This document shows, piece after piece, positions 1-64,000 of a stretch of DNA of 64,000 nucleotides. The stretch spans positions 512,001 to 576,000 of the forward strand of contig CAXWPJ010000012.1 of NCBI GenBank assembly GCA_963664115.2. The letters run 5' to 3'. The notes beneath the pieces are model-generated. The model ran no database searches and was not told where the DNA came from. It was given only the letters and a program-made list of their open reading frames with translations. This stretch comes from Terriglobia bacterium. GTDB lineage: Bacteria; Acidobacteriota; Terriglobia; 20CM-2-55-15. Both the position numbers and the translations under genes were made by a program. Numbering within the stretch: the first letter of the stretch is position 1; each line of letters starts with the position of its first letter.

Positions 1-411
1 ACGCACGATGGACTTCTTCAACGAGCACCTGCGCTAAGATTCTCGGCCATAGACTTCGCTACTATCGTTGCTGGCCAAACGGCCGTGAATTTGGCCGGGC
101 GGCTCAATGTGGGCAATGACTGAGAAAGATCACTTGATCTTGACCGCGACGGAGGCGAAAGTTTAAGTGTGGCGACCAGGTGGACCAGCAGGATGATGAG
201 GTCGCGCATCGAGACATCCTAGCGACCTCTCCCAGGATCACAAGACTTGATACCTCAAAGGATTGCGGGACAGGTTGGTAACTCGCCACCCACAGGTTCC
301 TATTTCGACCTTGACAGGGACCGGCACCTTGATGCTCCATAAGGGTGAACTTTCCGGGACGAGAAGAAGCGATGGCGTGATCTTCTTGTAACGTGATCTC
401 TTTCATAGAGA

Positions 412-1188
412 ATGGTCGTTGGCTTCTTGGACATAACCACTCAACGTCAAGCGCTCGCGACGGTTGCCATTGCTACTGTGCTTTTGGCGCTGGCCGGATA
501 TCACCCAACTGACCTTGACGCCCAGTCTCCGGGATCCGTAAGTGACGTTCCTGACCTCTCGGGGAACTGGGAGAGGAGAGGGAGTGTCGGAGAGGATGGT
601 CCTGTCCGCTTGACGGCCCGAGCCATTGGGTTTCGGGAGATGTTCGACGAAGCGCTGGCGCCGAGATATGACTGCCGGCCGGCCACCGCACCAGTCATCA
701 TTCGTGACCCCTACAACTTTCGAATCGAGCAGCAGGCGGACCGGGTGCTTCTCCGCTATGAGAAGGATGACGTCGTTCGTACCGTCTGGCTGGAGGGGTA
801 CGGCCATCCGACACCAGGTCCGGCTGATTTCACCATGCAAGGGCACTCGATCGGTCGGTACGAGGGAGACAGCTTGGTGATCGAGACCACGAAGTTTGAT
901 TTTGATCCGAACGGGCACGTCAACTCGGGGAATGTGGCCTCCTCGACGCTGAAGAAGGTGAGCGAGCGATATTGGCGCGTCGGCGACCGTTTGAGAGTGG
1001 AGGTGGTCGCCGAGGATCCGCTCATTCTGCTGGAGCCGTATAGTTTCGTTTACGAATGGGGACCCACCGAGACAGCGTTGGCAGCGTTCAACTGCGTCCC
1101 GGAGGACGCGAGGTTCCCGGCGCAATTCTTCCCTTCGAAGTACAGGGATCCGGACTGGGTTCGGCTGCCACAGAGTGACTCGCCGTAG
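412..1188 (+). CDS. Secreted hypothetical protein
   Basis: 258-aa ORF with hydrophobic N-terminal signal and PDLSGNW / GHSIGRYEGDSLVIET motifs; directly upstream of the DUF6152-like gene. Confidence 0.75.
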   Translation: MVVGFLDITTQRQALATVAIATVLLALAGYHPTDLDAQSPGSVSDVPDLSGNWERRGSVGEDGPVRLTARAIGFREMFDEALAPRYDCRPATAPVIIRDPYNFRIEQQADRVLLRYEKDDVVRTVWLEGYGHPTPGPADFTMQGHSIGRYEGDSLVIETTKFDFDPNGHVNSGNVASSTLKKVSERYWRVGDRLRVEVVAEDPLILLEPYSFVYEWGPTETALAAFNCVPEDARFPAQFFPSKYRDPDWVRLPQSDSP

Positions 1189-1260
1189 TTCCGTGACGGG
1201 GTGGCGATCGTGAACGCTGCACGCGTCGGGTCTATACCCGAGCTACGGGAGGTCAGCAAG

Positions 1261-1695
1261 ATGAGATCCTGGTTATCGACAATATTGGCGGCGAGCGTCA
1301 CCGTTTCAATCCTCGTCGCCGCTGCGCTGGCGTTGGCCTCGGATGCGTTCGCTCACCACAGTCAGCAGTACTTCGATTCCGAGACGATCGTCACGGTCCA
1401 GGGTCGACTGACCCGTCTCGACTGGCGGAATCCCCATGTGTACATCTACGTCGAGGTGACGGAGGCAAGCGGCGACACGGTCGACTGGAGAATCGAAACA
1501 CATCCCGTGCGCGTCATGCTGGGTGGAGGCTGGACGCAGGACTCGCTCAGGCCCGGAGAGCAGGTGACCGTCGAAGCTCACCCGGTTAAGAACGCACAGA
1601 CAACGCAGAGATATGCGCGGCTCGCTCGGCTCACCAGAGAGGACGGTACCGTCCTGATGGAGCCCACAGGGGGCGGCCGCCTCGTCGCGCAATGA
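1261..1695 (+). CDS. DUF6152-like secreted protein
   Basis: Signal peptide, then AHHS...WRNPHVYI motif; ATG at 1261 with upstream GGGAGG. Confidence 0.75.
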   Translation: MRSWLSTILAASVTVSILVAAALALASDAFAHHSQQYFDSETIVTVQGRLTRLDWRNPHVYIYVEVTEASGDTVDWRIETHPVRVMLGGGWTQDSLRPGEQVTVEAHPVKNAQTTQRYARLARLTREDGTVLMEPTGGGRLVAQ

Positions 1696-1868
1696 GCGGG
1701 CAGATTGGCCATACGAATCCGAATGCTGGCTGAGGGGCTCTGCCTGGGGCACATACGTTAACAGGCCTTTGGGCCCTCGGGCGAAGCACACCGAACTTTC
1801 ACTGGATTGCTGATGAGTTCTCCCGCCTGTGGGTCCAAGCGACGTGCGTTGAGTCTGCCTTGGGTGAG

Positions 1869-1940
1869 TGTATGTCGTCAGGACAATTCGGACAGACGCG
1901 CCGTTTTTCTAAGAGACGGTTTTCAAGTTACACCATTCCA
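1869..1940 (-). mobile_element. Isolated, diverged right end of the IS3-family element
   Basis: Reverse complement matches the right end of the full copies (AACCGTCTCTTAG...CTGACGACRTACA). Confidence 0.75.
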
Positions 1941-2039
1941 CTAACGTCTTTTCCGTGACCTCCCCCCAGACACTTCGGGCACTTCGCAACCTCTGACAGG
2001 AGGCCACGCCCAATTCATAGCAGTTTTCAGGAATTACAG

Positions 2040-2079
2040 TTCTCAACGTCCGAGAAGATGATTTCTCAGGACTTGAGAA
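2040..2079 (+). repeat. 40-bp dif-like array site, intact
   Basis: TTCTCAACGTCCGAGAAGATGATTTCTCAGGACTTGAGAA. Confidence 0.95.
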
Positions 2080-2140
2080 CTACATTTCTCATAATAGCCG
2101 GTTAAACGGCCAGCGCAACTGCTGGACTGGACACCCTGGT

Positions 2141-2509
2141 TTAGTCAGCCAGTTGGACGAGCTGCAGTTCATTCCCGGACGGGTCCTTAAGGGTCGCTAG
2201 CCACCCGCCCCAATGCTGCTGCTCTGGTTCGCCAGAAAACTGAACGTCAAGAGCTGACAGCTGTTGATGCTTTGACCTAATGTCACCGACCGCAAACGAT
2301 ACTCCCGTGAAGCGACCAACCAATACTTGCTCATCTTGCGGTGCGTCTTTTGCCACGGCCTCGATAACGAGCTGGGGACCGCCAGCATTTAAGATACAGA
2401 CGCCATGATCGAGATCTTTCGTCTCCAGCGTAAGGCCTAATTGGTCAACGTAAAAGCGTTCGGCTTCCGCAACATCATTAACAAATATTCGCACTGCGCT
2501 GAGATTCAT
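2141..2509 (-). CDS. VOC/glyoxalase family protein (single-gene interval)
   Basis: VRIFVNDVAEAERFY...DPSGNELQL motifs; only gene between the sites at 2040 and 2582. Confidence 0.9.
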   Translation of the reverse strand: MNLSAVRIFVNDVAEAERFYVDQLGLTLETKDLDHGVCILNAGGPQLVIEAVAKDAPQDEQVLVGRFTGVSFAVGDIRSKHQQLSALDVQFSGEPEQQHWGGWLATLKDPSGNELQLVQLAD

Positions 2510-2581
2510 ATGCTCTCTCTATATGATGGACTTACCTGCCTATCAGGGTGCAGTCGTCTTGTCCCTGGCCGAAAATGTGAA

Positions 2582-2621
2582 ATCTCAACGTCCGACAAGA
2601 TGATTTCTCAGGACTTGAGAT
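2582..2621 (+). repeat. 40-bp dif-like array site, intact
   Basis: ATCTCAACGTCCGACAAGATGATTTCTCAGGACTTGAGAT. Confidence 0.95.
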
Positions 2622-3342
2622 CTGTCTTTGCAAGGGCGTGCCTGGCGTATATTTCACTCTGGGTCTGGAAAGACTCGGACGGTCCGCTCAGCGAAAGACT
2701 CTTGCCTCATCATGTGAATCACCAATTGGTTGTAACGGTCGTTCGGCGCCACCGTTTCAGCGAATTGTGAAGCCACGTCCACAACACTCTCTATGAAAGT
2801 GCGTGCGAAATACATCGACCATCCACCGTAACCCATTTTCCAGCTGTGTCGTGAAGCTCTGGTACCCGTCAGCTATGCCGGACATCGAACCCCATAAACG
2901 TCATTATGTGAATATTGCACATGGGGTTTGAATTACCTATCATCGTCAGCGGGAAGATAGGCAACCGGCTCGTGACGTTCAGCCTCCCCGAGGTGTTTTG
3001 ATTTCGGATGGCGGCGACCGGGGCGGACGAGTGCGCTGTTGACGCGAGCGTTGGGGTGCCTCGCTGCGCCCCGCGCACCAGCGCTGTGAGGATGACGCTC
3101 ACGTAGCCATTTCATGAGAGCCTCCGCGTCGAGGGCCCAGACGTGGTCGTCGTCCTCCTGAAGAGCGCCCCCGACTAGGGCTCAACCTATCCCTGGATTC
3201 GGACCACCGCAGGCTACTAAACAGGGCCGCGCGGACATGGGATGATCACACAAGACGTGCGACCCGAGCCGCGATGAGCGCCGGGCGCTGATAGAGTTGC
3301 AGTGCGTTGTGTGTGAAACTACAATCATTTTGGGGAGGCATC

Positions 3343-3837
3343 ATGTCTACAACGATCCGGTTTCTTTCGACGCTGGGGTGTGTGTGCGCCTTGGCAGTTC
3401 CAGCCGCGGCGCAGCTTACCGTCCGCAGGGATCTTTCCTATGCCATGGCCAGGACTGTTGCGGACACCACGATGGCGCGTTGTCTAACGGAGAACCTACA
3501 GGTTTCGATTCACGTCATAGACAGTAGCGGCGACACGATTGTTGCCTTGCGCGGAGACGGCGCGCGGCCGTTCACCTTCGAGAACAGCTACGAAAAGGCC
3601 TTTACGGCGATGGCGTTCCGCCGCCCCAGCGCCGAGATGCAGGCCGAGTATGTAGAAGGCAACATGACCCGTGCGCAGCAGGCCGATTTTCCGCATGTGG
3701 TGATGATCGGCGGTGGGATGCCGATTATCGCTGATGGCGAAGTGGTCGGTGGTGTCGGGATTTCGGGTGCGGCAAGCACAGCAACCGATGTCTGCGTGCA
3801 AGCCGGAATCGACGCGGTCGCCGCGCAGCTACGCTAG
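3343..3837 (+). CDS. GlcG/HbpS-like heme-binding protein
   Basis: Signal peptide; KAFTA and GGMPIIADGEVVGGVGISGA motifs; GGAGG RBS before ATG 3343. Confidence 0.85.
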   Translation: MSTTIRFLSTLGCVCALAVPAAAQLTVRRDLSYAMARTVADTTMARCLTENLQVSIHVIDSSGDTIVALRGDGARPFTFENSYEKAFTAMAFRRPSAEMQAEYVEGNMTRAQQADFPHVVMIGGGMPIIADGEVVGGVGISGAASTATDVCVQAGIDAVAAQLR

Positions 3838-3869
3838 CGCTGGCCGCTTCAGGCGGGGCCTACTGCTTC

Positions 3870-3971
3870 CGCGCGACGGCCTGCGGCCGCGCGCGGATTG
3901 ACATAACACCCATACGGCGACACTGCCAGGGCTGCCATAGGTGCCGGACCCTGCTTGTTCCGCTTATCCGC
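3870..3971 (+). repeat. Family-2 repeat with XerD-like arm (copy A)
   Basis: Similar to 31058-31133, 31934-32035 and inverted 55476-55546; minus strand reads GTGTCGCCGTA-TGGGTG-TTATGTCAATC. Confidence 0.8.
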
Positions 3972-4395
3972 GCCGGACCTTCACATTGGCCGGTTTTAGG
4001 TCTCGATGGATGATCCCTTGCTCGTGTGCGGCCTCAAGGGCCTCGGCGATCTGTTTCGCAATAGGCAGAGCTTCATCAACGGGAATCGGCCCTTGTGTAA
4101 TACGGTCGGCGAGGGTCGGCCCCTCGACCAACTCCATCACGAGGGCGTGGACGCTGGTGGATTTTTCAAAGCCGTATATCTGGGCGATGTTCGGATGGTT
4201 CAACGTCGCCAGGGTTTTGGCTTCACGCTCAAACCTTGCGAGACGATCCTCATCCTTCGCAAACTCTTCAGGCAGCGTCTTGATGGCGACTTCGCGCCCA
4301 AGTTTCGTATCCCGCACACGCCACACTTCTCCCATGCCACCCTTACCTAAGAGCGTTGAGATCTCGTAGCGGCCGAGTTTGGTGCCGGATTCCAT
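3964..4395 (-). pseudogene. N-terminal fragment of a Hanks-type Ser/Thr protein kinase
   Basis: LGKGGMGEV, VAIK and HRDLKPAN motifs; ends before DFG, at the family-2 repeat. Confidence 0.9.
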
Positions 4396-4496
4396 AAAAT
4401 CGTGTGTGCCGAAACGAAACGTGAAAAAGTTGGATAAATCTAACTACAGGTAGGGTTTATAAGCAAGGATGTTGTGAGCCCGAAGGCCTCGCCCAA

Positions 4497-4536
4497 TTCT
4501 CAACGTCCGAGAAGATGATTTCTCAGGACTTGAGAA
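4497..4536 (+). repeat. 40-bp dif-like array site, intact
   Basis: Identical to the site at 2040. Confidence 0.95.
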
Positions 4537-4556
4537 TCATGTTCACGGTTGAAGGC

Positions 4557-5168
4557 TCAGAGCCCTTTCGTCATTCGATAGAACTTCAATCCCGGTATAG
4601 CCAATCTCTTCGGCCACTGCGACTCGACGTTCATCCCGCGGCGCTCGTAGAATCGGCAAGCTCCCGCATTCCTAGCTGAAACGTCGAGGGATAGTCGAGT
4701 CGATCCGCTCGCACGAGCCCGATCTTCAACGAAGTCCATCAAGACGGAGCCGACGCCATCGCCGCGAAGTTCCTTATCAACAGCGATGGCTTGGAGGTAG
4801 AAATCGCCATCGGCGATTGAATCGACAATCCGCATGATTGGAGCAAACAGTATCTCTACGGTCCTCATTTGTAGATTGAATCTTCCGGCAGCCCGCTTCA
4901 GGGGTTGGCGCGAAGAACGGCGATGCTGCTCCGCGGTGTACACGCAGACTGTTCCCACGATGACGTCGTCACGTTCTGCGAAAGTCACATTTTGGTAGGA
5001 GAGGTCGTGGTCGGGCTGGGCGAACGCCGTGGCGACTATTTGCTCGGCGCGGCGACCGAGCCAAAAACGAAAGAATCCCTCGGCTGCTTGGTCAAGGTAG
5101 CGAGCAAATGCCAGACCTTCATCGAACGTGGGTTTGGCGGCCCTTAAGACTATCGAATGCCGATCCAT
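4557..5168 (-). CDS. GNAT family N-acetyltransferase (single-gene interval)
   Basis: YLQAIAVDKELRGDGVGS acetyl-CoA motif and N..A.RFYER.G; fills the interval between two sites. Confidence 0.9.
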   Translation of the reverse strand: MDRHSIVLRAAKPTFDEGLAFARYLDQAAEGFFRFWLGRRAEQIVATAFAQPDHDLSYQNVTFAERDDVIVGTVCVYTAEQHRRSSRQPLKRAAGRFNLQMRTVEILFAPIMRIVDSIADGDFYLQAIAVDKELRGDGVGSVLMDFVEDRARASGSTRLSLDVSARNAGACRFYERRGMNVESQWPKRLAIPGLKFYRMTKGL

Positions 5169-5211
5169 ATCGTCCTTCTACGCCGAACATGGTAGTAGGC
5201 CGTGCATCCAA

Positions 5212-5251
5212 TTCTCAACGTCCGAGAAGATGATTTATCAGGACTTGACCT
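5212..5251 (+). repeat. 40-bp dif-like array site, intact
   Basis: TTCTCAACGTCCGAGAAGATGATTTATCAGGACTTGACCT, followed by kinase-tail remnant HWFEEPKERGPVP* on the minus strand. Confidence 0.95.
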
Positions 5252-5767
5252 CGAAAATCAGGGAACAGGCCCTCGTTCTTTCGGTTCCTCGAACCAGTGT
5301 TTATTTAGGGCGCGTTCTGAATCGAGAGGCGGCTTGGTTCAGGGAGTCGTGTAGTTCTTCCCAAGCTTTCTGCAGGCCTGGTTTCAGATCGTCCCAAGCT
5401 TCAGCAGTCGTTTCTTTCAATTCGCGCAACTTGTACTGCGCGGCTTCCAGTTTCCTGCGAAGTTTACTGATCTGCGCTTTAACTTCGGACGTAATGCTTC
5501 CGCTTCTGTCCCGGCAGCGGTTTCCAGTTTCCTGCGAAGTTTACTGATCTGCGCTCGCAACTCGTTGAGTCGATCTTCCACGTTCGGCCCGTCAGATCGT
5601 TGGTCAGTCATCTAACCTAAGCATAATATGGAATGTCCTTGCTGTTTCCGTATCCCGAGTCAAAGACGGTACGGCAACGACTATACAACCCAGTGAAATT
5701 ACTACGGACCTACTCAGAGCCATTGGAAAGAATCATCAGGGGTTGAACGGGCTCAGTTAGTGGCAAC

Positions 5768-5965
5768 CTACGGCACCGGCACCCGCTCTTTCAGTTCTTC
5801 AAACCAGTTCAGGACGATGTTGCTTCGGTCTGGCTCTGCCTCGCTGCCTTTGAGCGCGGCATGCTGAACCATCACGAATCGTTGACCGTCGGCTGTCAAA
5901 TCGTAGACGGGAAACGGCGCCATATAGACTTCATTGCGGCCTGACTCGTCGGAGACATACGCCAC
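5768..5965 (-). pseudogene. Internally deleted C-terminal remnant of a kinase/TolB-like propeller protein
   Basis: AYVSDESGRNEVY joined to YDLTADGQRF...IVLNWFEELKERVPVP*. Confidence 0.7.
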
Positions 5966-6021
5966 CCAGTTGCCAACTTTCGTTACAACAGGGCCACCGT
6001 CGAGTTCAGCTCTAACTTTCC

Positions 6022-6618
6022 TTACAGAGGCCGGATCCGGACATTTCGGAACTTAACGACACCCGCTCCATACTGGAGCGCGAAGGGCCCCTCCATATGC
6101 TCGTCATGCATGATGTCGACAGTTCGCGTGCCGTTCAGCGTCACCACAAGCCGTGAGTCATCAGCCGTGATTTCGTATGTATTCCACCGCCCTCCTGCAT
6201 TAATTACGGCCTGAGGCGCTGCGATGTTTACGATGCCGCCGGTCCTGTAGGTTTGATCGGGTCGGGTGTCGTAGATGTTCACTTCGTAACAACTATCGTC
6301 TCCGACATTCTCCCCGTCCGAGCAACGAATGAAGATGCCGCTGTTGGCGGGTTCATCCACCCAGAACTCCAATTGGAGTTCGAAGTCTCCATAGGAGGCT
6401 GCCGATACGAGGAACCCGTTGCCGCTGTCGGCCCCAACGGAACCATCATCGGCCAATTCCCAGTTGGCATCACCGATGTTGTCCCAGCCTTCGAGACTGG
6501 TACCGTCAAACAATGTCGTCCATCCGTCGCTGTCCTGACCGGATGCCGCGGGCGAAAAGTGACCACTCATGAATCCGACAACGAGCAATCCGAATGTGAT
6601 TGTCGCCAAGCGTTTCAT
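6022..6618 (-). CDS. DUF1080 (3-keto-disaccharide hydrolase-like) protein
   Basis: GWTTLFDGTSLEGW, ANSGIFIR, GRWNTYEI and VKFRNVRIRPL motifs; signal peptide. Confidence 0.9.
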   Translation of the reverse strand: MKRLATITFGLLVVGFMSGHFSPAASGQDSDGWTTLFDGTSLEGWDNIGDANWELADDGSVGADSGNGFLVSAASYGDFELQLEFWVDEPANSGIFIRCSDGENVGDDSCYEVNIYDTRPDQTYRTGGIVNIAAPQAVINAGGRWNTYEITADDSRLVVTLNGTRTVDIMHDEHMEGPFALQYGAGVVKFRNVRIRPL

Positions 6619-6758
6619 TTAGACCCCTGATTTCGATAACGTAAAAGGGACCCACCAAACGGGGCTCTGATCGAGGAAAAGGGACCCACCCCTGATAGCC
6701 TCCCCCAGGCGTGCGCTGGATGAACCGGCACGCGAGTGGGAGGCGAGGATTGATAGGG

Positions 6759-8281
6759 ATGGATCAGTATGAGTTGGTCAGAACCGCACACCGTGTTTAC
6801 AAGAAAAGCATTCGACAGATCGCCCGGGAAACCGGACACACACGACGGACGGTCCGGAAAGTATTGGCCGGACAGGAACCCAAGTATCGGCGAGAGAAGG
6901 AGCCGGCCTGTCCGGCGATGGACCCGGTCGCTGGGATCGTCGATGCCTGGCTCCAGGCGGACCGGGACCAGCCAGTCAAGCAACGCCACACCGCGCACCG
7001 GGTGTGGCAACGTCTGGTGGAGGAGCATGACTTTACCGGAGCCGAGCCGACGGTACGCCGCTGGGTTCGGGAACGGAAGACACGGTTGGGCTGGAACCCG
7101 ACCGGTGCTGTGGTGCCGCTGGATCCGGAACACGCCCGTGAAGCCGAGGTGGACTGGGGTACGGCCTGGGTCCGGATGAACGGTGAAGACCGTCAGGTCA
7201 AGTTGTTCTGCATGCGATCCCGGTACTCGGGCAAGGCGTTTGTGCGGGCCTATCCGTGGGAACGGCAGGAGATGTTCCTGGACGGTCACATCCGTGGGTT
7301 CGACTGGTACGGGGCGTGTTCCCGACGTTAGTGTTCGATAACCTGAAAACCGCCGTGAAACAGATTCTGAGGGGGAAGGGCCGGGTTGAACAGACGCGGT
7401 TCACCGCATTTCGGGCCCACTACACGTTTGAAGCACGGTTCTGCAATCCGGCGCGGGGCCAGGAGAAAGGCGGGGTCGAGGGATTGGTCGGCTTCGCACG
7501 GAGAAACTTCCTGGTGCCGGTTCCCGAGGTGAGGGACTTCGAGGAGTTGAACGCGCAGTTGCTGGAACGCTGCGGTGCCGACGACCAGCGGAGGATCGGC
7601 GGCCGGTCCGACGATCGCACGATCGGGGAGCGGCACGCGGTGGAGCAAGAACGCCTCTTGGCACTGCCCGACACACGGTTCGAGAACACGAAGGTGGTGG
7701 GAGTCCGGATCAGCCGGTATCAGACCGCCCAGGTGGATCAGAACCGGTATTCGGTGCCGACCGCATATGTGGGACGCCGGCTCTGGGCCCATATCGGCTG
7801 TGACCGGGTGAGCTTTTACGCGGACCAGAAGAAGGTGGCCGAACATGACCGCGCCTTCGGTCATAGCGACTGGCGGATTGATCCGTTGCACTACCTGGAG
7901 TTGATCCGACGGAAAGTCGCCTCGTTTGAGAGCGCCCGGCCAATCCGGCAGTGGCGGGATCAATGGCCGGCCCATTATGAGACGGCGCTGGAACGGTTGC
8001 GGGATCGGCACGGGTACAGCCGGGGCACCCGGGAGTTCATAGCCATCCTGCAACTCCACCAGGACTGGGATCTGGGTCGGGTGTCCTCGGCCATCCAGGG
8101 CGCACTCGATGCCCACTGTATCGAGTTGGAAGCGGTCCGGCACATTCTGATGCGGGAGGACACGCCGACTCGATCCCATGCACCGCTCGAGTCCGGGTTG
8201 ATGCCCGGTATCACCGACCTGACGATCGCCCGGGCCGATCTGGATCAATATGACCGTCTCCTGGCTGGGGGTGTGCGATGA
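6759..8281 (+). pseudogene. istA: IS21 transposase IstA, frameshifted near 7311
   Basis: Split between ORF 6711-7331 (HTH, EAEVDWG) and ORF 7256-8281 (FDNLK, EKGGVE). Confidence 0.85.
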
Positions 8282-9069
8282 GTCCGGGTCAGGAGATCGT
8301 TCTCGACGACGCACTCCGGCAACTCCGGCTTCCGGCCATGGTGCGGGAGTGGCGGGAACACGCCCGACAGGCCAAAGAGGCCGGCGAGGGGTACACCGGC
8401 TTTCTATTGGCTCTGGCCAGTCGCGAGCTGGAACAGCGGCAAGCCAATCAGGTCCAGCGTCGACTGCGGGAGGCCCGGTTTCCACTGCTCAAGACCCTGG
8501 AGACCACGGACCTGAAGAAGTGGCCGGTGCTCGATGCGGTCCAGGTTCGCGACTACGCCGAGTGCGGCTACATCACCCGGCGCGAGAACGTCGTGCTGTT
8601 GGGCAAGCACGGCACCGGCAAAACCCATGCCGCCACCGTGCTGGGTGTGGAAGCCTGCCGGAGGGGCTACCGCGTCGGGTTCACCACGGCCGCCGGGCTG
8701 GTCAACACCTTGATCGAGTCACGTGAGGAGCGGCAACTGAAGCGGCATCTGGCGAAGCTGGCCCGCTTCGAACTGCTCATCGTGGACGAAGTCGGCTATA
8801 TCCCGTTCTCGGCCGAGGGGGCGCAGTTGCTGTTTCAGGTCTTCTCGGACCGCTACGAAAAGGGTTCGCTGATCGTCACATCGAACCTGCCGTTTGCACA
8901 GTGGACCAGCGTCTTCGGTGACGCCGCACTGACTGCAGCCCTGCTGGACCGGCTCACCCATCACTGCGCCATTCACCAGTTCGATTGGGAAAGTATCCAG
9001 GTTACCGACAGCCTCGGTGCCGCCAGCAAACGGAAGAAGAAACCCCGGTCCGCCGGAGGATCCGCGTGA
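8278..9069 (+). CDS. istB: IS21 helper ATPase IstB
   Basis: Walker A GKHGTGKTH, LLIVDEVGY, ALLDRLTHH. Confidence 0.95.
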   Translation: MSPGQEIVLDDALRQLRLPAMVREWREHARQAKEAGEGYTGFLLALASRELEQRQANQVQRRLREARFPLLKTLETTDLKKWPVLDAVQVRDYAECGYITRRENVVLLGKHGTGKTHAATVLGVEACRRGYRVGFTTAAGLVNTLIESREERQLKRHLAKLARFELLIVDEVGYIPFSAEGAQLLFQVFSDRYEKGSLIVTSNLPFAQWTSVFGDAALTAALLDRLTHHCAIHQFDWESIQVTDSLGAASKRKKKPRSAGGSA

Positions 9070-9661
9070 AAACCGCGGGCGCAGCCGGCTGTGGAAACTG
9101 CCGCCCCCATGGAAACCCGCTGCAAAGCCAGCGCGTTCCCACAGTGGCTTGGAAGCCTTCGGCTCCCACACTTCCCACAGCCTCGACGGCGGATTTACTT
9201 ACAAACCATTAACCAGGGGGTGGGTCCCTTTTACTCGATCGGGGTGGGTCCTTTTTACGTTGTCAAAGCGACTCGCCCAAAGGTCCTTCGTGTATAGGAC
9301 TCCACGAGTCCCCGATTGACCTATAGATGAAGGTGTATTGGGCCGGGAAGGAACCATCCTCTCTTGAGGTTCTGAAGGATCTAAAACCAAGAAATTCGAT
9401 TCTGACCGCCGCCGGTTCACCAAAAGCTTCGACAAATGTCTCTTCCGTGAAAGATCCGGGTAGCAACTGTTCCCAACTTTGAGACTGTCCCACAACTGGG
9501 CCCGACACGAGAACGGCGATAACACCAACGAAACATGCCATTGACCTGAGATCAACGCGTGGAAGGACTCCTGAGTGTGGCGGCAGAATATATCCCATTT
9601 TGGGATATTACATTAGGCAAAGGTAAAAGCAAGGGCTTCAGACCCTCTGTGAGGCGAAGCC

Positions 9662-9883
9662 CTGAAAGACGCGCAATACCGCAGACGCTACCGAGCCTTC
9701 CTCAAACGGCTAAAACAGGCACGTCTAGACGCCAACCTGACGCAGGCCGAAGTCAGCCGCAGAATCGGCAAGCCCCAATCTTTCCTATCTAAAATCGAAA
9801 CTGGCGAGCGAAGGGTGGATTTCGTTGAGCTTCAGGAGTTGGCGCGAGTCTATCGGAAAGACGTTTCTTTCTTTACCGATTAA
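9662..9883 (+). CDS. XRE-family HTH regulator (start uncertain or frameshifted)
   Basis: Manual translation RLKQARLDANLTQAEVSRRIGKPQSFLSKIETGERRVDFVEL; not in the ORF track. Confidence 0.75.
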   Translation: MKDAQYRRRYRAFLKRLKQARLDANLTQAEVSRRIGKPQSFLSKIETGERRVDFVELQELARVYRKDVSFFTD

Positions 9884-9994
9884 TGCTATCCCGCCACGTT
9901 CCCCCAAGTACTCAAACCAACCACTCATTTTCAAAGTGCTTTACTTGACAGTTTGAGTGAATGTGTGACTTTTATGGAGCTTGAGGATATCTAA

Positions 9995-10124
9995 TTGAAT
10001 TGGCCAATTCGGAGTCACTCCCGCAGTCAGGTAGATAAAGCCGGTCTGATGCTCCGCAAAGTCAGCAATGAAATTGCGAGCGGGGTAGTAGTCCAGAATT
10101 ATTTGGACTTTCACAAGGCATATC
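9995..10124 (+). pseudogene. 5' stub of a probable RelA/SpoT-domain protein, truncated by IS256
   Basis: TTG start with GAGG RBS; MNWPIRSHSRSQVDKAGLML resembles N-termini of small RelA/SpoT-domain proteins (from recall, unverified). Confidence 0.4.
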
Positions 10125-11509
10125 GAGTTATTGTCAAAAGTGGTGTTTAGGAGATTGATTCAAGCGGCGGCCTGATCGACTTGTGTCGCTTCGACACCAT
10201 CGTTGAATTTCACTCCGATGATTACCTTGCTCAGATCATCGAATCCTCGTAATCGTCGCCAATTGTTCTCAGCGCACTGGCCCAGTTTGAACATCATGTG
10301 CAGCATGCCATCCCGTGTCAGGCAACCTCTGGATCGCTTCGTTCGGTGTCGAATGGTGGCAAAGGTCGACTCAATGGGATTCGTCGTTCTGATGCTCTGC
10401 CAGTGCTTGGCCGGAAAGTCGTAAAAGGCCAGCAGTTCCTCTCTGTCTTTCTGCAGGCAGAGTGTGGCTTTCGGATACTTCGGTTCATAGGTTTCAATGA
10501 ACAAGTCGAATGCCTTCTCGGCGTCTGCCTTCGTCTCGGCCTGCCAGATCGAGTGCAGGGCCTGTTTCGCCTTCGCCTGGACCGACTTGGGCAGGCAGTT
10601 GAGGACGTTCATGACTTTGTGCATCCAGCAACGTTGTTGACGTGTCTCGGGATAGATTTCCTCCAGTGCGGCCCAGAACCCCATCGCACCGTCACCGATG
10701 GCCAACTTCGGAACATTCATCCCACGGGACTTCAGCTTCAACAAGACCTCGCGCCAACTCTGTGTCGATTCCCGTACACCGTCTTCGATCGCCAGGAAAC
10801 GCTTCTCTCCGCGTTCATTCACGCCGATCACGACCAATGCACACAACTTGGTTTGTTCCGCCCGAAGTCCGCTGTAGATGCCGTCGGCCCAGACATAGAC
10901 CCAGCGATCTGCATCCAAACGCTCCTCGCATCCGAGGCGGTACTGTTCGCCCCAAACCTGTTTCAACCGCGATACCGTGCTCGCCGACAGACCCTGCGCC
11001 TGGGGACCGACAAGAACTTTTAGGGCCTCACCCATCTCGCCGCTGGAAACGCCTTTCAAATACAACCACGGCACCGCTGCTTCCAGCGACTTCGTCTTCC
11101 GAATGTACGGTGGTACCAGGGCCGATCGGAACGTCACAGCTTCGCCCGTCTTGGCACGGACCTTCGGGATTTGGACTGTTACCGGACCCAATCCCGTCTG
11201 CAGTTCGCGTTCCGGCAGATAACCGTTGCGTACCACCCCGGCGTTTCCTGTCTCAGTTCGCCGGCCACCGTGCTGGGATAGCAGCTCTGCCAATTCGGCT
11301 TCCACTGCGCGTTGGATCAGTTGCTGTGCCCCAACTCGTAGTAGTTCTGTTACTGGATCCTCAATCGTTTCTCGACCTTCCGGTCCATTCACGTTACTCT
11401 TGCTCACAGTGGCGTATCTCCTATGGTTGCTTTGAAGTTTTGTCACAACAAATCAACCAGATACGCCGCTCTTATTCAATCCCTCAAACACCAGATTCGG
11501 TTATAACTC
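10125..11509 (-). mobile_element. IS256-family IS (transposase 10160-11446)
   Basis: Terminal IRs GAGTTAT.../...ATAACTC; YVWADG, IGDGAMG, QRCWMH and TTNPIES motifs; no TSD. Confidence 0.95.
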
Positions 11510-11605
11510 GGCGGAAACAGCACGATGGTCCTATCCGATCGAGCAGAAAGCTGATAGCCTACCCGAAAATTTAGATCGGTTTAAGCACCCGTGGAGGATC
11601 ATTTC

Positions 11606-12646
11606 ATGGACTCACGAATCATCCAGATTGCAATCGCCTTGGCTGTGGCCGTCATGCTCTCTCCAATCGCAATGGCGCAGTCGGACGACACGATGGCCGT
11701 TGTCGATGGTGTGACCTTTAGCGAAGCCGACGTCAGGGCGGCAGCCGCCGCAGGGTTGGACAGACTCCTCACCCAGCGCGCGCAGTTCTTAGCCACCTCA
11801 AGAGCCGAAGAACATGCAATCCTCGAAGAAGCTCTGAAGGGCATGATCACCGACCGACTTCTGGAGACGGAAGTCGAGAATCGCGGTATTCCCTTGGACG
11901 AACTCGTGGCGCTCGAAGTTGCAGCGAACACGCCTGTGCCCACCGAAGAGGAAGTTCTATACTTTTACAACCTGAACCGCGAGTCGCTCTCTGGAGTTTC
12001 ACTGGAAGTGGGTCAGGCTCAGGTGCGAGATTTCCTGAGTCGACGAAACTACGATCAGACGCTGGAAAACTACATCGAGAGTCTGAGTGAAGAGCACGGG
12101 GCCCAGTCTTTTCTGGGTCCGTATCGATTCGATATCGAAACCGATGGCCACCCCTCGATCGGATCTCCGGACGCTCCTGTGACAATCGTCGAATTTTCAG
12201 ACTTCGAATGCCCGTTCTGCCGCCGGGCCGAGCCGGTCATCAAACAGATTCAGGAAGAGTATGGCGATCAGGTGCGGCTCGTGTACCGCCAGTTTCCGCT
12301 CAATGACATCCATCCCCGCGCCCAGAAAGCGGCCGAGGCGTCTCTGTGCGCCGATGAGCAGGGGCGGTTCTGGGATATGCATGATGCGCTATTTTTAGAA
12401 CCGGTGGAATTAGAGGTCGCCAGCCTCAGGGAGAAATCCGCCGCAATCGGCTTGGACACAGAAGCCTTCAACGCATGCCTCGAGTCATCCAAGTACGTGA
12501 ACCGCGTGCTCGCGGACGTCAGAGCGGGAATCCTCGCGGGCGTCAACGGCACTCCGACACTGTTCATCAACGGCCGTCCTGTTTCAGGCGCCCAGCCGAT
12601 TGAGTCCTACACCGAAATTATCGACGACGAACTGGACCTGAATTAA
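11606..12646 (+). CDS. DsbA-family thioredoxin-domain protein
   Basis: Signal peptide; EFSDFECPFC and GVNGTPTLFING. Confidence 0.9.
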   Translation: MDSRIIQIAIALAVAVMLSPIAMAQSDDTMAVVDGVTFSEADVRAAAAAGLDRLLTQRAQFLATSRAEEHAILEEALKGMITDRLLETEVENRGIPLDELVALEVAANTPVPTEEEVLYFYNLNRESLSGVSLEVGQAQVRDFLSRRNYDQTLENYIESLSEEHGAQSFLGPYRFDIETDGHPSIGSPDAPVTIVEFSDFECPFCRRAEPVIKQIQEEYGDQVRLVYRQFPLNDIHPRAQKAAEASLCADEQGRFWDMHDALFLEPVELEVASLREKSAAIGLDTEAFNACLESSKYVNRVLADVRAGILAGVNGTPTLFINGRPVSGAQPIESYTEIIDDELDLN

Positions 12647-13184
12647 GAAGACTGGCAGCCGTTTTTGGGAAGGCCCCTCGCTGGATGTCGCTCACCGCGA
12701 CCCACCCGGGAACCTCTGGACTCCAATAGCTTTCCAACCGGTCAATTAGCTCGTCCCCGCCCCCGGTCAGCCTCATCATGCCTCGATTCTTCCGCGAAAT
12801 GAAGTTCCCGCGTGGCCCACAAGAACTTTGATTTTCATCAGTAATCCTGCTTGATTTTTCTGGTTTTGAAGTCCGTATTCACCATCCCGAGAGCCGAATC
12901 ATCCCTTACGTTCAAGGATTTGACATCGGCAGACCCAGCATAACTATAATTCCAGTAAAACGCCTTGTTTTGTCGCACTTACCTCACCTTAAAAAGATTG
13001 CGATATGCGTTGACAGATGACATGGATTAGGGCAAAGTCGTAGGCCTTAGCAGTAGGACATTTGCCATTACTTTCCGAACTGGCCTCGACTCTTGGACGG
13101 ACCGAAGGCCTAAGTGGACCCCGCCTCACGGATGACGGCTCGGTCGAGAACCTTACAGTAGGACATCCAAATAAGGAACTGGTT

Positions 13185-15182
13185 ATGAAGATAAGATTCT
13201 TCCTTCCCGTGCTTGTCATCTTGTTGTTGTTGGTAGTGCCAACGGTGCTTCAGGCACAGATCACAGCCGACTTTAAGTTCTGGGACGTGGGGTTGGGCGC
13301 GCCTGACTTTGGCTGGGATCCAAACCAAAGCGTTGCCGATGTGGGCGGCTTGACAAGCCACTTCAGCACCACGGACCTGACGATCGCCTCGGTGTACGAG
13401 AACACGTTCTGCCCGGGCGGCCCATGTGGCGTCACCTACTGGCAACCCGATACGAACCAGTTCCGGTGCTACGGTTATTCCAGTGGAGCCATGACAGGTG
13501 TGGACATCAACCAGTCGGCCCCGGTCGTGACCGATGGCGGGGGGCAGGTCTTCCAGCCCGGTGACACCTGGCTCTTCAAGAGCAGTTTCAGGTCGCTGGG
13601 CTCGGACCCGACACCAGGTTGCAGCGGCGCCTGCTCCCTCACCGTGCACTTCAAGGGTACAGACAAATTCCGATCGTGGGAAGCCGGTACCGGCGTTCTG
13701 GGTGGGAAAGTGAACCAGGTGACGGGCGAGGTCTGGTATGCGGATCAGGGTCCGGGTGTTGTGGGGCTTTTCAAGCCCCTGGACAATAAGGTTCTGCGCT
13801 GGGCCACGGGAGGCACGCCTCAGTTCATCGTGACGGACGACCTTGGCCGTGCTTATGTAACGAACGGAACACAGGATGCCGTTGTCCGCATCGATCCCAT
13901 TACGAACGAAGTCAGGACCTGGGTTGCGCCCGGTCTTGGACTTCGAGGTAGCGCGTCATTTTTCAACGCGGATGGAATTACGATCGACGCCGACGGCAAC
14001 ATCTGGTTCAGCGAAACCGATACAAGCCAGATTGCCCGTTTGAATCCCGTGAGCAACGAGATCTGCGAATACACGAATAGTGAGGTTGGCGAGCCACGTA
14101 AAATCGCGGTGTCCGGCAGCACTGTGGGCCTCGACAAGCAGGTATTTTTCACCAACGGCTTCAACGACGGCATTGGACCTGCGCCTGCCCCTCCTGCGCC
14201 TGCCTCTCCTGGCGCCGTTAGCATATTGACCGAGCCTGAAGCCGACTTGTTAGGTGCGGCGAATCGTGTCTGCACACCAGTTACTCCGACGATTGCAACG
14301 ATTGCTCCCACCTTGACGGACCTTCCTTTCTTCGATCGCCTTCAAACGGCGGCGGTCAAAGAGATTACGCCGACAACGGCCACGGTTACGGGAACCGACG
14401 GAGGCATAGCCGGAAGTGGGGCAACTGTGACCGATCCCGGCGGCCTTTCTATTCCGCCGATCCTTAGATTCGAGATTCCGAGTCCGCACTACAATCCGAT
14501 CGGTATGACCGAGGTCGCGGCAGCGAGCACGGTTTTTGGTAGTTTGATCGGTTCGGACGATCAGTTCCAGATGACCAGCAGCGCCATCATCGCGCCGCCG
14601 ACCGACACGGACACCGATGACGATGGTATCCCGGACGACGAAGATAACTGTCCGTTGACGCCAAACCCCTTGCAGGTGGACCTTGACGGGGATGGTGTCG
14701 GCGATGATTGTGATAATTGTCCCACGACAGCCAATGCGGACCAGTTGGATCTGGATGGCGACGGCTTTGGCGACGATTGCGATCTGTGTAAATTCGATCC
14801 GGACAACGACGCCGATGGTGACTCAATTTGCGGAGATACTGACATCTGTGCGGCGACGGCTATTCCCGAAAGCGTCCCGACAGACAGGCTGGGTACGAAC
14901 CGATTCGCCCAGACCGACGCAAGCCCGGCATTCGAAACGACCGCGCCGAAGGGCGGTGGGAAGGGTCCGCGGAAGTCGTTCAGCATCGCCGATACCCGCG
15001 GATGCAGTTGCGAGCAGATCATCACGGTTCTGGATCTCGGCAACGGTCACACCAAGTTCGGCTGCAGTATCAGTGCGATGGAAGACTTTGTCGCCCTGGT
15101 GGATGCCGGCACCTTTGATGACAAGTTGGGTGGGGAAGAACTCACCTTGACCGAATTGATGTTCTGCGCGGCCAGCCACTGA
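13185..15182 (+). CDS. Secreted beta-propeller protein with thrombospondin type-3 repeats
   Basis: Signal peptide from ATG 13185 (AAGGA RBS); GITIDADGNIWFSE; DxDxDGxxDxxDNCP repeats. Confidence 0.85.
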   Translation: MKIRFFLPVLVILLLLVVPTVLQAQITADFKFWDVGLGAPDFGWDPNQSVADVGGLTSHFSTTDLTIASVYENTFCPGGPCGVTYWQPDTNQFRCYGYSSGAMTGVDINQSAPVVTDGGGQVFQPGDTWLFKSSFRSLGSDPTPGCSGACSLTVHFKGTDKFRSWEAGTGVLGGKVNQVTGEVWYADQGPGVVGLFKPLDNKVLRWATGGTPQFIVTDDLGRAYVTNGTQDAVVRIDPITNEVRTWVAPGLGLRGSASFFNADGITIDADGNIWFSETDTSQIARLNPVSNEICEYTNSEVGEPRKIAVSGSTVGLDKQVFFTNGFNDGIGPAPAPPAPASPGAVSILTEPEADLLGAANRVCTPVTPTIATIAPTLTDLPFFDRLQTAAVKEITPTTATVTGTDGGIAGSGATVTDPGGLSIPPILRFEIPSPHYNPIGMTEVAAASTVFGSLIGSDDQFQMTSSAIIAPPTDTDTDDDGIPDDEDNCPLTPNPLQVDLDGDGVGDDCDNCPTTANADQLDLDGDGFGDDCDLCKFDPDNDADGDSICGDTDICAATAIPESVPTDRLGTNRFAQTDASPAFETTAPKGGGKGPRKSFSIADTRGCSCEQIITVLDLGNGHTKFGCSISAMEDFVALVDAGTFDDKLGGEELTLTELMFCAASH

Positions 15183-15203
15183 CATTTTCGTTGGTTGGTT
15201 CGT

Positions 15204-15256
15204 GAAAAACAGGGGAGGGACGGGTTTTAGTCGGCCCGTGCTTCCCCTTTGTTTTC
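15204..15256 (+). terminator. Probable intrinsic terminator
   Basis: Imperfect inverted repeat GAAAAACAGGGGA...TCCCCTTTGTTTTC just after stop 15182. Confidence 0.5.
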
Positions 15257-15283
15257 GGTCGACGATTTCTTACGATCAAGGGC

Positions 15284-16639
15284 GTGATGAATTATTCCTC
15301 TAGAAACGTCGCCACCTCTCTGCAGGTGGTCGTTCTTTCAGTGTTAACGGTTTTTTTCGCGGGCAGTTCACTCATGCCGGCGAGCATGGGCCGGCAGGGG
15401 CCCGATCAAGTGGCCGCGCCGGTCCCCCCGTTCACCGCCCCCGTCCTCCTGATGGACACGGAAAGCGCCGAACCCCTTCTGGAAGACCTGTCGGTGCGTT
15501 TCGTGGACGCCCGGGATCCATTCGAGTACCAGCGGGGCCACCTTCCCGGCGCTGTCAGTCTTCCGGTGAGCGCCTTTGTCAATACCGAGAGTCGTATCCG
15601 GGGCGAGTTGATGTCTGCCGAAAGGCTCGCTTTGCGAATCGCAGTACGCGGCATCGGCCGCGACGCGCACGTTGTCGTCTACGATGCCCAGGGAGGGCGC
15701 CTGGCGGCTCGCATCGTGTGGATACTTCATTACCTCGGGCATCCGCTCGTAAGTGTACTGGAGGGCGGTCTGACGAAATGGCAGGCCGAAGGGCGTCGGG
15801 TCACACAAGAAATCTTCCCTATCGAACGGGAATCCTTCCCCGTGGATCTTGTGCCGAGACGGATTGCGAACGCCGATTGGGTTCTGGATCACCTCGATGA
15901 TCCGGATGTGGTCCTCATCGATGCGCGGACGGAAGATCTTTTTGACCGGGATCATATCCCGGGTGCCGTCAACCTGTTCTGGCAGCGTTTTCTGAATCCC
16001 GAGATGACGTGGTGGCAACCGACCGAGGTACTCGAGGCGATGCTGGAAGAGGCGGGTGTCACTAAGGACAAAGAAATCGTGATCTATTCGGAGATCGGTG
16101 AAACAAATGCGCTGCCCTACCTCGTCCTTCGAGCGATGGGTTACCCACGTGTCCGAAGTTACGAACGCGGTTGGGCCGAGTGGGAAACTGACGTGTCGCT
16201 TCCTCGCGCTGGAAAGGCGTCCCCTCCGGTGCAGCTCCTGCGTGCGGCTTTCCGCGCCAACCGGTGCGCGAACTGTCATCGATTGTTACCGCGGGCCGAC
16301 TTCATGCGGCCGCGGCCGCGTGGTGAAATCCAAACGTGTTCCTCCGCCTGCCATACGCTTCCCTCTTCTGCAGCTCCCAGTCAGCTTGTGTTCGAGGAGG
16401 CCGTGGCGTCTGCCAGGTCGGGAACCGGCTGTAGCTTGCTCATGGGCAAGATCGGAACGATGGCCACGATGGAACCCCATGCGGCGGAACTGGCGATGGA
16501 CGCTTTTGTGGACCATGGGTGTGCGCGGTGTCACGAGACTGGGAGTGGGAATGCGACCGACGCGAAGTTGAACGCGATCGGTCTGGGATTTCAGGACCAG
16601 AATCTGGATTGTCTGGACATGATGTTCGTAATGAATTGA
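15284..16639 (+). CDS. Tandem-rhodanese sulfurtransferase fused to a c-type heme domain
   Basis: DAR...GHLPGA and DAR...DHIPGA rhodanese domains; C-terminal CANCH, CSSACH and CARCH. Confidence 0.85.
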   Translation: MMNYSSRNVATSLQVVVLSVLTVFFAGSSLMPASMGRQGPDQVAAPVPPFTAPVLLMDTESAEPLLEDLSVRFVDARDPFEYQRGHLPGAVSLPVSAFVNTESRIRGELMSAERLALRIAVRGIGRDAHVVVYDAQGGRLAARIVWILHYLGHPLVSVLEGGLTKWQAEGRRVTQEIFPIERESFPVDLVPRRIANADWVLDHLDDPDVVLIDARTEDLFDRDHIPGAVNLFWQRFLNPEMTWWQPTEVLEAMLEEAGVTKDKEIVIYSEIGETNALPYLVLRAMGYPRVRSYERGWAEWETDVSLPRAGKASPPVQLLRAAFRANRCANCHRLLPRADFMRPRPRGEIQTCSSACHTLPSSAAPSQLVFEEAVASARSGTGCSLLMGKIGTMATMEPHAAELAMDAFVDHGCARCHETGSGNATDAKLNAIGLGFQDQNLDCLDMMFVMN

Positions 16640-16670
16640 CGCGAAGTAGAAAACGAGAGGAGATGGTAGG

Positions 16671-17684
16671 ATGACCGGCCTGAAGAATAGATTCTCCTGC
16701 GTGGCCTTGATCGCGTCTATGGTTCTTGCCACTACAGTTTCGATGCCGGCGAAGTCTTTCGCCCAAGGGGGATGTGGCGCCTTTTGTCTCCCTCAGGAAC
16801 TGTTCAATCAGGGCGGGTCCGCTTCGGACTTCAGTCGGTTTCGGTTTCTCCTCAACAACGAATACGTGGATCTGGACGGCTACTACGAGGGATCCGATCC
16901 GATCGCGAACCCCAGTCAAGCTGCCGCGATCATCAATATAACGACATTCGATGTGAACGTCGCATTGACCGAGCGATGGTCGGTTGATGCTCTTGTGCCG
17001 TGGATCCGGAAGACTCAGAACAATCGCCGTTTTGGACAGCGTCGTGCCGATGGTGTGGGTGATATTGCGATAATCAACAATATTTCACTGGTGGCTCCGC
17101 TCTCCGCCGACCGGATTTCCGTACGAGTGGGCCTTAAGTTCGCCACCGGGGACATTGAAGAGCCCAGCGCGACCAATAAGCTGCCGAATCCGTTCCAGAC
17201 GGGTTCCGGCGCTGAAGACTTCCTTGTCGGGTTGAACTATTTCCGGTCGCTGGGGCGTGTGCGCGTCTACGGAAATTGGATGTCCCGATTGCCGCTCACC
17301 GAGAACAAGTTCTATTACACATTTGGAAACGAGCATCGCATTCAGGGTGGAGTCGAGATTCCCCTGGCACAGACCACACGTGCAGGGTTTGAAGCACTCC
17401 TCGGAATTGCAACGAACTTCATGGGTCACGACCAGACTCAGAGTGGCGACGTTCCTGCGCGCTTGCTCGACGGAGAAACCGTGTTGAACACCGGAGGGAA
17501 CTGGGTGGATTTCACGCCGGGACTTCGTGTGAATCTGGCAAGAGGGTGGTTTGCCCAGGGCCGGGTCCACATTCCGATGTACGAAGACTGGCATGGAGAG
17601 CGGTCCCGTGGTGTGGGCCAGGTTCGGCCTGGCAGCCGATTGCAATTGACGGTTGGCCTTGACCTCAGGCCGTCGCAACGTTAA
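16671..17684 (+). CDS. Putative outer-membrane beta-barrel (MetA-pathway/transporter-like)
   Basis: Signal peptide; CGAFC near the N-terminus; GVGDI, GLKFATG and QTGSGA motifs. Confidence 0.65.
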   Translation: MTGLKNRFSCVALIASMVLATTVSMPAKSFAQGGCGAFCLPQELFNQGGSASDFSRFRFLLNNEYVDLDGYYEGSDPIANPSQAAAIINITTFDVNVALTERWSVDALVPWIRKTQNNRRFGQRRADGVGDIAIINNISLVAPLSADRISVRVGLKFATGDIEEPSATNKLPNPFQTGSGAEDFLVGLNYFRSLGRVRVYGNWMSRLPLTENKFYYTFGNEHRIQGGVEIPLAQTTRAGFEALLGIATNFMGHDQTQSGDVPARLLDGETVLNTGGNWVDFTPGLRVNLARGWFAQGRVHIPMYEDWHGERSRGVGQVRPGSRLQLTVGLDLRPSQR

Positions 17685-17690
17685 GTAGGG

Positions 17691-18624
17691 GTGAGGGATA
17701 TGCCTAGAGGTTCCGTTATGTGTATGGACAGGAATTGGAATACGTTGCTGTGGGGCCTTGTCCTGGCGCTTGTCGCACCTGTGCTTGCTTATGGCCAGGA
17801 GGCCCATATAGAAGACGCGTTCGGGATTGATGTGAATGCACCTGAACTCACCCCGGAGGAGATGCGGGCGGTCGAGTACCTCCAGGAAGATTGGGACAGG
17901 GAATTCAGAGTGACAGCTGTCGATCAGGCGATGGGCGCGGTGGGTTTGCCGCCGTCTGCGGAAACCCGATTTCGAATTGGCGATTATCTTCGAGCTCACC
18001 CGGAGACACACAAGGCCCTGAGGGACTGGGGATGGATGACGATCGTACTGACGCCGCACGAAAAATTGATTGCACGACTTACGATCGATGCAGAACGGAC
18101 CGGAGGGGACTTTCCGAGTCTCACATATCTAGCTGATTTAATCGGAATTGAAGAGGGCGCAGTGTCTGACGGCTTCGCGATGCTCGAACGCTGGGGCATG
18201 CTGAAACGAGACGCGAGTTTGCCGGCCCCGGGGGTATCGTGCCACTTCCGAAAGCTATCTGAACTGGGAACCTCGCCTGGATTTTCTCTACCACACCGTC
18301 CAGCGCTCCGACGGAACAGCATTCAATATATTCTGTGCCGGTGACTTCATGATACTGGCCGTAAACGAATTGTCTGAAGAGCGGCTGGTGATTGAGGATT
18401 CTTCGCTGCTTGACGGACGACCGATTCGTATCGAAATCGACCGGGGCGAACTTGTCAATCTCGAACCCCGGGCGACGGTGATCTTCCTGGGTGGTGGCTG
18501 AGGGTTTACGAACCTCTTCAGTTCTGAAGGGGCATTGAGACAGTGGCTCCTACGGAATCCCGACCTTGAGGAAATGCCGTTCTTTCCGGTCCAAAGAGTG
18601 TTCCAGTTTCTCTTGAACCCGTAA
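17691..18624 (+). CDS. MerB-like protein, candidate selenoprotein (one frameshift near 18230; in-frame TGA at 18499)
   Basis: Alternative frame reads FNIFCAGD...DGRPIRIEI...FLGGG*GFTNLF and stays open to TAA 18624. Confidence 0.65.
18513..18532 (+). promoter_or_regulatory. Candidate bacterial SECIS hairpin
   Basis: CCTCTTCA-GTTC-TGAAGGGG stem-loop, 11 nt after the TGA, with a loop starting GU. Confidence 0.6.
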
Positions 18625-18864
18625 GTTAGATTTAGACTTCAGAGGAACAACGGCTGTCCCGTTTCGGACGCCCAGCCGTTTGTGTCGTACGCCGCGCTTA
18701 TCGACGACGAACTGGACTTGAACCGACAAGAGAAGTAACGGCGCCGTTGCCGTCAAGACGCTGCATGATGAAGCCCTCACCACCGAATAGTCCTGCGCCC
18801 AGCCGTCGCCGGAACGCAATGCCATTCGACACACCCTTCGCTGCGGCAAGAAACGTGTCCTTTT

Positions 18865-18985
18865 GCGTGATGAATTGGCCGGCGAACGTACCATCCCAAA
18901 ATATATAGACCTCAATATTGATACTGCTACCGGCCTGTCGCATCGCCTTGAGTTCGGCGGGATAAAACGTTCCACCGTCGGTGAG
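18865..18985 (-). pseudogene. Fragment of a cardiolipin synthase/PLD-like gene
   Basis: LTDGGTFYPAELKAMRQAGSSINIEVYIFWDG; abuts a 12-bp IS3 left-end stub TGTAGCCCGTCA at 18986. Confidence 0.6.
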
Positions 18986-19619
18986 TGTAGCCCGTCATGC
19001 GTCGGGTAATGGCACGGCTCACAGTGGCGCGGAAAATTGCCCCGATTCGTTAGTCATGTGGAAGAAACGAGACCCGTTTAGTCCGAAGACACTGAACTGG
19101 GTGGCATAGCCGTTTCGAGACTTCTGCCGGCAGCGCGATGACTTCGACAGCTCGTCGTTGGTGCGTTTCGGATCAATACTTTCAAGGGTGAGGATCCGAT
19201 AAGCGGTTGGCACACGGCTTTGGCCGAAGGCCCATCAAATACTTTACCCCCCCTCGCACGACCTGGAAAAGCGATAGCCCTCGAGGCTCAGATAGAACCG
19301 TGGTCGGCAACACACGACCCCATTGCGCTTTTCAGTTTCTCTAAACTCAACTACGTGGTGACCGTGGATCGAATTCTCTGCGACGCAGGATCAACAGTTA
19401 GTTTCAACGGAGACAGGGGCTCGCTGCCACACAGTATGTCGGCACTGGCGGCTCGTTCGGCGGAGAGCTGTTTTTCTTGACAACCCCTTCCATAGAACCG
19501 CTGATCCGCGATTCCAGCGTTGGACAATGTTGGTGATTTGGGAAAAAAGGCCTGCTTCGCAAGGAGCAGGCCTTTATTGCCTTCATCTATAAACTACTGC
19601 GTACGGTATCACTCGCTTA

Positions 19620-20899
19620 TCAGTGAAAGTTACCACTCGCCAGATTGAACACATGTTTAAAGGGACCCATGTCAATATCGAACGTGCTGACAAACGATCC
19701 GGTGCCGTCGCCAAACATCACTCGGACATTGTGGTGTCGGATGGACAAGTCAAAATTACTGAAAGCAAGATCCTTGATGCCATCTTCATTCCAATCGACC
19801 ACGACAACTTCGTTAGGCGCTGTGCTAAGCGGTATAAAATCAGCCGGGTAGTCGGTGGCAACAAAGTTGCCCACGCCATCGTTGAGATGAACCACAACAA
19901 ACGAAATACTGATTCCGTCATGGCTGACAGTCACGAGGTCCGCGTCGCCATCCCCGTCCAGGTCACTTGCGAGTTGCAAGAACTCACTCCGGGTGCCATT
20001 CGGAGTTGCAAGAACTCACTCCGGGTGCCAACGAGTGTGGGCGGTGTGAACGTGCCGTCTCCATTGCCCCAGAACAGACGGAGACTGCTGAAGCCTAGGG
20101 AGCCACTGGCAATATCAAGATTACCATCGCCGTTAAAGTCACCGACCTGAGCGCCGTTCGTACCAATGCCAATGTTAGTTGGACCTCCGAATGTACCTGA
20201 ATTTACGCCCAAATTTTCGAAATAGCGTAACTCGTTGCAGCAGCCTACACCCGCGTGTGCCGCAAGGTCCACGTCGCCATCATTGTCGAAATCACCCGAC
20301 GTGATGTCGCGCGACCCACCGACGTTGACATGTTGCTGAGACAAGGCGCCACCGGCCCCATCACCCAGTACAACTGTCAGATGGTGTGCGCGTGTGACTG
20401 CATAATCCACATTGCCGTCTCCGTTGAAATCGTCCACGGTCATGTCCCAGGCCCAGGAATTGGGAATTTCATTACACTCTCGATTCAATACACCTCCACC
20501 GGAGAGGTCAATGAAGAGATCTATGAAAGGTAGACCGGTAAAGATACCTGTCCCGTCATTGATGAAAGCCCTGATCTGTAGGTCGATTAAAGCTGAAGCA
20601 GGTCCGATTATCGCCCGCAAACATGACAACATAATCGTCTATGCCATCTTTGTTAACGTCCACCACCCGGGTTTCCGCTGCGAAAAAATCCCCTGAGAAG
20701 GCCTGGGGAATGTTGCTGAAAACACCGCCAGACCCATCACCCAGAATGACACTCAAATCGTCAGCGCCCAGGTAATGGAAACCCCTGCCGGGACTCGCTA
20801 CCAGGTCAGTCCCCACGACCTCACCAGAACCCGCACAGTGCGGATTCTTTTCCGGCGCCTTACCCTGGGAGACTTCGCAGGCCGGCACGGAGTGTTCAT
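19620..20899 (-). pseudogene. FG-GAP/VCBS repeat protein, frameshifted
   Basis: DFNGDGNxD repeats spread over three frames; tandem duplication with 32-nt period at 19971-20030. Confidence 0.8.
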
Positions 20900-20948
20900 G
20901 ACCCTTCGCTTTACCCTTCCCGTTTCCCTGTGCAAATGCCGTAGTAAC

Positions 20949-21545
20949 TGTAGCCCGTCAGAGCATTTCGTACGAAATACCCTAAAAAACTAAGAGACAC
21001 TTTTCTAATCAGAACGATCTGAAGGAGGATCGAATGAAAGAGAAAGTGTCGGCAGAGAATCGGGTACGAGAGATTCGTCGAAAGACGCGCAAGAAGTACT
21101 CGTCTGAGGAGAAAGTGCGGATCGTGTTGGAAGGGTTGCGAGGCGAAGAGAGCATCGCAGAACCGTGCCGACGCGAAGGGATTCTGTCAAATCTGTATTA
21201 CCGGTGGAGCAAGGACTTCCTGGAGGCCGGAAAGAAACGACTGGCCGGGGACACGAAGCGGGAAGCCACGTCGAGTGAAGTCACCGAATTGCGCCAGGAG
21301 AACGACCAGTTGAAGCAGGTGGTGGCCGAAATACTGCTGAAGAATCGTTTTCTAAAAAAAACGCTGAACGTAGTGGACTCCGAGAGCATCGATATATGAG
21401 GCAATCGGGATCTGAGAAGCTGGAGACGATCCGGCTGGTCGAAGACTCGGAGTTGTCGGTGACAGCGACCCTCCGGGAGCTGGGCGTCCCCCGCAGCACG
21501 TTCTACGGTTGGTATCGACGATACAAAGAGCGTGGCGCAGCCGGC
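20949..21545 (+). mobile_element. Truncated IS3-family copy (left end, orfA, start of orfB)
   Basis: Left end TGTAGCCCGTCAGA; cut by the next copy. Confidence 0.9.
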
Positions 21546-23035
21546 TGTAGCCCGTCAGAGCATTTCGTACGAAATACCCTAAAAAACTAAGAGACACTTT
21601 TCTAATCAGAACGATCTGAAGGAGGATCGAATGAGTGAGAAAGTGTCGGCAGAGAATCGGGTACGAGAGATTCGTCGAAAGACGCGCAAGAAGTACTCGT
21701 CTGAGGAGAAAGTGCGGATCGTGTTGGAAGGGTTGCGAGGCGAAGAGAGCATCGCAGAACTGTGCCGACGCGAAGGGATTCCGTCAAATCTGTATTACCG
21801 GTGGAGCAAGGACTTCCTGGAGGCGGGGAAGAAACGGCTGGCTGGGGACACGAAGCGGGAAGCGACATCGAGCGAAGTCACCGAGTTGCGGCAGGAAAAC
21901 GATCAGTTGAAGCAGGTCGTGGCCGAAATACTGCTAAAGAATCGTTTTCTGAAAAAAACGTTGAACGTAACGGACTCCGAGAGCATCGATATATGAGGCA
22001 ATCGGGATCTGAGAAGCTGGAGACGATCCGAGTGGTGGAAGACTCGGAGTTGTCGGTGACAGCGACCCTCCGGGAGCTGGGCGTCCCCCGCAGCACGTTC
22101 TACGGTTGGTATCGACGATACAAAGAGCGTGGCGCAGCCGGCTTGTTAGATCGGCATTCCGGCCCCGGCTTCTGCTGGAACCGGATTCCGGGACCGGTGC
22201 GGGAACAGGTGGTCGAAACCGCGTTGAACCACCCGGAAGCCTCACCGCGGGAACTGGCCTGGCAGATCACCGACACCCAGGACTACTTCATCTCCGAATC
22301 CAGCGTGTATCGGATTCTGAAGAGATGCGACCTGATCACCAGTCCCGCATACATCGTGATGACGGCCAGCGATCACTTCCAGCAGCCAACCCGGCGTGTG
22401 AACGAACTCTGGCAAACTGATTTCACTTACTTCAGGGTCGTCGGTTGGGGTTGGTACTACCTGTCGACCGTGCTGGACGATTACTCTCGCTACATCATCG
22501 CCTGGAAGCTCTTTCAAACCATGGCCGCATCTGACGTTCAGGACACGCTGGACGTTGCACTACAGGCGACAGATGTCGGACAAGTACAAGTCCGGCACCG
22601 ACCGCGATTGTTGAGCGACAACGGCCCCTGCTACGTATCGCACGAACTCAAAGACTATTTACAACGTCGTGGTATGGAACACACCCGGGGTGCGCCCTAT
22701 CACCCGATGACACAGGGCAAGATCGAACGCTATCACCGTTCGATGAAGAACGTGGTCAAGTTGGAACACTACTATTATCCGTGGGAACTTGAGCAGGCGA
22801 TCGCGCAATGGGTCGAACACTACAACCACCATCGGTATCACGAATCTCTGAACAACGTGACACCGGCTGACGTGTTCTTCGGGAGGGATCAGCAGATCCT
22901 TGCACGTCGTGACCAGATCAAAAGAAAAACGCTGGCTCGACGCAAAATCGAGAACCTTAGGATTGGAGTGGTATAACTTCAAAACCGTCTCTTAGCTAAA
23001 TGGTCTTTTTGTCCGAATTATTCTGACGACGTACA
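21546..23035 (+). mobile_element. IS3-family IS, full copy 1 (1490 bp)
   Basis: TGTAGCCCGTCAGA...TCTGACGACGTACA ends; orfA 21631-21996; DDE orfB to 22976 (WQTDFT, LSDNG, GKIER); A7C slippery run. Confidence 0.95.
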
Positions 23036-23631
23036 TAGAGTTTGCAGTTGCGAATCAGTTTTTGCTTATTGCCAACAAATTCGATCAAAACGTTTACGAG
23101 TTAATCTCAATGGCGAACTCCAACTATCCGCGTGGGACGATCGCGTCCCCCGGTCTTACGGCCGGTACGTGCTTGCGGAAGGACTTCGGAATGATCAACG
23201 AGCTCGTGCCAACGCCGGATCTGATGCTGTCCGCCTGGAAAGTCAACGAATACATTCCCTATCATATAGTCGAGACCGCCTTGAACAAGACTGAACTGTA
23301 TGGGAAACAAATCGCCGTGCTCGGCTATACGTACAAGAAGAATTCCGACGATACAAGGGACAGTCTCGTGCCGAAACTAATCCGATACATCGAACGCCAG
23401 ACACCTAGTAACATTACGGTCTGCGAGCCCCACATAAAGTCTGATGCGATCGGCGAATATCTCAACGTCGATATGCCTAAGTGTCTCGAGTCCGCCGAAG
23501 TGATCTTCATCGCCGTCAATCACGACTGTTTCAGTGACCCCGCCGCTTTTCGCGGGATGGCACAGCCGGGAGCATGGGTGATCGATGTCTGGAATTGCCT
23601 TGGAACCGGGCATATAGTTCAACGAATTTGA
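23036..23631 (+). pseudogene. Nucleotide-sugar dehydrogenase, 5'-truncated by IS
   Basis: PGLTAGTCLRKD and LGYTYKKNSDDTRDS C-terminal motifs only. Confidence 0.85.
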
Positions 23632-23634
23632 CCA

Positions 23635-24624
23635 ATGACGACGATGCGCAAAGCGGTTGTGACTGGCGGGGGAGGGTTTATTGGTCGTTCTCTCGTACGG
23701 GTTCTAGCCTCCCGATTCCACGAGGTTGTTGCTCTCGACAACAACCAGCGAGGATCACTTGATTCCGTAGACGACGCTGGGGGGAAGGTATCCCGCGTCG
23801 AGTGCGACGTTTTGAACCTGAGTGATGTGACGGATCTGTTGCGAGACGTAGACCATGTTTATCACCTAGCGAGCGTGAACGGCACGGAAAATTTCTACAA
23901 AGATCCTGCGCGCGTGCTTGAGGTAGCCATTCTTGGCACACACAACGTGCTGAGGGCATGCATTGAGAACGCCGTAGGTTCGATATGCATAACTTCAACG
24001 TCGGATGAGGGCGAGGTCTACAATTTTCCATCCGTGATTCCGACACCGGAAACCGTTGAGTGTCGAATACCGGATATGTCCAATCCTCGTTTCTCGTATG
24101 CAGGGGGTAAAATCGCTGCTGAACTAATGACGATTAACTATCTCCGGGACACTGGCATCAAATACACGATCGTCAGACCACACAACGTGTACGGCCCCAA
24201 CATGGGATTCGAACATGTAATTCCAAACATCGTTCAAAAACTCTTTCTCGCGAAACGCAACAATGGGTCGGGGCCGTTGCGAATCGACATTCAGGGCTCA
24301 GGGAAGGAAACCCGCGCGTTTATCTTCGTTGATGATGCCGTCCGTGCCATCGCACTCTGTTCACTGCCCGAACATCCGACCGGCATCTATCACATCGGAA
24401 CGGAAAACGAGATTTCCGTCGTCGAACTTGTCCAGCAGATAGGTATTGCGCTCGGAGTCGACGTCGATGTCAGAGGCGGTATGCTTACAGAAGGCAGTCC
24501 GTTACGGCGCTGTCCGGACACGCAAAAGTTACGCTCCTTGGGTTTTGAGCCCGCAACCTCAATGCTGGAAGGACTAAGGCAAACGGTCACTTGGTACTGG
24601 CGCTACTACTCGTCAGGGCATTGA
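23635..24624 (+). CDS. NAD-dependent epimerase/dehydratase
   Basis: VTGGGGFIG, YAGGK and RPHNVYGP motifs. Confidence 0.9.
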   Translation: MTTMRKAVVTGGGGFIGRSLVRVLASRFHEVVALDNNQRGSLDSVDDAGGKVSRVECDVLNLSDVTDLLRDVDHVYHLASVNGTENFYKDPARVLEVAILGTHNVLRACIENAVGSICITSTSDEGEVYNFPSVIPTPETVECRIPDMSNPRFSYAGGKIAAELMTINYLRDTGIKYTIVRPHNVYGPNMGFEHVIPNIVQKLFLAKRNNGSGPLRIDIQGSGKETRAFIFVDDAVRAIALCSLPEHPTGIYHIGTENEISVVELVQQIGIALGVDVDVRGGMLTEGSPLRRCPDTQKLRSLGFEPATSMLEGLRQTVTWYWRYYSSGH

Positions 24625-24922
24625 CAGTCACGCGACCGAAAATCGCAATTCATCACACACGTGAATGCTCACCATTGCTGACCGCCGACAGGAAAGAAAG
24701 CCTTCCTTGCAAGCCATGTGCTCTGACGGGATACAGTTCTCTTCTCATCTTTCGGCAGCTATAGGGAATACCTCGCAGGCCGTCGCACTATCGGAAAGGG
24801 CAGAAGGAGCGTCTGCTTGCCGGTCCATGCAGGGGATTTCTCGTGCCGCAGTTGTAGAGAGGCACACGGAGATGTAGAGACGTTCGGCAGGACCAACATT
24901 GGAACGACTCCGAAAATTCGAA

Positions 24923-25969
24923 TCATGGCGAGAGAAACCGGAAGAGATTCGGAAGGTAATAACGACTCTGCTCGAATTCGAGCCGAAGGGCCAACGCATT
25001 TGGATAAAACAGCCGCAGCCAAGCCATGGCACAGCAATTCACAAGAAGTCCAGGTGCTAACGCCACGAGAAGAGCTATGACACGGTTGTATCCACTAATA
25101 GTCTGTGATCTTAAGTGCTGATTATATTCACGAATTGAGTATGCTCCCTTCGCTCGGAATTTGACCAATTCCCGAATACGCCGCCATGGAGCTGGGTCCG
25201 CGACCAATCGTTTTTCAGCATCCGACAAAGTCGTAAGGCTCCAAATTATCCCGGGCCAGTTAAACATCCACATCCTAAAGCCCCGCCCGGTCCAGTGCGC
25301 GTTCCCATAGCGAATGCGAATATAGGGGCGCGCAAATACATATGTCGACGCGGGCAAGATGGATTGGAAAATAACTCCGATATGAACAAATTCAGTTCCG
25401 AAGTATTTTTCTGAGTTTCGAGAACACCAGATATCTCTTCGAATAATCACTCCGCCAATAAACGAAAGATGAGCACCCACAGTCACGAATAGATCCCCGA
25501 ACTCGTCTGGAGTGTAAATGCGGTCAGTAGCTAACTGAATTCGTCTTTCCTCCAATACCTGGTTCAACTCGAGATCGCGCACTTCGGCATTCACCACCAA
25601 TAATGCATAGTCACCCTCCGCGACCGTCAGAATTGAAGAGACCGCCCCATCAAGAACAATGTCATCATCCGTCATTAACCAGCAATATCTTCCGGACGAG
25701 AGCCTGACAACAACATCGTAGTCATGATCGACACCTTGGGGAATTTTTCGATGGTAATGCAAGGCAGGAAATCGCTCTATGAAACCATTCACTATATCCT
25801 CGGTAGTATGATCCTCAGAGCCGTCTAACACAACAATCTCAACCTGCTCATCAGACTGCTGCACAATACTTTCAAGGGTTTCGCTAATGAAACCGGATCG
25901 ATTCATCGTGGCAATACAAATTGAGAGGAGGGGATTTTGTGCTTTTAACTTGGCGTCCACGATTTCCAA
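24923..25969 (-). CDS. Glycosyltransferase family 2
   Basis: LSICIATMNR and WLMTDDD motifs. Confidence 0.9.
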   Translation of the reverse strand: MEIVDAKLKAQNPLLSICIATMNRSGFISETLESIVQQSDEQVEIVVLDGSEDHTTEDIVNGFIERFPALHYHRKIPQGVDHDYDVVVRLSSGRYCWLMTDDDIVLDGAVSSILTVAEGDYALLVVNAEVRDLELNQVLEERRIQLATDRIYTPDEFGDLFVTVGAHLSFIGGVIIRRDIWCSRNSEKYFGTEFVHIGVIFQSILPASTYVFARPYIRIRYGNAHWTGRGFRMWMFNWPGIIWSLTTLSDAEKRLVADPAPWRRIRELVKFRAKGAYSIREYNQHLRSQTISGYNRVIALLVALAPGLLVNCCAMAWLRLFYPNALALRLEFEQSRYYLPNLFRFLSP

Positions 25970-25979
25970 CGCATCTCGG

Positions 25980-26918
25980 TCAGTTCGAGATCTTTCGAGA
26001 TATAAGGATCCGAGCCCGACCCTTTAGCAATCCGCTGCGAACCAAGATCTTGTCCAGGTTGATTAGGCTCCAGGCCAGGCGATAACGGAACCAACTGGGC
26101 CCCGAAATTTTGAGGGCAGGAGCGAGGGAAAACGCGCCAAACGGAAAGTCTTCAATCAAATCATACTGTTCGCGCCAGACGTTCTCAATATCTTCAACGG
26201 TCGAGTACTTCGCCTGTTCCATTGGAGAAAATACTTCCGGAACATCGACAGTGGTCCCTGACAGACGTCGCATCACTGCTCTCACTTTATCAACATAGCT
26301 TCGATCAGCCGTCGGAAGCAGTAAGCCGAACAGCCGTCCCAGGTACATCTCTACCGGGTCCACCTCGTAGTCGTCCAAAGTCGCAATTACCCCACTGGGT
26401 CTCAAAGCGCGCCTAACTTTAGACATGAATCCGAAAAAATCGGGCAAGTGGTGAAAGGCGGACCATCCGGACACCGCATCGTATGTGTCTTCTCCCAAAT
26501 CGACTGTCGAGACGTCCTTCAGGTGATAGGTAACACTCCCAAATCCATCTGTGTACGGGTTCTCCTTCAGCATCCTCTCCGCAATATCAATCGCAAGAGG
26601 AGAAAGATCATATGCATCCACATGCTGACCTCGGCGGCCCAACTCCAACGCTAGCCATCCTGGCCCACAACCGATGTCTAGCACGCGTCCACCCGGTTTG
26701 TGGGCAACCAGTTCAAGGTAACGATCACGATAATACTTCTGCTGCATATCAAATATCGCAGGATCTATCGGCTCAAAGCCTGGACGCCCAACAACACGGG
26801 TCGCCCTTCTTATATCTGCCGACATTGGGATTGCGTTGTTCAGAGATCGACGACGTGCCGATTCGTTGAAGAACTCTGCTTCAGCCTGTTGAAGCTGATC
26901 GATATTTGATTCGTTCAT
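25980..26918 (-). CDS. Class I SAM-dependent methyltransferase
   Basis: VLDIGCGPG motif I. Confidence 0.9.
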   Translation of the reverse strand: MNESNIDQLQQAEAEFFNESARRRSLNNAIPMSADIRRATRVVGRPGFEPIDPAIFDMQQKYYRDRYLELVAHKPGGRVLDIGCGPGWLALELGRRGQHVDAYDLSPLAIDIAERMLKENPYTDGFGSVTYHLKDVSTVDLGEDTYDAVSGWSAFHHLPDFFGFMSKVRRALRPSGVIATLDDYEVDPVEMYLGRLFGLLLPTADRSYVDKVRAVMRRLSGTTVDVPEVFSPMEQAKYSTVEDIENVWREQYDLIEDFPFGAFSLAPALKISGPSWFRYRLAWSLINLDKILVRSGLLKGRARILISRKISN

Positions 26919-26940
26919 CTACCTCGAGCCAAGGTTGTCC

Positions 26941-27483
26941 TATTGATCTGGTCACGACGCGAAATGACCCGCTGATTCCTCCCGAAGAACATGTCGTCCG
27001 GTGTCACGTTATTGAGAGATTCGTGATACTGATGGCGGTTGTAGTGTTCGAGCCATTGCTCGATCGCCTGATTGAGTTCCCACGGATAGTAATAGTGTTC
27101 CAGTTAGACCATGTTCTTCATCGAACAGTAGTAGCGTTCGATCTTGGCCTAGGTCATCGGGTTGTAGGGCGCACCCCGAGTGTGTTCCAACCCGCGACGT
27201 TGTCATAGCCTTTGAACTCGTACGACACGTAACAGGGCCCATTGTCGTTCAACAGTCGCGGTCGGCGGCGGACCTGTACCTTGGCCTCGACAGAGCTCTG
27301 CGATGCTCTCTTCGCCCCTCAGTCCTTCCAACACGATCCGCACTTTCTCTTCCGACGAATCTCCCGTACCCGATTTTCTGCCGACACTTTCTCCTCCATT
27401 CGACCTCCTTCAGATCGTTCCGATTAGAAAAGTGTCTCTTAGTTTTCTTGAGAATTCTGTCCGAAATGCTCTGACGGGCTACA
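26941..27483 (-). mobile_element. Internally deleted, diverged IS3-family copy (inverted)
   Basis: Left end at 27483; partial orfA joined to 3' orfB remnants. Confidence 0.85.
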
Positions 27484-27543
27484 CCTAGTTCAGTCAGCTC
27501 CGGATATAAGATCAGTTTGAAACCGCCTGCTCGCACATGCTGA

Positions 27544-29334
27544 TCAAAGCGGCTTATTGTTCATTTTTTTAGATCCCGCTTTTGCATATTCGTATTCGTT
27601 CATCACTTGATCGGGAGTATCAATCATCCTAAGCCTTCCTTTTTCTATCCAGACCAAAAAGTCGCATTCCATGATGGTGCTCACACGGTGAGCGATGATT
27701 ATCAATGTATGCGTACCTTTGAGACTATAGATCGTGTCTTGAATCGCCCTCTCACTCTTCGAGTCCAGAGAACTGGTAGCTTCATCATCAAAAATTATTA
27801 CGTCTGGCATTGTGTAGAGCGCCCGGGCGATGGCGACACGCTGCTTTTCTCCACCTGAAAGCCGCGCACCACGCTCTCCGATTTCCGTATCGATTCCCCT
27901 CGGCAAACTGTCCACCAACTCCTTCATGTAAGCCATCCGACAGCACTCTCGGACGAGTTCTCGATCTATATCTGTTTCTTCAACACCAAACGCGACATTC
28001 CCGGCTAAAGTTCCATCGAATATATAAGGAGATTGCGGCACATATCCTACAGTCGACATCCACGCATTCCGTGATTCCCTGTCGAGTACGCGGTCATCGA
28101 TCGCGATGTCCCCATTACGAGGGGGCAAGAGCCCAATTAAAATATCAACGATCGTGCTCTTGCCCGCGCCCGAACTACCCACGATACCCACGGTTTGGCC
28201 CTTCTCGATGCGAAAACTCATGTCCCGTATCGCGTGCGTCGCTTTATTGCTGCTATAGGAAAACGAAATATTGTTCACATTGATTTCTCTGTGAAATTCA
28301 AGTCTCCCAGGTCGCTCCAAACCCCTGTCGGACTTGACGTCAGACATTGTCTCGATCTCTCTTAAGTACCGAATCTCATTTTTCGTATAGGGCAGTATGC
28401 TTCTAATCGAGGTAAGGCTCCCAAGTATCCTGTTCATAGCTGGGAGAACCCGCCATGCGGCGACCGCCAACAAAGTCGCGATACCAGTGACCTGTTCCGT
28501 CGAGAAATCCAAGAGAACAAGCATCAAACAAACTGTGCCTGAGAGCAGGAGAAAGCCTACCGTCTCGAGGAGTCCGACTGGCAAGACGAGATAAAAATTC
28601 TGCAATCCCCGAAATTGAGCCAGCGGATATGCGTCTTTTCTGAAATAGCTCAAGAACGTTGGGATGCGACCAGACACTTTCAGGTCCTTAATCCCATGAA
28701 TTCCTTTCGTCACATGTCGGTTGATCGATTGGTCATATTTACGGCACTGGTCCGCAGCATTCTCTTGCAGAACCTGCATACTTGAATAAATAAAGTATGC
28801 AGTACACCCGAGGACGAAAATGAGTCCGATCGAAATAACTGGTTGAGCCACAAGCAATATCAGCAACAAAAATGCCACCATCAAACTATCACTCAATATT
28901 TGGAAACTTGCCTTGATGAGACTACTACCCAAAAAAATACGCCACTCTACGGCGAGAACAATATCCGCACTGTTCTGTGAGAGATGCCATTCATACGGCA
29001 TGTTGAGGAAGCCATTGAAAAGCTTGGCACCCAGCAATTCATCAATCAGGTAGGAAAATCGCGTAATCTGATATCTCACCAGAACCTGACTGGTGTTTTT
29101 TAGAGCAATCAGCAGCACTACCAATATACTCACTGACACAATTAGGTTCTGCGAAGAATCAAGAAAATCAAGCGCCAAAATCCGTCGCGCGTAGAGCACG
29201 TATTGGGACTCCAACACTTCTTCGGGAGACGATACGGTAGAAGCAAAAAAGGCGATCCCGACTGTCGCGACGGTCTCTAAAAAAGCAACAGCCACCACCG
29301 CGGCAAACAGAATCCAGAATTGCTTTCGGCGACG
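27544..29334 (-). CDS. ABC transporter permease/ATPase, 5'-truncated by IS
   Basis: TM domain; GSSGAGKS and LSGGEKQR; frame runs into the IS at 29335. Confidence 0.85.
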   Translation of the reverse strand, partial: RRRKQFWILFAAVVAVAFLETVATVGIAFFASTVSSPEEVLESQYVLYARRILALDFLDSSQNLIVSVSILVVLLIALKNTSQVLVRYQITRFSYLIDELLGAKLFNGFLNMPYEWHLSQNSADIVLAVEWRIFLGSSLIKASFQILSDSLMVAFLLLILLVAQPVISIGLIFVLGCTAYFIYSSMQVLQENAADQCRKYDQSINRHVTKGIHGIKDLKVSGRIPTFLSYFRKDAYPLAQFRGLQNFYLVLPVGLLETVGFLLLSGTVCLMLVLLDFSTEQVTGIATLLAVAAWRVLPAMNRILGSLTSIRSILPYTKNEIRYLREIETMSDVKSDRGLERPGRLEFHREINVNNISFSYSSNKATHAIRDMSFRIEKGQTVGIVGSSGAGKSTIVDILIGLLPPRNGDIAIDDRVLDRESRNAWMSTVGYVPQSPYIFDGTLAGNVAFGVEETDIDRELVRECCRMAYMKELVDSLPRGIDTEIGERGARLSGGEKQRVAIARALYTMPDVIIFDDEATSSLDSKSERAIQDTIYSLKGTHTLIIIAHRVSTIMECDFLVWIEKGRLRMIDTPDQVMNEYEYAKAGSKKMNNKPL

Positions 29335-30824
29335 TGTAGCCCGTCAGAGCATTTCGTACGAAATACCCTAAAAAACTAAGAGACACTTTTCTAATCAGAA
29401 CGATCTGAAGGAGGATCGAATGAGTGAGAAAGTGTCGGCAGAGAATCGGGTACGAGAGATTCGTCGAAAGACGCGCAAGAAGTACTCGTCTGAGGAGAAA
29501 GTGCGGATCGTGTTGGAAGGGTTGCGAGGCGAAGAGAGCATCGCAGAACTGTGCCGACGCGAAGGGATTCCGTCAAATCTGTATTACCGGTGGAGCAAGG
29601 ACTTCCTGGAGGCGGGGAAGAAACGGCTGGCTGGGGACACGAAGCGGGAAGCGACATCGAGCGAAGTCACCGAGTTGCGGCAGGAAAACGATCAGTTGAA
29701 GCAGGTCGTGGCCGAAATACTGCTAAAGAATCGTTTTCTGAAAAAAACGTTGAACGTAACGGACTCCGAGAGCATCGATATATGAGGCAATCGGGATCTG
29801 AGAAGCTGGAGACGATCCGAGTGGTGGAAGACTCGGAGTTGTCGGTGACAGCGACCCTCCGGGAGCTGGGCGTCCCCCGCAGCACGTTCTACGGTTGGTA
29901 TCGACGATACAAAGAGCGTGGCGCAGCCGGCTTGTTAGATCGGCATTCCGGCCCCGGCTTCTGCTGGAACCGGATTCCGGGACCGGTGCGGGAACAGGTG
30001 GTCGAAACCGCGTTGAACCACCCGGAAGCCTCACCGCGGGAACTGGCCTGGCAGATCACCGACACCCAGGACTACTTCATCTCCGAATCCAGCGTGTATC
30101 GGATTCTGAAGAGATGCGACCTGATCACCAGTCCCGCATACATCGTGATGACGGCCAGCGATCACTTCCAGCAGCCAACCCGGCGTGTGAACGAACTCTG
30201 GCAAACTGATTTCACTTACTTCAGGGTCGTCGGTTGGGGTTGGTACTACCTGTCGACCGTGCTGGACGATTACTCTCGCTACATCATCGCCTGGAAGCTC
30301 TTTCAAACCATGGCCGCATCTGACGTTCAGGACACGCTGGACGTTGCACTACAGGCGACAGATGTCGGACAAGTACAAGTCCGGCACCGACCGCGATTGT
30401 TGAGCGACAACGGCCCCTGCTACGTATCGCACGAACTCAAAGACTATTTACAACGTCGTGGTATGGAACACACCCGGGGTGCGCCCTATCACCCGATGAC
30501 ACAGGGCAAGATCGAACGCTATCACCGTTCGATGAAGAACGTGGTCAAGTTGGAACACTACTATTATCCGTGGGAACTTGAGCAGGCGATCGCGCAATGG
30601 GTCGAACACTACAACCACCATCGGTATCACGAATCTCTGAACAACGTGACACCGGCTGACGTGTTCTTCGGGAGGGATCAGCAGATCCTTGCACGTCGTG
30701 ACCAGATCAAAAGAAAAACGCTGGCTCGACGCAAAATCGAGAACCTTAGGATTGGAGTGGTATAACTTCAAAACCGTCTCTTAGCTAAATGGTCTTTTTG
30801 TCCGAATTATTCTGACGACGTACA
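29335..30824 (+). mobile_element. IS3-family IS, full copy 2
   Basis: Same ends and ORFs as copy 1. Confidence 0.95.
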
Positions 30825-30924
30825 GTTGCACGGCAGCTCAACGAGCGGCCACGCAAGACTCTGGAGTTCGCAACTCCGGCAGAAACATTTAATGCTTGTG
30901 TTGCATCGACCGGTTGATCTGAAT
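30825..30924 (+). mobile_element. IS30-family terminal remnant
   Basis: Encodes VARQLNERPRKTLEFATPAETFNACVASTG* and ends in IR GTGTTGCATCGACCGGTTGATCTGAAT. Confidence 0.85.
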
Positions 30925-30943
30925 TGATTTATCAGGACTTGAC
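30925..30943 (+). repeat. Array site, right half, abutting the IS30 end
   Basis: TGATTTATCAGGACTTGAC. Confidence 0.9.
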
Positions 30944-31057
30944 CCGTCATCTCTGTCTCCGCCAACTTCCCCGAAGCCGACTTCTGGGTCTCTAATACCG
31001 ACCATTCCTAAACACAAGGCGACTAGGGAGGAGTAATCGGGTGTTCTGCTTCGTGCC

Positions 31058-31133
31058 CCTCGACATAACACCCATGCCGCGACACTGTCTGCGCTCCGAT
31101 CGTCTTCAGACCCTTCTTATTCCGCTTATCCGC
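31058..31133 (+). repeat. Family-2 repeat (copy B)
   Basis: GACATAACACCCAT...GACACTG...CAGACCCT...CGCTTATCCGC. Confidence 0.7.
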
Positions 31134-31273
31134 CGTATTTTTTTGATTCTTTTATGATGAAGGATCTTTCCCTTGCATTCGATAAATGCCTTTGATGCAA
31201 CAAAAAGTTCTTTTACCATGCACCTGTTGGAACTGGTGTGATTCTTAAAGGTTTTGTGCACAAATATTAAATA

Positions 31274-31855
31274 GTGAGGAATTTTTATTTTCTTATGAGA
31301 GGCATAGTTGCTGCGACGTTACTCACGGTTCTTATGGCAGGTACTGCAAGGGCGCAAGAGCCTGTTCCAGAGGATTTTTCTTTCTATTATTCTGTAAACA
31401 GCATGGGTTCCGAGCGTAGCTACGATAGCAGCGAAAATATGCGGAGATTGCCGTTGCCATGTTTTGATGATTATTTTTTTTATGCGCGGTTAACGCCTGT
31501 GCAAAAAGGGGAGATGGAGCGCCAAGAGGTCCTCGACGTGTTGCATAGTTATGACGCAATAATGAAAAATGACCTTTTGTCTGTGAGAAGAGATCTCACA
31601 CAACCTCCTGATGGTTCTCCTGAAGGGGCTTTGGGATTGCCTTTGGCTGTGACAAGCATCGGATCGAGCAGGATCAGCTGAACTGTTCAAGGTCAATTTG
31701 GGTTTGCGGTCAATGGAATGAGGATGTTTCTCAACTTTAATGAAAAAACTCGTGATGCTAAATGGAGGGATGTGCACCAAGTTGTTCGCGGCGTGTTACA
31801 GCAGGTAGATGGTGCATATGAGTTTCCAGATAATGAGTGTTCAGGTGACCAGTAA
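31274..31855 (+). pseudogene. AT-rich secreted hypothetical protein with an internal TGA (31679)
   Basis: Signal peptide; frame stays open for 57 codons past the TGA. Confidence 0.55.
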
Positions 31856-31933
31856 TTCGCAAACTTTCTCTGAACGTTGCCAGTATCATTAATAGTGCAA
31901 ACCCCAAGCGGTACTCTAAAAATCAGAGAGCGC

Positions 31934-32035
31934 CGCGCGACGGCCTGCGGCCGCGCGCGGGTTGAAATAACACTCATACGACGACATTGCCAGCGCTGAC
32001 ATAGTCGTCAGACCCTGCTTGTATCGCTTATCCGC
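31934..32035 (+). repeat. Family-2 repeat (copy C)
   Basis: Colinear with 3870-3971. Confidence 0.8.
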
Positions 32036-32175
32036 CTCGCAGCCCTCCGAGAGTTAAACCTCGACAAACGCCGTTTCGTTTACCGATCCAAATTCAACGT
32101 CCCAGAAGTCGGCTTCTGGCAACCAGTTCTAGCTTTGGAACGAGTGGATTGGAAGCAATGATTGAATCAGCGGGA

Positions 32176-32215
32176 TTCTCAACGTCCGAGAAGATGATTT
32201 GTCAGGACTTGAGAC
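32176..32215 (+). repeat. 40-bp dif-like array site, intact
   Basis: TTCTCAACGTCCGAGAAGATGATTTGTCAGGACTTGAGAC. Confidence 0.95.
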
Positions 32216-32273
32216 GGCAGAGAAGATTTCGTAGTGGCCAAGTTAGGTCACGGATCGCATTGGATGAATGCGA

Positions 32274-32954
32274 CTACAGCTGGAATTTCAGTCTTGTTTG
32301 GAGGCGGCGCGGAAGGTGCCCGACGTCGTTGTAAGTGACAAGCACGATCCTCCCGTCTGACTTGATTACGACCTCGCTGATCCCACAGTTGTCTGTTCCC
32401 AGCCGGGTCCAGTTGTTACCAGAGTCAGCAAGGAGTCGGGAAACGAGGAAACGGATCAGGTTACCGTGAGAGACTATGATCTCGTGCTTGTCGCGCCCGC
32501 GTGCCGGACGCAGAAAACTGGAGAAAGCAGCCGCGGCTTGCTTCTGCCCAGCCTGCAAATATTCCACGGGTACATCCTTGAAGACACGACTTGGAAGAAA
32601 GCATTCTCGAAGAATTCTCCTCCTCGTATACGGAACACCATCAAGATTTCGACGGATGATCTCGGCAGTTTCAACCGCACGGATCAGGTCACTGGAATAG
32701 ATAGCAGTTACTGGCAGAGAACGAAGTCTCTTCGCGGTTAGCTGCGCCTGCTTTTTTCCACGGGGAGTCAGACGCTTGAGCGAGGGAGGCTGAGCTTGCA
32801 AGTGATACTCGCCATGGCGGACGAAGTAGATTGTACGTGTCGCCACTGAGCCTCCGACCTCGGTTAAGCGGTAGCCACAGGGTACGACACCAAGCTCCAG
32901 CAGCCTGAACAAGAATGTGCGGCTTAAGTCCTGCGCAGTCCACATCGTGGACAA
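32274..32954 (-). CDS. Histidine phosphatase (phosphoglycerate mutase-like); true start probably near 32846
   Basis: VRHGE, SSDLIRAVETA and VSHGNLIR motifs. Confidence 0.9.
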   Translation of the reverse strand: MSTMWTAQDLSRTFLFRLLELGVVPCGYRLTEVGGSVATRTIYFVRHGEYHLQAQPPSLKRLTPRGKKQAQLTAKRLRSLPVTAIYSSDLIRAVETAEIIRRNLDGVPYTRRRILRECFLPSRVFKDVPVEYLQAGQKQAAAAFSSFLRPARGRDKHEIIVSHGNLIRFLVSRLLADSGNNWTRLGTDNCGISEVVIKSDGRIVLVTYNDVGHLPRRLQTRLKFQL

Positions 32955-32975
32955 GAGTGACCTGTCTCCGTTAGG

Positions 32976-34358
32976 ATGCCGCTGATGTCCTCAATCTCAC
33001 GACGTTCCGTCTTGCAGGCATTCGTGGCGTCAGCATTCGCAGCGAGAACCGCACTGGGACAGACGCCTTCGCGGCCCAGGCCTTTGGCGAGCGACGCCGT
33101 CACCAGCGATTGGCCGACCTTTCTTGGGCCGACGCACGACGGTGTGTCCACGGAGACGAGGCTGAACCGGGAGCTGCCTCCTCCCCTGATCTGGGAGTTT
33201 GCCAGGGGGACCGGATACACGTCACCGGTTGTTGTCGGCGAGCGCCTCGTGCTCGTTCATCGAATCGGGGAAGAGGAGATCATCGAATGTCTGCATGCGG
33301 AGACAGGGGCGAGCCAATGGCAATTTCGATACACGACCGCCTTTGAGGATCGGTACGGGTACAACAACGGGCCACGGTCGAGTCCCATTATCGACGGCGA
33401 GCGGGTCTACACAATGGGGGCCGAAGGGAAGATGCATTGCCTGGAGCTCGCATCGGGAGAGGTGATGTGGAACCGCGACCTGCGTGCGGAATACGCGGTG
33501 ACACAGGACTTTTTTGGGACCGCATCCACTCCGCTCGTGGAAGGTCAGCTCCTGATTGTCAACGTGGGTGCGCCAGGCGGGCCGTCGGTGGTGGCATTCG
33601 ACAAGACGACGGGAGACGAGATATGGCGCGCCGGCACCGAATGGGGCCCCAGCTACGCGTCGCCGGTTCCTGCGTTGGTGCACGGAAGACGCCGCGTCTT
33701 TGTCTTCGCCGGTGGAGAGTCTGCCCCTCCGACTGGCGGCCTGATGTCGATCGATCCGGCGACGGGACGTGTCGATTTCACGTTCCCCTGGCGGAGCCGC
33801 AGCTTCGAGTCGGTAAATGCATCCTGTCCGGTGGTGTTCGACAATAAGGTGTTCATTTCTGCGAGCTACCGCAGGGGAAGTGCGCTCGTGGAAGTGCTGC
33901 CGGACTTCACGCACAGAGTTGCCTGGACGACCCAGGATTTCGGACTCCATTTCAATACGGCGATCCATCGCAATGGATACCTGTACGGATTCGATGGCCG
34001 GAACGAAGGGGATGCCTCGCTGGCATGCGTGGACGCGGCAACGGGAAGAGTCGTGTGGCGCGAGACGCCGGAGTGGACGGAGACCATCGAGACGCGAACC
34101 GTGATCGCAGGAACATACCGCGGATCGTTAATGGCTGTCGATGGGGCGTTCCTGTGCCTTGGGGAGTTGGGGCACCTGCTATGGTTGGACCTGACCCCCG
34201 AGGGTTATGAGGAGGTGTCGAGGGCGTGGCTGTTCGCGGCGCGCGAGTCCTGGGTCCTGCCGGTGCTCAGCCGCGGCCTGCTGTATGTCGCGCAGAACGC
34301 GCGGGACTTCTTGCAGGATACGGATCCGCGGCTGCTCTGTTATGACCTCAGGGCGTAG
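32976..34358 (+). CDS. PQQ-binding-like beta-propeller protein with Tat-like signal
   Basis: SRRSVL twin-Arg; DWPTFLGP, GPRSSP and YASP repeats. Confidence 0.85.
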   Translation: MPLMSSISRRSVLQAFVASAFAARTALGQTPSRPRPLASDAVTSDWPTFLGPTHDGVSTETRLNRELPPPLIWEFARGTGYTSPVVVGERLVLVHRIGEEEIIECLHAETGASQWQFRYTTAFEDRYGYNNGPRSSPIIDGERVYTMGAEGKMHCLELASGEVMWNRDLRAEYAVTQDFFGTASTPLVEGQLLIVNVGAPGGPSVVAFDKTTGDEIWRAGTEWGPSYASPVPALVHGRRRVFVFAGGESAPPTGGLMSIDPATGRVDFTFPWRSRSFESVNASCPVVFDNKVFISASYRRGSALVEVLPDFTHRVAWTTQDFGLHFNTAIHRNGYLYGFDGRNEGDASLACVDAATGRVVWRETPEWTETIETRTVIAGTYRGSLMAVDGAFLCLGELGHLLWLDLTPEGYEEVSRAWLFAARESWVLPVLSRGLLYVAQNARDFLQDTDPRLLCYDLRA

Positions 34359-34531
34359 CAGGCCCTGACGATCAGGAAGCGTACCCAAGATGAATTTGCC
34401 TAAAATCGAAGGCGATAGAAGCGGTTTCCGCAATTCCTGTAGCGAAAGGGGAGTACGAAGAACAGGAGAAGCCGTTCGAGCCAGCGCCGACGAGACCGGT
34501 GAATCTCTTTCGAGCTGCATCGGGGGCATTG

Positions 34532-34571
34532 CTCTCAATTTCCGACAAGATGATTTCTCAGGACTTGACCG
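34532..34571 (+). repeat. 40-bp dif-like array site, intact variant
   Basis: CTCTCAATTTCCGACAAGATGATTTCTCAGGACTTGACCG, followed by a kinase-tail remnant. Confidence 0.9.
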
Positions 34572-34637
34572 CGAAAAATTACGGCGTCGGCACCCGATGC
34601 TTCAGTTCTAAAATCAGTTCAGGCCGATGTTGATTTA

Positions 34638-34737
34638 GCTCGACGCACGACCGATGACTTAGGACTGGAGTGATATAACTAAAAAACCGTCTCTTAGAAA
34701 TACGGTCCTTTTGTCCAAATTATTCTGACGACGTACA
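34638..34737 (+). mobile_element. Solo right end of the IS3-family element
   Basis: AACCGTCTCTTAG...TCTGACGACGTACA. Confidence 0.85.
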
Positions 34738-34752
34738 GTGAAGGAGGCTTTT

Positions 34753-35058
34753 ATGCTCGTGGTTGCAGGAACACTTCCTATCAAGGCGGAGCGTTGGGCA
34801 GACGCGCAAGCCATGTCGAAAAACATGGTGGCGGCCACGCTCAAGGAGTCGGGCTGTATTAGTTATCAGTTCCACACGGCAACCGGCGCGGACAATACCT
34901 TTTTCCTGTTCGAGGAATGGGAATCCGAACAAGCGCTGGCCGCCCACTTCCAGACGGAACACCTACAGGCCTTCCTCAAAGAGGCGCCGAACCTGTTGGC
35001 CGGGCCACTCAATGTGAAGAAGTACACGGTCGAAAAAGTCGAGCCCCTGAACCCGTAG
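34753..35058 (+). CDS. Antibiotic biosynthesis monooxygenase / quinol monooxygenase family
   Basis: ESGCISY...FEEWESEQALAAHFQTEH; AAGGAGG RBS. Confidence 0.9.
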   Translation: MLVVAGTLPIKAERWADAQAMSKNMVAATLKESGCISYQFHTATGADNTFFLFEEWESEQALAAHFQTEHLQAFLKEAPNLLAGPLNVKKYTVEKVEPLNP

Positions 35059-35145
35059 CAGGAGAGCCGAGAATCCGCTGTTCGCCCTTTCGATTTGAAG
35101 TCGTTCTCAGCGCGGTAGAAACACGGCAGAAAACAGAAATTACAG

Positions 35146-35166
35146 TCCTCAACGTCCGAGAAGATG
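35146..35166 (+). repeat. Array site, left half (split by IS30)
   Basis: TCCTCAACGTCCGAGAAGATG; right half at 36419. Confidence 0.9.
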
Positions 35167-36415
35167 ATTCAGATCAACCGGTCGATGCAACACCTGCGTT
35201 TAATGTCTCTGCCGGATTAGCGAAGTCCAGCGTCTCACGAGGTCGCCCGTTGAGCTTCCTTGCGATCATATCCAAATGCTCCTGTGAGTGAACCGACAAG
35301 TCCGTACCTTTAGGGAAATACTGTCGGAGCAAACCGTTCGTGTTTTCGTTCGAACCCCGTTGCCAGGGACTCCTCGGATCGCAAAAGTAAACGGCAATGT
35401 CGGTGGCCAGAGTGAACCGTTTGTGATTGGCCATTTCCAATCCGCGATCCCAGGTCAGTGTTTTATAGAGTTCGGTCGGGAGTTTGTCTGCGTGTTCGAT
35501 CAGCGCGTTGATGACGGTTTCGGTTTCCTTATTCGGAACCTTCACCCGCATCACGTACCGGGAGAAACGTTCGACCAATGTCGCAATGTAGGTGTTGTTC
35601 GAACCCGCTATGAGATCCCCTTCCCAGTGTCCGGGGACCGCGCGATCTTCAACCGAAGCCGGGCGCTCACGGATCGATATCAGATCCGGGATCTGCCCGC
35701 CACCCCGGCCTTTGCGACTGGCATGCTGGGACCGGCGAATCGTGCGTTTGGTCCGTAGATGCTGTGTCAGTTCTTTCTTCAGAGCCCCGCGGGCCTGGAT
35801 GAAAAGGCTGCGATAGATCGTTTCGTGTGACACGTAAAGTGACTCGTCGTCTGGATATTCGCGTTTCAGCCAACCCGCAATCTGTCGCGGTGCCCAATCC
35901 TCCCGGAGCTTCTCTTCGACGATCCCGCGTAAGCTGGGATAGCGGATCAGTCGACATCTCTTCGGGCGGTGAGCCCGTTCCCATGCGCGTTCATCCGCCT
36001 CCAACGCTCGATAGTTATCATAGCCCCCATTGCGACCGATCTCCCGACTGACTGTGGAGGGTGTACGCGACAGCGACTCGGCAATTGAACGGATCGATCC
36101 CTTGGCGGCAATGCCTCGGGAAATCTCTTCACGCTCGGCGAGGGTCAGCGCCCGCTTAGAGCGGCATCGTGTCCTGGGACAGATTCCACCATACGGTGCG
36201 ATCTGACCATAAACCGAAGAGCCCTCCTTTCCGAACACACGTCCGATCGCTTTCAGACTCTCTCCCCGCTGCCAGCGAATCCACACCTCGTCTATATCGG
36301 CGAGTGTGTAGCCTCGCCGCACCCGGTCTTTACTCTGTTTCTTCCGTCGTTTCTTACGCATACACTCCACCTCCTCCTTTTAGGTACAGTGTTGCATCGA
36401 TCTGTTGAGACCACC
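35167..36415 (-). mobile_element. IS30-family IS (transposase 35174-36370)
   Basis: GHWEGDL, TWDRGLE and WQRGSNENTNGLLRQYFPK motifs; imperfect 27-bp terminal IRs. Confidence 0.95.
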
Positions 36416-36418
36416 TCG

Positions 36419-36436
36419 TTTCTCAGGACTTGACCT
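36419..36436 (+). repeat. Array site, right half (split by IS30)
   Basis: TTTCTCAGGACTTGACCT. Confidence 0.9.
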
Positions 36437-36510
36437 CGCTTTTCGTTCCAGGTTCGGTGACCTAATGGATGGTGGCTCACTTGCGGTGGGCACTCATTCA
36501 GAAACAGCGG

Positions 36511-36672
36511 CTACTTCTTCTTAGCCCTCTTGACGGAGGGCCGCTTGGGAAAGCACTGCCCATGGTAGACCTTGTCATCGGCAGCAGCCTGGTCTTCATT
36601 GGGTGAGATTCGAACGCGACAGTGTTGACACCAGACGCGAACGTCCGGGGTCGTCTCTTTCTTCGCTTTCAC
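36511..36672 (-). CDS. 53-aa putative zinc-binding microprotein (single-gene interval)
   Basis: GTG start with AGGAGG RBS; MKAKKETTPDVRVWCQHCRVRISPNEDQAAADDKVYHGQCFPKRPSVKRAKKK. Confidence 0.65.
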   Translation of the reverse strand: MKAKKETTPDVRVWCQHCRVRISPNEDQAAADDKVYHGQCFPKRPSVKRAKKK

Positions 36673-36712
36673 CTCGACCTCCTGAGGGGGGCCACTTAAC
36701 CCCCTGGTGGAT

Positions 36713-36752
36713 TTCTCAAGGTCCGAGAAGATGATTTCTCAGGACTTGAGAA
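36713..36752 (+). repeat. 40-bp dif-like array site, intact
   Basis: TTCTCAAGGTCCGAGAAGATGATTTCTCAGGACTTGAGAA. Confidence 0.95.
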
Positions 36753-36816
36753 TCATTTTCACGGTTGAAGGCTCAGAGCCCTTTTGTCATTCGATAGCTT
36801 CATTCTCTCCCACTCT

Positions 36817-36868
36817 GAAATCTCTTCCCTCCCCGCACGGTCCGTTGCAATAATTACGTCCTGTTGAA
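36817..36868 (+). repeat. 52-bp direct repeat (family 3), copy 1
   Basis: 50/52 identical to 38209-38260. Confidence 0.9.
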
Positions 36869-36969
36869 CTGAAAGGTTGAATGGACTGAAGCGAGGAAGC
36901 ATCTCAAGATCCTGAAGGATGATGTTGGGCTGACAATAACCATAGTAAGCTCAACGATGAGAGGAGGAC

Positions 36970-38109
36970 ATGGTGGCCGCGTTCTGGAAATGGTTCCAAT
37001 TGTTCTGGTGTTCCTTGATCAACACCCTCCGACTCTTTCTCGGTAGGCCCCCCTCGATGTCGTGTTGGTTGAAAAGCCATCCGAAGGTCGCAAACAGCAT
37101 CAAATGGCAGTTCATGTTTCAAGGCTCGGCCTATGACATTCCTGAAACAGCCAAGCGGGCATGGCCGAACTGGTCTTCTCAAGAAAAGTCTCGGCTGATT
37201 ACTGCCTTCAATGAGATGTGGCAGTGGATGAAGGCTCAGTCCGGAACTTTCTCGGCCGGCGGAGAAGGCATGGTTTACCCGCCTATCAACGTCAGGGATA
37301 CTACGAACGATAACGGTTCTCCGTGGACCGGAGTCAGCCAGGATTACGCCTGGGACCTGTTTGTTCGATGGATTGCACTTGAACTTGTCGTAGAAATCAG
37401 CAGCTACGTTTCCTGGTCGGTTACGGCCTATGACGAGGAGCAACTTCAAGTGCTGTTCGACAGCGTTGCGATCATGTCGCGGTTGTCAGATAACAGCTTC
37501 ACGCTTGCTACCGGGAGTCCAGGGCACTCTAACTATGTCAAGCGCAAGGACAATCTCGGCACATCCCTAATCGCGCCGCCGCAGTATACTTACGCTTTTC
37601 TCGTCAATAGAAATATCGTCGGTGCTTCCCGGATAGAAACTATCGGGAATCTTCTGCAATGGGTCTCCGACAGTCTGGCCCACTATTACGGGGCCTTCGT
37701 GTACCAGGAGACCGAAAACCACTGGCAGTATCGGGGCATCCCTCCGATTACCCGTATCATAGAGGGAACAACTAATCCTACTGTCGGTTCGGGCGGACAA
37801 TTCGATCATTGGACCGCGGGTTGCCACGGCACGACCGGACTCATCCGCAACGTATTGAGAGCGCTAAATATTCCGGTACACATCTCGACTGTGTGCGGTC
37901 ACTCGCAGGCGTTCTTCATCACCGAAGGCCTTTACCTCGACCATGGTGATAACCCCTACAACATCACCTTCAAGAACACCGGCCAGCCGGCATCCGCTCT
38001 ACTAATCGATCGCGGCACCTATGTCTCATGGTTTGGAACAAGCACCGACAATCGTAGCAATGGATGCGACAAGATCGGACATCAAGTAGACGTGCTGGCT
38101 GGAAATTGA
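36970..38109 (+). CDS. Hypothetical protein, possible Cys-His-Asp (transglutaminase-like) enzyme
   Basis: 379-aa ORF with AGGAGG RBS; GCHGT...CGHS...LDHGD. Confidence 0.7.
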   Translation: MVAAFWKWFQLFWCSLINTLRLFLGRPPSMSCWLKSHPKVANSIKWQFMFQGSAYDIPETAKRAWPNWSSQEKSRLITAFNEMWQWMKAQSGTFSAGGEGMVYPPINVRDTTNDNGSPWTGVSQDYAWDLFVRWIALELVVEISSYVSWSVTAYDEEQLQVLFDSVAIMSRLSDNSFTLATGSPGHSNYVKRKDNLGTSLIAPPQYTYAFLVNRNIVGASRIETIGNLLQWVSDSLAHYYGAFVYQETENHWQYRGIPPITRIIEGTTNPTVGSGGQFDHWTAGCHGTTGLIRNVLRALNIPVHISTVCGHSQAFFITEGLYLDHGDNPYNITFKNTGQPASALLIDRGTYVSWFGTSTDNRSNGCDKIGHQVDVLAGN

Positions 38110-38208
38110 GGTCCTCAGACTCGTGGTCCGATTGTCGTTAAATCAAGTTTCTTCGCGCAAAGTGTCTGAGTCATCCGGAGTCTCTATTCCGTTGAACAAC
38201 TAACCCGC

Positions 38209-38260
38209 GAAATCTCTTCCCTCGCCGCACGGTCCGTTGCAATAATTACGTCTTGTTGAA
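38209..38260 (+). repeat. 52-bp direct repeat (family 3), copy 2
   Basis: GAAATCTCTTCCCTCGCCGCACGGTCCGTTGCAATAATTACGTCTTGTTGAA. Confidence 0.9.
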
Positions 38261-38341
38261 GGGAGGGAGAATATGGTCGAGGAAGAGTCTTCGGTCCCAC
38301 AAGGTGGTGGGAGCATCAGGTGGACATAAAGAGAGCAGAGC

Positions 38342-38755
38342 GTGAATCTATTTCTAGCTTCTCCAAGTGCGATAGTAAGTCAGAGGTACGATCGTCTCAC
38401 CATCGTCTGCTTTGGGATTGTTTGGGCAGTCTACGCTTACCTGCCGCACGTTGCGACGCGCTTCCTACGTCCCGAGGAACAACCACCGCCCGGCGATATT
38501 AGGTGGTTATGGGCTCCCGCCTGTGCCGTTACTCTTATCTATATCTGTTTCCCTATCATTCTCCGACTAGACAAACTTTGGAAGATATTCACTTTCATTT
38601 CAGTGGGCTTGGCAATGTATCTGGCCCACGTCGGCGTTGCAGGTTTCGGCATAATCGATTTGTCATGGTTCGGGTTCTATTACGGCAGTCTCGGCATGAT
38701 TCTGCTTCTTTGGAATTCCCCCGATAAACCAGACGATTCAGTTAGATTTGTTTAG
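38342..38755 (+). CDS. Hypothetical membrane protein (5' end possibly disrupted)
   Basis: About four hydrophobic segments. Confidence 0.5.
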   Translation: MNLFLASPSAIVSQRYDRLTIVCFGIVWAVYAYLPHVATRFLRPEEQPPPGDIRWLWAPACAVTLIYICFPIILRLDKLWKIFTFISVGLAMYLAHVGVAGFGIIDLSWFGFYYGSLGMILLLWNSPDKPDDSVRFV

Positions 38756-39103
38756 TTTGCAGGGCTGACAGCAACCAGCCGCAAATTCCGTCGCCCCCCT
38801 CAATTTTTGAGTCAGAAATTTTTTGAGTCCCGTACTTCGATAACTACTTTATGGAGGCTCAATCGTTTGGTTCCATCCGACACCCTTGTCGATTTTCCCG
38901 TCAGGTTTTTTTCCTACGGTTTTTTGCTTGGGTTTTTTTTGATTGAAACTACATACACGTCGACGCTATCGAGGTGCTGTCATCAAGGGTTGATTCTCGC
39001 TTTTTGGTCGTCCCGACGGCTGAGTCTTGTGGTTGGATTCTGTCGTTGATCGAGAGAACGGAAATGTTTTGCATGAAAACGCATAGCATAAGCGTATGTA
39101 GAT

Positions 39104-39634
39104 ATGAAGTCGATGACGCGAACCGAATTTGAATCGATTGTGAGTGAACACCAGGCCATGGTCTACAGCATCGCTTACAATTTTTCCGGTGATGCCTCTG
39201 CGGCCGAGGAAATTGCACAAGAGGTGTTTCTACAATTGTTCAAAGTCAGCGACCAACTCGGGACACTGGCACACGTGAAACACTGGCTTCGCCGTACTAC
39301 GACCCACCGGTCGATTGACCAACTTCGGCGGAAGGGCCGTCGTGGCGAGGTGCCGATGGACGCCCTTCCCGAAATATCGGTGCCCAACCGCGAACGCGAC
39401 CCCCTGATCACCCAAAGGCTCCAGCGATTGGTTCGTGCGTTGCCCGAGAAGCCGCGGGCCGTCGTTCTTCTTCGTTACGGCGAAGATATGGATGTGGAAG
39501 AGATCGGAGAGATTCTGGAGATGCCTGTAGCGACAGTATGGAGCCATCTCAAGCGCAGCATTGCGATGCTGCGAGACAAATTCAGCCTCGACACGGAGGA
39601 GAAACATGAACGAGTTCGAACGGAATCTTCGTGA
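39104..39634 (+). CDS. ECF sigma-70 factor
   Basis: AEEIAQEVF and WL region 2; LPEKPRAVVLLRY...EEIGEILEMPVATV region 4. Confidence 0.92.
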   Translation: MKSMTRTEFESIVSEHQAMVYSIAYNFSGDASAAEEIAQEVFLQLFKVSDQLGTLAHVKHWLRRTTTHRSIDQLRRKGRRGEVPMDALPEISVPNRERDPLITQRLQRLVRALPEKPRAVVLLRYGEDMDVEEIGEILEMPVATVWSHLKRSIAMLRDKFSLDTEEKHERVRTESS

Positions 39635-39935
39635 CGCACTGGCGCGACGTTCCCCGAGGGAAGGTTTCACCGACAGGGTTCTGGACCAGGCCAAGCATTC
39701 CCGTTTGCAGCACAGTTCCCGTCGATGGGTCCGTTGGGCGGTCGCCGCTGCGGCGATTCTGGTTCTGACCGCGGCTCTGTTGATCCGTTCTGATCGGATC
39801 GAACGTGCCCGTGGCCAGCAGGCTAAGGAAGAGGTGCTGCTGGCGCTGAGAGTGGTAGGTCGAACGCTGAACCAGGTAGAGGAACGCGTCCGGCAGGCCC
39901 AGCCCTTACGCGTCGGGCAACCGGACAACAACTAA
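39606..39935 (+). CDS. Putative membrane anti-sigma factor
   Basis: Overlaps the sigma stop; P..GFTDRVL followed by a single TM helix. Confidence 0.75.
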   Translation: MNEFERNLRDALARRSPREGFTDRVLDQAKHSRLQHSSRRWVRWAVAAAAILVLTAALLIRSDRIERARGQQAKEEVLLALRVVGRTLNQVEERVRQAQPLRVGQPDNN

Positions 39936-39950
39936 AGTTGAGGAGGTTTC

Positions 39951-40547
39951 ATGCACCCATTAATTCTGACTTGCATGCTTATCTTTGGTGTACCGCTTGG
40001 GGCACAGACGATCGACCTTTCGTCTCTGGAGGGCCTGAGGGAAAATGCGGATAACGTCGTTTCGGTGAGTATCGGTCCGGAACTATTGGCGTTCGCAAAC
40101 GCCTTCTTGTCCGATGAAGACGAGGAAGAGGCCGCGGCACTCCAAGTCACCGAGCGCCTTAAAGCCATCGGGGTTCGCGTTTTCGAGTTCAACGAGCCGG
40201 GGCAATACGACACTGAAGATCTCGACGCCGTCTGGAAACAGTTGGACGCTGACGGCTGGAATCGAATCGTTGAAATCGACCAAGAAGACTCCCAAACTGG
40301 TGTTTGGATGTACATGGAACCGGAAGTGGCAAGGGCCTCAGAAACGGTAGGTGGTATGGCTGTATTGGTCGAGGAAGACGATAAAATCGTTCTAGTCAAT
40401 ATCGTTGGGTCCATCAGTCCCGCGGATCTCGCCGCTCTGGGTGCACAATTCGACTTGAACGACTTAGCTGATCTCGCTGATCTTGGGAACGACGATGAGG
40501 AAAATGATGAAGACGACGATGCTGATGGTGACAATGAGAATGATTGA
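39951..40547 (+). CDS. DUF4252-like secreted protein
   Basis: Signal peptide; V.VFEF and LVNIVGSI motifs; acidic tail; third gene of the ECF operon. Confidence 0.75.
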   Translation: MHPLILTCMLIFGVPLGAQTIDLSSLEGLRENADNVVSVSIGPELLAFANAFLSDEDEEEAAALQVTERLKAIGVRVFEFNEPGQYDTEDLDAVWKQLDADGWNRIVEIDQEDSQTGVWMYMEPEVARASETVGGMAVLVEEDDKIVLVNIVGSISPADLAALGAQFDLNDLADLADLGNDDEENDEDDDADGDNEND

Positions 40548-40658
40548 CGATTCTGTCGTTATATCTGGCAGGCAGGAACGCCGTACAACCTCGACTCTAA
40601 GTCGTAGGGTTTAGAGGACCACTCAACGGACTCGATGGTTCCTTCCAGAGAATGTGAA

Positions 40659-40695
40659 TTCTCAACTTCCGACAAGATTTATCAGGACTTGAGAA
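40659..40695 (+). repeat. Array site with a 3-nt deletion in the core
   Basis: TTCTCAACTTCCGACAA-GAT-TTATCAGGACTTGAGAA. Confidence 0.9.
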
Positions 40696-40707
40696 CTATT
40701 TTCACGA

Positions 40708-41001
40708 TCATCTCTTTGGAATTTCACGATTCAATTCTCTGAAAGTACCGCGGCGGTTTATCAAATCAATATCGGTCCACTGGCCGTCAATCTCAACGAC
40801 AACCCTGCCTTGGGGACCACCTGTGCCCGACCCAAGTCTGGTGATCAGGATACCGGCCCGACCAGAGAGTGGTATCCAAGACTCTTCGCTGACACCCGGA
40901 GGCATCGCGGGTTCCGTTTGCGCCAGTGTGGCGCGTGCGGGGTTCAGCAAGACGACAGCTACCAGTGCTACCATCAAAACAGCCAAGAAAAGAGATTTCA
41001 T
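40708..41001 (-). CDS. Small secreted hypothetical protein (single-gene interval)
   Basis: 97 aa with signal peptide and GGAGG RBS; lies between two sites. Confidence 0.8.
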   Translation of the reverse strand: MKSLFLAVLMVALVAVVLLNPARATLAQTEPAMPPGVSEESWIPLSGRAGILITRLGSGTGGPQGRVVVEIDGQWTDIDLINRRGTFRELNREIPKR

Positions 41002-41058
41002 TGTTATCCTCCGTTGCTTGATTAAGCAGTTAGACAGCAGGGGGCAGGATCGGTTTAA

Positions 41059-41098
41059 TTCTCAACGTCCGAGAAGATGATTTGTCAGGACTTGACCC
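41059..41098 (+). repeat. 40-bp dif-like array site, intact
   Basis: TTCTCAACGTCCGAGAAGATGATTTGTCAGGACTTGACCC, then ELKERVPVP* remnant. Confidence 0.95.
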
Positions 41099-41531
41099 AG
41101 GGGAATTAGGGAACCGGCACACGTTCCTTCAGTTCGGTGGCGCCGGCGATGGCCGTTTGGCGTGCCCTCATACGAAAACAACAACCATAACGGAGGCTCC
41201 GTCCCTTGAGACTCCGGCCACCCTCTATCCGTTCGGCCTCTGAATTTCCTCGTGCGGAATTCTTTCGAGCAATTTTTTCAACTTCAGTAAAGGGATCATG
41301 GCGAAGTTGAAAAGCCTCTACATTCGGTTGATGGCCTGCGAAAGAAAGTGCTTCCCGACCCGAAAAGACCCCCCCAAAAAAAACTGGACGAATTACAGAT
41401 ATTAGGGATATTGTTTCAATCACAAATAACAGAATCTTTCCAATGTACAAATTTCTGAACGTATTCCGGCCGGAATTACGTCCTGTTTGGTTCATAGGAG
41501 CGTCGACAAACGCGAGTCTAAGGAGGACCCT

Positions 41532-43164
<1,633 letters not shown>

Positions 43165-43169
<5 letters not shown>

Positions 43170-44654
43170 CCCGTCAGAGCATTTCGCACAGAATCCGCTG
43201 AAAAACTAAGAGACACTTTTCTAATCAGAACGATCTGAAGGAGGATCGAATGAGTGAGAAAGTGTCGGCAGAGAATCGGGTACGGGAGATTCGTCGGAAG
43301 ACGAGGAAGAAGTACTCGTCGGAAGAGAAAGTGCGGATTGTGTTGGAAGGACTGCGAGGTGAAGAGAGCATCGCAGCGCTGTGCCGACGCGAAGGGATTC
43401 CGTCAAATTTGTATTACCGGTGGAGCAAGGACTTCCTGGAGGCGGGGAAGAAACGGCTGGCTGGGGACACGAAGCGGGAAGCGACATCGAGCGAAGTCAC
43501 TGAATTACGCCAGGAGAACGAACAGCTGAAGCAGGTGGTAGCTGAAATACTGCTAAAGAATCGTTTTCTGAAAAAAACGTTGAACGTAACGGACTCCGAG
43601 AGCATCGATATATGAGGCAATCGGGATCTGAGAAGCTGGAGACGATCCGAGTGGTGGAAGACTCGGAGTTGTCGGTGACAGCGACCCTCCGGGAGCTGGG
43701 CGTCCCCCGCAGCACGTTCTACGGTTGGTATCGACGATACAAAGAGCGTGGCGCAGCCGGCTTGTTAGATCGGCATTCCGGCCCCGGCTTCTGCTGGAAC
43801 CGGATTCCGGGACCGGTGCGGGAACAGGTGGTCGAAACCGCGTTGAACCACCCGGAAGCCTCACCGCGGGAACTGGCCTGGCAGATCACCGACACCCAGG
43901 ACTACTTCATCTCCGAATCCAGCGTGTATCGGATTCTGAAGAGATGCGACCTGATCACCAGTCCCGCATACATCGTGATGACGGCCAGCGATCACTTCCA
44001 GCAGCCAACCCGGCGTGTGAACGAACTCTGGCAAACTGATTTCACTTACTTCAGGGTCGTCGGTTGGGGTTGGTACTACCTGTCGACCGTGCTGGACGAT
44101 TACTCTCGCTACATCATCGCCTGGAAGCTCTTTCAAACCATGGCCGCATCTGACGTTCAGGACACGCTGGACGTTGCACTACAGGCGACAGATGTCGGAC
44201 AAGTACAAGTCCGGCACCGACCGCGATTGTTGAGCGACAACGGCCCCTGCTACGTATCGCACGAACTCAAAGACTATTTACAACGTCGTGGTATGGAACA
44301 CACCCGGGGTGCGCCCTATCACCCGATGACACAGGGCAAGATCGAACGCTATCACCGTTCGATGAAGAACGTGGTCAAGTTGGAACACTACTATTATCCG
44401 TGGGAACTTGAGCAGGCGATCGCGCAATGGGTCGAACACTACAACCACCATCGGTATCACGAATCTCTGAACAACGTGACACCGGCTGACGTGTTCTTCG
44501 GGAGGGATCAGCAGATCCTTGCACGTCGTGACCAGATCAAAAGAAAAACGCTGGCTCGACGCAAAATCGAGAACCTTAGGATTGGAGTGGTATAACTTCA
44601 AAACCGTCTCTTAGCTAAATGGTCTTTTTGTCCGAATTATTCTGACGACGTACA
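43165..44654 (+). mobile_element. IS3-family IS, full copy 3
   Basis: Same ends; orfA 43250-43615, orfB 43612-44595. Confidence 0.95.
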
Positions 44655-46027
44655 CACGTGAGTGTGAACAAAAAGGAGTCCGAGATGAAGAATAAGACGA
44701 TTGCAGTCGATCTGGCAAAGAATGTTTTTCAAATTGGTGTTTCAGATCGCCCCGGGCATGTAGAGAAAACCTATCGTTTAAGTCGGGCAAAGTTTCTGGG
44801 GTTCTTTGCGAACCAGGAGCTGGCGACCGTGGTGATGGAAGCCTGCGGATCCGCCCATTACTGGGGCCGGAAGATCCGGGAACTGGGACACACGGTCGTT
44901 CTGATCTCGCCGCAGTATGTGACGCCCTACGTCAGGCGCAACAAGACCGACCGTACGGATGTGAAGGGATTGTTGGAAGCCTATCGCGACAGCGATATTC
45001 ATCCGGTCCCGATCAAGACGCTGGCCCAACAGCAACTGACCTCATTGCATCGAATCCGTTCGGCGTGGATGCGAACCCGAACCGCACGGATCAATACGGT
45101 GCGGGGGTTGTTACGGGAGTTTGGCTACGTGATCCCGACCGGAGCGGATCATCTGGTGCCGGGGGTAATGGAGCTGATCGAAGATGCAGATGTCGTCATC
45201 CCCAGTGTCGTTCGGGAGATGTTTCACCAGGTGTGTGGCGAGATCCGTGAATTGGAATCTCGCATGCGATCGGTGGAACAAGAGTTGAAGACGCTGGCTC
45301 GGCAGATGCCTGAGGTCGCGCGTCTGACGTCGATTCCCGGCATCGGCCTGTTAACGGCAACGGCAATGGTGGGGTTTGTTGAAAACATCAAACGATTCCG
45401 AACGTCCCGCCATTTTGCCAGTTATCTGGGACTCACACCCCGGGAACATTCCAGTGGCAACCAGCGACGCATGGGCCGGATCAGTAAGCAAGGCGATCGT
45501 TACCTCCGGATGCTGTTGGTTCATGGGGGCCGTTCCCTGTTGTGGAGTGCCCATCGAGAGGGCGCCACACCGACACCTCTCCAGCAATGGGGTCTCCAGA
45601 AACACGAGTTCCGCGGACACAACAAGGCAATCGTTGCACTGGCCAACAAGTTGGCGCGTCGCGTGTGGGCGGTTTGGAACCGTGACTGTGACCATCAGGC
45701 CCGGTATCAGGCGGCCTGACCCGGAACAGTCGGAATATCTTTTCAGCGAGCTGCGATGAGGTTCGAGATGATGGCGTACCGGTCAGACCGGCGCGGGGCA
45801 ACGCCGACAAGTCCTTTGGCCCTTAGAGGCCGTTATTTTATCGGTTGGCTCCCCGCGCGCAAATTTCCATCATGGCCCGGAACAATACAGTTCCACTTTT
45901 GAGGCCGAAGATACGGGTGCAGTCGACTAGCTACTCACCTCGTAACTTCTAGTCAGTCCTGCTGAATGCATTTTGCCGAAGAAAGCTGACGGGAGAGCTG
46001 CGCCTACTTGACAGAGGAGTCCAGATA
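44655..46027 (+). mobile_element. IS110-family (IS1111-type) element, left end lost; transposase 44685-45719
   Basis: AVDLAKNVFQ, MEACGSAHYW, KTDRTD and SSG motifs; 300-bp 3' noncoding region ending GGAGTCCAGATA. Confidence 0.9.
45760..45930 (+). ncRNA. Candidate bridge/seek RNA of the IS1111-type element (limits approximate)
   Basis: Stem GCGCGGGG/CCCCGCGC enclosing CAAGTCCT (reverse complement of array-site AGGACTTG); second hairpin contains AGATAC, matching the IS end junction. Confidence 0.6.
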
Positions 46028-46038
46028 CAGGACTTGAG
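46028..46038 (+). repeat. Array site, right part, abutting the IS110 end
   Basis: CAGGACTTGAG. Confidence 0.8.
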
Positions 46039-46099
46039 CGGTTAGATCATCTACCGTGCGGACTGACTTCCCGTAGTCCAGTTCTAGGAATTGTCTCGG

Positions 46100-47041
46100 T
46101 CACGACTCTATCGCGAAGTCCATCCCCAATAAGCTCTCGCGCAGGAGAGCAGTGTCGCCAATATCATCGCCATATAGGACACCAATGACGGCGGCGTGGA
46201 GAGCACGAAATCGCGCCATGATTTGGATCGGCTTTTCGACCGCTCCATAGCTATCCCAAAATACTTCGCGACCCTCGGGTGGCAGAAAACCGAACGCAAT
46301 AGCCAAATCCATACTGGGGCTTCCTAGGTGGATGTCGCCCCAGTCAATCACGCCGCTTGGCAGTCCAAAGTTGTCCACAAGGATATGCTCCGCTGAAAAA
46401 TCGCCGTGTGACAATGTGTTCAACCGCGGTTGAAAGTCCGATGACATCTGTTCAACGATCCGTTCCCAAGGTGAAACGTCAGCAACCAATCCCTTTCCTC
46501 GAATCGTCAGAAGACTTGAGAGCAACTGTGGAATACGTTTTCCCATGTCAGCTCGGCCAAATTTATCTCCCGGAATTTCCAGATCTCCCGGATCAATGGC
46601 ATGTAGAGTTGCTAAGAAATTCGCTAAGGGAGCAGCAAGTTCCTTCCTCTGCTCTCGCGTCAATCCAACACTCAGTGCCGTGGTGCCTGGAAGAAAGCGA
46701 TAGCCCGCAAACGGCCAATCATACTCTTGTGTTGGCTTACCAACCCATCTTGGTACTGGGATAGGGAAAGGCAACTGAGCTGCAATTCGAGGAAGGACGC
46801 GAGTTTCCGTCTGCAGCAGTTCCACCGCTATCTCTCGGCGAGGAAACCGGAAAACCCAAGTCCTGTTCACTACGTAGGCCGTATTGTCCCAACCCTCACC
46901 TAGAAGTTGGATATGCGCAGGTCGAAGCTCCGGGAATTGGCTTTCGATCAGACGAACGGCCGCATCTGGCATCACGATATGCTCAGGTAGCCAAGGTTTA
47001 CCGGTAGGCATTACTGAAGAGAGTACCAGTCTGGAGTTCAA
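46100..47041 (-). CDS. Aminoglycoside phosphotransferase-like kinase (start probably 47011 or 46972)
   Basis: GEGWDN, VFRFPR, HGDFSAEHIL and IDWGD motifs; single-gene interval. Confidence 0.9.
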   Translation of the reverse strand: MNSRLVLSSVMPTGKPWLPEHIVMPDAAVRLIESQFPELRPAHIQLLGEGWDNTAYVVNRTWVFRFPRREIAVELLQTETRVLPRIAAQLPFPIPVPRWVGKPTQEYDWPFAGYRFLPGTTALSVGLTREQRKELAAPLANFLATLHAIDPGDLEIPGDKFGRADMGKRIPQLLSSLLTIRGKGLVADVSPWERIVEQMSSDFQPRLNTLSHGDFSAEHILVDNFGLPSGVIDWGDIHLGSPSMDLAIAFGFLPPEGREVFWDSYGAVEKPIQIMARFRALHAAVIGVLYGDDIGDTALLRESLLGMDFAIES

Positions 47042-47074
47042 CGTCCGAGAAGATGATTTCTCGGGACTTGAGAA
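47035..47074 (+). repeat. 40-bp dif-like array site, intact
   Basis: AGTTCAACGTCCGAGAAGATGATTTCTCGGGACTTGAGAA. Confidence 0.95.
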
Positions 47075-47697
47075 TCATTTTCAAGGTCGGCAAATGGATT
47101 CGGCCAGATCAATCCGCCCCTTCCTGTTGGTCAAAACCCTTGAGCAGATCCTTGAAACTTTTTCAGACGTTCAGCGAGGCTGAGCGAATGGTCCGCACAC
47201 AGGAAGTATCCTTGATTGATAACCTCAGCTCGGTGGCTGGGTTCCTCGCTCGAAGGAACGAAAGCGACATCACAGCAGATGGGCTTGTCGCAATCTGAGC
47301 AGACGACCGTATTGTCACGGAGACGTGTTTCCTCCCCACGGGAAGAGCAATGGCAGTAACGGTCCATTTCTTGGACTCCGATATTGCATATTGCTGTCCA
47401 TGATCGAATTGAACCGTAACCGCTTGATATCGTGAGTGATCCTGCATTAGTAGGTGGCGGGCACATAGTCATGGTTTTGACGAAATCGCAGGTATTCGTC
47501 AGGGCCGCAACATTTTGACTGAATCTGGCGCCTTAAAACTGGCCAAAACCGTGACCCGGGCGGATGCTCGGCAGCGTGACGGCAGGACACGTCGCATTTT
47601 ACTGTTTCAGTTGATGGACCGTGGCTTGGGCCTCGCACTTCCACAGTCGGAATTTTAGTTTCCTTCCGTCAAAGAACGAGAATTACCCTGAGTTCAA

Positions 47698-47737
47698 TTC
47701 TCAAGGTCCGCGAAGATGATTTCTCGGAACTTGACCT
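47698..47737 (+). repeat. 40-bp dif-like array site, variant
   Basis: TTCTCAAGGTCCGCGAAGATGATTTCTCGGAACTTGACCT, then INIVLNWFEELKDRVPVP* remnant. Confidence 0.9.
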
Positions 47738-47814
47738 CGGAAATCAGGGTACGGGCACCCGATCCTTCAGTTCTTCAAACCAGTTGAGGACGATGTTGAT
47801 TTCGCCCGACTCAG

Positions 47815-47904
47815 AATCGAGAACCTTAGGGCTGGAGTGGTATAACTTGAAATCCGTCTCTTAGAAAGACAGCCCTTTTGTCCGAATTACTCTGACGACG
47901 TACA
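47815..47904 (+). mobile_element. Solo right end of the IS3-family element
   Basis: AATCGAGAACCTTAGG...TCTGACGACGTACA. Confidence 0.85.
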
Positions 47905-47941
47905 AGCCTCCGAATCACCAAGCCGAACGTGGAGAACCGAA

Positions 47942-48337
47942 ATGAACGACCAATTTGTACCGACAGACGATTTTGCCGAAATCGAAGAAATCGCCAATAG
48001 CGACAATGACAGACCGGTCCTGATGGTTAACTTGAACAAATATTTCGGAGGAGAATATCCAAACGGGACTATCTATAAAGATTACATGAAGGCATTGGAT
48101 GTCTTGTTGGAACAACACCTTCGGTCGAAAATACTTTAGCGAACGCCAGTTTATGGCACACCCCTTGGCACACAGCCTTTAGATGAGATTCTCGGTATAT
48201 GGTATCCGTCCCACAAGGCATTTCTTGCTCTAAAGGGTCAGGGAAAGGCTTCAGAAGAAAACTTCCGCTTGCGTAATTTGGCTGTGGAAAATGCCGTCGT
48301 TCATAGATGCCCAGAGGATGGTATTCCCAAGCCATAG
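47942..48337 (+). pseudogene. DUF1330-like protein, frameshifted
   Basis: PVLMVNLNKY in one frame and WYPSHKAFL in another. Confidence 0.6.
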
Positions 48338-48445
48338 TTAGCGAAAAGTTGAAGCGGTAGCCGCTGTCACGGTTGATAAAGGATTCGACGCCGCTAAACT
48401 TGACAAGGTGACGACTTGGGAATTGGATTACTGCCGCCTATCAAA

Positions 48446-48485
48446 TTCTCAATGTCCGAGAAGATGATTTCTCGGGACTTGACAC
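48446..48485 (+). repeat. 40-bp dif-like array site, intact
   Basis: TTCTCAATGTCCGAGAAGATGATTTCTCGGGACTTGACAC. Confidence 0.95.
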
Positions 48486-48563
48486 CGCCGTCATCGCAAG
48501 TGCCAAGCGTTGAAACGAAGAAATGCAGATAGGATGGTACGGTTTCTCAGCCGGAGCATCGCC

Positions 48564-49109
48564 GTGGCACTGACCGCAACCATCTACACCTTCTCTATCG
48601 AGCTGGCCGACGCTGATCGCGGGGTCTACGAGACGCTCGAACTCCGCCTCGCCCGCCATCCGTCGGAAACAGAGGACTATCTGGTCACACGCGTACTCGG
48701 GTACTGCCTGGCCTATGAGGAAGGCATCAGCTTCTCGAAGGGACTCCCCGACTCGGAAGAACCCCCCATCACGGTGCGCGACCTGACTGGCGCTCTGCGG
48801 GTGTGGATCGACATCGGGGCGCCCGCCGCGGCGCGTCTGCACAGGGCGAGCAAGGCCGCCCCCCGCGTTGTGGTCTTCACGCACAGGGATCCCGTGCGGC
48901 TCGTCCGCCAGTGGTCCGGCGAACGAATTCACCGCGCAGCGGAACTGGAGCTGTACAGTTTCGATCGAACGCTGATCGCCGCGATCGTGGCTCGACTGAA
49001 GCGTCGGATGTCGCTTGGGTTGTCGGTGACCGGAGGACATCTGTACGTCGCAATCGACGACGAGTCAGTGGATGGAGTCGTGGAGCAGCACGCACTTCCT
49101 ACGGAGTAA
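48564..49109 (+). CDS. yaeQ: YaeQ family protein
   Basis: ALTATIY, ARHPSET and FSKGL...WIDIG.P motifs. Confidence 0.9.
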   Translation: MALTATIYTFSIELADADRGVYETLELRLARHPSETEDYLVTRVLGYCLAYEEGISFSKGLPDSEEPPITVRDLTGALRVWIDIGAPAAARLHRASKAAPRVVVFTHRDPVRLVRQWSGERIHRAAELELYSFDRTLIAAIVARLKRRMSLGLSVTGGHLYVAIDDESVDGVVEQHALPTE

Positions 49110-49313
49110 TGTGCAGAGCCCCGACGAAATCGTCATGGAAGCGCTGTCAAGTTAAGCTGACTGGTGGCGTTTTGGCCCCCCTCCACCACTTCTAACTTGC
49201 GTACTGAGTCTGAAAGGCAAGAGTTAGAGGCAATGAGCGGGTCAAGTGCTGCCAAACGACCTTCCCGTCATCTGACCAACGCGCCTTGTTTCGGCCATTT
49301 GCCAAATGACGCC

Positions 49314-49338
49314 AAGATGATTTATCAGGACTTGAACT
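49314..49338 (+). repeat. Array site, core plus right arm only
   Basis: AAGATGATTTATCAGGACTTGAACT, followed by a degenerate kinase tail. Confidence 0.85.
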
Positions 49339-49468
49339 CGAAAACCAGGGGATCGGCTCCCGTTCCTTCAATTCCTAGAACCAGTTTTTGCCCCTCCATG
49401 GAGGTGGGGTTCCGGGAGCGCCAATTAAGATTGCGTCATTTGCTCGATAGGCAGCTAAATTAAGAGTC

Positions 49469-50317
49469 ATGAAATTCGGGATTTCGATTTTTGATACCGA
49501 TTATGCGATCCGGATCGACGAGGTGGCGCACGCAGTCGAAGAACGCGGTTTTGAGTCACTCTGGGTCCCGGAGCACACTCACATCCCCAAGAGCCGCCGG
49601 AGTCCCTGGCCCGGCGGGGCCGAGCTACCTAAAGAGTACTGGCACACGCATGATCCTTTTGTATCGCTCGCCGTAGCGGCTGCTGCCACAACCCGGCTGA
49701 AGATCGCTACCGGGGTCTGCCTAGTTGTGGAGCGCGACCCGATCACATTGGCGAAGGAGGTGGCAAGTCTGGATTTCCTCTCCGGCGGCCGGTTCATCTT
49801 TGGGATAGGCGGCGGCTGGAATGCGGAGGAGATGGAAAACCATGGCACGGACTTCGGGAAACGATGGCACGTCCTCCGCGAGCGGATCCTGGCCATGAAG
49901 GAAATTTGGATGAACGAGGAAGCAGAATTCCACGGCGAGTTCGTCAACTTCGAGCCGATCTGGTCCTACCCTAAGCCTGTCCAGAAGCCCCATCCACCAA
50001 TACTCTTGGGCGTTAACAAGCCTGCGGGGCGCCAGCATGTTGTCGACTACTGCGACGGTTGGCTCCCGCTAGCCGCACGAGCAGGCCGCTTGTCCGACGG
50101 CATCGTGGACCTGCGACAGAGAGCGGAGAAGGCCGACCGGGATGCGGCAACACTCTCGGTATCCGTGTACGGTGCCAGGCCTGACAAGGCCGCGGTTGAG
50201 GAATACGTGGCTGCGGGCGCCGAGCGTATTATCTTCACGCTGCCCGCGGCCGACCGCGATACCGTGCTGCCGATTTTGGATAATTGGAGGAAGCTGATTC
50301 AGGAACACGCGGGGTAA
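49469..50317 (+). CDS. LLM-class (F420-dependent-type) oxidoreductase
   Basis: GFESLWVPEH, LAKEVASLDFLSGGR and PKPVQKPHPP motifs. Confidence 0.9.
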   Translation: MKFGISIFDTDYAIRIDEVAHAVEERGFESLWVPEHTHIPKSRRSPWPGGAELPKEYWHTHDPFVSLAVAAAATTRLKIATGVCLVVERDPITLAKEVASLDFLSGGRFIFGIGGGWNAEEMENHGTDFGKRWHVLRERILAMKEIWMNEEAEFHGEFVNFEPIWSYPKPVQKPHPPILLGVNKPAGRQHVVDYCDGWLPLAARAGRLSDGIVDLRQRAEKADRDAATLSVSVYGARPDKAAVEEYVAAGAERIIFTLPAADRDTVLPILDNWRKLIQEHAG

Positions 50318-50361
50318 AAGGCAGAATCAAAACTAGCCTCGTTATGACGGAGGTTCAGAAA

Positions 50362-50660
50362 TCACGGCACCGGCACTCGTTCCTTCAGTTCTTCAAACCA
50401 GACTTCATGAGTGGGCGCTCACCCCGAATGATGAAAATCCCGTTTTGCGCCCTAAACACCCAGAAGGGAGCAAAACGCCCGTACTGAATCTAAAGAACTT
50501 ACCCCATATTTTCGTAACAGTTCAGGACGATGTTGATTTGGGGGCGGGCGGGTGCAATTACTTCGGTTCGGTCTGCCGCGAAGGCCATCAAGAACTGTTC
50601 GCCGTCGGGCGTGATGTCGTAGTCGCGATAGCTGATCTCCACCGTGAACTCTTCGATGGG
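50362..50660 (-). pseudogene. Two kinase/propeller C-terminal remnants
   Basis: WFEELKERVPVP* at 50362-50400 and YDITPDGEQFL...INIVLN at about 50520-50630. Confidence 0.7.
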
Positions 50661-51204
50661 AAACGTGGTTTCGTTCGTGAACCTGACACCCACGGAATTG
50701 CTTTACCTGTGCGGGATCCCCACAGCCGCCGGGATTGCAGCCCGGGCGCACTCAGCGGCCCCATGGGAGGGATGCTGCCCAACGTTCGGCAACACCGGAG
50801 AAGTTCTAACTGGAAGCTGGCCTCAAATTGCCTGTTGCGCAGACTGACGACGCGATCCGCCACGCCCGCATTACGACAGGGAATCAGGCGATAACTACAT
50901 CCATGAAGGAAGCCTTGCTCAAATCCTGCGCCGCCTCTCCAACAACGTATTGATCGCACGTGCTGCGTCGTCGGGATCACCAAACTTGCAGGGCTCGGTG
51001 TCGATAACAGTTTCATCGTAAAGCATAGTGAAGCCGGTCATGTTTCTGCCGAAGGCAAACATAGGATGGACCATCAACCAGCGCCCCATTTCTGTCCAAG
51101 CCTCAAGCAGTGGTGGGTGTTCCATGTCAATGGGCCTGGCCAGCCAACCGAACCAAGCCGCGAGGGTCAACCAGGCACGGGCAGCGCCGATAGGACGTGA
51201 TTTC

Positions 51205-51714
51205 TCAGCGAAACTCGGCCACGACGCCATCCCGAATAACTACAATAGTCCCGCCGAAGATCAGCTTTTCCGACTGCCTGCTGACAACTTGTGCGTCGGG
51301 TCTTCCGAAACGCTCAATCACGTCGGCCCGAGGGGAACCCACCAGAATCTGCCCAGTACCCGAGCTGTTGCCTCTAGAGGGCCGCGTCGCTATGGCTAGT
51401 CGGTCTGAACGCTCGACGATCCCGGTGCCGTAATACCCTGTACCGTAGCCGTCACCGTAGTACCTGCCAGGAAAGAAACCCCGATTCCCCAGTGTGACTA
51501 TGCCGATCACTTGGGTCGCTGTGCGGGGCTCAAATCCAGGTGCGACCTTCACGGCCCGTGGACCAACGAGAATCACTGTAGGACCGACGCCAACCGGATA
51601 GCCCAGAACACCCGGATAACCCAGGACCTCGGGATAGATAAGGTGCTGGGCGGCCAGGGCCGCAGGGAACACGATCAACGTTGCCAGAGCTGCAATGACT
51701 GCTTTACTCTTCAT
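51205..51714 (-). CDS. Secreted hypothetical protein
   Basis: Signal peptide; GGAGG RBS; 169 aa. Confidence 0.7.
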   Translation of the reverse strand: MKSKAVIAALATLIVFPAALAAQHLIYPEVLGYPGVLGYPVGVGPTVILVGPRAVKVAPGFEPRTATQVIGIVTLGNRGFFPGRYYGDGYGTGYYGTGIVERSDRLAIATRPSRGNSSGTGQILVGSPRADVIERFGRPDAQVVSRQSEKLIFGGTIVVIRDGVVAEFR

Positions 51715-51802
51715 ACCCGTTACCCCTCCACGGTTTGCGTGGAAAGGGACTCCTTTACCCTATCAGACGAGCGCAAGCTGTGAAAACGTTGGGTGGTCCA
51801 GA

Positions 51803-51815
51803 ATGTCAACGTCCG
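51803..51815 (+). repeat. Array site, left part (split by group II intron)
   Basis: ATGTCAACGTCCG. Confidence 0.85.
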
Positions 51816-52490
51816 GTCGAGTAGACCCGGGGAATTTCACCCCGAGTCCCTCACAGAACCGTGCTTGAACCTCTCGATTCACACGGCTCTTGCCAGCCGT
51901 TCGCCGACCACCTCACGGTGGGGGGCCGACACCCGATGAATCCGGCTCCTCCCGCTTGCGCGGTTGGCCAGTTCCAAAGAGCGAGCTGGCTCATCCCCTT
52001 CGCTCCCCTCCCATTACAAGAGGTTCATCACTACTACAGGATGATCCGCCCCTGAACTCCGCATCCGTACTCTCGCCCTCGTGGTTCTGGCCACTTGTGG
52101 CTTCTCCGTTAGCATCGAAGTTCAGGTTCCCACGTTCCGCTCAACCGCCTCTTGGTAAGCTCAGGCCACCTCTCATGCCGGAGGCCACTCCGCCCGTAAA
52201 CAGGTTCCGTCGGAGCTCGTCCCGCAGTATCTTCTCCCTGCGGTTTTGGCCATCGTCTTTAAATTTTCGACACTTCAACAGTGGTTCCCTTTCGGTCCTC
52301 TTCTTACCAGTCACCTGACCCAGTCATCGCCGGGCCTTTTCCTTCTGCGCTCACGACCATGGCTTTTGACCACAGCCGCCAGAGGTGGTTTGAAACCGAC
52401 GCCTGTACGCCGGCTCCGAGGGGCCCTCCCTCATCAGTTGAGTAGTTACGCACTCGATGACCTTGCGGCCCCCGAGCACTCGTGGCACAC
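51816..52490 (-). ncRNA. ORF-less group II intron (675 nt)
   Basis: 5' GUGUG; domain V GAGCCGUGUGAAUCGAGAGGUUCAAGCACGGUUC; domain VI ending ...CUACUCGAC; removing it restores an array site. Confidence 0.92.
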
Positions 52491-52517
52491 AGAAGATGAT
52501 TTATCGGGACTTGACCT
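52491..52517 (+). repeat. Array site, right part (split by group II intron)
   Basis: AGAAGATGATTTATCGGGACTTGACCT. Confidence 0.9.
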
Positions 52518-52526
52518 TGAAAATCA

Positions 52527-54127
52527 GAGTTATAACCGAATCTGGTGTTTGAGGGATTGAATAAGAGCGGCGTATCTGGTTGATTTGTTGTGACAAAACT
52601 TCAAAGCAACCATAGGAGATACGCCACTGTGAGCAAGAGTAACGTGAATGGACCGGAAGGTCGAGAAACGATTGAGGATCCAGTAACAGAACTACTACGA
52701 GTTGGGGCACAGCAACTGATCCAACGCGCAGTGGAAGCCGAATTGGCAGAGCTGCTATCCCAGCACGGTGGCCGGCGAACTGAGACAGGAAACGCCGGGG
52801 TGGTACGCAACGGTTATCTGCCGGAACGCGAACTGCAGACGGGATTGGGTCCGGTAACAGTCCAAATCCCGAAGGTCCGTGCCAAGACGGGCGAAGCTGT
52901 GACGTTCCGATCGGCCCTGGTACCACCGTACATTCGGAAGACGAAGTCGCTGGAAGCAGCGGTGCCGTGGTTGTATTTGAAAGGCGTTTCCAGCGGCGAG
53001 ATGGGTGAGGCCCTAAAAGTTCTTGTCGGTCCCCAGGCGCAGGGTCTGTCGGCGAGCACGGTATCGCGGTTGAAACAGGTTTGGGGCGAACAGTACCGCC
53101 TCGGATGCGAGGAGCGTTTGGATGCAGATCGCTGGGTCTATGTCTGGGCCGACGGCATCTACAGCGGACTTCGGGCGGAACAAACCAAGTTGTGTGCATT
53201 GGTCGTGATCGGCGTGAATGAACGCGGAGAGAAGCGTTTCCTGGCGATCGAAGACGGTGTACGGGAATCGACACAGAGTTGGCGCGAGGTCTTGTTGAAG
53301 CTGAAGTCCCGTGGGATGAATGTTCCGAAGTTGGCCATCGGTGACGGTGCGATGGGGTTCTGGGCCGCACTGGAGGAAATCTATCCCGAGACACGTCAAC
53401 AACGTTGCTGGATGCACAAAGTCATGAACGTCCTCAACTGCCTGCCCAAGTCGGTCCAGGCGAAGGCGAAACAGGCCCTGCACTCGATCTGGCAGGCCGA
53501 GACGAAGGCAGACGCCGAGAAGGCATTCGACTTGTTCATTGAAACCTATGAACCGAAGTATCCGAAAGCCACACTCTGCCTGCAGAAAGACAGAGAGGAA
53601 CTGCTGGCCTTTTACGACTTTCCGGCCAAGCACTGGCAGAGCATCAGAACGACGAATCCCATTGAGTCGACCTTTGCCACCATTCGACACCGAACGAAGC
53701 GATCCAGAGGTTGCCTGACACGGGATGGCATGCTGCACATGATGTTCAAACTGGGCCAGTGCGCTGAGAACAATTGGCGACGATTACGAGGATTCGATGA
53801 TCTGAGCAGAGAGTAACTGCTGGCCTTTTACGACTTTCCGGCCAAGCACTGGCAGAGCATCAGAACGACGAATCCCATTGAGTCGACCTTTGCCACCATT
53901 CGACACCGAACGAAGCGATCCAGAGGTTGCCTGACACGGGATGGCATGCTGCACATGATGTTCAAACTGGGCCAGTGCGCTGAGAACAATTGGCGACGAT
54001 TACGAGGATTCGATGATCTGAGCAAGGTAATCATCGGAGTGAAATTCAACGATGGTGTCGAAGCGACACAAGTCGATCAGGCCGCCGCTTGAATCAATCT
54101 CCTAAACACCACTTTTGACAATAACTC
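52527..54127 (+). mobile_element. IS256-family IS, copy 2, with internal 216-bp tandem duplication
   Basis: Same element as 10125-11509; 9-bp TSD TGAAAATCA at 52518-52526 and 54128-54136. Confidence 0.95.
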
Positions 54128-54274
54128 TGAAAATCAGGGAACCGGAAATCTAAGGATATGCAGGAGGTTCGCTATATTGCCGGGGCAAGTGCGTATCCAC
54201 TGTCTCGTAAGCTTCCCTGTCAAGGAGATAGAAAAGCTTACAAGATCAGTACGAGTGTCAGCTCAGGTTCCGTA

Positions 54275-55114
54275 CTACTGCAGCGCAGGCAGGTTCCTGC
54301 CGCCTGTCGCGACGAAGCTGACGCAGTCTCCCTGATTCTTGAAGACGCCGAAATCCTGCCATCCGCCCCTCTTGCACTGGTTCGCATTAGTGGGCAGCGT
54401 TGGCGGCGGTGGCAGCACTCGCTCGAACGCCACGGTATAGGTGGCTTGGCCTTCACCCCGGTCGGTATTGTCCCCAGAAGGGCGGGACGCCTGAAAAAAG
54501 GTCACCGTATAGGACTGGCCCGCGACTAGGGACAGGGCATCGACCGTTTTGATGTTAGGAAGAGGGGGGGGAGGGGAACCGAAGGCCTGCAAGAAACCGC
54601 GCTGGGTTCCCTGTGGAGGGGTCCAATCTCCAACATCACCACCCCAAGGGCCGGAGTTGCCCTCAATCACGCCGCCGAAGTTGGTATAGGTCCAAGGGAG
54701 TACCAGGGGTGACCCCGCCAGGTACTGAAACGCGCCGCTTGTTAAGTCCGGAACTTCGAATCCATCCTGAAATAACACCGTATTCGTCGCATCGTGCTCA
54801 ACCACCACGGCGTCGAGAAAGATCGTGGCGTCGACCCCGCCGCCGGGTTGGCCAGCGATGGGGGCGTCCGTCATGTTGAAGTTCAGCGTGTAGTCACCCG
54901 TTTGCGTTGGGACGAACCCTGCTGAGTACGGATTGTTTGGCCAGAGTTCCCCGGTGGCGGTGGTGCGCGTAAAGATTACCTCCGCCTGTGCCAACGCCTG
55001 AGGTGAGGCGAATAGTATCGCGCAGATCGCTACCAACGCTGCATTTGCAAGAAAGCTGTGCCTAAAACTCGACGAAAAGTTCGTAAGGGTCTTCGCGATT
55101 CTGACAGTGTTCAT
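54275..55114 (-). CDS. Secreted hypothetical protein
   Basis: Signal peptide; Pro linkers; C-terminal QCKRGGWQDFGVFKNQGDCVSF module. Confidence 0.8.
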   Translation of the reverse strand: MNTVRIAKTLTNFSSSFRHSFLANAALVAICAILFASPQALAQAEVIFTRTTATGELWPNNPYSAGFVPTQTGDYTLNFNMTDAPIAGQPGGGVDATIFLDAVVVEHDATNTVLFQDGFEVPDLTSGAFQYLAGSPLVLPWTYTNFGGVIEGNSGPWGGDVGDWTPPQGTQRGFLQAFGSPPPPLPNIKTVDALSLVAGQSYTVTFFQASRPSGDNTDRGEGQATYTVAFERVLPPPPTLPTNANQCKRGGWQDFGVFKNQGDCVSFVATGGRNLPALQ

Positions 55115-55475
55115 TCCACACTCCTTGTGTGTTTACAGTGATCGTTTCCTACGACATCATGAGGGGGCAACTGGATCCCGCCCCAGATCGATAATGCTCG
55201 GGCCGCAGTTCAATACCTGCTACCTTACCCATGACATTCATCGCTCAAGTGGCTGTTTTCGGGAACCAGATCGAGGGCCTAGTGTGGCGCTTGCAGAAGG
55301 TTTGCAGTTCTCACTGTGTGAGTTTCCTACTCTCGCAGCCCACAGCAAACAACTCGTGGGTTCCGCTGACTCCCTGTCAAGCGTTCCAATGTCACACTAA
55401 TGAGTGTAACGCCTAGGAATGTAGCGGAAGCTGTGTCTGTAGTGCAACTAGGAAAATAGCGAACGAGCCCGATTT

Positions 55476-55546
55476 GCGGATAAGCGGTTCAAGCATGGGC
55501 TGACGACTACGGCGGCGCTGACATTGTCGTAGTATGTTACTTAACC
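55476..55546 (-). repeat. Family-2 repeat (copy D, inverted)
   Basis: Begins GCGGATAAGCG, the reverse complement of the conserved CGCTTATCCGC end. Confidence 0.7.
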
Positions 55547-55596
55547 TGCCACTTTCAACTCGGGCACCTCGCCATCTCAACCATAACAAAGTCCAC

Positions 55597-55659
55597 CATT
55601 CCTCCCTTACCCAGGAGTGTCCCGATCTCGTAGTGACCGAGTTTGGTGCCCGATTGCAT
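55597..55659 (-). pseudogene. Second Ser/Thr kinase N-terminal stub
   Basis: MQSGTKLGHYEIGTLLGKGGM. Confidence 0.85.
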
Positions 55660-56083
55660 CATTAAAGTGTGTCGCTGGAAATACCGAGAAAAACTCTGCA
55701 AAGGATACTAAGGGAGGAAGTTAGGCGCTATTAAATTCTCAGGTCAAACGTTAGATTCTTATCGGGAGTAACCCGGCGAGAGGCGAGGGGGACAAGTGGT
55801 GATGAATGACCGGGTTACTTTCGATGAGGGCGTTTGAAGGAAGCCGCCCACAGGTCAGGCGGCTATGTAGTTTGAAAGCGGTTTCGGGTATCGACGACGT
55901 GGAGGTGGACCGAGTAAGCGCCCCGGTTGAAACCAAAAGGTCGGTTTGAAGCTGGGGATTTGAGACTCACCGTATCTGAGAATGATGACTGAAACACTGT
56001 TGTCGTGGTGAATTTGGGCAACCAGACGCACGTCGGCTGAACGTGCCCGAGCACGTCGCCAGTTCCAATGGAATGGGGGGGTG

Positions 56084-57265
56084 TCAGGAAGAATCGAATC
56101 CCCTCCTTTCAAGTGGCCACCGGATCTGGGCCGCGGTGAGCCGCTCCCCGATCGTCATGGCCGCGCCGCAGTTGGGACAGCGCCAGGAGTTGGGGCGTGC
56201 ATCGGTCGATCGTTCAGATGTCTGAGTCGCAGTAGCACCTCCTAACCAATGCCGGCACAAAGGCAGCAGTGAACCACGATGGCGGGCTGAGAGAAAACCA
56301 AAGAACCGGATGCGGACGAAGCGGCGCGGCAAGGTGTGGGTGAGAAAGCGGATGAGAAACTGTTCAGCCGGAAGCGTCATGTTGCGGGGTGCGTGCTTGT
56401 GCCGGGAGTCTTTCCAGCGAAACGTAACCTGACCGTCCTGGAGATCGACGAGGCGGTGGTTGGAGATGGCGACCCGATGTGTGTAACGGGCCAGATAGTG
56501 GAGTACGTGTTTGGGCCCGCCGAATGGACGCTTGGAGTAGACGACCCAGTCGATGTGATGGAGCGGGCCGATAAAGGCCGCGAATCGTTTCGGGTCGTTT
56601 AATGGGGCCAGATCGCCATAGAAACGTAGCTCTCCCCGCTTGAACGATCGCCGAAGCCGGTCCAGAAACTTACCCCGAAACACTTCACTGAGCACCTTCA
56701 CTGGAAGGAAGAACCGATGGCGGGCCCGAATCCATCGGGTGTGGTCGCCCGACAGGCCACCGGCAGGAACGACACAATGGATGTGGGGATGATGACCCAG
56801 CGTCTGACTCCAGGTATGGAGCACGCTGAGCACGCCAATCTGGGCGCCCAGATGTTTCCCGTTGGCGGCCACTTCCTGCAACGTGGCCGCGCTGGCCCCA
56901 AACAGCAGGGCATAGATCACACGTTTGTTCTGATAAGCCAACCGCGCCAGGGGTTGGGGCAGGGTGAAAACGACATGCACGTAGCGAGTCGGCAGTAACT
57001 CCCCGGTGCGATCCGTCACCCACTGGTCACGGGCACGGGTCTGACACTTCGGGCAATGCCGATTGCGGCACGAGTTGTAGGAGAGGGCGCGATAGTCGCA
57101 GTTCGATTCCGAGCATCGGTCCCGGTGGCCTCCCAGCGCCGCGGTGCGACACTGCTGAATAGAGTTGAGGACGCGCAACTGACCGCCATCGAGCCGGCGA
57201 TGCGCCACCAGGTCGGAACCATGACGACGGATGATGTCGGCCACCTCAAGGGTGGGCCGGGTCAC
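56084..57265 (-). CDS. IS91-family (Y2/HUH) transposase with zinc-binding domain
   Basis: YNSCRNRHCPKC, HVVFTLP, HPHIH and YLARYTHR motifs. Confidence 0.95.
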   Translation of the reverse strand: MTRPTLEVADIIRRHGSDLVAHRRLDGGQLRVLNSIQQCRTAALGGHRDRCSESNCDYRALSYNSCRNRHCPKCQTRARDQWVTDRTGELLPTRYVHVVFTLPQPLARLAYQNKRVIYALLFGASAATLQEVAANGKHLGAQIGVLSVLHTWSQTLGHHPHIHCVVPAGGLSGDHTRWIRARHRFFLPVKVLSEVFRGKFLDRLRRSFKRGELRFYGDLAPLNDPKRFAAFIGPLHHIDWVVYSKRPFGGPKHVLHYLARYTHRVAISNHRLVDLQDGQVTFRWKDSRHKHAPRNMTLPAEQFLIRFLTHTLPRRFVRIRFFGFLSARHRGSLLPLCRHWLGGATATQTSERSTDARPNSWRCPNCGAAMTIGERLTAAQIRWPLERRGFDSS

Positions 57266-58146
57266 CGCAACCCGACTTCGCTTGAATCCAATAGCGGGAT
57301 CTGATCCAGCGGATTCTTTATGGCCTGTAAGTGCCGGTTCGACAGATGCAGATACAGCGTGGTGTGCTTCAGGTCAGCGTGGCCCAACAGGAGTTGAATC
57401 GTGTAGAGATCGGTCCCGTCTTCCAACAGGTGCGTTGCGTAGCTGTGTCGCAGGCTGTGAGGTGAGATCCGCTTGCGGAGAATCGCGCGCTCACGCGCTT
57501 CCCGGCAAGCGCGCCACACCATCTTCGTGGAGATCGGTGCATCGACCCGACGGCGCCGTTTCATGCCCGGAAACAGGTAGGTCTTCGGCTTCATCCAGCG
57601 CGCGTACTGGCGCAATGTCTCCAGTAGTCGTGGACTCAGCGGCACGGCCCGGTCCCGTCCGCGTTTCCCACCCCGGATCTGAATCACCATCCGTGCGCTG
57701 TCGATGTCCTCTATTTTGAGGCACACCAGTTCACCGCGACGCATCCCGGTGCCGTAGAGCGTCATCAGCATCGCCCGCTGCATCAACGTGCGACACCCAT
57801 CGATCAATCGGGCCACTTCCCCACGAGAGAGCACGACCGGCAATCGCCGATCCTGTTTCGGCATCGGTGTGTGTTCGAGCAGATAGGTCCGATTCAGTGT
57901 CTTAACGAAGAAGAAGCGTAATGCCGAGACGTGTTGCGCCACTGTCCGGGCCGACAACCCCCGATCTCGAAACAGGTGCACCTGGTACTGCCGGATCTCG
58001 TCGGCTCCCAATCGGTCCGGCGCTCGGCGGAAATGTCGGGCAAAGTTCCCCAGGATTCTCAGGTAGGTCTGTACCGTTCTCGGAGCGTAATTACGTCGCT
58101 GGAGCTCGTCCAGCATCAACCTGCGGTTGGGCGTCATTCGGATCAT
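57262..58146 (-). CDS. Tyrosine recombinase with N-terminal SAM-like domain, coupled to the IS91 transposase
   Basis: YGTGMR, HSLRHSYATH and LLGH...TTLY catalytic motifs; 4-bp overlap with the transposase. Confidence 0.95.
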   Translation of the reverse strand: MIRMTPNRRLMLDELQRRNYAPRTVQTYLRILGNFARHFRRAPDRLGADEIRQYQVHLFRDRGLSARTVAQHVSALRFFFVKTLNRTYLLEHTPMPKQDRRLPVVLSRGEVARLIDGCRTLMQRAMLMTLYGTGMRRGELVCLKIEDIDSARMVIQIRGGKRGRDRAVPLSPRLLETLRQYARWMKPKTYLFPGMKRRRRVDAPISTKMVWRACREARERAILRKRISPHSLRHSYATHLLEDGTDLYTIQLLLGHADLKHTTLYLHLSNRHLQAIKNPLDQIPLLDSSEVGLR

Positions 58147-58256
58147 AGAGATATCCCTCCTGTATCTCTACAACCCGATACCCTCCCTCAGTCAGGCCCG
58201 GTCCTTCACCACGCACGCAAAGCGTCCGCCGCGCCAGCGGCTTAGTTCAAACGACA

Positions 58257-58273
58257 TTGTCGGACGTTGAGAA
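58257..58273 (-). repeat. Inverted left arm of the array site
   Basis: Reverse complement TTCTCAACGTCCGACAA. Confidence 0.85.
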
Positions 58274-58292
58274 AAGGCCTGGGAAATGGGGG

Positions 58293-58332
58293 TTCTCAAG
58301 GTCCGAGAAGATGATTTATCAGGACTTGAACT
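58293..58332 (+). repeat. 40-bp dif-like array site, intact
   Basis: TTCTCAAGGTCCGAGAAGATGATTTATCAGGACTTGAACT, then INIVLKWFEELKERVPMP* remnant. Confidence 0.95.
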
Positions 58333-58480
58333 CGAAAATCACGGCATCGGCACCCGCTCCTTCAGTTCTTCAAACCACTTCAGGACGATGTTGATCCGGG
58401 ACCGCCTCGCCCCACCGATGTCAGCTCTGCCAGCTGGAACAATCGTGATGAATTCTTCGCCGGCTGGGTGATGCCCACTT

Positions 58481-59608
58481 CTAACGAGCCGGATCACGGA
58501 CTACGTTGCGCAGGTCCTCGTACGTTCCGACATCGCCATGAATGCCAACGATTGTTTGCACGTTCAAATTCAATGCCTCGATGCCTTCGAGGAGCTCGCG
58601 CGGCAACTCGCCCGGCCGTATGCTCCCCCCCTCGCGAGGGCTGACATGGTCCGCCTCGATCAGAATGCGTTCTCCTGGAAGATAAATGATCTGGTAATCG
58701 TCCGCGTGCGATGTCGCATATGGGTAAATTTCAATTTGTCGGCTCCCGTCGGTCAGGATCTTCGGTTCCGTGATCCCTTCGACGACGGCTGCATCCCGGC
58801 TCTGTTCCAAACGCTCCGCCCGGATGGTGTGCGGTGCTCTGGCGATGCGCTCATAGTGTGCTGCACTGATCGCCGGCGCGACAATCGTTGCCCCCGCTTC
58901 CGTGTATGTCCGTATGCCGCCTGAGTGATCGTTGTGGAAATGGGTTGGAATAACGTAGCGGATCGGCTTCGTTGGAAAGCGCTGTCTGATCGCCGCGAGA
59001 ACGCTTTCTGAACGCTCTTCATAGAGCGGCGCCTCAACGACCACAAGATGGTCCTGAAACTCGATGAGCACGCTGTTGTGCGACGTTCCCCGGATATGAA
59101 TGACGCCGTCGGCGAGCGGCACGAACTCCACCGGTATGTCCCTGCCAAAATCCAGGTAGCTGACATTCATCGCCAGACGGCGCAAGAGCCATTGCGAGGG
59201 GATCGGCTCTCCTTCGATGTCTTGACGCCGTAGGGCCTCAGGCACCAGGAACGTTTCGGGCGAGAGCTCAACATTGTGGCGCACGGACTGGAGGCGTTCG
59301 CTCTGAAGCAGTTTCCCGTTGATTTCATGTCGCAGGTCGAAAGGCACCATGATGCCATCCACAGACTGCCAGTCTGCGTAACGCAGGGTGTACCGGCTAT
59401 CCCCGTAGATGGGGTCGTGTTCGAGGATGTCGACTTGTGTAAGGAGCTTAGTCCGGACATCCAGGTAGATTTGAAATTCCTCACCGTCGTTGTCAAAGCT
59501 CAGGACGCGCTGTGGCAGCCCCTCCACTTCGGTATCGGGGAGCCGCGTCAGGCTCGCCCGTCCCAGCGCCGTGAGCACGAGGGCATTGGCTGAACGCTGT
59601 TCTTCCCG
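58481..59608 (-). pseudogene. MBL-fold metallo-hydrolase, 5'-truncated by IS
   Basis: THFHNDHSGG motif. Confidence 0.85.
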
Positions 59609-61098
59609 TGTAGCCCGTCAGAGCATTTCGCACAGAATCCGCTGAAAAACTAAGAGACACTTTTCTAATCAGAACGATCTGAAGGAGGATCGAATGAGTG
59701 AGAAAGTGTCGGCAGAGAATCGGGTACGGGAGATTCGTCGGAAGACGAGGAAGAAGTACTCGTCGGAAGAGAAAGTGCGGATTGTGTTGGAAGGACTGCG
59801 AGGTGAAGAGAGCATCGCAGCGCTGTGCCGACGCGAAGGGATTCCGTCAAATCTGTATTACCGGTGGAGCAAGGACTTCCTGGAGGCGGGGAAGAAACGG
59901 CTGGCTGGGGACACGAAGCGGGAAGCGACATCGAGCGAAGTCACTGAATTACGCCAGGAGAACGAACAGCTGAAGCAGGTGGTAGCTGAAATACTGCTAA
60001 AGAATCGTTTTCTGAAAAAAACGTTGAACGTAACGGACTCCGAGAGCATCGATATATGAGGCAATCGGGATCTGAGAAGCTGGAGACGATCCGAGTGGTG
60101 GAAGACTCGGAGTTGTCGGTGACAGCGACCCTCCGGGAGCTGGGCGTCCCCCGCAGCACGTTCTACGGTTGGTATCGACGATACAAAGAGCGTGGCGCAG
60201 CCGGCTTGTTAGATCGGCATTCCGGCCCCGGCTTCTGCTGGAACCGGATTCCGGGACCGGTGCGGGAACAGGTGGTCGAAACCGCGTTGAACCACCCGGA
60301 AGCCTCACCGCGGGAACTGGCCTGGCAGATCACCGACACCCAGGACTACTTCATCTCCGAATCCAGCGTGTATCGGATTCTGAAGAGATGCGACCTGATC
60401 ACCAGTCCCGCATACATCGTGATGACGGCCAGCGATCACTTCCAGCAGCCAACCCGGCGTGTGAACGAACTCTGGCAAACTGATTTCACTTACTTCAGGG
60501 TCGTCGGTTGGGGTTGGTACTACCTGTCGACCGTGCTGGACGATTACTCTCGCTACATCATCGCCTGGAAGCTCTTTCAAACCATGGCCGCATCTGACGT
60601 TCAGGACACGCTGGACGTTGCACTACAGGCGACAGATGTCGGACAAGTACAAGTCCGGCACCGACCGCGATTGTTGAGCGACAACGGCCCCTGCTACGTA
60701 TCGCACGAACTCAAAGACTATTTACAACGTCGTGGTATGGAACACACCCGGGGTGCGCCCTATCACCCGATGACACAGGGCAAGATCGAACGCTATCACC
60801 GTTCGATGAAGAACGTGGTCAAGTTGGAACACTACTATTATCCGTGGGAACTTGAGCAGGCGATCGCGCAATGGGTCGAACACTACAACCACCATCGGTA
60901 TCACGAATCTCTGAACAACGTGACACCGGCTGACGTGTTCTTCGGGAGGGATCAGCAGATCCTTGCACGTCGTGACCAGATCAAAAGAAAAACGCTGGCT
61001 CGACGCAAAATCGAGAACCTTAGGATTGGAGTGGTATAACTTCAAAACCGTCTCTTAGCTAAATGGTCTTTTTGTCCGAATTATTCTGACGACGTACA
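59609..61098 (+). mobile_element. IS3-family IS, full copy 4
   Basis: Same ends; orfA 59694-60059, orfB 60056-61039. Confidence 0.95.
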
Positions 61099-62190
61099 GT
61101 GCACCCCTACGGAGTTGCCATAGATGCTGCTGGAAATATCATAGTAGGCGATGTAGGCAATGCAGGCACAGGTAGCATCATAAGTGTGAATCCGGCTACC
61201 GGCGTCCAGAATCTCATTTCCTTTAATGGGTGGATTGATGCTCCAGTGGCTGTAGCGATAGATGCCTCCGGCGACATCATCGTGGGAGATGTCGCAACCC
61301 ACGCCATCATCAGGGTAAACCCGTTGACCGGCGCCCAGGAGCTCATCACCGGGGGTATCGCTAATCCTTCGGGTATAGCCATTGACACCTCCGGTCACAT
61401 CATTGCGACTAACAACACCGAAATAATCAGTGTGAATCCAGTCACGGGCGCCCAAACGGTCCTCCCTATTCCCGCGGCTGGGTCATTATTCGTCAATCTC
61501 GAAGGTGTAGCCATAGATGGCGCTGGTAATCTTATCGTTGGCAACGGGGGCGTTTCGGGCACCCTGCCTCGCATCATCAGTGTGAATCCAGTCACGGGCG
61601 CCCAAACGGTGATTTCTTCGAATCCATGCTGTGCAACACAGGGTAACCACTTCTGGAATCCCTTTGGTGTCGCGATTGACGCCGCCGGAGATATCATCGT
61701 TTCCGATTGGAGCTCTAATAAAATCGTAAAGGTGGATCCTGTTAGCGGTGTCCAAACGCTGATTTCTTCTGGTGGTGTATTTAATGATCCCTTGGGCATA
61801 GCCATCGTCCCCCCTCTCGTGGAGACCGTCGTGACCATCGACATCAAGCCGGGAACTGATCAAAATTCCATCAATCTCAAGAGCAAAGGTGTGATCGCCG
61901 TCGCCATACTTTCGGAAGGTGATTTCGATGCGGTTGCAGAGATAACCCCTGAAAATGTTTCAGGAATCCTCTTTGGTCCGAGTGAAGCTTCCCCAGCGCA
62001 CGACCCTGCGGGCCATGTGGGAGATGTTGACGGTGACGGCGATGTGGACGTTGTACTGCATTACCGAACCCAGGAAACCGGAATCAGCGACGGAGACGAC
62101 GAAGCGTGTATTTCCGTCAGTGGCGAGATATTGGCCTGCGATTCGATCCTCATCACACCCGGCAGTAGCAAGGGTGGGGGCAGAAGGTAG
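61099..62190 (+). pseudogene. NHL-like beta-propeller protein, 5'-truncated by IS
   Basis: PxGVAIDAAGxIIV...VNPVTGAQ repeats; C-terminal IDIKPG...DVDGDGD domain. Confidence 0.8.
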
Positions 62191-62212
62191 TACTCAACTA
62201 ATTCTGATCGAA

Positions 62213-62241
62213 GAGGCTCGTCCATGTGGCGGGCCTTTTTT
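62213..62241 (+). terminator. Intrinsic terminator
   Basis: AGGCTCGTC-CATGT-GGCGGGCCT hairpin followed by a T-tract. Confidence 0.65.
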
Positions 62242-62441
62242 CTTGTGTCTCCTGGCCCCTAAAGACCGCAACTCGACTCGTCCACCATCACCAACCACGA
62301 AAAAGATCTCGTAACGGCCTAATTTGGTGCCGGGTTCCATGTTTAAAGTGTGACGCTAAGTGGAACAGCGAAATTCTGGTAAGTCTATCTACATGGGAGG
62401 GATATTGGCAAGGAAAGGGTCAACTCCCGAAACTTGGCAAA

Positions 62442-62481
62442 TTCTCAACGTCCGGGAAGATGATTTCTCAGGACTTGAGAA
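62442..62481 (+). repeat. 40-bp dif-like array site, intact
   Basis: TTCTCAACGTCCGGGAAGATGATTTCTCAGGACTTGAGAA. Confidence 0.95.
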
Positions 62482-62551
62482 TCATTTTCATGGTCATTTA
62501 GGGCACCGGCACAACACAAGTTTTCTCTCAGGCGCGCAATTGTACGTGGAC

Positions 62552-62887
62552 TCACGAGACAATCGGTCGGGGATCGAAGAATGCCCTAACTTCGACGATG
62601 CTACCATTCGAGACCCGAAAGTAGTCACACACCTCGATCACTTCGCCGGCGGCAACAAACTGGAAGAGGACGCACGCGTGCTCCCCCTGCACAATCTGTT
62701 GCTTGACTCGAATGTCGGTCATTTGATGGGCTACCTGAGTAAGAGTTTCGACCACAACTGCTCTCCCTACCAACTGCTCTAACACCGGTCCGTCGAACGG
62801 GATGCGTGAAGTTGTTGGTACATGCGTGAAGTTGTTGGCCTGAAGACCCTCAATATATCGAACGGCGCATTCTGCTGTGTTTGACAC
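62552..62887 (-). CDS. SnoaL/NTF2-like protein (single-gene interval)
   Basis: VCDYFRVSNGSIVEVRAFFDPR C-terminus. Confidence 0.75.
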   Translation of the reverse strand: MSNTAECAVRYIEGLQANNFTHVPTTSRIPFDGPVLEQLVGRAVVVETLTQVAHQMTDIRVKQQIVQGEHACVLFQFVAAGEVIEVCDYFRVSNGSIVEVRAFFDPRPIVS

Positions 62888-62944
62888 TCGGTGGCATCCT
62901 CCGAAGTAAAAGCGTCAAGAGCTTGGTACAACCCAACCGTGCAA

Positions 62945-62984
62945 TTCTCAACGTCCGGGAAGATGATTTGTCAGGACTTGAGAA
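62945..62984 (+). repeat. 40-bp dif-like array site, intact
   Basis: TTCTCAACGTCCGGGAAGATGATTTGTCAGGACTTGAGAA. Confidence 0.95.
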
Positions 62985-63091
62985 TGGATTGCAGCGGTAG
63001 ACAGAGACGGACGGCCCACTTTACGGTGCTTCTTCAAGTTCCTACATCCGTTTCTGGCAATAGATGTTGGCGTCGCGTCCGGACGCGGGGT

Positions 63092-63931
63092 TCAGGACCG
63101 CTTCGTCCGAACCAATGCTGGCGCACGCTCGGCGACGGCAGAAATAAGGGAACCCATCTTCGGATGATCTGGCTCGAGGTCGACCTGAAGGCCGTGTCGT
63201 TTAATGGCAATGCTACAGATCGGGCCGATCGACGCGACCAGGACGTCTTGAAAGGCCAATCTCAGGGAGTCGGCCACTTCTGGTCCGGCAACCTGGAAGA
63301 GGTGATCCACCTGAATCGCGCTCATGAACAGCGCGATGTCGATCTTGCCCTCGAGAATCTGCTGGATCGCCTCGTGCAGAGGCCTCAGATTCTCGGGAAG
63401 AGCCCAGCGGTAAACCGGTACGGTCAACACTTCTGCGCCGCGCTCTCGCAGGCCCGCTAGCAGCTCCGGATTCCGTTGGCCATATTCCTGCACTGCGACT
63501 CGCTTGCTGGGCAGCTCAACCCGTTCGTCCAAAGTCGCCAGCAGTTCCCGCCAAGTGTTCGGCTCAGGAACAGATATCGTGGGTTTCAAGCCGAGCTCGC
63601 GGAGCGCGGCCACTGGCTTCGGTCCTCGTGTCACGGTAGTTGCAGAGGCAAGGGCAGCAATGAATTCCTCTCGATCCATCTGCTCGAAAACCGCTTGCGC
63701 GAGAAATCGGGTCCCGACTCCTGTCAGAAGAACCACTATATCGATCTCGCCGCGACACAACGCGCGCGCAAACTCGACCGCCGGCTCGTTTTTAGATAGT
63801 GGCACTTCCTGTAGAGCGGGCGCGCTCATCGGCTCTCCTCCCTGTCGGCGTATCAGCTCCGAGACCTCATTCGCGCGCCGACTTTCGAACGTGACTAGAC
63901 ACAGCCCGCTCAGTCTTCCAGAATCGCTCAT
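63092..63931 (-). CDS. hemD: Uroporphyrinogen-III synthase
   Basis: FESRR, LTGVG, RGPKP, VPVYRW and SIGP motifs. Confidence 0.88.
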   Translation of the reverse strand: MSDSGRLSGLCLVTFESRRANEVSELIRRQGGEPMSAPALQEVPLSKNEPAVEFARALCRGEIDIVVLLTGVGTRFLAQAVFEQMDREEFIAALASATTVTRGPKPVAALRELGLKPTISVPEPNTWRELLATLDERVELPSKRVAVQEYGQRNPELLAGLRERGAEVLTVPVYRWALPENLRPLHEAIQQILEGKIDIALFMSAIQVDHLFQVAGPEVADSLRLAFQDVLVASIGPICSIAIKRHGLQVDLEPDHPKMGSLISAVAERAPALVRTKRS

Positions 63932-64000
63932 CGTGAAAACGTCCTACAGCAGACAGGTCCGGACAGAGTGTCAAGTACTTCAGCACTGTCTGCCAGAATG

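Follow-up and report, generated by a model that had tools for sequence, protein, structure and literature searches.

A dif-like palindrome that brackets gene blocks in a Terriglobia genome and may serve cassette exchange by Xer-type recombination

We analysed a 64-kb stretch of DNA (the window) from a Terriglobia genome, here G000, whose contigs are numbered C1-C12; G001, G002, G003, G004 and G007 denote other genomes. Our leading explanation is that its repeat is a dif-like palindrome bracketing mobile gene blocks, which are exchanged as chromosomal cassettes by Xer-type recombination, most likely through the host XerC and XerD proteins; we give this reading as a whole an even chance. That some site-specific recombinase acts at the site is highly probable, and the case for the host XerC/XerD as that enzyme is evenly balanced. 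The system is likely one of gene swapping, integron-like in its working but with a different site.

The repeat and its distribution

A profile built from 14 window copies gave 189 matches in G000 and none in two shuffled genomes, in which the best score was 12 against a threshold of 18. Intact copies in the genome number 177 and form 35 clusters; the site organises ~13% of the chromosome, with array DNA totalling 647 kb. The copies are clustered, as expected from the original prediction, but they are not co-oriented genome-wide, occupying both strands of 9 of the 12 contigs. Because no site lies between positions 5251 and 30925, the window is not the single array that had been proposed.

The site has the 11-6-11 layout of dif, with a dyad centred on a 6-bp spacer, in agreement with its first description as dif-like. 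The repeat itself is real, but its length had been overstated at 40 bp: the conserved core is 34 bp, and positions 38-40 are only ~45% conserved. On both sides, conservation runs 3 bp past the dif footprint of 28 bp, with sharp TCAA/TTGA ends. We classified sites by spacer into type A (GATGAT), type B (a different spacer, e.g. GGTCGT) and a third class, C (GCCGAC/GTCGGC). The sites had been called direct, unlike those of inverted pdif modules; this is true of most neighbouring A-A pairs (84 of 90 direct, 6 inverted), whereas A-B neighbours are inverted in the manner of pdif in 36 of 38 cases.

The features of the window are listed in Table 1. All 20 motif positions first listed are present on the + strand, although the copy at 40659, claimed as intact, is missing part of its spacer, and the supposed right half at 49314 belongs to a degenerate full site. 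The two copies described as split, at 35146/36419 and 51803/52491, are each interrupted by an insertion. The right half at 30925 stood as given and that placed at 46028 starts at 46027; they adjoin an IS30 end and an IS110 end, respectively. Co-orientation holds for the listed copies, but two opposite-strand copies with B spacers (49239-49278 and 58249-58273) had been overlooked. The class C sites at 30965 and 32097 had also escaped notice. Pfam backs the VOC, GNAT, APH-like, YaeQ and SnoaL-like assignments, and the proposed Zn microprotein and 97-aa ORF have no Pfam match. The cargo was correctly seen to lie mostly opposite to the site: genome-wide, this is the strand of the longest ORF in 26 of 35 short direct units.

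Table 1. Sites, cargo genes and insertions of the window, left to right
Feature	Position	Strand	Detail
Type A site	2040..2079	+	Perfect 40-bp form
VOC/glyoxalase gene	2141..2509	-	Only cargo of unit 2040-2582; Pfam
Type A site	2582..2621	+
Ser/Thr kinase gene 5' stub	3964..4395	-	Start off left arm of site 4497
Type A site	4497..4536	+
GNAT gene	4557..5168	-	Pfam
Type A site	5212..5251	+	Followed by kinase 3' stub
Type A site, right half	30925..30945	+	Abuts IS30 end
Class C dyad	30965..30992	+	Spacer GCCGAC; inverted partner is 32097
Class C dyad	32097..32124	+	Spacer GTCGGC
Type A site	32176..32215	+
Type A site	34532..34571	+
Site split by IS30 at dyad centre	35146..36436	+	IS30 35167-36415; transposase 35174-36370, - strand
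Type A site	36713..36752	+
Type A site	40659..40695	+	3 bp of spacer deleted
Type A site	41059..41098	+	Followed by short kinase 3' stub
IS110 element	44658..46040	+	Transposase 44658-45719; ends in site right arm 46027-46040
APH-like phosphotransferase ORF	46100..47041	-	Pfam
Type A site	47035..47074	+
Type A site	47698..47737	+
Type A site	48446..48485	+
YaeQ gene	48510..49109	+	Pfam
Type B site, degenerate	49239..49278	-	Spacer GGTCGT; 20 bp from left arm of site 49299
Type A site, degenerate	49299..49338	+
Luciferase-like monooxygenase gene	49469..50317	+
Site split in left arm by group II intron	51803..52517	+	ORF-less intron 51816-52490, - strand
Type B site split by 2.5-kb element	55736..58273	-	Element 55746-58248 encodes IS91 transposase (56084-57265) and tyrosine recombinase (57262-58146); site remnant 58249-58273 runs into a kinase start
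Type A site	58293..58332	+	19 bp from left arm of split B site
Type A site	62442..62481	+
SnoaL-like/DUF4904 gene	62552..62887	-	Only cargo of unit 62442-62945; Pfam
Type A site	62945..62984	+	Cluster runs past window to C12:583240

Two genera, both in the same family, carry the site, and none of 400 other genomes of the phylum does. G003 has 64 copies and G001 has 18, all on its main contig; in G004 the arms are preserved and the spacer has turned to CCGGAT. Rfam holds no model matching the site, IMG/VR gave no match, and neither did PLSDB with a weak, 61-base query. One IS30, two IS110-type elements and one group II intron insert almost only into the site, the IS30 at its exact centre. G000 is also full of IS copies that rearrange its DNA.

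Movement of site-bounded blocks

Whole site-to-site gene blocks reappear in other arrays and in other species with changed neighbours, and homology stops at the site; blocks bounded by the site have moved, as had been proposed. The GNAT unit at 4497-5212 has a second copy at G000:C2:319911 (90.6% identity) and a counterpart in G001 (90%) that is bounded by two A sites at a distance of 715 bp; both have other neighbours, and the GNAT gene of G007 is without a site. Unit 36713-40659 recurs among other neighbours at G000:C10:212438-217780, in two pieces around an IS (99.7% and 97.4%), and the APH-like unit has copies on C6 and C11 (99.6%) whose right neighbour differs. The G001 counterpart of the YaeQ gene is 97% identical, comes after a site that has CAGGAT as its spacer, and differs in its left flank. 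For the luciferase-like monooxygenase (93% in G001, 91% in G004), homology begins at the right arm.

To the same effect, site pairs remaining after removal of duplicates share only the left flank in 15 cases and only the right flank in 10, and identity ends 0-13 bp beyond the site. These pairs carry mismatches inside the shared-side arm, at position 15 in 4 of 10 and at position 26 in 3 of 5, with a flank divergence of 1-2%, which is not what a clean crossover in the spacer predicts. Between species, cargo is scattered and 90-98% identical, compared with 78-87% for core genes, and most of the cargo matches examined in G001 and G004 stop away from any detectable site.

Under Xer-type exchange, XerC and XerD would cross over in the 6-bp spacer and swap blocks, so that sites with the same spacer would be compatible partners. 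An A-site block, possibly by way of a circular one-site cassette as first suggested, would integrate at any resident A site, restoring the direct repeat and enlarging the array, and one or several blocks would be rearranged when arrays recombine with each other or with incoming DNA. Public sequencing runs, in the form of short-word contigs that break at every site, gave no circle; their unequal unit depths, and one unit left uncovered in a single run, do not count as evidence of circles or strain indels. By likeness to Acinetobacter pdif modules, the inverted B and C sites would form separate compatibility groups, and direct repeats may persist because divergence from real dif makes the reaction sufficiently rare. 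The founder cargo looks like a Ser/Thr kinase module.

Candidate enzymes and competing explanations

We favour the host XerC and XerD as the enzymes because they are the only closely orthologous tyrosine recombinases common to these genomes: across G000, G002, G003 and G004, no others exceed 75% identity, and profile searching turned up nothing more in G000 than fragments and weak matches. The host dif is single and intact at C2:108118, ~16 kb from the nearest array site. The left arm of the site matches that of host dif at 7-8 of 11 positions in 102 of 138 sites, with the inner T absent; compared with the left arms of published Acidobacteria dif sites, the agreement is 9 of 11. For the right arm, agreement with the XerD arm of the host falls to 5-6 of 11 positions (125 of 138 sites). 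Missing from the left arm is the inner ATAA (T at that position in 0%), and TTAT occurs in the right arm of only 29 of 138 sites. The cited portions of PMC11705084 link the inner ATAA motif to XerCD binding and cutting, and in those portions no excision was found between directly repeated xrs. Comparison of XerC and XerD with those of site-less sister genera gave no telling change among the loci that aligned (28 of 29 XerD, 21 of 30 XerC; the rest missed the motif filter).

A broader interpretation, which we advance tentatively, is a cassette system independent of both integrons and host dimer resolution, with a 34-bp site, its own recombinase, several spacer compatibility groups and dozens of chromosomal arrays through which species exchange genes, and of an age that has allowed a guild of site-specific parasites to form. 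The guild would comprise the IS30, the two IS110-type elements, the group II intron and the IS91-integrase element.

In its specific form, such an independent system would use a dedicated recombinase with a longer footprint (~14 bp per arm), encoded outside the arrays or on an unassembled helper element, and we consider this unlikely. It would suit the length and sharp ends of the core, the exclusion of the dif base at the inner left position and the restriction of the site to two genera. One phage-type integrase family is shared by G000, G002 and G003 (47-70% identity), but its G000 member lies ~390 kb from the nearest site, and no member was present among 8 G004 loci fetched. Further against a dedicated enzyme, no recombinase is conserved among 256 representative ORFs from ~370 of the 647 kb of array DNA, a result that also fails to support the original picture of a single integron-like array headed or closed by a recombinase gene, and the site is absent from IMG/VR and, by the weak query, PLSDB. 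A solo recombinase on C5, flanked by two B sites, was rejected as a candidate, since it was not found in G002, G003 or G004 and is present in site-less genera. Serine resolvases gave matches in all five genomes.

Rather unlikely, though compatible with Xer-type exchange, is the entry of some blocks as single strands in the style of CTX phage. On folding, a back-to-back A/B pair would form a dif-like duplex that has a bubble at its centre; a single strand would then be exchanged into an A site, and replication would complete the product. The predicted order, A-cargo-B-linker-A, is the one found, and 5 of 6 A/B junctions fold as proposed. An inverted partner lies off the left arm at 19 of 138 A sites (21 partners listed, at 17-45 or 108 bp) compared with only 1 on the right side and 0 in shuffles; close partners have B-like spacers even though the spacer was not scored, and in B spacers the 3 bp beside the right arm are better retained than the remaining 3. 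However, the predicted right-arm agreement of B with the far A partner is absent (p=0.70), and left-arm agreement appears in both geometries (p=0.014 and 0.0065) and so is not specific to this route. Most A sites also have no B partner, and, IS91 transposases aside, the 256 representative ORFs include no phage or rolling-circle replication genes.

An improbable alternative is that the protein bound by the site is not a recombinase, or that the site is a relic, and that the blocks are shuffled across its 34 bp of near identity by homologous recombination or gene conversion. The mismatches in the shared-side arm do suggest crossovers at variable positions, and abundant IS copies rearrange this genome's DNA, but this process leaves unaccounted for the strict linkage of spacer class to orientation, the conservation of arms while the spacer turns over between species, and the likeness to dif arms.

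Recombination of the site as a hairpin, whether by the integron integrase or by that of the IS91-like element, is very improbable. In its favour, folding of the site is possible with two bulged bases, a true IntI is encoded in G000, and each of the 8 IS91-like copies whose left end is visible lies inside a site or within ~250 bp of one, against 2.9% of the genome within 300 bp of a site. Yet the paired positions 15 and 26 do not covary (p=0.48; p=0.79 with more genomes), and the would-be GTT base is variable (C53/G20/T25%), with a partner that reads CTT. The distributions of both enzymes mismatch that of the site, which largely refutes them as its recombinase: G003, with its 64 sites, has no Y2 transposase or IntI-like match, whereas G001, with its 18, has 35 Y2 transposase matches. 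IntI (TIGR02249, C9:715 kb) is accompanied by a canonical attC of its own and is ~195 kb away from the closest array site (C9:911 kb). A heuristic attC scan of 5 of the 12 contigs and the IntI region returned none in the window and one beside IntI.

REP/REPIN sequences are short palindromes between genes, some in inverted doublets, associated with RAYT, and this site shares that form in a genus with RAYT-like genes; nonetheless, a selfish REP/REPIN or MITE inserting between genes can be dismissed as extremely improbable, since empty, site-less alleles number 0 of 138, single sites are well conserved and co-oriented, flanks are exchanged at the site, and there is no clustering around RAYT genes (4 of 6 RAYT-like loci in five genomes have no site and 2 have one each). 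RAYT as the mover of the site is already contradicted, the RAYT genes not being flanked by sites.

Relation to known gene-capture systems

Integrons, with their attC sites, and the inverted pdif modules of Acinetobacter are known platforms of gene capture, and direct-repeat arrays on a dif-like site would escape searches based on attC or the dif consensus. If the host XerC/XerD acts, hijacked Xer recombination is able to produce integron-like arrays well away from the terminus, using a consensus-breaking site, and hundreds of variants in three spacer classes would provide a natural test set for the movement of Xer-bounded modules; should the enzyme be another one, it and the site are a new recombinase-site pair. 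The arrays also provide a possible way for genes of eukaryote-like kinases and repeat proteins to have multiplied in these bacteria.

As in integrons, small accessory genes (GNAT, VOC, APH-like, SnoaL) stand in co-oriented arrays, and blocks are common to several arrays; one-gene co-oriented units are matched, but many units here are longer. IS110-family elements and group II introns colonise the sites, as the cited parts of PMC9229058 describe for attC. Unlike integrons, the site is short and conserved in sequence, with neither RYYYAAC/GTTRRRY boxes nor hairpin covariation, which upholds the original statement that it is not attC, and the arrays have no IntI or attI, the genome's ordinary integron being separate.

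The closest known systems are the Acinetobacter pdif/xrs modules, including chromosomal dif-module islands (10.1101/2022.12.17.520857; PMC12907356; PMC11705084), and the Vibrio IMEXs. The former likewise have 11-6-11 dif-like sites separate from the main dif, bracket one or a few accessory genes in modules without a recombinase, show spacer classes, clustering in islands and IS targeting, and include the same site-bounded module in differing contexts. Their pdif sites have near-consensus arms and alternate in inverted orientation, with 22 chromosomal sites in the strain described. Here, in contrast, there are 177 sites, mostly direct and with one identical spacer, which have a divergent right arm, no inner ATAA and conserved 3-bp extensions; the inverted alternation applies to A-B pairs and not to the A-A majority, and the weak PLSDB query found no plasmid carrier.

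The Vibrio cholerae IMEXs CTXphi, VGJphi and TLCphi, as described in the cited parts of PMC4246890, PMC5357621 and PMC3089051, are phages with the chromosomal dif as their integration site, whereas the blocks here carry no phage or replication genes in the ~370 of 647 kb scanned, are dispersed over many clusters and leave the host dif intact. Both have dif-like attachment sites, no recombinase of their own and tandem build-up. The two inverted dif-like sites of CTXphi, ~90 bp apart in the cited parts of PMC4246890 and PMC3089051 (given there as 90 bp), resemble the A/B junctions, and TLCphi too has a divergent XerD arm.

Site anatomy and distribution

We confirmed the motif, on the + strand, at 20/20 of the positions listed in the original prediction, and a genome-wide scan with a profile derived from 14 window copies returned 189 matches in the 4.89-Mb source genome (G000), compared with 0 in two shuffled genomes. 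The single array that had been proposed proved to be 35 clusters of sites (8 of them singletons) on 9 of the 12 G000 contigs (C1-C12), spanning 647 kb; one of these clusters is partly contained in the window, where 5251-30925 is free of sites. The conserved core is 34 bp long, and its inner 28 bp parse as 11-6-11; at the outermost three right-hand positions of the repeat, conservation is only ~45%.

Using an arms-only profile, we counted 177 intact, non-overlapping sites in G000, besides 59 half-site loci. By spacer, 138 of these sites are type A (GATGAT), 24 are type B (TGTCGT or GGTCGT) and 15 are others. As 9 of the 218 A sites in a three-genome pool are duplicates with both flanks in common, and some duplications are contig-end overlaps, the true site count is slightly lower. 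Neighbouring A-class sites are in direct orientation in 84/90 cases (p=1e-18), and A/B neighbours are inverted in 36/38 (p=5e-9). A close inverted partner lies off the left arm of 19 of the 138 A sites and off the right arm of 1 (shuffles: 0). A third dyad, type C (spacer GCCGAC), is found immediately inside A sites as inverted pairs, nested in A-A units and enclosing 1.1-2.2 kb. In five sites (window 40659; G000:C2:255640, 757864 and 1000416; C9:1129194) the GATGAT spacer is short by exactly 3 bp, which may reflect slippage or the scar of an element.

When any spacer was allowed, we counted 160, 115, 64, 18 and 5 sites in the five members of the genus and 1-6 in 4/5 genomes of a second genus; we found none in the remaining 25 genomes of the family or in 400 genomes across the phylum. 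Two relatives, G001 and G004, have conserved arms around different spacers, CCGGAT among them. The site is also present on six JGI metagenome contigs, on two of which it is back to back with a complete or partial B. As the APH-like unit is almost unaltered in sponge metagenomes, the habitat is likely marine and sponge-linked. A number of arrays are located within or beside islands marked by a tRNA gene together with an integrase or integrase remnant (G000:C9:1225750, C2:189498, C10:203347, C5:285097), which suggests a route by which founder sites arrive.

Exchange of gene blocks at the site

When flanks were compared among the 218 A sites minus the 9 duplicates, 15 pairs had the left flank alone in common over at least 100 bp, and 10 pairs the right flank alone (at least 90% identity); on the non-shared side, identity ends 0-13 bp past the site. 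Whole units reappear with their neighbours changed: the unit at window 4497-5212 is repeated at C2:319911 and that at window 36713-40659 at C10:212438; the APH-like unit has copies on C6 and C11, C2 and C6 share a 1255-bp unit, and C10 and C11 share one of 355 bp. In G001, which is another species, two A sites spaced 715 bp apart, part of an array of six, enclose the window's GNAT unit beside a different left neighbour, and the YaeQ and luciferase units begin at a right arm. The C9:1.23-Mb island is absent from G001, where its core flanks abut, and its B-kinase-A module is found elsewhere in G001 and G004 at 93-95%, compared with 81-87% for core genes. As G000 is a metagenome assembly, part of the duplicated contexts may come from different strains; even then the breakpoints would be at sites. 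Two multi-unit blocks of 7-8 kb (G000:C11:2636-9528 and 55471-63536) are 99.9% duplicated on C6, with one end of each at a site, and may reflect block movement or strain haplotypes.

From the observed layout, spacer classes, orientation, flank exchange and cross-species sharing, we propose that a Xer-type recombinase would act by crossover between two sites with the same class of spacer. A block would insert at a resident A site, re-creating a direct repeat, and the B and C spacers would define compatibility groups of their own. A and B sites lying back to back may permit single-strand entry of the CTX type (PMC4246890, PMC3089051); tests of such entry gave mixed outcomes. Flank-sharing pairs are still mismatched in the arm on the shared side (position 15 in 4/10, position 26 in 3/5), so conversion or branch migration would be needed besides a spacer crossover. 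Variable positions are linked in 4/6 left-arm pairs, compared with 0/12 pairs spanning the spacer and 0/3 right-side pairs; because right-side pairs are also unlinked, this pattern lends weak support. For 138 sites, G000 and the compared loci of relatives yielded no allele lacking the site. Counting against a clean model, the majority of the G001 and G004 cargo matches examined stop away from any site, and the GNAT gene of another relative (G007) has no site. No circle was observed in the sequencing runs, whose contigs break off at every site.

The commonest site neighbour is a Ser/Thr kinase-PD40 gene, whose 3' stub lies on the right of 55/146 A-class sites and on the left of 1; its start follows 16/31 B-class sites, and A sites enclose two intact copies of 905 aa. 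Among 256 representative ORFs at 20 loci, covering ~370 of the 647 kb of array DNA, other cargo includes 17 DUF6152 and 9 metallo-beta-lactamase-fold proteins, as well as GNAT, VOC, hydrolase, NHL, FG-GAP and TPR proteins. Within the site-free gap, window 21034-30823 holds polysaccharide locus fragments (epimerase, glycosyltransferase, methyltransferase, ABC exporter) between IS481-like copies.

Known systems and candidate recombinases

The site differs from the attC of integron cassettes, in agreement with the original prediction: paired positions show no covariation (p=0.48) and the would-be GTT base is variable. It can be folded into a hairpin with two bulges. An ordinary integron is located elsewhere in G000 (C9:711173-715800, locus L009); its IntI exceeds the TIGR02249 cut-off, a canonical 94-nt attC lies at C9:711173, ~3.4 kb from IntI, and several genes are downstream of and co-oriented with intI. 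The site also departs from Acinetobacter pdif modules in both consensus and orientation; chromosomal dif-module islands are known there, in which the 22 sites alternate in orientation (PMC12907356). Unlike IMEXs, which integrate at dif, the blocks here are not integrated at dif.

The host dif is a single canonical copy (G000:C2:108118-108145), and a canonical match is present in 40/61 genomes searched, mostly once each. Compared with it, the left arm of the site matches at 7-8 of 11 positions in 102/138 sites and the right arm at 5-6 of 11 in 125/138, and the inner T of the dif ATAA motif is not present. Two Acidobacteria dif left arms given in PMC3025954 are 9/11 identical to the left consensus. 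Functionally, the system resembles a hybrid of pdif modules and integron arrays. In mostly open-access literature, we found no published account of the site, nor any of Acidobacteriota arrays in which dif-like sites are direct repeats. The xerD gene is 42 kb from dif in G000, and the two are also within ~60 kb in five relatives (G001, G003, G004, G007, G017).

In a comparison of 12 G003, 8 G004 and 21 G002 loci, XerC and XerD were the sole tyrosine recombinases >75% identical across G000 and these three relatives; one phage-type integrase family is more loosely common to three of these genomes and remains a candidate. No change in XerC or XerD was evident relative to site-less sister genera. 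In the four closest genera (L139-L167), the XerD recognition helix is mostly R-G/A-G-F/C-W, without Gln after Arg, in site-bearing and site-less genera alike. E. coli XerD has RQ at that position. A divergent XerD arm is still usable in TLCphi (PMC5357621), the inner segment is read by N-terminal domains (PMC7399989), and PMC11705084 reports poor recognition of a site diverging in ATAA/TTAT and no excision of directly repeated xrs. The last results argue against simple circle excision by XerCD and favour between-molecule exchange. We consider an independent system with its own recombinase less likely than not.

A solo 316-aa tyrosine recombinase gene (G000:C5:52059-53270, L001) is flanked by two B sites that face outward, and the start of a kinase gene follows each of them. 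On distribution, we rejected the C5 solo recombinase, which has homologues in site-less genera, and likewise the IS91-linked integrase, IntI and RAYT.

Elements inserted in the site

All matched IS30 ends (13/13 left, 8/8 right) adjoin a half-site, at the dyad centre, and 7/8 left ends of one IS110 follow a left arm and spacer. Also at the site are the ends of a second IS110-like element (7/7 and 8/8) and 3/3 copies of an ORF-less group II intron, and IS91-integrase elements with a visible left end are in or near a site in 8/8 cases. For the controls, end matches in the site were 1/58 (IS256) and 0/9 (IS481). This preference suggests that the site is long-lived and protein-bound or structured. 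In published accounts, attC sites are described as drawing the same element kinds (PMC9229058) and xrs sites as drawing IS1202-family elements (10.1101/2022.12.17.520857).

Type C dyad pairs and elements inserted in the site
Feature	Location	Remark
Type C inverted pair	window 30965-32124 (dyads at 30965, 32097)	
Type C inverted pairs elsewhere	G000:C2:755318-757257, C2:330178-332392, C5:204627-206451	
Group II intron, ORF-less, 675 bp	window 51816-52490; G000:C12:16.4-17.0 kb, 19.5-20.2 kb	same left-arm position in three copies
Integrase + IS91 element	window 55746-58248; G000:C1:92.9-95.4 kb	

The integrase and IS91 element inserts after GTT or ATT. With its right end joined to its left, as in a circle, the bottom strand folds as a long hairpin with the outer boxes paired, like attC, and the element may be a self-mobile integron-like cassette; 10.1101/542381 places the IS91-linked integrase in an integron-like subgroup. 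A maturase-encoding group II intron is present at L108:5208-6530. The IS30 at window 35146-36436 is flanked by an A-type spacer half on the left and a B-type one on the right, as if two insertions had recombined.

Follow-up and report, generated by a model that had tools for sequence, protein, structure and literature searches.

A dispersed 34-bp repeat at the joints of shuffled gene modules in a Terriglobia bacterium, a possible divergent dif-like target of XerC and XerD

The window analysed here, a 64,000-nucleotide stretch of one contig of a Terriglobia bacterium, carries small gene modules separated by copies of a 40-bp imperfect palindrome, the first of which (2040-2079) encloses a 28-mer at 2046-2073, where a preliminary description of this DNA had placed it (Table 1). 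Thirteen matches with at most three mismatches were found in the window, all on the forward strand (0 in 100 shuffled sequences), and a profile search returned 15 full sites, every one with the core GATGAT. The 3-nt core deletion noted earlier at 40659 was confirmed; GATGAT had also been given as unchanged in all other intact copies, but a half-site with the core TGTCGT lies in the window itself, at 58249-58273 on the reverse strand. Below, the host genome (G000) comprises 4.9 Mb in 12 contigs (C-numbers), other G-numbers denote other genomes that were compared, and site positions 1-40 refer to the 40-mer, positions 4-37 corresponding to 2043-2076 in the first copy.

Table 1. Sites and associated features in the window (positions in the 64,000-nucleotide stretch)
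Feature	Position	Strand	Remarks
Class A site, 34-bp footprint (14-6-14)	2043..2076	+	28-mer 2046-2073; palindrome 2040-2079
Glyoxalase-family gene	2141..2509	-	Sole gene called in module between sites 2040 and 2582
Class A site	2582..2621	+	Profile
Ser/Thr kinase N-terminal fragment	3964..4395	-	Gene start and site 4497 are 102 nt apart; kinase head ends the module
Class A site	4497..4536	+	Profile
GNAT acetyltransferase module gene	4557..5168	-	675 bp between sites
Class A site	5212..5251	+	Kinase C-terminal tail remnant comes after
Class A right half	30906..30945	+	Behind IS30-type end
Class C site, 11-6-11, core GCCGAC	30965..30992	+	Related class, more dif-like
Class C site	32097..32124	-	Inverted relative to 30965; pair brackets AT-rich segment in A-A module
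Class A site	32176..32215	+	Profile
Class A site	34532..34571	+	Profile
Site split in core by IS30-family element	35146..36436	+	A-type left half, B-type right half
IS30-family transposase in split site	35174..36370	-	
Class A site	36713..36752	+	Right flank as at G000 C10:212438 over 200 nt; left flanks unrelated
Class A site with 3-nt core deletion	40659..40695	+	
Class A site	41059..41098	+	Profile
Class A site	47035..47074	+	200-nt left flank identical at two other places; right unrelated
Class A site	47698..47737	+	Profile
Class A site	48446..48485	+	Profile
Class A site, degenerate left arm	49299..49338	+	
Class A right part	52478..52517	+	Behind repeated foreign end
IS91-family element in class B site	56084..58146	-	Y2 transposase 56084-57265 and tyrosine recombinase 57262-58146
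Class B left arm and core TGTCGT	58249..58273	-	Back to back with site 58293
Class A site	58293..58332	+	Profile
Class A site	62442..62481	+	Profile
Class A site	62945..62984	+	Profile

The site had been described as an 11-6-11 element with an invariant core, and both statements needed amending. The two 11-bp arms and the 6-bp core stand, but among 222 class A sites (the host genome plus relatives) positions 4-37 were conserved except for 8, 14, 15 and 26, and less so at 9, 29, 32 and 33, with positions 4-6 and 35-37, which lie beyond the 28-mer, conserved at 91-97%. Since positions 38-40 vary with the adjoining module, the footprint is 34 bp (14-6-14) rather than 28. Invariance of the core is a property of class A only (15 of 15 full sites in the window); the genome carries other cores, with GATGAT in 139 of its 184 sites, TGTCGT in 12, GGTCGT in nine and something else in 24. 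We refer to sites with the core GATGAT as class A and to the 21 with TGTCGT or GGTCGT as class B, the two having opposite orientations to genes. In a scan that left the core free (334 sites), the right half of the core was GAT in 259 sites and CGT in 47, the CGT cores showing 11 different forms of the left three bases, and relatives added the cores CCGGAT, GAGGAT and GATCGT on unchanged arms.

Profile matches above threshold numbered 184 in the host genome and zero in the reversed genome. They form 45 clusters which together occupy approximately 0.46 Mb. Sites were present in nine of 35 genomes of the host's family, belonging to two genera: four congeners carried 107 (G002), 62 (G003), 17 and four, and four of five genomes of the second genus carried one to six each. 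None of 400 other genomes of the phylum had a site and no viral contig matched the repeat, while eight short metagenomic contigs did. An Rfam search with two loci gave no match, and the literature search (subscription papers and supplements aside) found no description of these sites in Acidobacteriota. Most of the 45 clusters are distant from tRNA genes, which disposes of tRNA anchoring. A partial sample of relatives gave no platform gene shared by the array regions of G000, G002 and G003, the recurrent families being kinases, transposases and cargo, with no recombinase among them.

Most neighbouring sites less than 10 kb apart are direct repeats (88 A-A pairs of 133). Inverted A/B neighbours account for 35 of the 133: in 20 the two sites face each other across a module, and in 15 they stand back to back, 12 of these being 18-19 or 108 bp apart. 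Genes beside A sites mainly run against the direction of the site, by 88 to 46 on its right side and by 88 to 36 on its left. A kinase gene recurs at the module borders. Kinase starts follow B sites in the same direction at a distance of 76-92 nt (17 of 30 B sites lead into one) and A sites in the opposite direction at 75-143 nt, and a kinase C-terminal tail lies on the right flank of 60 of 154 A sites. Of 29 kinase-domain ORFs, 20 have a site within 500 bp and no more than six reach 800 amino acids; the full-length protein combines the kinase with PD40 propeller repeats. Many of the modules seem to have been built on this kinase-beta-propeller module as their chassis. An ORF at 41487-43169 of the window, encoding a collagen-like part followed by repeats of about 33 amino acids, lies in an A-A module and is interrupted by an IS.

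Several pairs of sites recorded rearrangement of the modules between them. A 1,249-bp segment occurs twice, from site to site, at 99.76% identity, with outer flanks agreeing at 6 of 40 positions per side, and the 675-bp GNAT module of the window is also present in G001, where it is again bounded by sites, is 90.5% identical and has a different neighbour on its left. In 20 pairs of sites, which are not independent, several being linked by a C6/C11 duplication, one 200-nt flank was shared at 97% identity or more and the other at less than 55%. Positions 1-3 never differed in the 13 pairs that share the left flank, nor did positions 38-40 in the seven that share the right, which places the exchange within positions 4-37. 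The repeat is thus very probably a recombination joint between shuffled modules. Neighbouring sites were identical in four of 87 cases against 3.1 expected, so a CRISPR-like duplication of the repeat upon insertion was rejected, and an 827-bp pair first taken as one module was dropped on account of 181 differences. Near-identical multi-module stretches, reflecting either duplication or strain mixture, also occur at C6:24226-48384 and C11:3905-58411, and at C2:487-5361 and C2:161973-166846. Public sequencing runs, screened as contigs only, gave no usable excision signal, the joints observed at sites coming from other copies.

Where the exchange falls within the site varies. A need for core identity had been pointed out earlier, and as the mark of a fixed crossover it is not fully borne out; the junctions do lie within the site and the cores match, but the arm that should travel with the shared flank differs in recent pairs. 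Position 15 of the left arm differed in six of the 13 left-sharing pairs and position 26 of the right arm in four of the seven right-sharing ones, a core-fixed crossover being contradicted in about three of six informative recent pairs within the host genome and an attC-type crossover after position 7 likewise by the flank-sharing pairs. The crossover point within the site is therefore not fixed. Such freedom anywhere within positions 4-37 is also what passive shuffling would produce, had some element spread the sites once and had homologous recombination, gene conversion and site-targeting IS elements moved the modules ever since; the long kinase tails and IS copies supply extra homology, and 23 of 43 left-half sites end in IS ends of four kinds. 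We nevertheless hold this explanation improbable: the arms are conserved across two genera, the cores fall into discrete classes, A and B sites keep opposite orientations to genes, and junctions between unrelated flanks lie inside an element of only 34 bp.

The IS ends at the 43 left-half matches belonged to two IS110-family elements (seven and six cases), IS30-type elements (seven) and IS91-type elements (three), the core of the repeat being what IS elements target. The two IS110-family elements, present in six and seven copies, insert at fixed points of the core (C5:47886-49028 and C11:1468-2739), and the site is expected to appear as the target in their guide RNAs. The tyrosine recombinase at 57262-58146, suggested previously as the cognate enzyme, is the companion gene of an IS91 transposase, and the element made up of the two has itself inserted into a class B site. 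This element and six identical copies of a sister element all start with a GAAC end that lies within a site or close to one, and the recombinase had no counterpart among the 11 recombinase loci of G003. The whole element (56084-58146) is likely to be a passenger rather than the source of the enzyme.

The preliminary description had read the arms as varying without compensatory pairing, and had named a miniature attC folded from a single strand as the alternative. At the most variable mirrored pair (positions 15 and 26) the bases were complementary in 58 of 157 distinct A sites against 59.5 expected, bearing out the first statement, so a double-strand binding site fits the data better than an attC hairpin. 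The larger alignment yielded discrete core classes and no arm covariation, where a freely varying core with covarying arms would have spoken against the recombinase target. The model hairpin was adopted by 71 of 147 sites and 63 of the 147 folded more weakly than -5 kcal/mol; when the right arms were re-dealt among 128 A sites the mean energy was unchanged (-5.94 vs -5.94 kcal/mol) and 26 of 60 re-dealings were as good, which weakens the attC alternative further. It remains true that the copy at 2040 gives a good fold on either strand (z of about -5), that the staggered GTCC/GGAC match is conserved and that the genes beside A sites mostly point one way, as might be expected of a site working as a folded strand with two extrahelical bases, whether as an attC of an integron integrase or as a REP hairpin of an HUH enzyme. 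A one-base stagger of the arms is, on the other hand, known from duplex sites, namely difSL and difH of the single recombinases XerS and XerH (PMC5357621, as far as its available text goes). The base at the supposed AAC crossover (position 8) is variable (C in 127, G in 46 and T in 46). The integron integrase, which was also considered as the enzyme, lies approximately 195 kb from the nearest site of the host genome, beside an attC-like element of different look, and G003, G004 and G007 yielded no such integrase. None of 12 Y1/RAYT loci of relatives had a site, although a variant site does lie about 200-300 bp from a RAYT-like gene in the host genome. Action on a folded strand consequently seems highly improbable to us. 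The attC-like palindrome 3' of the integrase gene (L003:5728-5818; C9 near 713,700) is unrelated in sequence to the repeat.

What stands from the earlier reading is a double-stranded target of the tyrosine-recombinase type, which is supported by the discrete asymmetric 6-bp cores, the lack of arm covariation and the junctions within the site. The Bacillus subtilis dif sequence used for comparison there agrees with that in the accessible part of PMC3025954, and the counts given, 9 of 11 for the left arm and 7 of 11 for the TTATC right arm, were reproduced by eye. All counts of dif likeness for class A and class C arms were made in this way on printed sequences. The repeat is not, however, the host dif, with which a comparison had been proposed: its 184 copies are dispersed, while the host has a separate, canonical single site at C2:108,118, the skew maximum of contig C2 being at 99,962. 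Of 45 related genomes, 15 gave exactly one site under a strict dif pattern, and all five members of the genus were among these. Single-copy hits of the repeat in G007 and G017 were likewise discarded as dif, both genomes having their own dif elsewhere and the G007 hit being accompanied by a B site at a distance of 1 kb. At 2887-2914 the window also contains a 28-mer that resembles dif, looks canonical and has the inner ATAA/TTAT motif, and the strict search of the host genome gave only this and the true dif. The left arm of the repeat matches that of the host dif at 8 of 11 positions, together with the outer five bases of the family, and agreement of the right arm with the host XerD arm is limited to 5-6 of 11, in keeping with the earlier remark that a canonical XerD arm is absent.

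A third class of sites, with the core GCCGAC, gave 29 profile hits in the host genome against three in the control, and its pattern was present in 17 of 151 class genomes, compared with a single one for the reversed pattern. The copy at 32097 agrees with the left arm of the repeat at 10 of 11 positions and with the host dif arms at 9 of 11 and 7 of 11 (by eye); judged on sequence, class C bridges the repeat and dif, and it is possibly a class-wide, pdif-like family. In the host genome and 16 other genomes of the class, these sites often form inverted pairs around one gene. A separate family of repeats of about 100 nt (D16) has copies at 3869-3971, 31031-31133 and 31933-32035 of the window, two of the three sitting in the class C-bounded segment.

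Some class C sites are near-perfect palindromes and adjoin a recombinase of another family, which suits a homomeric enzyme and counts against Xer. The family is that of P0001, a 316-amino-acid tyrosine recombinase (C5:52189-53154) with very many relatives in Acidobacteriota. Its module (C5:52059-53270; L001:8060-9271) places the gene between two inverted, near-consensus B sites that both open outward onto a kinase start; it was covered in three of four runs, its depth being below that of the flanks in one, and was uncovered in a related strain, an observation that decides nothing. The sites might thus belong to a dedicated, mobile, homomeric recombinase of this family, arrays without P0001 being orphaned as are integron arrays without an integrase. 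Class C-like sites are enriched within 500 bp of family members (seven hits in 65 kb vs 24 in 805 kb beyond) and were found at three of 19 further family loci, with none in reversed controls, and staggered arms are a known trait of the single-recombinase sites difSL and difH (PMC5357621). Recent within-genome junction pairs, moreover, were seen in the host genome and in none of the 103 G002 or 32 G003 sites sampled. Against P0001, G002 and G003, with their 107 and 62 sites, yielded no family member even at E 1e-12; no A or B site occurred near 55 plus 16 homologue loci and 19 more; class C genomes (17 of 151) and family genomes (25 of 151, including one marked unpublished, G503) share three members against 2.8 expected; and recombinase genes are known as cargo of dif modules (PMC12907356, within its accessible text). 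We regard P0001 as an unlikely owner of the sites.

Among the recombinase loci compared with the host genome (11 of 11 in G003 and nine of 24 in G002), orthologues of XerC and XerD occur in all three genomes (79-92%); a P4-type integrase is shared by the host and G003 at 70% identity and has a possible counterpart in G002. XerC and XerD are therefore the clearly shared candidates, and, by elimination and by the graded likeness of the sites to dif, their action on the repeat is the best single reading, in which we place even confidence. In favour of such an Xer-like action on duplex DNA are the opposite orientations of A and B sites, the absence of arm covariation, the equally good folding of re-dealt arms and the lack of a replichore bias in cluster orientation (17 vs 23 clusters relative to the replication skew). 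Our confidence goes no higher because the inner ATAA/TTAT motif, which is said to determine binding and cutting by XerC/XerD (PMC11705084, in the part available), is poorly kept, with T at position 15 in none of 222 A sites and A at position 26 in 64 of them. The three bases outside each 11-bp arm, conserved in the repeat and unconserved in the flanks of dif, also count against Xer. The XerD proteins of the host's whole family lack the glutamine of the RQ helix motif, which was found in four outgroup genomes (L131-L153); this change speaks for Xer, and its extension to site-free genera against.

We propose that the 34-bp repeat marks module joints and, with chances that we rate as balanced, is a dif-like but divergent site at which the host XerC/XerD recombine duplex DNA. 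XerC would bind the left arm and XerD the right; sites with like cores would recombine, an exchange between directly repeated A sites excising or inserting a module and one between B sites, or between inverted sites, flipping it. The distinct B core may serve to separate B sites from the A sites that point the other way. The junction might migrate along the 34 bases of homology or be resolved among them, and this would account for the lack of coupling between arm variants and flanks. Against the model, directly repeated pdif sites with equal cores gave no deletion in one test (PMC11705084, as excerpted). Taken further, and tentatively, the housekeeping XerC/XerD of this lineage may have become an engine that moves cassettes across the whole chromosome without an integrase. 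About 200 34-bp sites would be kept deliberately degenerate so that they are not mistaken for dif; their cores would form a two-address code in which A stands for excision and insertion and B for inversion and promoter-bearing heads; and the Ser/Thr kinase-beta-propeller module would be the chassis for new genes. We consider this whole picture possible but doubtful. Should the host Xer proteins drive the sites, these would show how far Xer specificity can stretch and how a couple of hundred of them are kept from disturbing dimer resolution; should another enzyme do so, that enzyme would be a cassette recombinase of a kind not yet described. In both cases, such direct arrays with no linked integrase would escape the tools used to find integrons.

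To our knowledge, gene modules driven by Xer have been described almost only from Acinetobacter, with sites that are close to dif and alternate in orientation.

The closest known system is that of the Acinetobacter dif modules (pdif/xrs), found on Rep_3 plasmids and in chromosomal 'dif module islands' (PMC13141974, PMC12907356 and PMC11705084, from the accessible portions of which the following features are taken). In both systems short sites with an asymmetric 6-bp core part small gene modules, no recombinase is needed on the array, each orientation has its own cores and the main dif is separate; both also feature toxin-free accessory cargo, recombinase genes as cargo and IS elements that aim at the sites. 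The opposition of A and B sites relative to kinase starts resembles that of C/D and D/C pdif sites (PMC13141974). The differences are the approximately 180 chromosomal copies here against 22 in a reported Acinetobacter chromosome, the prevalence of direct repeats (88 of 133) against strict alternation, the 34-bp footprint, the lack of a canonical XerD arm, the Acidobacteriota-type host and the kinase-gene chassis. The repeat thus has the two arms and the 6-bp core of a pdif site, and lacks the ATAA/TTAT motif with the XerD arm as well as the alternation; failing these two defining features, it was not filed as pdif. With integrons it shares arrays of directly repeated sites, mostly co-oriented genes and reordered modules, but it has no linked integrase or attI, no RYYYAAC/GTTRRRY ends and no arm covariation, its core is conserved, and the genome has a separate IntI locus. 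Unlike REP/REPIN elements, with none of the 12 Y1 loci of relatives bearing a site, the copies are not clustered around a RAYT gene. The 11-6-11 inner layout, the dif-like left arm and the one-base stagger of the arms finally recall chromosomal dif and difSL/difH (PMC5357621, in its available part), from which the repeat differs in being multi-copy and dispersed, with no adjacent gene of the xerS or xerH type among the recombinases listed.

Follow-up and report, generated by a model that had tools for sequence, protein, structure and literature searches.

Two-armed repeats as probable borders of gene cassettes that carry the remnants of a kinase gene in a Terriglobia genome

The 64,000-nucleotide stretch of Terriglobia DNA analysed here (the window) contains 15 whole copies of a short repeat, members of a family found throughout its source genome (G000). 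These repeats are probably the borders of gene cassettes whose neighbours are swapped at the site, likely by means of a tyrosine recombinase, and the kinase gene ends beside them are probably leftovers of a founding kinase gene that was itself flanked by sites. The features of the window are given in positions of the whole stretch:

2040..2079, plus strand: type-A site with spacer GATGAT and a 14-6-14 core
2582..2621, plus strand: type-A site, bracketing a glyoxalase cassette together with the 2040 site
3869..3971, minus strand: separate hairpin repeat of ~105 bp where the kinase head breaks off, containing a dif-like XerD arm
3977..4395, minus strand: kinase head stub of 419 nt (Pkinase), its start 101 bp from a type-A site
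4497..4536, plus strand: type-A site
4535..5211, minus strand: GNAT acetyltransferase cassette of 677 bp, recurring in G001 (90.5%) with other neighbours
5212..5251, plus strand: type-A site
5258..5298, minus strand: kinase tail stub adjoining the site, stop at 5258-5260
5768..5974, minus strand: kinase tail of ~65 codons without a whole site
30923..30943, plus strand: right half of a type-A site beside an insertion sequence end
32176..32215, plus strand: type-A site
34532..34609, plus strand: type-A site (34532-34571) and kinase tail stub (stop 34579, minus strand)
35146..36434, plus strand: rve-type transposase (35174-36370) enclosed by two site halves, the left at 35146 and the right at ~36414-36434
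36713..36752, plus strand: type-A site, its right flank repeated at C10:212438, where the left flank differs
40659..40695, plus strand: type-A site, its spacer shortened by a 3-bp deletion
41059..41135, plus strand: type-A site and kinase tail stub (stop 41106, minus strand)
47035..47074, plus strand: type-A site, its left flank identical to C6:26654 over 300 bp, its right flank unrelated
47698..47818, plus strand: type-A site and kinase tail stub (stop 47744, minus strand)
48446..48485, plus strand: type-A site
49241..49390, plus strand: degenerate, inverted B/A pair with a decayed tail (49345), the stop mutated to TGG
50362..50675, minus strand: pair of kinase tail pieces lacking a whole site, the second at 50505-50675
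52491..54145, plus strand: right part of a type-A site, then IS256 (52527-54127) and a tail of three codons with its stop at 54134
55596..55659, minus strand: kinase head stub of 64 nt
55736..55748, minus strand: type-B site, right half only, 78 bp upstream of the kinase start
55749..58251, minus strand: IS91-family element within the type-B site, with Y2 transposase (56084-57265) and tyrosine recombinase (57262-58146)
58252..58273, minus strand: remaining (left) half of the type-B site, with spacer TGTCGT and an inverted type-A site 19 bp away
58293..58467, plus strand: type-A site and kinase tail (stop 58339, minus strand)
62442..62520, plus strand: type-A site and decayed tail (stop 62498)
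62945..62984, plus strand: type-A site, bracketing a SnoaL-like cassette together with the 62442 site

The site has a 34-bp core in which two 14-bp arms, TCAAnGTCCGnnAA and TTnTCAGGACTTGA, enclose a 6-bp spacer. G000 contains 148 copies of type A and 41 of type B, which has the same arms and a different spacer and is positioned 78-92 bp upstream of kinase starts; a shuffled genome contained no sites. Adjacent type-A sites are directly oriented in 93 of 97 pairs, the spacer GATGAT occurs at 127 of 166 arm matches, and 12 of the 30 strong type-B sites belong to inverted A/B pairs; the site clusters cover about 0.42 of 4.9 Mb of G000. Most of positions 4-37 are conserved above 90%, and the variable positions form the symmetric pairs 14/27 and 15/26. 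An RNA family or hairpin reading of the site was dropped, since the arms do not covary (the observed value was reached by 115 of 500 shuffles) and an Rfam search left the site unmatched. Relatives have the same arms with other spacers (CCGGAT, GAGGAT, ACCGAC, TGCGAC, GCCCTC); with two arms, a 6-bp centre and exchangeable spacer classes, the site has the anatomy of a tyrosine-recombinase cassette system, for which a central region of 6-8 bp is typical. Site clusters followed no clear pattern with respect to replication direction; tRNAs and phage-type integrases occur near some clusters, away from most.

The gene ends beside the sites derive from Hanks-type kinases with an N-terminal Pkinase domain, C-terminal PD40 repeats of a TolB-like propeller, and a final NWFEELKERVPVP motif. 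Pfam matches in three intact paralogues identify heads and tails as opposite ends of this one Pkinase-PD40 family, as an earlier note on this DNA had proposed from the letters alone. The tail stops that it had placed near sites (5258-5260, 34579, 41106, 47744, 49345, 54134, 58339 and 62498, minus strand, ending in NWFEELKERVPVP) are present, with the left arm missing from the site next to 54134; so are the further tails at 5768, 50362 (both without a whole site) and about 50520 (the piece at 50505-50675), and the kinase starts near a site or stub at 4395 and 55659 (419 and 64 nt retained, respectively). The IS91-family element has interrupted a type-B site, and what had appeared as a "TTCTCA stub" ahead of 55659 is the right-hand piece of that site; the window indeed lacks an intact kinase. 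The junction near 3975 between head and cargo and the stretch 54101-55775 are not assembly artefacts, since both were reproduced without differences in public-run contigs (run X2, 3887-4366, and run X10, respectively).

Throughout G000, 65 of 122 type-A sites bear a tail, as do 36 of 68 in the fetched regions of G002 and 19 of 30 in those of G003; of 3000 random places, none was positive in the tail test and one in the head test, which together with the site-free shuffled genome excludes chance. Whole or partial sites adjoin 103 of 145 tails, the other 42 being site-less, and for 32 of 51 heads a scored site lies no more than 200 bp away. The claim that the tails differ at synonymous positions was borne out by 71 tails adjoining sites: they form 61 distinct 27-nt haplotypes, their differences are mostly silent, and codon positions 1, 2 and 3 are conserved at 96, 97 and 75%. 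The stubs decay as passengers and are not translated: a stop falls inside the motif in 21 of 93 short tails, and the tail frame is less open than other frames, which rules out the tails as translated tags on cargo proteins. Stub break points are scattered, and a search for a motif common to them found none.

About half of the sites keep the last codons of a kinase, and an origin from a hollowed, site-flanked kinase is therefore likely. Intact paralogues with sites on both sides, the check that the earlier note had suggested, are found in this genome (C10:248430-251284) and in four congeners (G001 L124; G002 L021 and L128; G003 L076; G004 L168). Its idea of a founding site-kinase-site cassette with an interior replaced by cargo draws support from these units and from a weak tendency of head and tail to share an inter-site interval (pooled odds ratio 2.5, p=0.024; by genome, significant in G000 alone, p=0.047, and not in G002 alone or G003 alone), and leaves the expansion of kinase paralogues unexplained. 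Across one site, the pooled odds ratio for head and tail is 1.3 (p=0.46); an association within intervals and not across sites is what hollowing predicts. We give little credence to a process of seeding, in which short tail-site-head fragments would land anywhere and the DNA between two seeds would become a cassette, with recombination still site-specific. Tail-site-head junctions are common (tail plus head or kinase promoter at 21 of 122 sites) and stubs are short on both sides, as seeding would have it, but the two association tests speak against it, as do direct head-to-tail fusions and long partial kinases; they only weaken it, since later shuffling would erase the across-site signal. Site-flanked kinases cluster yet form no single clade (10 changes on 56 rows), which counts against the overall account; in its favour, the cargo frames run in the sense of the kinase in 29 of 43 short intervals containing one.

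The further suggestion that such a cassette drove the expansion of kinase paralogues is not supported by the relatives. The kinase family occurs in 31 of 35 genomes of the taxonomic family, and the expansion is not explained by the sites, since the kinase-richest genomes, with 21 to at least 26 full-length matches, have 0-3 sites, whereas site-rich genomes have 4-9 matches; G042 and G045 contain site-free tandem kinase arrays with 5-bp gaps. A search of 400 genomes of the phylum returned one isolated site match outside the family, and none was found in viral contigs or plasmids.

A flank is common to both members of 59 site pairs: the left alone in 32, the right alone in 14, and both flanks in 9; among 166 intervals, three cassettes (1251, 351 and 677 bp) repeat from site to site with new neighbours. 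Flanks have been exchanged at the site and whole cassettes stand in new contexts, as in a cassette system. The variable arm positions fail to travel with their own flank, which one fixed cut at the spacer does not predict: agreement at position 15 is 0.54 in left-sharing pairs vs. 0.53 in the background, and at position 26 it is 0.31 in right-sharing pairs vs. 0.35. No site-to-site circle or empty site was directly observed in public-run contigs, whose joints at sites mostly have fewer than 31 letters on one side and are thus uninformative; cassette cover is uneven between public runs, which proves nothing. Crossovers that seem spread through the site could be accommodated if the site served the kinase intergenic region as a regulatory operator or hairpin, and if ordinary homologous recombination between 38-bp repeats and stubs had produced the mosaic with no dedicated enzyme; the location of type-B sites immediately upstream of the kinase promoter fits this as well, as does the failure to find the candidate enzyme described below in two site-rich congeners. 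We consider this explanation unlikely, because the core is intact at many kinase-free sites where foreign DNA abuts its edges, the arms are kept while the spacers fall into classes, related sites accompany a recombinase family in other taxonomic families, mostly without a kinase, and the hairpin lacks both covariation and an Rfam match.

The best enzyme candidate, which like the second site class was absent from the earlier note, is a 316-aa tyrosine recombinase encoded between two type-B sites elsewhere in G000 (C5:52192-53139), and its sequence contains all the catalytic residues (R, K, HxxR, H, Y). Among 20 distinct tyrosine recombinase frames examined, it alone is flanked by sites at both ends, at distances of 77 and 91 bp. 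Sites are scored more often in near windows beside its homologues (8 of 52, leaving 44 without) than in distal windows (6 of 234, p=0.0009) or beside other recombinases (3 of 88 flanks, p=0.019), at a 12-bit cut-off picked after the first set had been seen and with related genomes that are not independent; in a homologue set fetched after the hypothesis was formed, the counts are 2 of 14 near and 1 of 70 distal (rank test, p=0.002). At L264, the gene is flanked by copies of a single spacer in the inverted arrangement seen in G000, and in other taxonomic families, members of the recombinase family have related sites beside them, mostly in a kinase-free vicinity. The family comprises at least 7703 clusters, whose members the sources call only "XerD" or "integrase". 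The G001 copy is broken, and searches of G002 (74 sites; two contigs, 97% complete), G003 (37 sites) and G004 did not recover the enzyme, the best matches there being 26-35% identical.

Other enzymes were sought as well. A catalytic-domain-only recombinase of ~175 aa was not found in G000 or the fetched loci by Pfam, a custom profile or a motif scan, and the small recombinase frames examined in relatives are fragments without flanking sites. Among the island genes listed for G000 and the fetched regions of G001-G004, those in common are only kinases, insertion sequences and cargo, with no recombinase. Large serine integrases do not occur in G000, small resolvases have site-free flanks, and RAYT is unlinked, with one weak site near C10:490081 and no others by the Y1_Tnp genes listed for G000-G004.

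The host XerC and XerD are the sole tyrosine recombinases seen in all of G000, G002 and G003, bar a phage-type integrase, and could act on the sites in the style of Acinetobacter dif modules; the left arm equals the XerC arm of the genome's own dif at 8 of 11 bases, and inverted A/B pairs with unlike spacers recall these modules as outlined in the available part of the source (PMC11705084). The XerD-side arm, however, agrees at no more than 6 of 11 bases, the ATAA/TTAT motif is variable, the site is limited to one family while XerC and XerD are general, and a canonical single-copy dif is located at C2:108119, with one more in each of the four congeners, so that action by the host enzymes appears improbable. 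A reading of the site as the chromosomal dif was dropped for the same separate dif. It is very improbable that the sites are served by the tyrosine recombinases of IS91-family elements: 7 of 8 G000 copies inspected lie in a site or no more than ~35 bp from one, and relatives of the elements occur in G001, G002, G013, G017 and G045, but their points of insertion vary, falling at GTT-type words with no fixed position in the site, and none was found in G003. An IS110 exploits the sites too, at 7 of 8 readable junctions, so that they look like targets of several parasites.

Cassette exchange by a tyrosine recombinase could then operate as follows. The C5 recombinase or a relative would bind the arms and recombine A with A, so that site-to-site circles would be excised and inserted; the spacer of B, differing from that of A, would prevent B x A recombination, and B would hence mark the recombinase module and the kinase promoter. 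New cassettes would arise as insertions and deletions replace the kinase interior; only copies keeping their sites would stay mobile, leaving stubs that thin with distance from the site, and the kinase leader within head stubs may drive the cargo genes.

To our knowledge, the first making of gene cassettes is an open question for integrons. One genome contains all stages here, from an intact founder cassette through partly gutted copies and few-codon stubs to bare sites around foreign genes, and the kinase ends and promoter, if this account is true, are a record of how cassettes are born. A huge recombinase family gains a concrete candidate site, and a small recombinase with exchangeable 6-bp spacers could serve genome engineering. 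The literature searched yielded no description of such a site-cassette system, and as a means of shuffling genes it would differ from integrons. Tentatively, it may represent a third bacterial class beside integrons and dif modules, in which a large recombinase family acts on double-stranded 14-6-14 sites with two spacer classes and cassettes are born, in this case, by gutting a mobile sensor-kinase gene.

The attC sites of integrons have RYYYAAC...GTTRRRY boxes, vary in length, and act as folded single strands. Cassettes are inserted by IntI, according to the part of the source available (PMC8138268). As in integrons, unrelated genes form recently reshuffled arrays of direct-repeat cassettes, a second site class accompanies the candidate recombinase and a promoter, and arrays persist where that enzyme was not found; unlike in integrons, RYYYAAC/GTTRRRY boxes are absent, length and spacer are fixed, and the arms do not covary. 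The C5 enzyme scores 60.8 bits against the integron integrase model TIGR02249 (cut-off 265), the nearest site to an IntI-like gene (C9:714590) is 195 kb away, and neither attC boxes nor an IntI gene next to attI and an array was found. REP/BIME repeats are spread by RAYT, and resemble these sites as ~40-bp imperfect palindromes right after stop codons, in inverted doublets, and as IS110 targets. They differ in that here no RAYT gene lies between sites, flanked by its palindromes, cargo forms site-to-site units, and the loop is a conserved spacer in classes.

Large, divergent sets of kinase paralogues recall the acidobacterium Solibacter and its expanded Ser/Thr kinases (PMC3174227); the accessible portion of that account reports no flanking sites or hollowed copies, and the expansion here is not site-driven. 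The dif modules with pdif/xrs sites for XerC/XerD, chromosomal islands of them included, are described for Acinetobacter in the available parts of two sources (PMC11705084; PMC12907356), the former stating that the ATAA/TTAT motif governs Xer binding and cutting. As far as these parts go, both systems have cargo between short two-armed sites, a 6-bp central region, clustered arrays, spacer classes that presumably choose partners, and insertion sequences that use the sites. The xrs pairs are, in the same parts, mostly inverted with unlike spacers, whereas the present arrays are almost all direct with one spacer; the sites lack the host-dif-like XerD arm with ATAA/TTAT core and the mainly inverted bounding sites of dif modules, being too little dif-like for XerD beside a separate dif. 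Further distinctions are the candidate dedicated recombinase family with its putative link to the sites and the kinase remnants at the cassette ends.

The site is a short two-armed repeat with a 14-6-14 core, conserved across 201 sites at positions 4-37 (TCAAnGTCCGnnAA, six bases, TTnTCAGGACTTGA); a profile scan of the 4.89-Mb genome of the window (G000; its contigs are C1-C12) yielded 148 type-A and 41 type-B sites, 30 of the latter at 30 bits or more, versus none after shuffling. Both types have the same arms and are told apart by the spacer, which is GATGAT in type A (127 of 166 arm matches) and TGTCGT or GGTCGT in type B (19 of the 166); other spacers occur between the same arms in relatives. 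A and B sites jointly form 44 clusters, in which arrays of A sites keep one orientation (93 of 97 neighboring A pairs), and 12 of the 30 strong B sites are inverted relative to another site at a spacing of 18-21 or 108 bp. The window holds 15 whole sites, every one on the plus strand, besides five that are damaged or split. A third, degenerate class with the spacer GCCGAC is seen at window positions 30961-30985 and 32093-32117. One site-bounded interval contains a gene for a 560-aa protein with collagen-like and further short repeats (41487-43169), and a 27-kb stretch of the window without whole sites includes a sugar-nucleotide, glycosyltransferase, methyltransferase and ABC-transporter cluster interrupted by IS3-type copies (23062-29298).

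The relatives that carry the site are Terriglobia genomes. A strict site pattern was counted 119 times in G000 and 8, 74, 37 and 0 times in its congeners G001, G002, G003 and G004, with a single match in one further genome out of 41; a looser pattern was present in 12 of 35 family genomes and gave one match when 400 more genomes from the phylum were scanned. The site is not dif, which is present as a canonical single copy at C2:108119 and once in each congener.

The kinase gene ends at the sites are real, and all positions that the earlier note assigned to them proved correct on re-examination of the sequence. Three intact paralogs (Pkinase plus PD40, 883-902 aa) begin like the N-terminal remnants (heads) and end like the C-terminal remnants (tails). 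An A site, whole or damaged, follows the stop codon in all six intact or nearly intact G000 kinases, and upstream elements are listed below.

Upstream elements of kinase genes in G000
C10:251145 and C5:8574, A site
C5:155791, B site
C12:23257, split B site
C2:322937, damaged A site, before a split head
C9:945169, no upstream site

Site-kinase-site units were also found in G001, G002 and G003, and in G004 with the spacer CCGGAT; the proposal that such a unit was the founding cassette is supported.

Kinase end counts at sites, stub decay counts and the homologue flank counts below exclude contig C11. A tail adjoins 65 of 122 A sites in G000, 48 of them at one offset, and a head lies within 240 bp after 21 of the 122. 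Genome-wide, of 145 tails, 71 are accompanied by a whole site, 32 by a remnant of the right arm and 42 by neither. For 32 of 51 heads a site was scored no more than 200 bp away, and split or deleted sites are visible at several of the rest; a class of 101-bp leaders resembles the A-19-B-78 class minus 34 bp. Codon differences between tails are mostly silent (6717 synonymous versus 3322 non-synonymous in 2485 pairs), which indicates that the tails derive from many genes that once worked. Today the tails are decaying, as neutral stubs: a stop interrupts the motif in 21 of 93 short tails, and no more than three end a frame of at least 100 codons, versus six and ten for the other frames. Head stubs retain 45-800 nt with scattered break points, and tail junctions fall across the entire motif without a common word, very short tails escaping detection. 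Tails occur together with a head or kinase promoter within one interval (pooled counts 27/49/12/55, p = 0.024) and show no such association across one site (p = 0.46), so that an origin of the cassettes by hollowing, the replacement of kinase interiors by cargo, is weakly favored. Heads are also joined directly to tails by internal deletion at C2:744533, C2:271514 and C12:328494, as frames of about 43-72 codons or as frame-shifted joins.

The further suggestion that the sites explain the expansion of these kinases is not supported by the distribution of full-length matches, which occur in 31 of 35 family genomes: the richest (G042, G045 and G024 with at least 26 each; G007, G021 and G018 with 24, 22 and 21) have 0-3 sites each, and the site-rich G000, G002 and G003 have 9, 7 and 4 matches. 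The best kinase per genome (n = 26) has A or B sites in four cases, variant sites in two and none in 20, and site-free tandem arrays of full-length kinase-propeller genes with gaps of about 5 bp were found in G045 and G042 (loci L216 and L217). Site-linked kinase domains (18 of the 56 in a tree) fall into clusters (no shuffle out of 500 scored as low), yet their distribution requires 10 changes. Site-rich genomes are the place where the kinase family undergoes dismantling.

Exchange at the sites is evident from 59 site pairs with a common flank, shared on the left only in 32, on the right only in 14 and on both sides in nine, the last being duplicated regions. Three whole cassettes recur between new neighbors in a set of 166 site-to-site intervals taken from G000 and from regions fetched for relatives.

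Recurring cassettes
1251 bp, 99.8% identity
351 bp, 96.8% identity
677 bp, GNAT cassette of the window, 90.5% identity to G001

A kinase tail follows both copies of the GNAT cassette, so that one outer flank is partly alike. The variable arm positions of the sites are not tied to their own flanks, which counts against a simple exchange model; either the junction migrates along the arms ahead of resolution, or sites convert one another, or homologous exchange is at work. Contigs C6 and C11 are partial duplicates that may represent strain variants; C6:24226-48346 and C11:3905-58373 carry the same cassettes in changed order and orientation, possibly as strain variants differing at the sites.

Among 20 distinct tyrosine recombinase frames examined in G000 (from 27 Pfam matches), one, the 316-aa C5 recombinase (C5:52192-53139), has a site on each side; it sits between two inverted B sites, each followed on its outer side by a kinase leader and head. 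Its scores do not reach the XerC, XerD and IntI cut-offs, the nearest relative with a solved structure is XerC-like (PDB 4A8E, E = 2e-19), and of 8000 clusters scored at least 7703 belong to its family. With a profile built from G000 sites only and a cut-off of 12 bits, 8 of 52 200-bp flanks of 26 homologues reached the cut-off, compared with 6 of 234 distal windows and 3 of 88 flanks of other recombinases; the trend was repeated in seven loci fetched after the idea arose (p = 0.002 by rank test; 2 of 14 flanks above the cut-off). At locus L264 one spacer occurs on both sides of the homologue, arranged as in G000, and in G007 and G017 a homologue adjoins kinase genes and a site; the spacer GCCGAC also adjoins homologues in other families. 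XerC/D, IntI, serine recombinases, RAYT and IS91-linked recombinases are less suitable candidates for the enzyme of the sites, and a recombinase of about 175 aa was not found in G000 or the fetched loci. The C5 recombinase was not found in G002, G003 or G004, whose arrays would therefore be orphaned, or served by a passing plasmid; homologues are present on acidobacterial plasmids. A divergent 332-aa tyrosine recombinase (L162 in G003, L163 in G002; 96% identity) has no match in G000 and no scored site nearby.

Mobile elements and a second repeat family were also noted.

Mobile elements and repeats in G000
C1:92926, C1:107675, C2:196451, C12:35350, C12:158198 and C12:486987, six identical copies of an IS91-family element, each preceded by a tyrosine recombinase
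C5:47971, C9:1122380, C9:1234343, C10:234819, C10:425236, C11:41148, C12:333806 and window 44658-45719, IS110-family element
Window 3869-3971, 31031-31133 and 31933-32035, repeat of about 105 bp (about 24 copies in G000)

Five of the six IS91-family copies are no more than about 35 bp away from a whole or degenerate site, and a B site is split by the IS91-family element of the window and likewise by its relative in G002. At seven of eight readable junctions the IS110-family element has entered an A or B site at a single position immediately within the right arm, which is probably a natural target suited to bridge-RNA testing. The 105-bp repeat (26 matches, one being dif itself, versus 2 after shuffling) consists of a hairpin with a dif-like 3' arm (a near-perfect XerD and a partial XerC arm) and, after it, a GC-rich hairpin; it marks the place where five kinase heads are broken off, and its fold-back is reminiscent of CTX phage attP.

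The sites, their classes and arrays, the exchange, the founder units and the neutral stubs are established by the data. Beyond these, the candidate recombinase would act on the sites by excising and inserting circles, with a barrier to recombination between A and B; kinase interiors may have been hollowed through illegitimate events, and the leftover kinase promoter could have been put to use. Taken as a whole, this mechanism appears moderately probable. Integron site anatomy, REP/RAYT biology and IS91 targeting form the general background to its comparison with known systems. No account of such a system was found in the literature covered, from which subscription journals are mostly absent; the comparison drew on 10.1101/542381, PMC8138268, PMC11705084, PMC12907356 and PMC3174227. 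The system resembles integrons in its output and dif modules in the anatomy of its sites, but tests of membership placed it in neither group.

Follow-up and report, generated by a model that had tools for sequence, protein, structure and literature searches.

The window, i.e. the whole 64,000-nt stretch of DNA analysed here, contains an IS1111-type insertion sequence that lacks its left end, directly adjoins an IS3-family element and is followed by the right arm of a palindromic repeat of about 40 bp. The features referred to below are the following:

36713 to 36750, + strand: intact copy of the target repeat, given as an example (nhmmer profile)
43165 to 44654, + strand: IS3-family element (Pfam HTH_Tnp_1 and rve; ends)
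44655 to 46027, + strand: IS1111-type element, 5'-truncated (blastn against its own genome, 98-99% identical copies; junctions)
44685 to 45719, + strand: DEDD recombinase/transposase, 344 aa, frame intact (Pfam, motif positions)
45750 to 45923, + strand: predicted bridge or long seek RNA of about 174 nt, its two ends joined in an outer stem (22-homologue alignment, consensus fold)
45808 to 45816, + strand: predicted target guide 1, complementary to the top-strand letters that follow the insertion point (AGGACTTG) (covariation)
45833 to 45842, + strand: predicted target guide 2, identical to the top-strand letters that precede the insertion point and the first base beyond it (TTTAT|C) (covariation)
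45867 to 45872, + strand: CCATCA, complement of the left end TGATGG and also 3' strand of an RNA helix (family-wide comparison)
45909 to 45914, + strand: AGATAC, likely donor-side guide, equal to the element's last five bases plus the first target base (covariation)
46013 to 46027, + strand: right subterminal inverted repeat AGAGGAGTCCA and terminal GATA (sequence)
46028 to 46038, + strand: right arm of the target repeat (downstream DNA shared with G000:C6:24229 and C11:58407)

The 344-aa protein matches PF01548 (E 6e-11) and PF02371 (E 3e-26) and carries the residues D9, E52, D89 and D92 as well as S257 within GLxPxxxSSG. It therefore has the hallmark of the IS1111 group, a DEDD transposase of 330-350 aa with the motif GL-P----S(t)G. 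The nearest named transposase belongs to the ISKpn4 family (46% identity), and the named relatives stem from Terriglobia MAGs. As is also typical of this group, the larger non-coding stretch lies 3' of the transposase gene (308 bp, 45720-46027, versus about 115 bp upstream in intact copies).

Intact sister copies, such as the one at C12:332441-333898, are about 1,458 bp long, and comparison with them showed that the window copy lacks its first 83 bp or so. In the intact copies, perfect subterminal repeats of 11 bp lie 8 and 4 bp from the ends, the left partner being TGGACTCCTCT; counted alternatively as 12 bp with one mismatch they lie 7 and 3 bp from the ends, in line with the IS1111 rule of 11-13 bp at distances of 7 (or 6) and 3 bp. 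TTGACA (46008-46013), which abuts the right subterminal repeat, probably provides the -35 box for a promoter at the circle junction. In the window the element terminates at 46027 with …GAGTCCAGATA. The first-pass annotation had extended it to 46038, and positions 46028-46038 have to be reassigned to the target site; it was right that the element's right end abuts the right arm of that site, with GGAGTCCAGATA directly before CAGGACTTGAG. Uninterrupted sites at G000:C6:24229 and C11:58407 precede the same downstream DNA as the window copy does. An APH-family phosphotransferase gene (PF01636; 46100-47041, - strand) lies between two repeats and has the same flanks on C6 and C11.

On the other side, both the left subterminal repeat and the left half-site are absent and the IS3 element (43165-44654) directly adjoins the remaining edge. 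The earlier proposal that the IS3 had removed them thus holds for the loss and the adjacency, while the IS3 as its cause is plausible: an IS3-linked deletion is the simplest reading. None of four complete IS3 copies in the same genome has an obvious target duplication, so that the missing duplication at the window IS3 is not diagnostic. The open reading frame of a collagen-like repeat protein (41487-43169) obtains its stop codon from the IS3 end, and the protein is therefore probably truncated. The window copy of the IS1111-type element is likely immobile in cis but could supply protein and RNA despite its truncation.

In its own genome, blastn retrieved seven additional near-full copies at 98-99% identity, and fragments. 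Mapping of the insertion points, a check advised in the first-pass annotation, revealed that nearly all copies use one and the same base; the refuting outcome named there, insertion of other copies elsewhere, thus did not materialize. Seven of the eight left ends of this type follow a left half of the repeat that ends in TTTAT, each having its own outer flank; of 11 right ends, 10 stand immediately before C(A/G)GGACTTGA, giving the insertion site TTTAT|C(A/G)GGACTTGA. The right-end count refers to the exact terminal sequence; six more rows, found only with a mismatch, were left out. The eighth left end (C3) lies within an IS256-like gene and is preceded by …TCTAT, and the remaining right end, from a diverged relative, stands before CGGACGTTGA, which is the other arm read backwards. 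No target base is duplicated at insertion, and the joined flanks restore an uninterrupted repeat. Such site- and orientation-specific insertion without target duplication is characteristic of the IS1111 group. TTTAT is present at all 7 array sites that carry an insertion and at 32 of the 133 that are empty (Fisher p 9e-5). This excess agrees with the prediction from the guide TTATTTTATC, and it may arise from insertion itself converting that base.

Some copies deviate. The right flank of the copy at C10:272k fits the guide at 5/7 positions, a fragment at C12:18.9k has a different second loop and is still located at CAGGACTTGA, and a fragment on C7 ends outside any repeat. Three copies (G000 C3:6354-7811, L064 and L015) have one flank in a repeat and the other in an IS256-like gene, unrelated DNA or the opposite arm; these are possibly half-match insertions or element-driven rearrangements. 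At G000 C10:422017-425328 an IS1111 copy is interrupted at the 3' edge of the RNA by an insert of about 1.85 kb with a 7-bp repeat on both sides, and the edge of this insert precedes another right-end fragment at C5:206488. In the window, an exact 216-bp tandem duplication occupies the end of an IS256-family transposase gene (53591-54022).

A shared site would also be seen if a single insertion had been duplicated along with its flanks. The assembly does contain duplicated segments (nine pairs of sites have both flanks in common), and L007, L008 and L010 share a single left flank. However, the outer flanks differ at all 7 array left and all 10 right junctions, by which this explanation is refuted, and two other runs hold further right junctions with new flanks; we consider a duplicated insertion hardly conceivable.

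With a strict pattern, we found 133 copies of the target repeat in the element's own genome, and an nhmmer profile recovered 222 loci, 175 of them near full length and mostly arranged in co-oriented clusters. The window alone carries 19 sites or half-sites, all on the + strand. Among 41 genomes searched, the strict pattern gave 93, 43, 10 and 1 matches in four genomes of the same genus, one each in two genomes of another genus and none in the other 34; the reversed control yielded none. Over 143 sites, the centre of the repeat reads AGATGAT in 111, with ATGTCGT or hybrids in the minority. An IS30-family element lies at 35170-36416 of the window and also on G000 C12, C2, C10 and C4, and two relatives of about 76% identity precede the opposite arm.

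The motifs of the non-coding region named in the first-pass annotation are all in place: GCGCGGGG at 45791-45798, CCCCGCGC at 45851-45858, CAAGTCCT at 45808-45815, TTATTTTATC at 45833-45842 and AGATAC at 45909-45914. Guide/target covariation, which it had suggested to examine, was assessed with homologues from genome scans, metagenome scans and relatives. The set comprised 54 elements with 21 guide types, after exclusion of seven duplicate or re-added own-genome loci and seven without a readable RNA region. In the permutations, each target class was represented by one guide type and two registers were allowed for observed and shuffled pairs alike; the classes are related by descent, so that kin are not independent. 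Guide 1 fitted the right flank of its own element at 6.26 of 7 bases as compared with 3.59 after shuffling (12 classes, 0/100,000). For guide 2, set against the left flank and the first base beyond the insertion point, the values were 4.7 of 6 and, after shuffling, 2.71 (8 classes, 7/100,000). Both guides therefore covary with their flanks, and the region has two target-matching segments with the top-strand match first, as required of a seekRNA or bridge RNA.

Individual pairs illustrate this behaviour. ACACATGTCC occurs with |CGGACATGTG and TAGCAGCCC with |CGGGCTGCTA; the segment CAAGTCCT varies among the 21 guide types and fits each element's own right flank, and is hence a guide and not the invariant scaffold that it could have been. 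TTATTTTATC, noted at the outset as similar to the site, behaves as the second target guide: it follows single-letter changes of the target, with guide TTTTCTC at TTTCT|C (L036, L045) and TTTAAC at TTTAA|C (L001). The guide CAACGTCCG/TCTTTCTC is carried by 11 elements in G002, and every one of them stands before CGGACGTTGA, the repeat's opposite arm; close relatives with other guides are inserted in unrelated sequences that fit their own guides. There are misfits: the left flank of L064 is not a repeat, the right flanks of L015 and L072 fit the guide at 4/7 each, and L044 has guide AAGTCCGG/TTTTGTC yet resides at a TTTAT|CAGG site. In a protein tree (n=25), the elements inserted in the repeat fell into two well supported groups aimed at the right arm and two separate tips aimed at the opposite arm, with an unresolved base; the right-arm groups may share one origin.

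The repeat might instead be chosen mainly by its hairpin or cruciform shape or by a bound protein, the RNA match being secondary. All six full-length IS30 copies of more than 99% identity were found by blastn in the centre of the same repeat, which points to a general hotspot, and a target stem-loop adds to the specificity of ISPpu10, as described in 10.64898/2026.03.19.712850. Against this, close relatives with other guides enter unrelated sequences fitting those guides, and guide variant, arm and orientation go with the letters of the RNA. We regard selection by shape or a bound protein as very improbable. Insertion fidelity and guide covariation together argue for what the first-pass annotation had envisaged, a natural RNA-guided recombinase aimed at this repeat. 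It is very likely that the window element is a left-truncated IS1111-type insertion sequence whose sisters enter at one fixed base of the repeat, a base probably found with the predicted 3' RNA.

The consensus fold of 22 homologues contains 44 pairs, nine of them with double changes. An outer stem (about 45750-45923) encloses a multiloop, and the two variable strands of the target hairpin, unpaired in this fold, correspond to the guides. The UGGCC…GGCCG scaffold recurs in a second hairpin, which has CCAUCA on its 5' side and unpaired AAGAUACGG on its 3' side. Rfam gave no match at E<=1 over 43000-48500, and the fold of the single sequence was no better than shuffles (z -1.25). In that single-sequence fold AGATAC is paired; in the consensus it is unpaired in the multiloop just 3' of the second GGCC/GGCC hairpin. 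The initial description of a hairpin that holds AGATAC was accordingly right in position and not in structure. Contigs from four RNA runs (two studies) cover parts of the element, and such contigs are no proof of transcription.

Within the clade, AGATAC, CATCA and the element ends are essentially invariant, and we therefore compared more distant IS1111 elements. To 14 distant IS1111 plasmid loci, selected by us from homology matches, we added L012 and four members of the clade. Only the inverted repeats were used to locate the ends; L135, one of these 19, had no such repeats and was dropped, and L070 and L075 were left out. In an alignment of the 18 non-coding regions, the five letters in the column of AGATA were those with which the respective element ends in 18 of 18 cases (eight end types; 4/200,000 shuffles over types); the leading one or two of them fall within the conserved repeat. 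The letter that follows was the first target base in 16/18 and the first left-end base in 10/18. The match of AGATAC to the end junction, noticed at the outset in this one copy, thus extends across diverse IS1111 elements, and AGATAC is likely to be a genuine guide on the donor side, its letters being those of the right junction after integration. For the left end, the segment before the second hairpin was complementary at 5.0 of 6 bases versus 4.14 when shuffled (380/200,000; eight types, best of three registers), which makes CCATCA a weaker candidate for a second donor guide. Donor guides matching the ends, as in bridge RNAs of the IS621 type, would accordingly be present, more clearly for the right end (18/18) than for the left. 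A tracking of left-end base 6 by CCATCA/TCATCA within the clade was considered and rejected; position 6 covaries with the 5' arm of the RNA.

These observations bear on a different reading in which only the target loop guides, the protein reads the ends at the subterminal repeats, and the AGATAC and CCATCA matches are structural or vestigial. An 82-nt peak RNA was enough for transposition of ISEc11 according to PMC11187229, and module 2 of the RNA may therefore be dispensable. AGATAC and CATCA are as invariant as the ends within the clade, which thus offers no test, and CCATCA is paired in the consensus fold, its variable base following the 5' arm of the RNA. By contrast, RNA letters equal the end exactly in all 18 elements with eight right-end sequences, and they follow the first target base in 16/18; so tight a tracking of the ends is unexpected of a vestige. 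On balance we think it unlikely that the target loop alone is read.

In the mechanism that we favour, the element would be excised as a circle in which its ends abut (AGATA|TGATGG), and a promoter driving recombinase and RNA would arise at this junction. Such circles and junction promoters are known for the IS1111 family, and the family RNA is bound by the transposase and required for excision and insertion alike (PMC11187229). In DNA contigs (four sets), no end-to-end joint was among the 15 joints listed of 20, and contigs drop rare forms. The RNA would comprise two modules with the common scaffold guide-UGGCC...GGCCG-guide-CGG. The partner of AAGUCCU in module 1 would be the top strand to the right of the cut, and that of UUUAUC the bottom strand to its left; in module 2, AGAUAC would bind the bottom strand at the right end, and CCAUCA probably the left end. 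Two recombinase-binding modules on one RNA would then join target and donor as in IS621, with reversed guide order and no shared core, and the DEDD/serine recombinase would exchange strands without duplicating a target base. Module 2 reads AGATA|C, the integrated right junction, and not AGATA|T, the junction of the circle. The last letter of AGAUAC, its C, is therefore likely to come into play once strands have been exchanged, or while the element is being excised; only then would it form its pair, like the handshake pairs of IS621 described in PMC13626964.

The repeat itself appears to be a place of DNA exchange. Of the 143 sites, 34 pairs have one 100-bp flank in common and the other different, and the nine pairs mentioned above share both; since sharing differs between the two sides, DNA has been exchanged at or next to the repeat. 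A 316-aa tyrosine recombinase (L082:1190-2140; G000:C5:52189-53139) lies between two inverted ATGTCGT-type repeats, both of which are followed by the start of a Ser/Thr-kinase-like gene, and it is a candidate for the enzyme acting on the repeat. A search at E<=1e-40 did not recover it from G002 or G003, which have 93 and 43 sites, and eight loci homologous to it have no repeat site. Given that all six IS30 copies sit in the centre of the repeat, IS-mediated rearrangement rivals a dedicated recombinase as an explanation. Tyrosine recombinases of 292-294 aa that adjoin sites were discarded, as they appear to be passengers of IS91-like elements. One of them (294 aa) is followed in the window by a gene which we take to be IS91-like (57262-58146 and 58248-58330), beside an inverted half-site and a full site, and a 293-aa relative is present in six identical copies, mostly near sites. 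The same stretch of about 60 bp follows many repeats (in the window 47737-47800, 49338-49400 and 58332-58400); on the minus strand it presumably resembles the 3'-terminal part of a gene for an acidobacterial Ser/Thr kinase (…NWFEELKERVP), which suggests that kinase genes may be recurrent cargo beside repeats.

Literature searches returned no paper on this element or repeat and no described system matching the repeat. We tentatively propose, believing it somewhat more apt to fail than to hold, that the repeat serves an undescribed system of this Terriglobia genus, other than an integron, as the recombination site at which gene cassettes are shuffled, that IS1111 lineages were re-programmed onto it more than once, on both arms and with single-letter guide variants suited to the variants of its sequence, and that a true IS1111 donor loop reads the integrated junction across a mismatched core. 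The class of mechanism has been known since 2024, and attC and REP repeats were already known as IS1111 targets. What we describe is a well-supported new example of this RNA-guided mechanism, aimed at a high-copy repeat with shuffled flanking DNA, to which the element points. The 21 guide types, at 51-100% protein identity, form an unusually clean natural re-programming series, from which the positions of the guides and their tolerances can be fixed for a compact recombinase. The comparison with the element ends provides sequence evidence on a point open between the seekRNA and bridge RNA papers, namely whether IS1111 RNAs also read the element ends, and the donor-side prediction, AGATAC and its last base, is directly testable.

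Among known systems, the IS1111-attC group (ISKpn4, ISPst6, ISPa25; ISPa62-family annotation) comprises the best named transposase matches (46-48%). It resembles the element described here in its 3' non-coding region, subterminal repeats, lack of target duplication, repeated palindromic site with a C after the insertion point and the same second RNA module (L126-L128). In contrast, the target here is about 40 bp long, the guides are different and the host is Terriglobia-related. attC sites are defined by an AAC/GTT core; the base frequencies of the 133 sites show no such fixed core, and the repeat does not qualify as attC. A gene at C9:714590, which we take to be IntI-like, has no repeat site within 2.5 kb. 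The architecture established experimentally for ISEc11, ISKpn4 and ISPa11 in PMC11187229 is the same, with the top-strand guide of the ISEc11/ISPa11 seekRNA located 5' of the bottom-strand guide and the two overlapping at the insertion point, and the predicted RNA is close to its long form of 145-170 nt. The account of these elements in PMC11187229 gives the RNA no donor role, whereas covariation supports a donor-side guide in the RNA predicted here. Donor-binding letters in the multiloop were already predicted for IS1111 in PMC11208160 from manual inspection of a few elements, and its figures and supplements may contain similar alignments. With the bridge recombinases IS621 and ISCro4 (PMC11208160; PDB 8WT6, 9T56) the element shares a DEDD plus PF02371 protein (E 3e-10, 4e-10) and probably the division of the RNA into a target and a donor module. 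Unlike in these systems, the RNA lies 3' of the gene, the guide order is reversed, the predicted donor guides are located in a multiloop and no core is shared, the left end beginning with TG while the target continues with CA/CG. An identical core dinucleotide in donor and target, absent from the clade, is shared in several distant relatives (for example L130, L132 and L133).

Follow-up and report, generated by a model that had tools for sequence, protein, structure and literature searches.

Bacterial group II introns without a reading frame have been described as rare (PMC4424553), and the papers cited here offer several systems with which the one described below can be compared. The TeI3 introns of Thermosynechococcus elongatus (PMC2882425) are ORF-less group IIB elements which form families with diverged exon-binding sites (EBS) at repeated targets, namely insertion sequences (IS) and introns, and are mobilised in trans by the intron-encoded proteins (IEPs) of driver introns. 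The class D/IIB3 introns RmInt1, RmInt2 and Sr.md.I1 (PMC4615759) have an EBS1/2/3 layout with a linker of 1 or 2 nt and a C at the IBS3 position, and target IS. Group IIC-attC introns (PMC3001079, PMC4424553) insert at a fixed base of integron attC sites, which punctuate gene arrays and are also visited by IS110-family elements; they lie antisense in attC (PMC3001079), and group IIC introns have a short EBS1 and no EBS2 (PMC3753933). UHB.I2 (PMC7923331), a IIB1/CL1 intron with an ORF, lies in sense orientation in a cassette array, after an attC which it does not split. Where these papers describe group II introns in cassette arrays, they link them to the attC sites of integrons. The pdif/dif sites with their IS1202-family hunters (PMC10132070) have an 11-6-11 geometry, occur as paired inverted sites and have mobile elements targeted to them. 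A literature search, in which subscription journals were mostly absent, gave no paper on the repeat described here or on group II introns in dif-like sites.

In the 64,000-nt stretch of DNA analysed here (the window), an ORF-less intron splits one copy of a dispersed 34-bp palindromic repeat. By analogy with the systems above, it would combine the class D homing of the RmInt type with the driver-dependent life of TeI3; it is not of the IIC-attC type. It is a IIB intron without ORF, as TeI3, and may likewise be mobilised in trans; unlike the TeI introns, which are CL/IIB1, it is of class D, and its target is a recombination-like site. With the RmInt-type introns it shares the RT class (by a motif in full-length relatives), the layout of EBS1 and EBS2, the C at IBS3 and relatives which target IS, differing from them in the missing ORF and in a target which is not IS coding sequence. 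The parallel to attC introns drawn in the initial annotation fails mechanistically, as the intron is class D/IIB and finds its target by base pairing through both EBS1 and EBS2, is sense to most cargo genes and occupies a site without attC features; the parallel is ecological only and lies in the fixed base of sites punctuating gene arrays and in the IS110-family elements found there as well. UHB.I2 is similar as a sense IIB intron in a cassette array, and different as to its class, its ORF and its unsplit site.

Structure of the intron and recognition of its exons

The initial annotation had placed a 675-nt intron on the minus strand at 51816-52490, which is borne out by the boundaries, three copies, Rfam and the fold. 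The intron runs from 52490 (GUGUG) to 51816 (AC), and the proposed Infernal/Rfam check led to two group II models above their curated cut-offs (group-II-D1D4-2, 106.4 bits, 52313-52432; Intron_gpII, 58.7 bits, 51816-51891), the latter, together with the consensus fold, confirming the domains V and VI noticed before. The intron RNA folds with z = -4.5 relative to 20 shuffles. Domains I-VI were resolved by a consensus fold of five ORF-less members, including L050 and L058, which are identical to each other over DI-DIII, and 28 of the 206 pairs of this fold showed double-sided changes. That no RT reading frame is present was also correct, with a domain IV of about 100 nt and no match at this locus in a genome-wide RT search. 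GUGYG...AY ends, domains I-VI, the domain V triad and a bulged A are all found, and excision in silico restores a repeat copy with one mismatch to window positions 47038-47071. Judged from its sequence, this group IIB intron is complete, lacks an ORF and descends from class D, not from class C.

51816-52490, minus: ORF-less group IIB (class D-derived) intron, 675 nt (Rfam, three copies, consensus fold)
52491-52514, minus: 5' exon, the 24-nt part of the split repeat, with IBS1 at 52491-52497 and IBS2 at 52499-52503
52130-52485, minus: domain I, with the Rfam D1-D4-2 motif inside at 52313-52432 (Rfam, consensus fold)
52260-52264, minus: EBS2, 5/5 pairs with exon positions -9 to -13 (complementarity, variation alongside the exon in homologues)
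52222-52243, minus: EBS1 hairpin, EBS1 proper at 52229-52235 (single and consensus folds, exon pairing)
52051-52126, minus: domain II (consensus fold)
51992-52048, minus: domain III (consensus fold)
51892-51990, minus: domain IV, without ORF, DIVa-like hairpin at 51946-51967 (comparison with L033 and L053)
51856-51889, minus: domain V, 34 nt, AGC triad (Rfam, fold)
51817-51853, minus: domain VI, bulged A 51822 as predicted branch point (consensus fold)
51806-51815, minus: 3' exon, the 10-nt part of the split repeat, first base C (IBS3 position)

A DIVa-like hairpin precedes the start codon in the RT-bearing relatives L033 and L053; it is kept in the window intron at 51946-51967 and likely represents the maturase-binding site. 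In the contigs of 8 of the 22 listed sequencing runs no intron-skipping joint was detected, but none of the listed contigs spans a junction by 31 nt on both sides, and the result speaks neither for nor against a spliced or empty allele. Some of the runs containing the window stretch are labelled sponge metagenome.

The hairpin 52222-52243, previously proposed as EBS1, was formed in the single-sequence fold and in the five-sequence consensus, and its loop (52229-52235) pairs with exon positions -1 to -7 at 7/7 positions. For 12 homologues with an intact hairpin and a 5' exon (one of the three copies from the source genome, L019, L043, L017, L033 and seven soil contigs), the loop pairs with the respective own exon at 6-7 of 7 positions in every case, G-U allowed, whereas the window EBS1 reaches only 3-4/7 with the exons of five other groups. 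While the stem does not vary, few parts of domain I are as variable as the loop. Because the loop covaries with its own exons across the 12 homologues, we assign it, by sequence comparison, as EBS1. EBS2 was located about 25 nt upstream, just after a conserved motif; it pairs with its own exon at 5/5 positions in the window intron, at 4-5/5 in 8 of the 12 homologues and at 2-3/5 in the remaining 4. Of the domain I interactions that were to be checked by folding, EBS2 was thus found, while EBS3 was not located. Wherever the 3' exon of a close relative is visible, its first base (IBS3) is C, and a search for the delta-delta' pairing by covariation gave no covarying delta' column.

Copies in the source genome and a candidate helper

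Searching the source genome (G000) with blastn led to three full copies with 98.5-100% identity, at C12:564490 (the window), C12:20172 and C12:17035. All three interrupt the repeat at the identical base, which on the bottom strand lies 4 nt inside the second arm; immediately outside the 34 bp the flanks of the copies are different at either end, the split sites carry different polymorphic bases, and small indels distinguish the introns. A fourth relative (C10:406544, 89%) differs in its EBS1 and in its target, which lies in a rearranged locus at a distance of 72 nt from a repeat copy, and a 5'-truncated relative is found at C5:325473. IBS1 and IBS3 are perfect at 65 of the 122 intact canonical sites, and IBS2 as well at 13. 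With only three copies for so many perfect sites, homing would be rare, recent or stopped; the window intron was probably mobile recently. Two copies fit insertion on the lagging strand and one lies in ambiguous skew, which is uninformative as a bias since 78 of the 122 sites offer that strand regardless.

The search for siblings and an RT-encoding parent, also suggested earlier, thus yielded two more near-identical copies in the repeat, but no RT parent with the same EBS1, neither in the source genome nor in 5 further data sets or 35 family genomes; the only match to the window EBS1 search in those 5 data sets was an intact repeat site. RT-bearing relatives are L033 (88% ribozyme identity over DI-DIII, frameshifted ORF) and L053 (84%, 418-aa ORF), whose RTs end with the class D motif LX3AX3PXLF[V/A]HW, as defined in PMC4615759, and have no endonuclease domain; the class of the ORF-less window intron is read from these. 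The expected maturase in trans has a candidate in the sole class D-type RT of the source genome, an intact 420-aa protein with RVT_1 and GIIM domains (C4:17048-18309), 60% identical to the RT of L053 and 59.7% to ltrA of Sinorhizobium meliloti. Its intron carries another intron nested in domain VI and its ribozyme shares only 72% identity with the window intron over DI-DIII, and thus no close RT parent is present in this genome. We infer that the C4 RT is the best candidate for a helper in trans. Cross-complementation among class D introns is reported in PMC4615759 for closer pairs (72-87% IEP identity), and driver IEPs which mobilise ORF-less families with diverged EBS provide a precedent (PMC2882425).

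The 34-bp repeat

The repeat has an 11-6-11, dif-like geometry and gave 161 matches genome-wide at up to 8 mismatches, against 0 in one shuffled genome. The insertion had been described as lying in an array site; the intron indeed splits the repeat, which is not one local array but dispersed over these genome-wide matches.

47038-47071, plus: intact reference copy of the 34-bp repeat
2043, 2585, 4500, 5215, 32179, 34535, 36716, 41062, 47701, 48449, 58296, 62445 and 62948, plus: starts of the other copies in the window
47737-47805, 58332-58400 and 62305-62357: kinase remnants in the window
51205-51714, minus: downstream cargo ORF, 169 aa, no Pfam match, on the intron's strand

An arm-based search led to 122 canonical-core sites and 27 other rows (16 with variant core, 6 mirror duplicates). 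With a stricter pattern 121 sites were counted in the source genome, 80 in G002, 36 in G003, 8 in G001 and none in G004; four genomes from a different genus have 1-3 each, so that 8 of 61 genomes contain the site; viral contigs gave no exact match to the repeat pattern. Neighbouring repeats less than 15 kb apart are on the same strand in 84 cases and on opposite strands in 3, with a median spacing of 2.3 kb; in four cases a canonical and a variant site form a back-to-back pair with 24-25 nt between them. C-terminal tails of a Ser/Thr-kinase gene (about 900 aa) adjoin 67 of the 122 canonical sites, and a kinase start follows 12 of the 27 other rows. By fuzzy counts the tails number about 121 and the heads 59, against no more than 3 full copies found, tails abutting canonical and heads following variant sites, as if cargo had replaced the kinase body. 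The strand of the intron carries 46 of 63 single-copy cargo ORFs. Left flanks shared between sites are joined to unrelated right flanks in 13 of 19 cases, the pattern expected of site-specific exchange, and the repeat is probably a crossover site of the tyrosine-recombinase type. It matches no described site in the literature and database searches made.

One repeat arm is identical at 8/11 positions to the XerC-side arm of the dif-like site at C2:108141 (L104), the single such site of the source genome. This is in line with pdif/dif, as are the 11-6-11 geometry, the paired inverted sites and the targeting by mobile elements; the other arm, however, has only 5-6/11 in common with the XerD-side arm, the sites are mostly direct and not alternating, and the parasite here is an intron inserting inside the arm (PMC10132070). 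Comparison of homologous loci and of G002 did not reveal the cognate recombinase. A 316-aa tyrosine recombinase (C5:52189-53139, L059) is flanked by two variant sites which face outward, and a kinase start follows each of them; it is not supported as the site enzyme, since 0 of 29 homologous loci (one from the unpublished G119) have such sites and no match at E<=1e-40 was found in G002 despite its 80 sites. Within the window, a unit of a tyrosine recombinase and a Y2/IS91-type transposase (56084-58146) lies beside a back-to-back site pair (58248-58329), and this transposase has 9 matches in the genome, some adjoining sites.

Relatives and their targets

The ORF-less relative L019 from G002 is 83% identical and has re-coded EBS1 and EBS2, which pair at 7/7 and 5/5 positions with a variant-core repeat. 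The insertion point of L019 in this repeat mirrors that of the window intron on the opposite strand, once more 4 nt inside the second arm, and a partner site lies 48 nt upstream. A metagenome scan led to 9 loci, seven of which (soil contigs) contain the 5' exon; insertion is 14 nt after a CG in all seven, and in four of them a partner site of like orientation lies 46-49 nt upstream. The paired sites of G002 and of the soil relatives share a spacer of 22-25 nt, and the arms of the partner site of L051 are close to the repeat of the source genome. From geometry and arm likeness the soil sites, weak palindromes by folding, appear homologous to the repeat.

Among 18 close relatives with a readable 5' exon (about 83-89% identity), 9 are in the site family, including the doubtful L043, and 9 elsewhere, namely at IS6 sequences, at the ends of other introns and in unique DNA. 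L022, L029 and L041 lie inside IS6-family transposase sequence (DDE_Tnp_IS240 for L022), and L017 has an EBS1 matching this target, yet sits at unique DNA. L033 and L044 are in the terminal repeat of a miniature element, presumably IS6-like, whose end also borders an IS6-like ORF in L065, and L021, L034 and L035 follow the 3' ends of other introns. The claim of an intron lineage specialised on the repeat thus stands for the three near-copies (3/3), their sister in G002 and the seven soil relatives, and fails for the lineage as a whole: because half of the close relatives sit at other targets, specialisation would be at branch level only. The sequences suggest that this site family was adopted by one branch or by two, while the wider intron family may switch targets by EBS change among repeated mobile-DNA sequences.

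In a tree with EBS columns masked and near-copies omitted (L032, L038, L057, L058 and earlier L024, L034), the 10 site-labelled rows require 2 changes and form two groups, though a single clade is not rejected by the AU test (p-AU 0.0935), and the G000/G002 group has a support of only 83/92; target labels were set by us, for L050 and L052 from the 3' exon only. The EBS1 hairpin pattern occurs 9 times in 5 of 35 family genomes, the window variant of EBS1 in the source genome alone. When 401 genomes of the phylum were sampled, with no more than 2 candidates scored in each, all relatives found were distant ones, located in 2 other genomes. The more distant class D relatives L040, L097 and L099 are inserted in codons of the YADD-motif region of other RT genes.

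Other elements in or near the repeat

An unrelated, RT-bearing intron of 2003 nt (C5:39651-37649 in the source genome; L060, L107) splits the same repeat on the same strand as the window intron, 14 nt earlier, and two ORF-less relatives of 864 and 861 nt (L108, L111) are found at that same base in G002. Six relatives in G004, where the repeat is absent, and one in G003 are inserted at other targets; its EBS1 was not located by a simple complement search. Furthermore, half-sites followed by identical foreign DNA occur 7, 5 and 4 times in the source genome (L101, L102, L103). One example per group was analysed, giving IS110-family transposases for the groups of 7 and 5 and an HTH_38/rve transposase, which we take to be IS30, for the group of 4; the insertion points of the two IS110-family elements and of the third IS lie within the 6-bp core or next to it. 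One repeat is hence hit by a class D intron, by an intron lineage unrelated to it and by three types of IS; these parasites single the repeat out as a target that is functional and tolerated, and locate its centre with single-base precision.

Interpretation

The preferred reading, to which we give a probability of about 75%, is that of a class D-derived ORF-less IIB intron whose EBS1 and EBS2 fit the repeat centre and which likely retrohomes, via an RT acting in trans, into an intergenic safe haven. After splicing, the intron RNA would pair through EBS1 and EBS2 with IBS1 and IBS2, an RT borrowed in trans, at best C4:17048-18309, would drive retrohoming, and the abundant intergenic repeat would serve as the haven. 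It draws on the anatomy, the complementarity and covariation of the EBS, the same base with different flanks in 3/3 copies, the re-coding in L019 and the other elements at the repeat. The main competing view of the EBS match is that a drifted class D EBS happened to fit the commonest repeat without any adaptation at lineage level. This would agree with the half of the close relatives at IS6 sequences or intron ends, with the two groups of site-targeting rows and with a target of more than 120 copies on which several IS also land; we consider it rather unlikely, as the relatives from G002 and soil, with other EBS and core letters, are inserted at an unchanged geometric position, 4 nt inside the second arm, and in paired sites whose spacer is again 22-25 nt, and a single clade of site-targeting rows is not rejected (p-AU 0.09). 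Immobile relics of a single insertion, spread by recombination or gene conversion between repeats or produced by assembly error, might be suspected from the missing close RT parent, from the 3 kb between two of the three copies (C12:16365, 19488) and from duplicated blocks in the genome. Such an origin is improbable in view of outer flanks which differ on both sides, split sites with different polymorphic bases, small indels between copies and a structure kept by double-sided changes in the five ORF-less members.

An attC-like site, that is a single-stranded hairpin for an integron-type integrase which the intron recognises as IIC-attC introns do, seems scarcely probable to us. From the arms a stem can be drawn in which two bases, one of them the most variable arm position (4), are unpaired; the sites form direct arrays, and an integron-integrase-like gene is present at C9:714590-715759. 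This gene, however, is 196 kb from the nearest repeat, the DNA folds weakly (-3.4 to -6.4 kcal/mol, shuffle p 0.03-0.19) and positions 11/22 of the supposed stem vary without compensation, by which the hairpin was rejected; moreover, the window intron has EBS2, is of class D and is sense to 46/63 cargo ORFs, whereas IIC-attC introns are antisense (PMC3001079). The consensus of the repeat does not match the attC boxes. These have the form RYYYAAC/GTTRRRY. On this comparison the repeat is not an attC site. As for the putatively retrohoming class D intron, its mechanism would be ordinary, and it is of interest chiefly for the site system it indicates. More tentatively, and at less than even odds, the repeat may be the crossover site of an undescribed Acidobacteriota-wide cassette system with which the intron co-evolved by EBS re-coding at fixed geometry. 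If true, paired 11-6-11 sites from a Ser/Thr-kinase unit, run by Xer or another recombinase, would form an integron-like ecosystem of different parts, with a second intron lineage and several IS. The natural EBS/target pairs are a ready test of retargeting with the geometry kept.

Further observations on neighbouring elements

An IS256-family element adjoins the intron-split repeat; it is inserted in a kinase-tail remnant, 12 nt outside the repeat.

52527-54127, plus: IS256-family element (Transposase_mut) with 9-bp target duplication

A loose contig end at 52527 was observed in run contigs. The 3' end of the transposase contains a perfect 216-bp tandem duplication (53591-54022), either real or an assembly artefact, and an intact 428-aa copy is found at window positions 10160-11446. 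An RT intron starting with TTGCG inserts just after domain V of other introns, giving twintrons (C4:18341, C5:325802, C11:23057 and C10:407133 in the source genome; also L017); its targets include a relative of the window intron, and the three repeat-borne copies are not yet struck. At 41487-43169 the window encodes a secreted protein with collagen and Asn/Thr repeats, the 3' end of which is cut by an IS3-like element.
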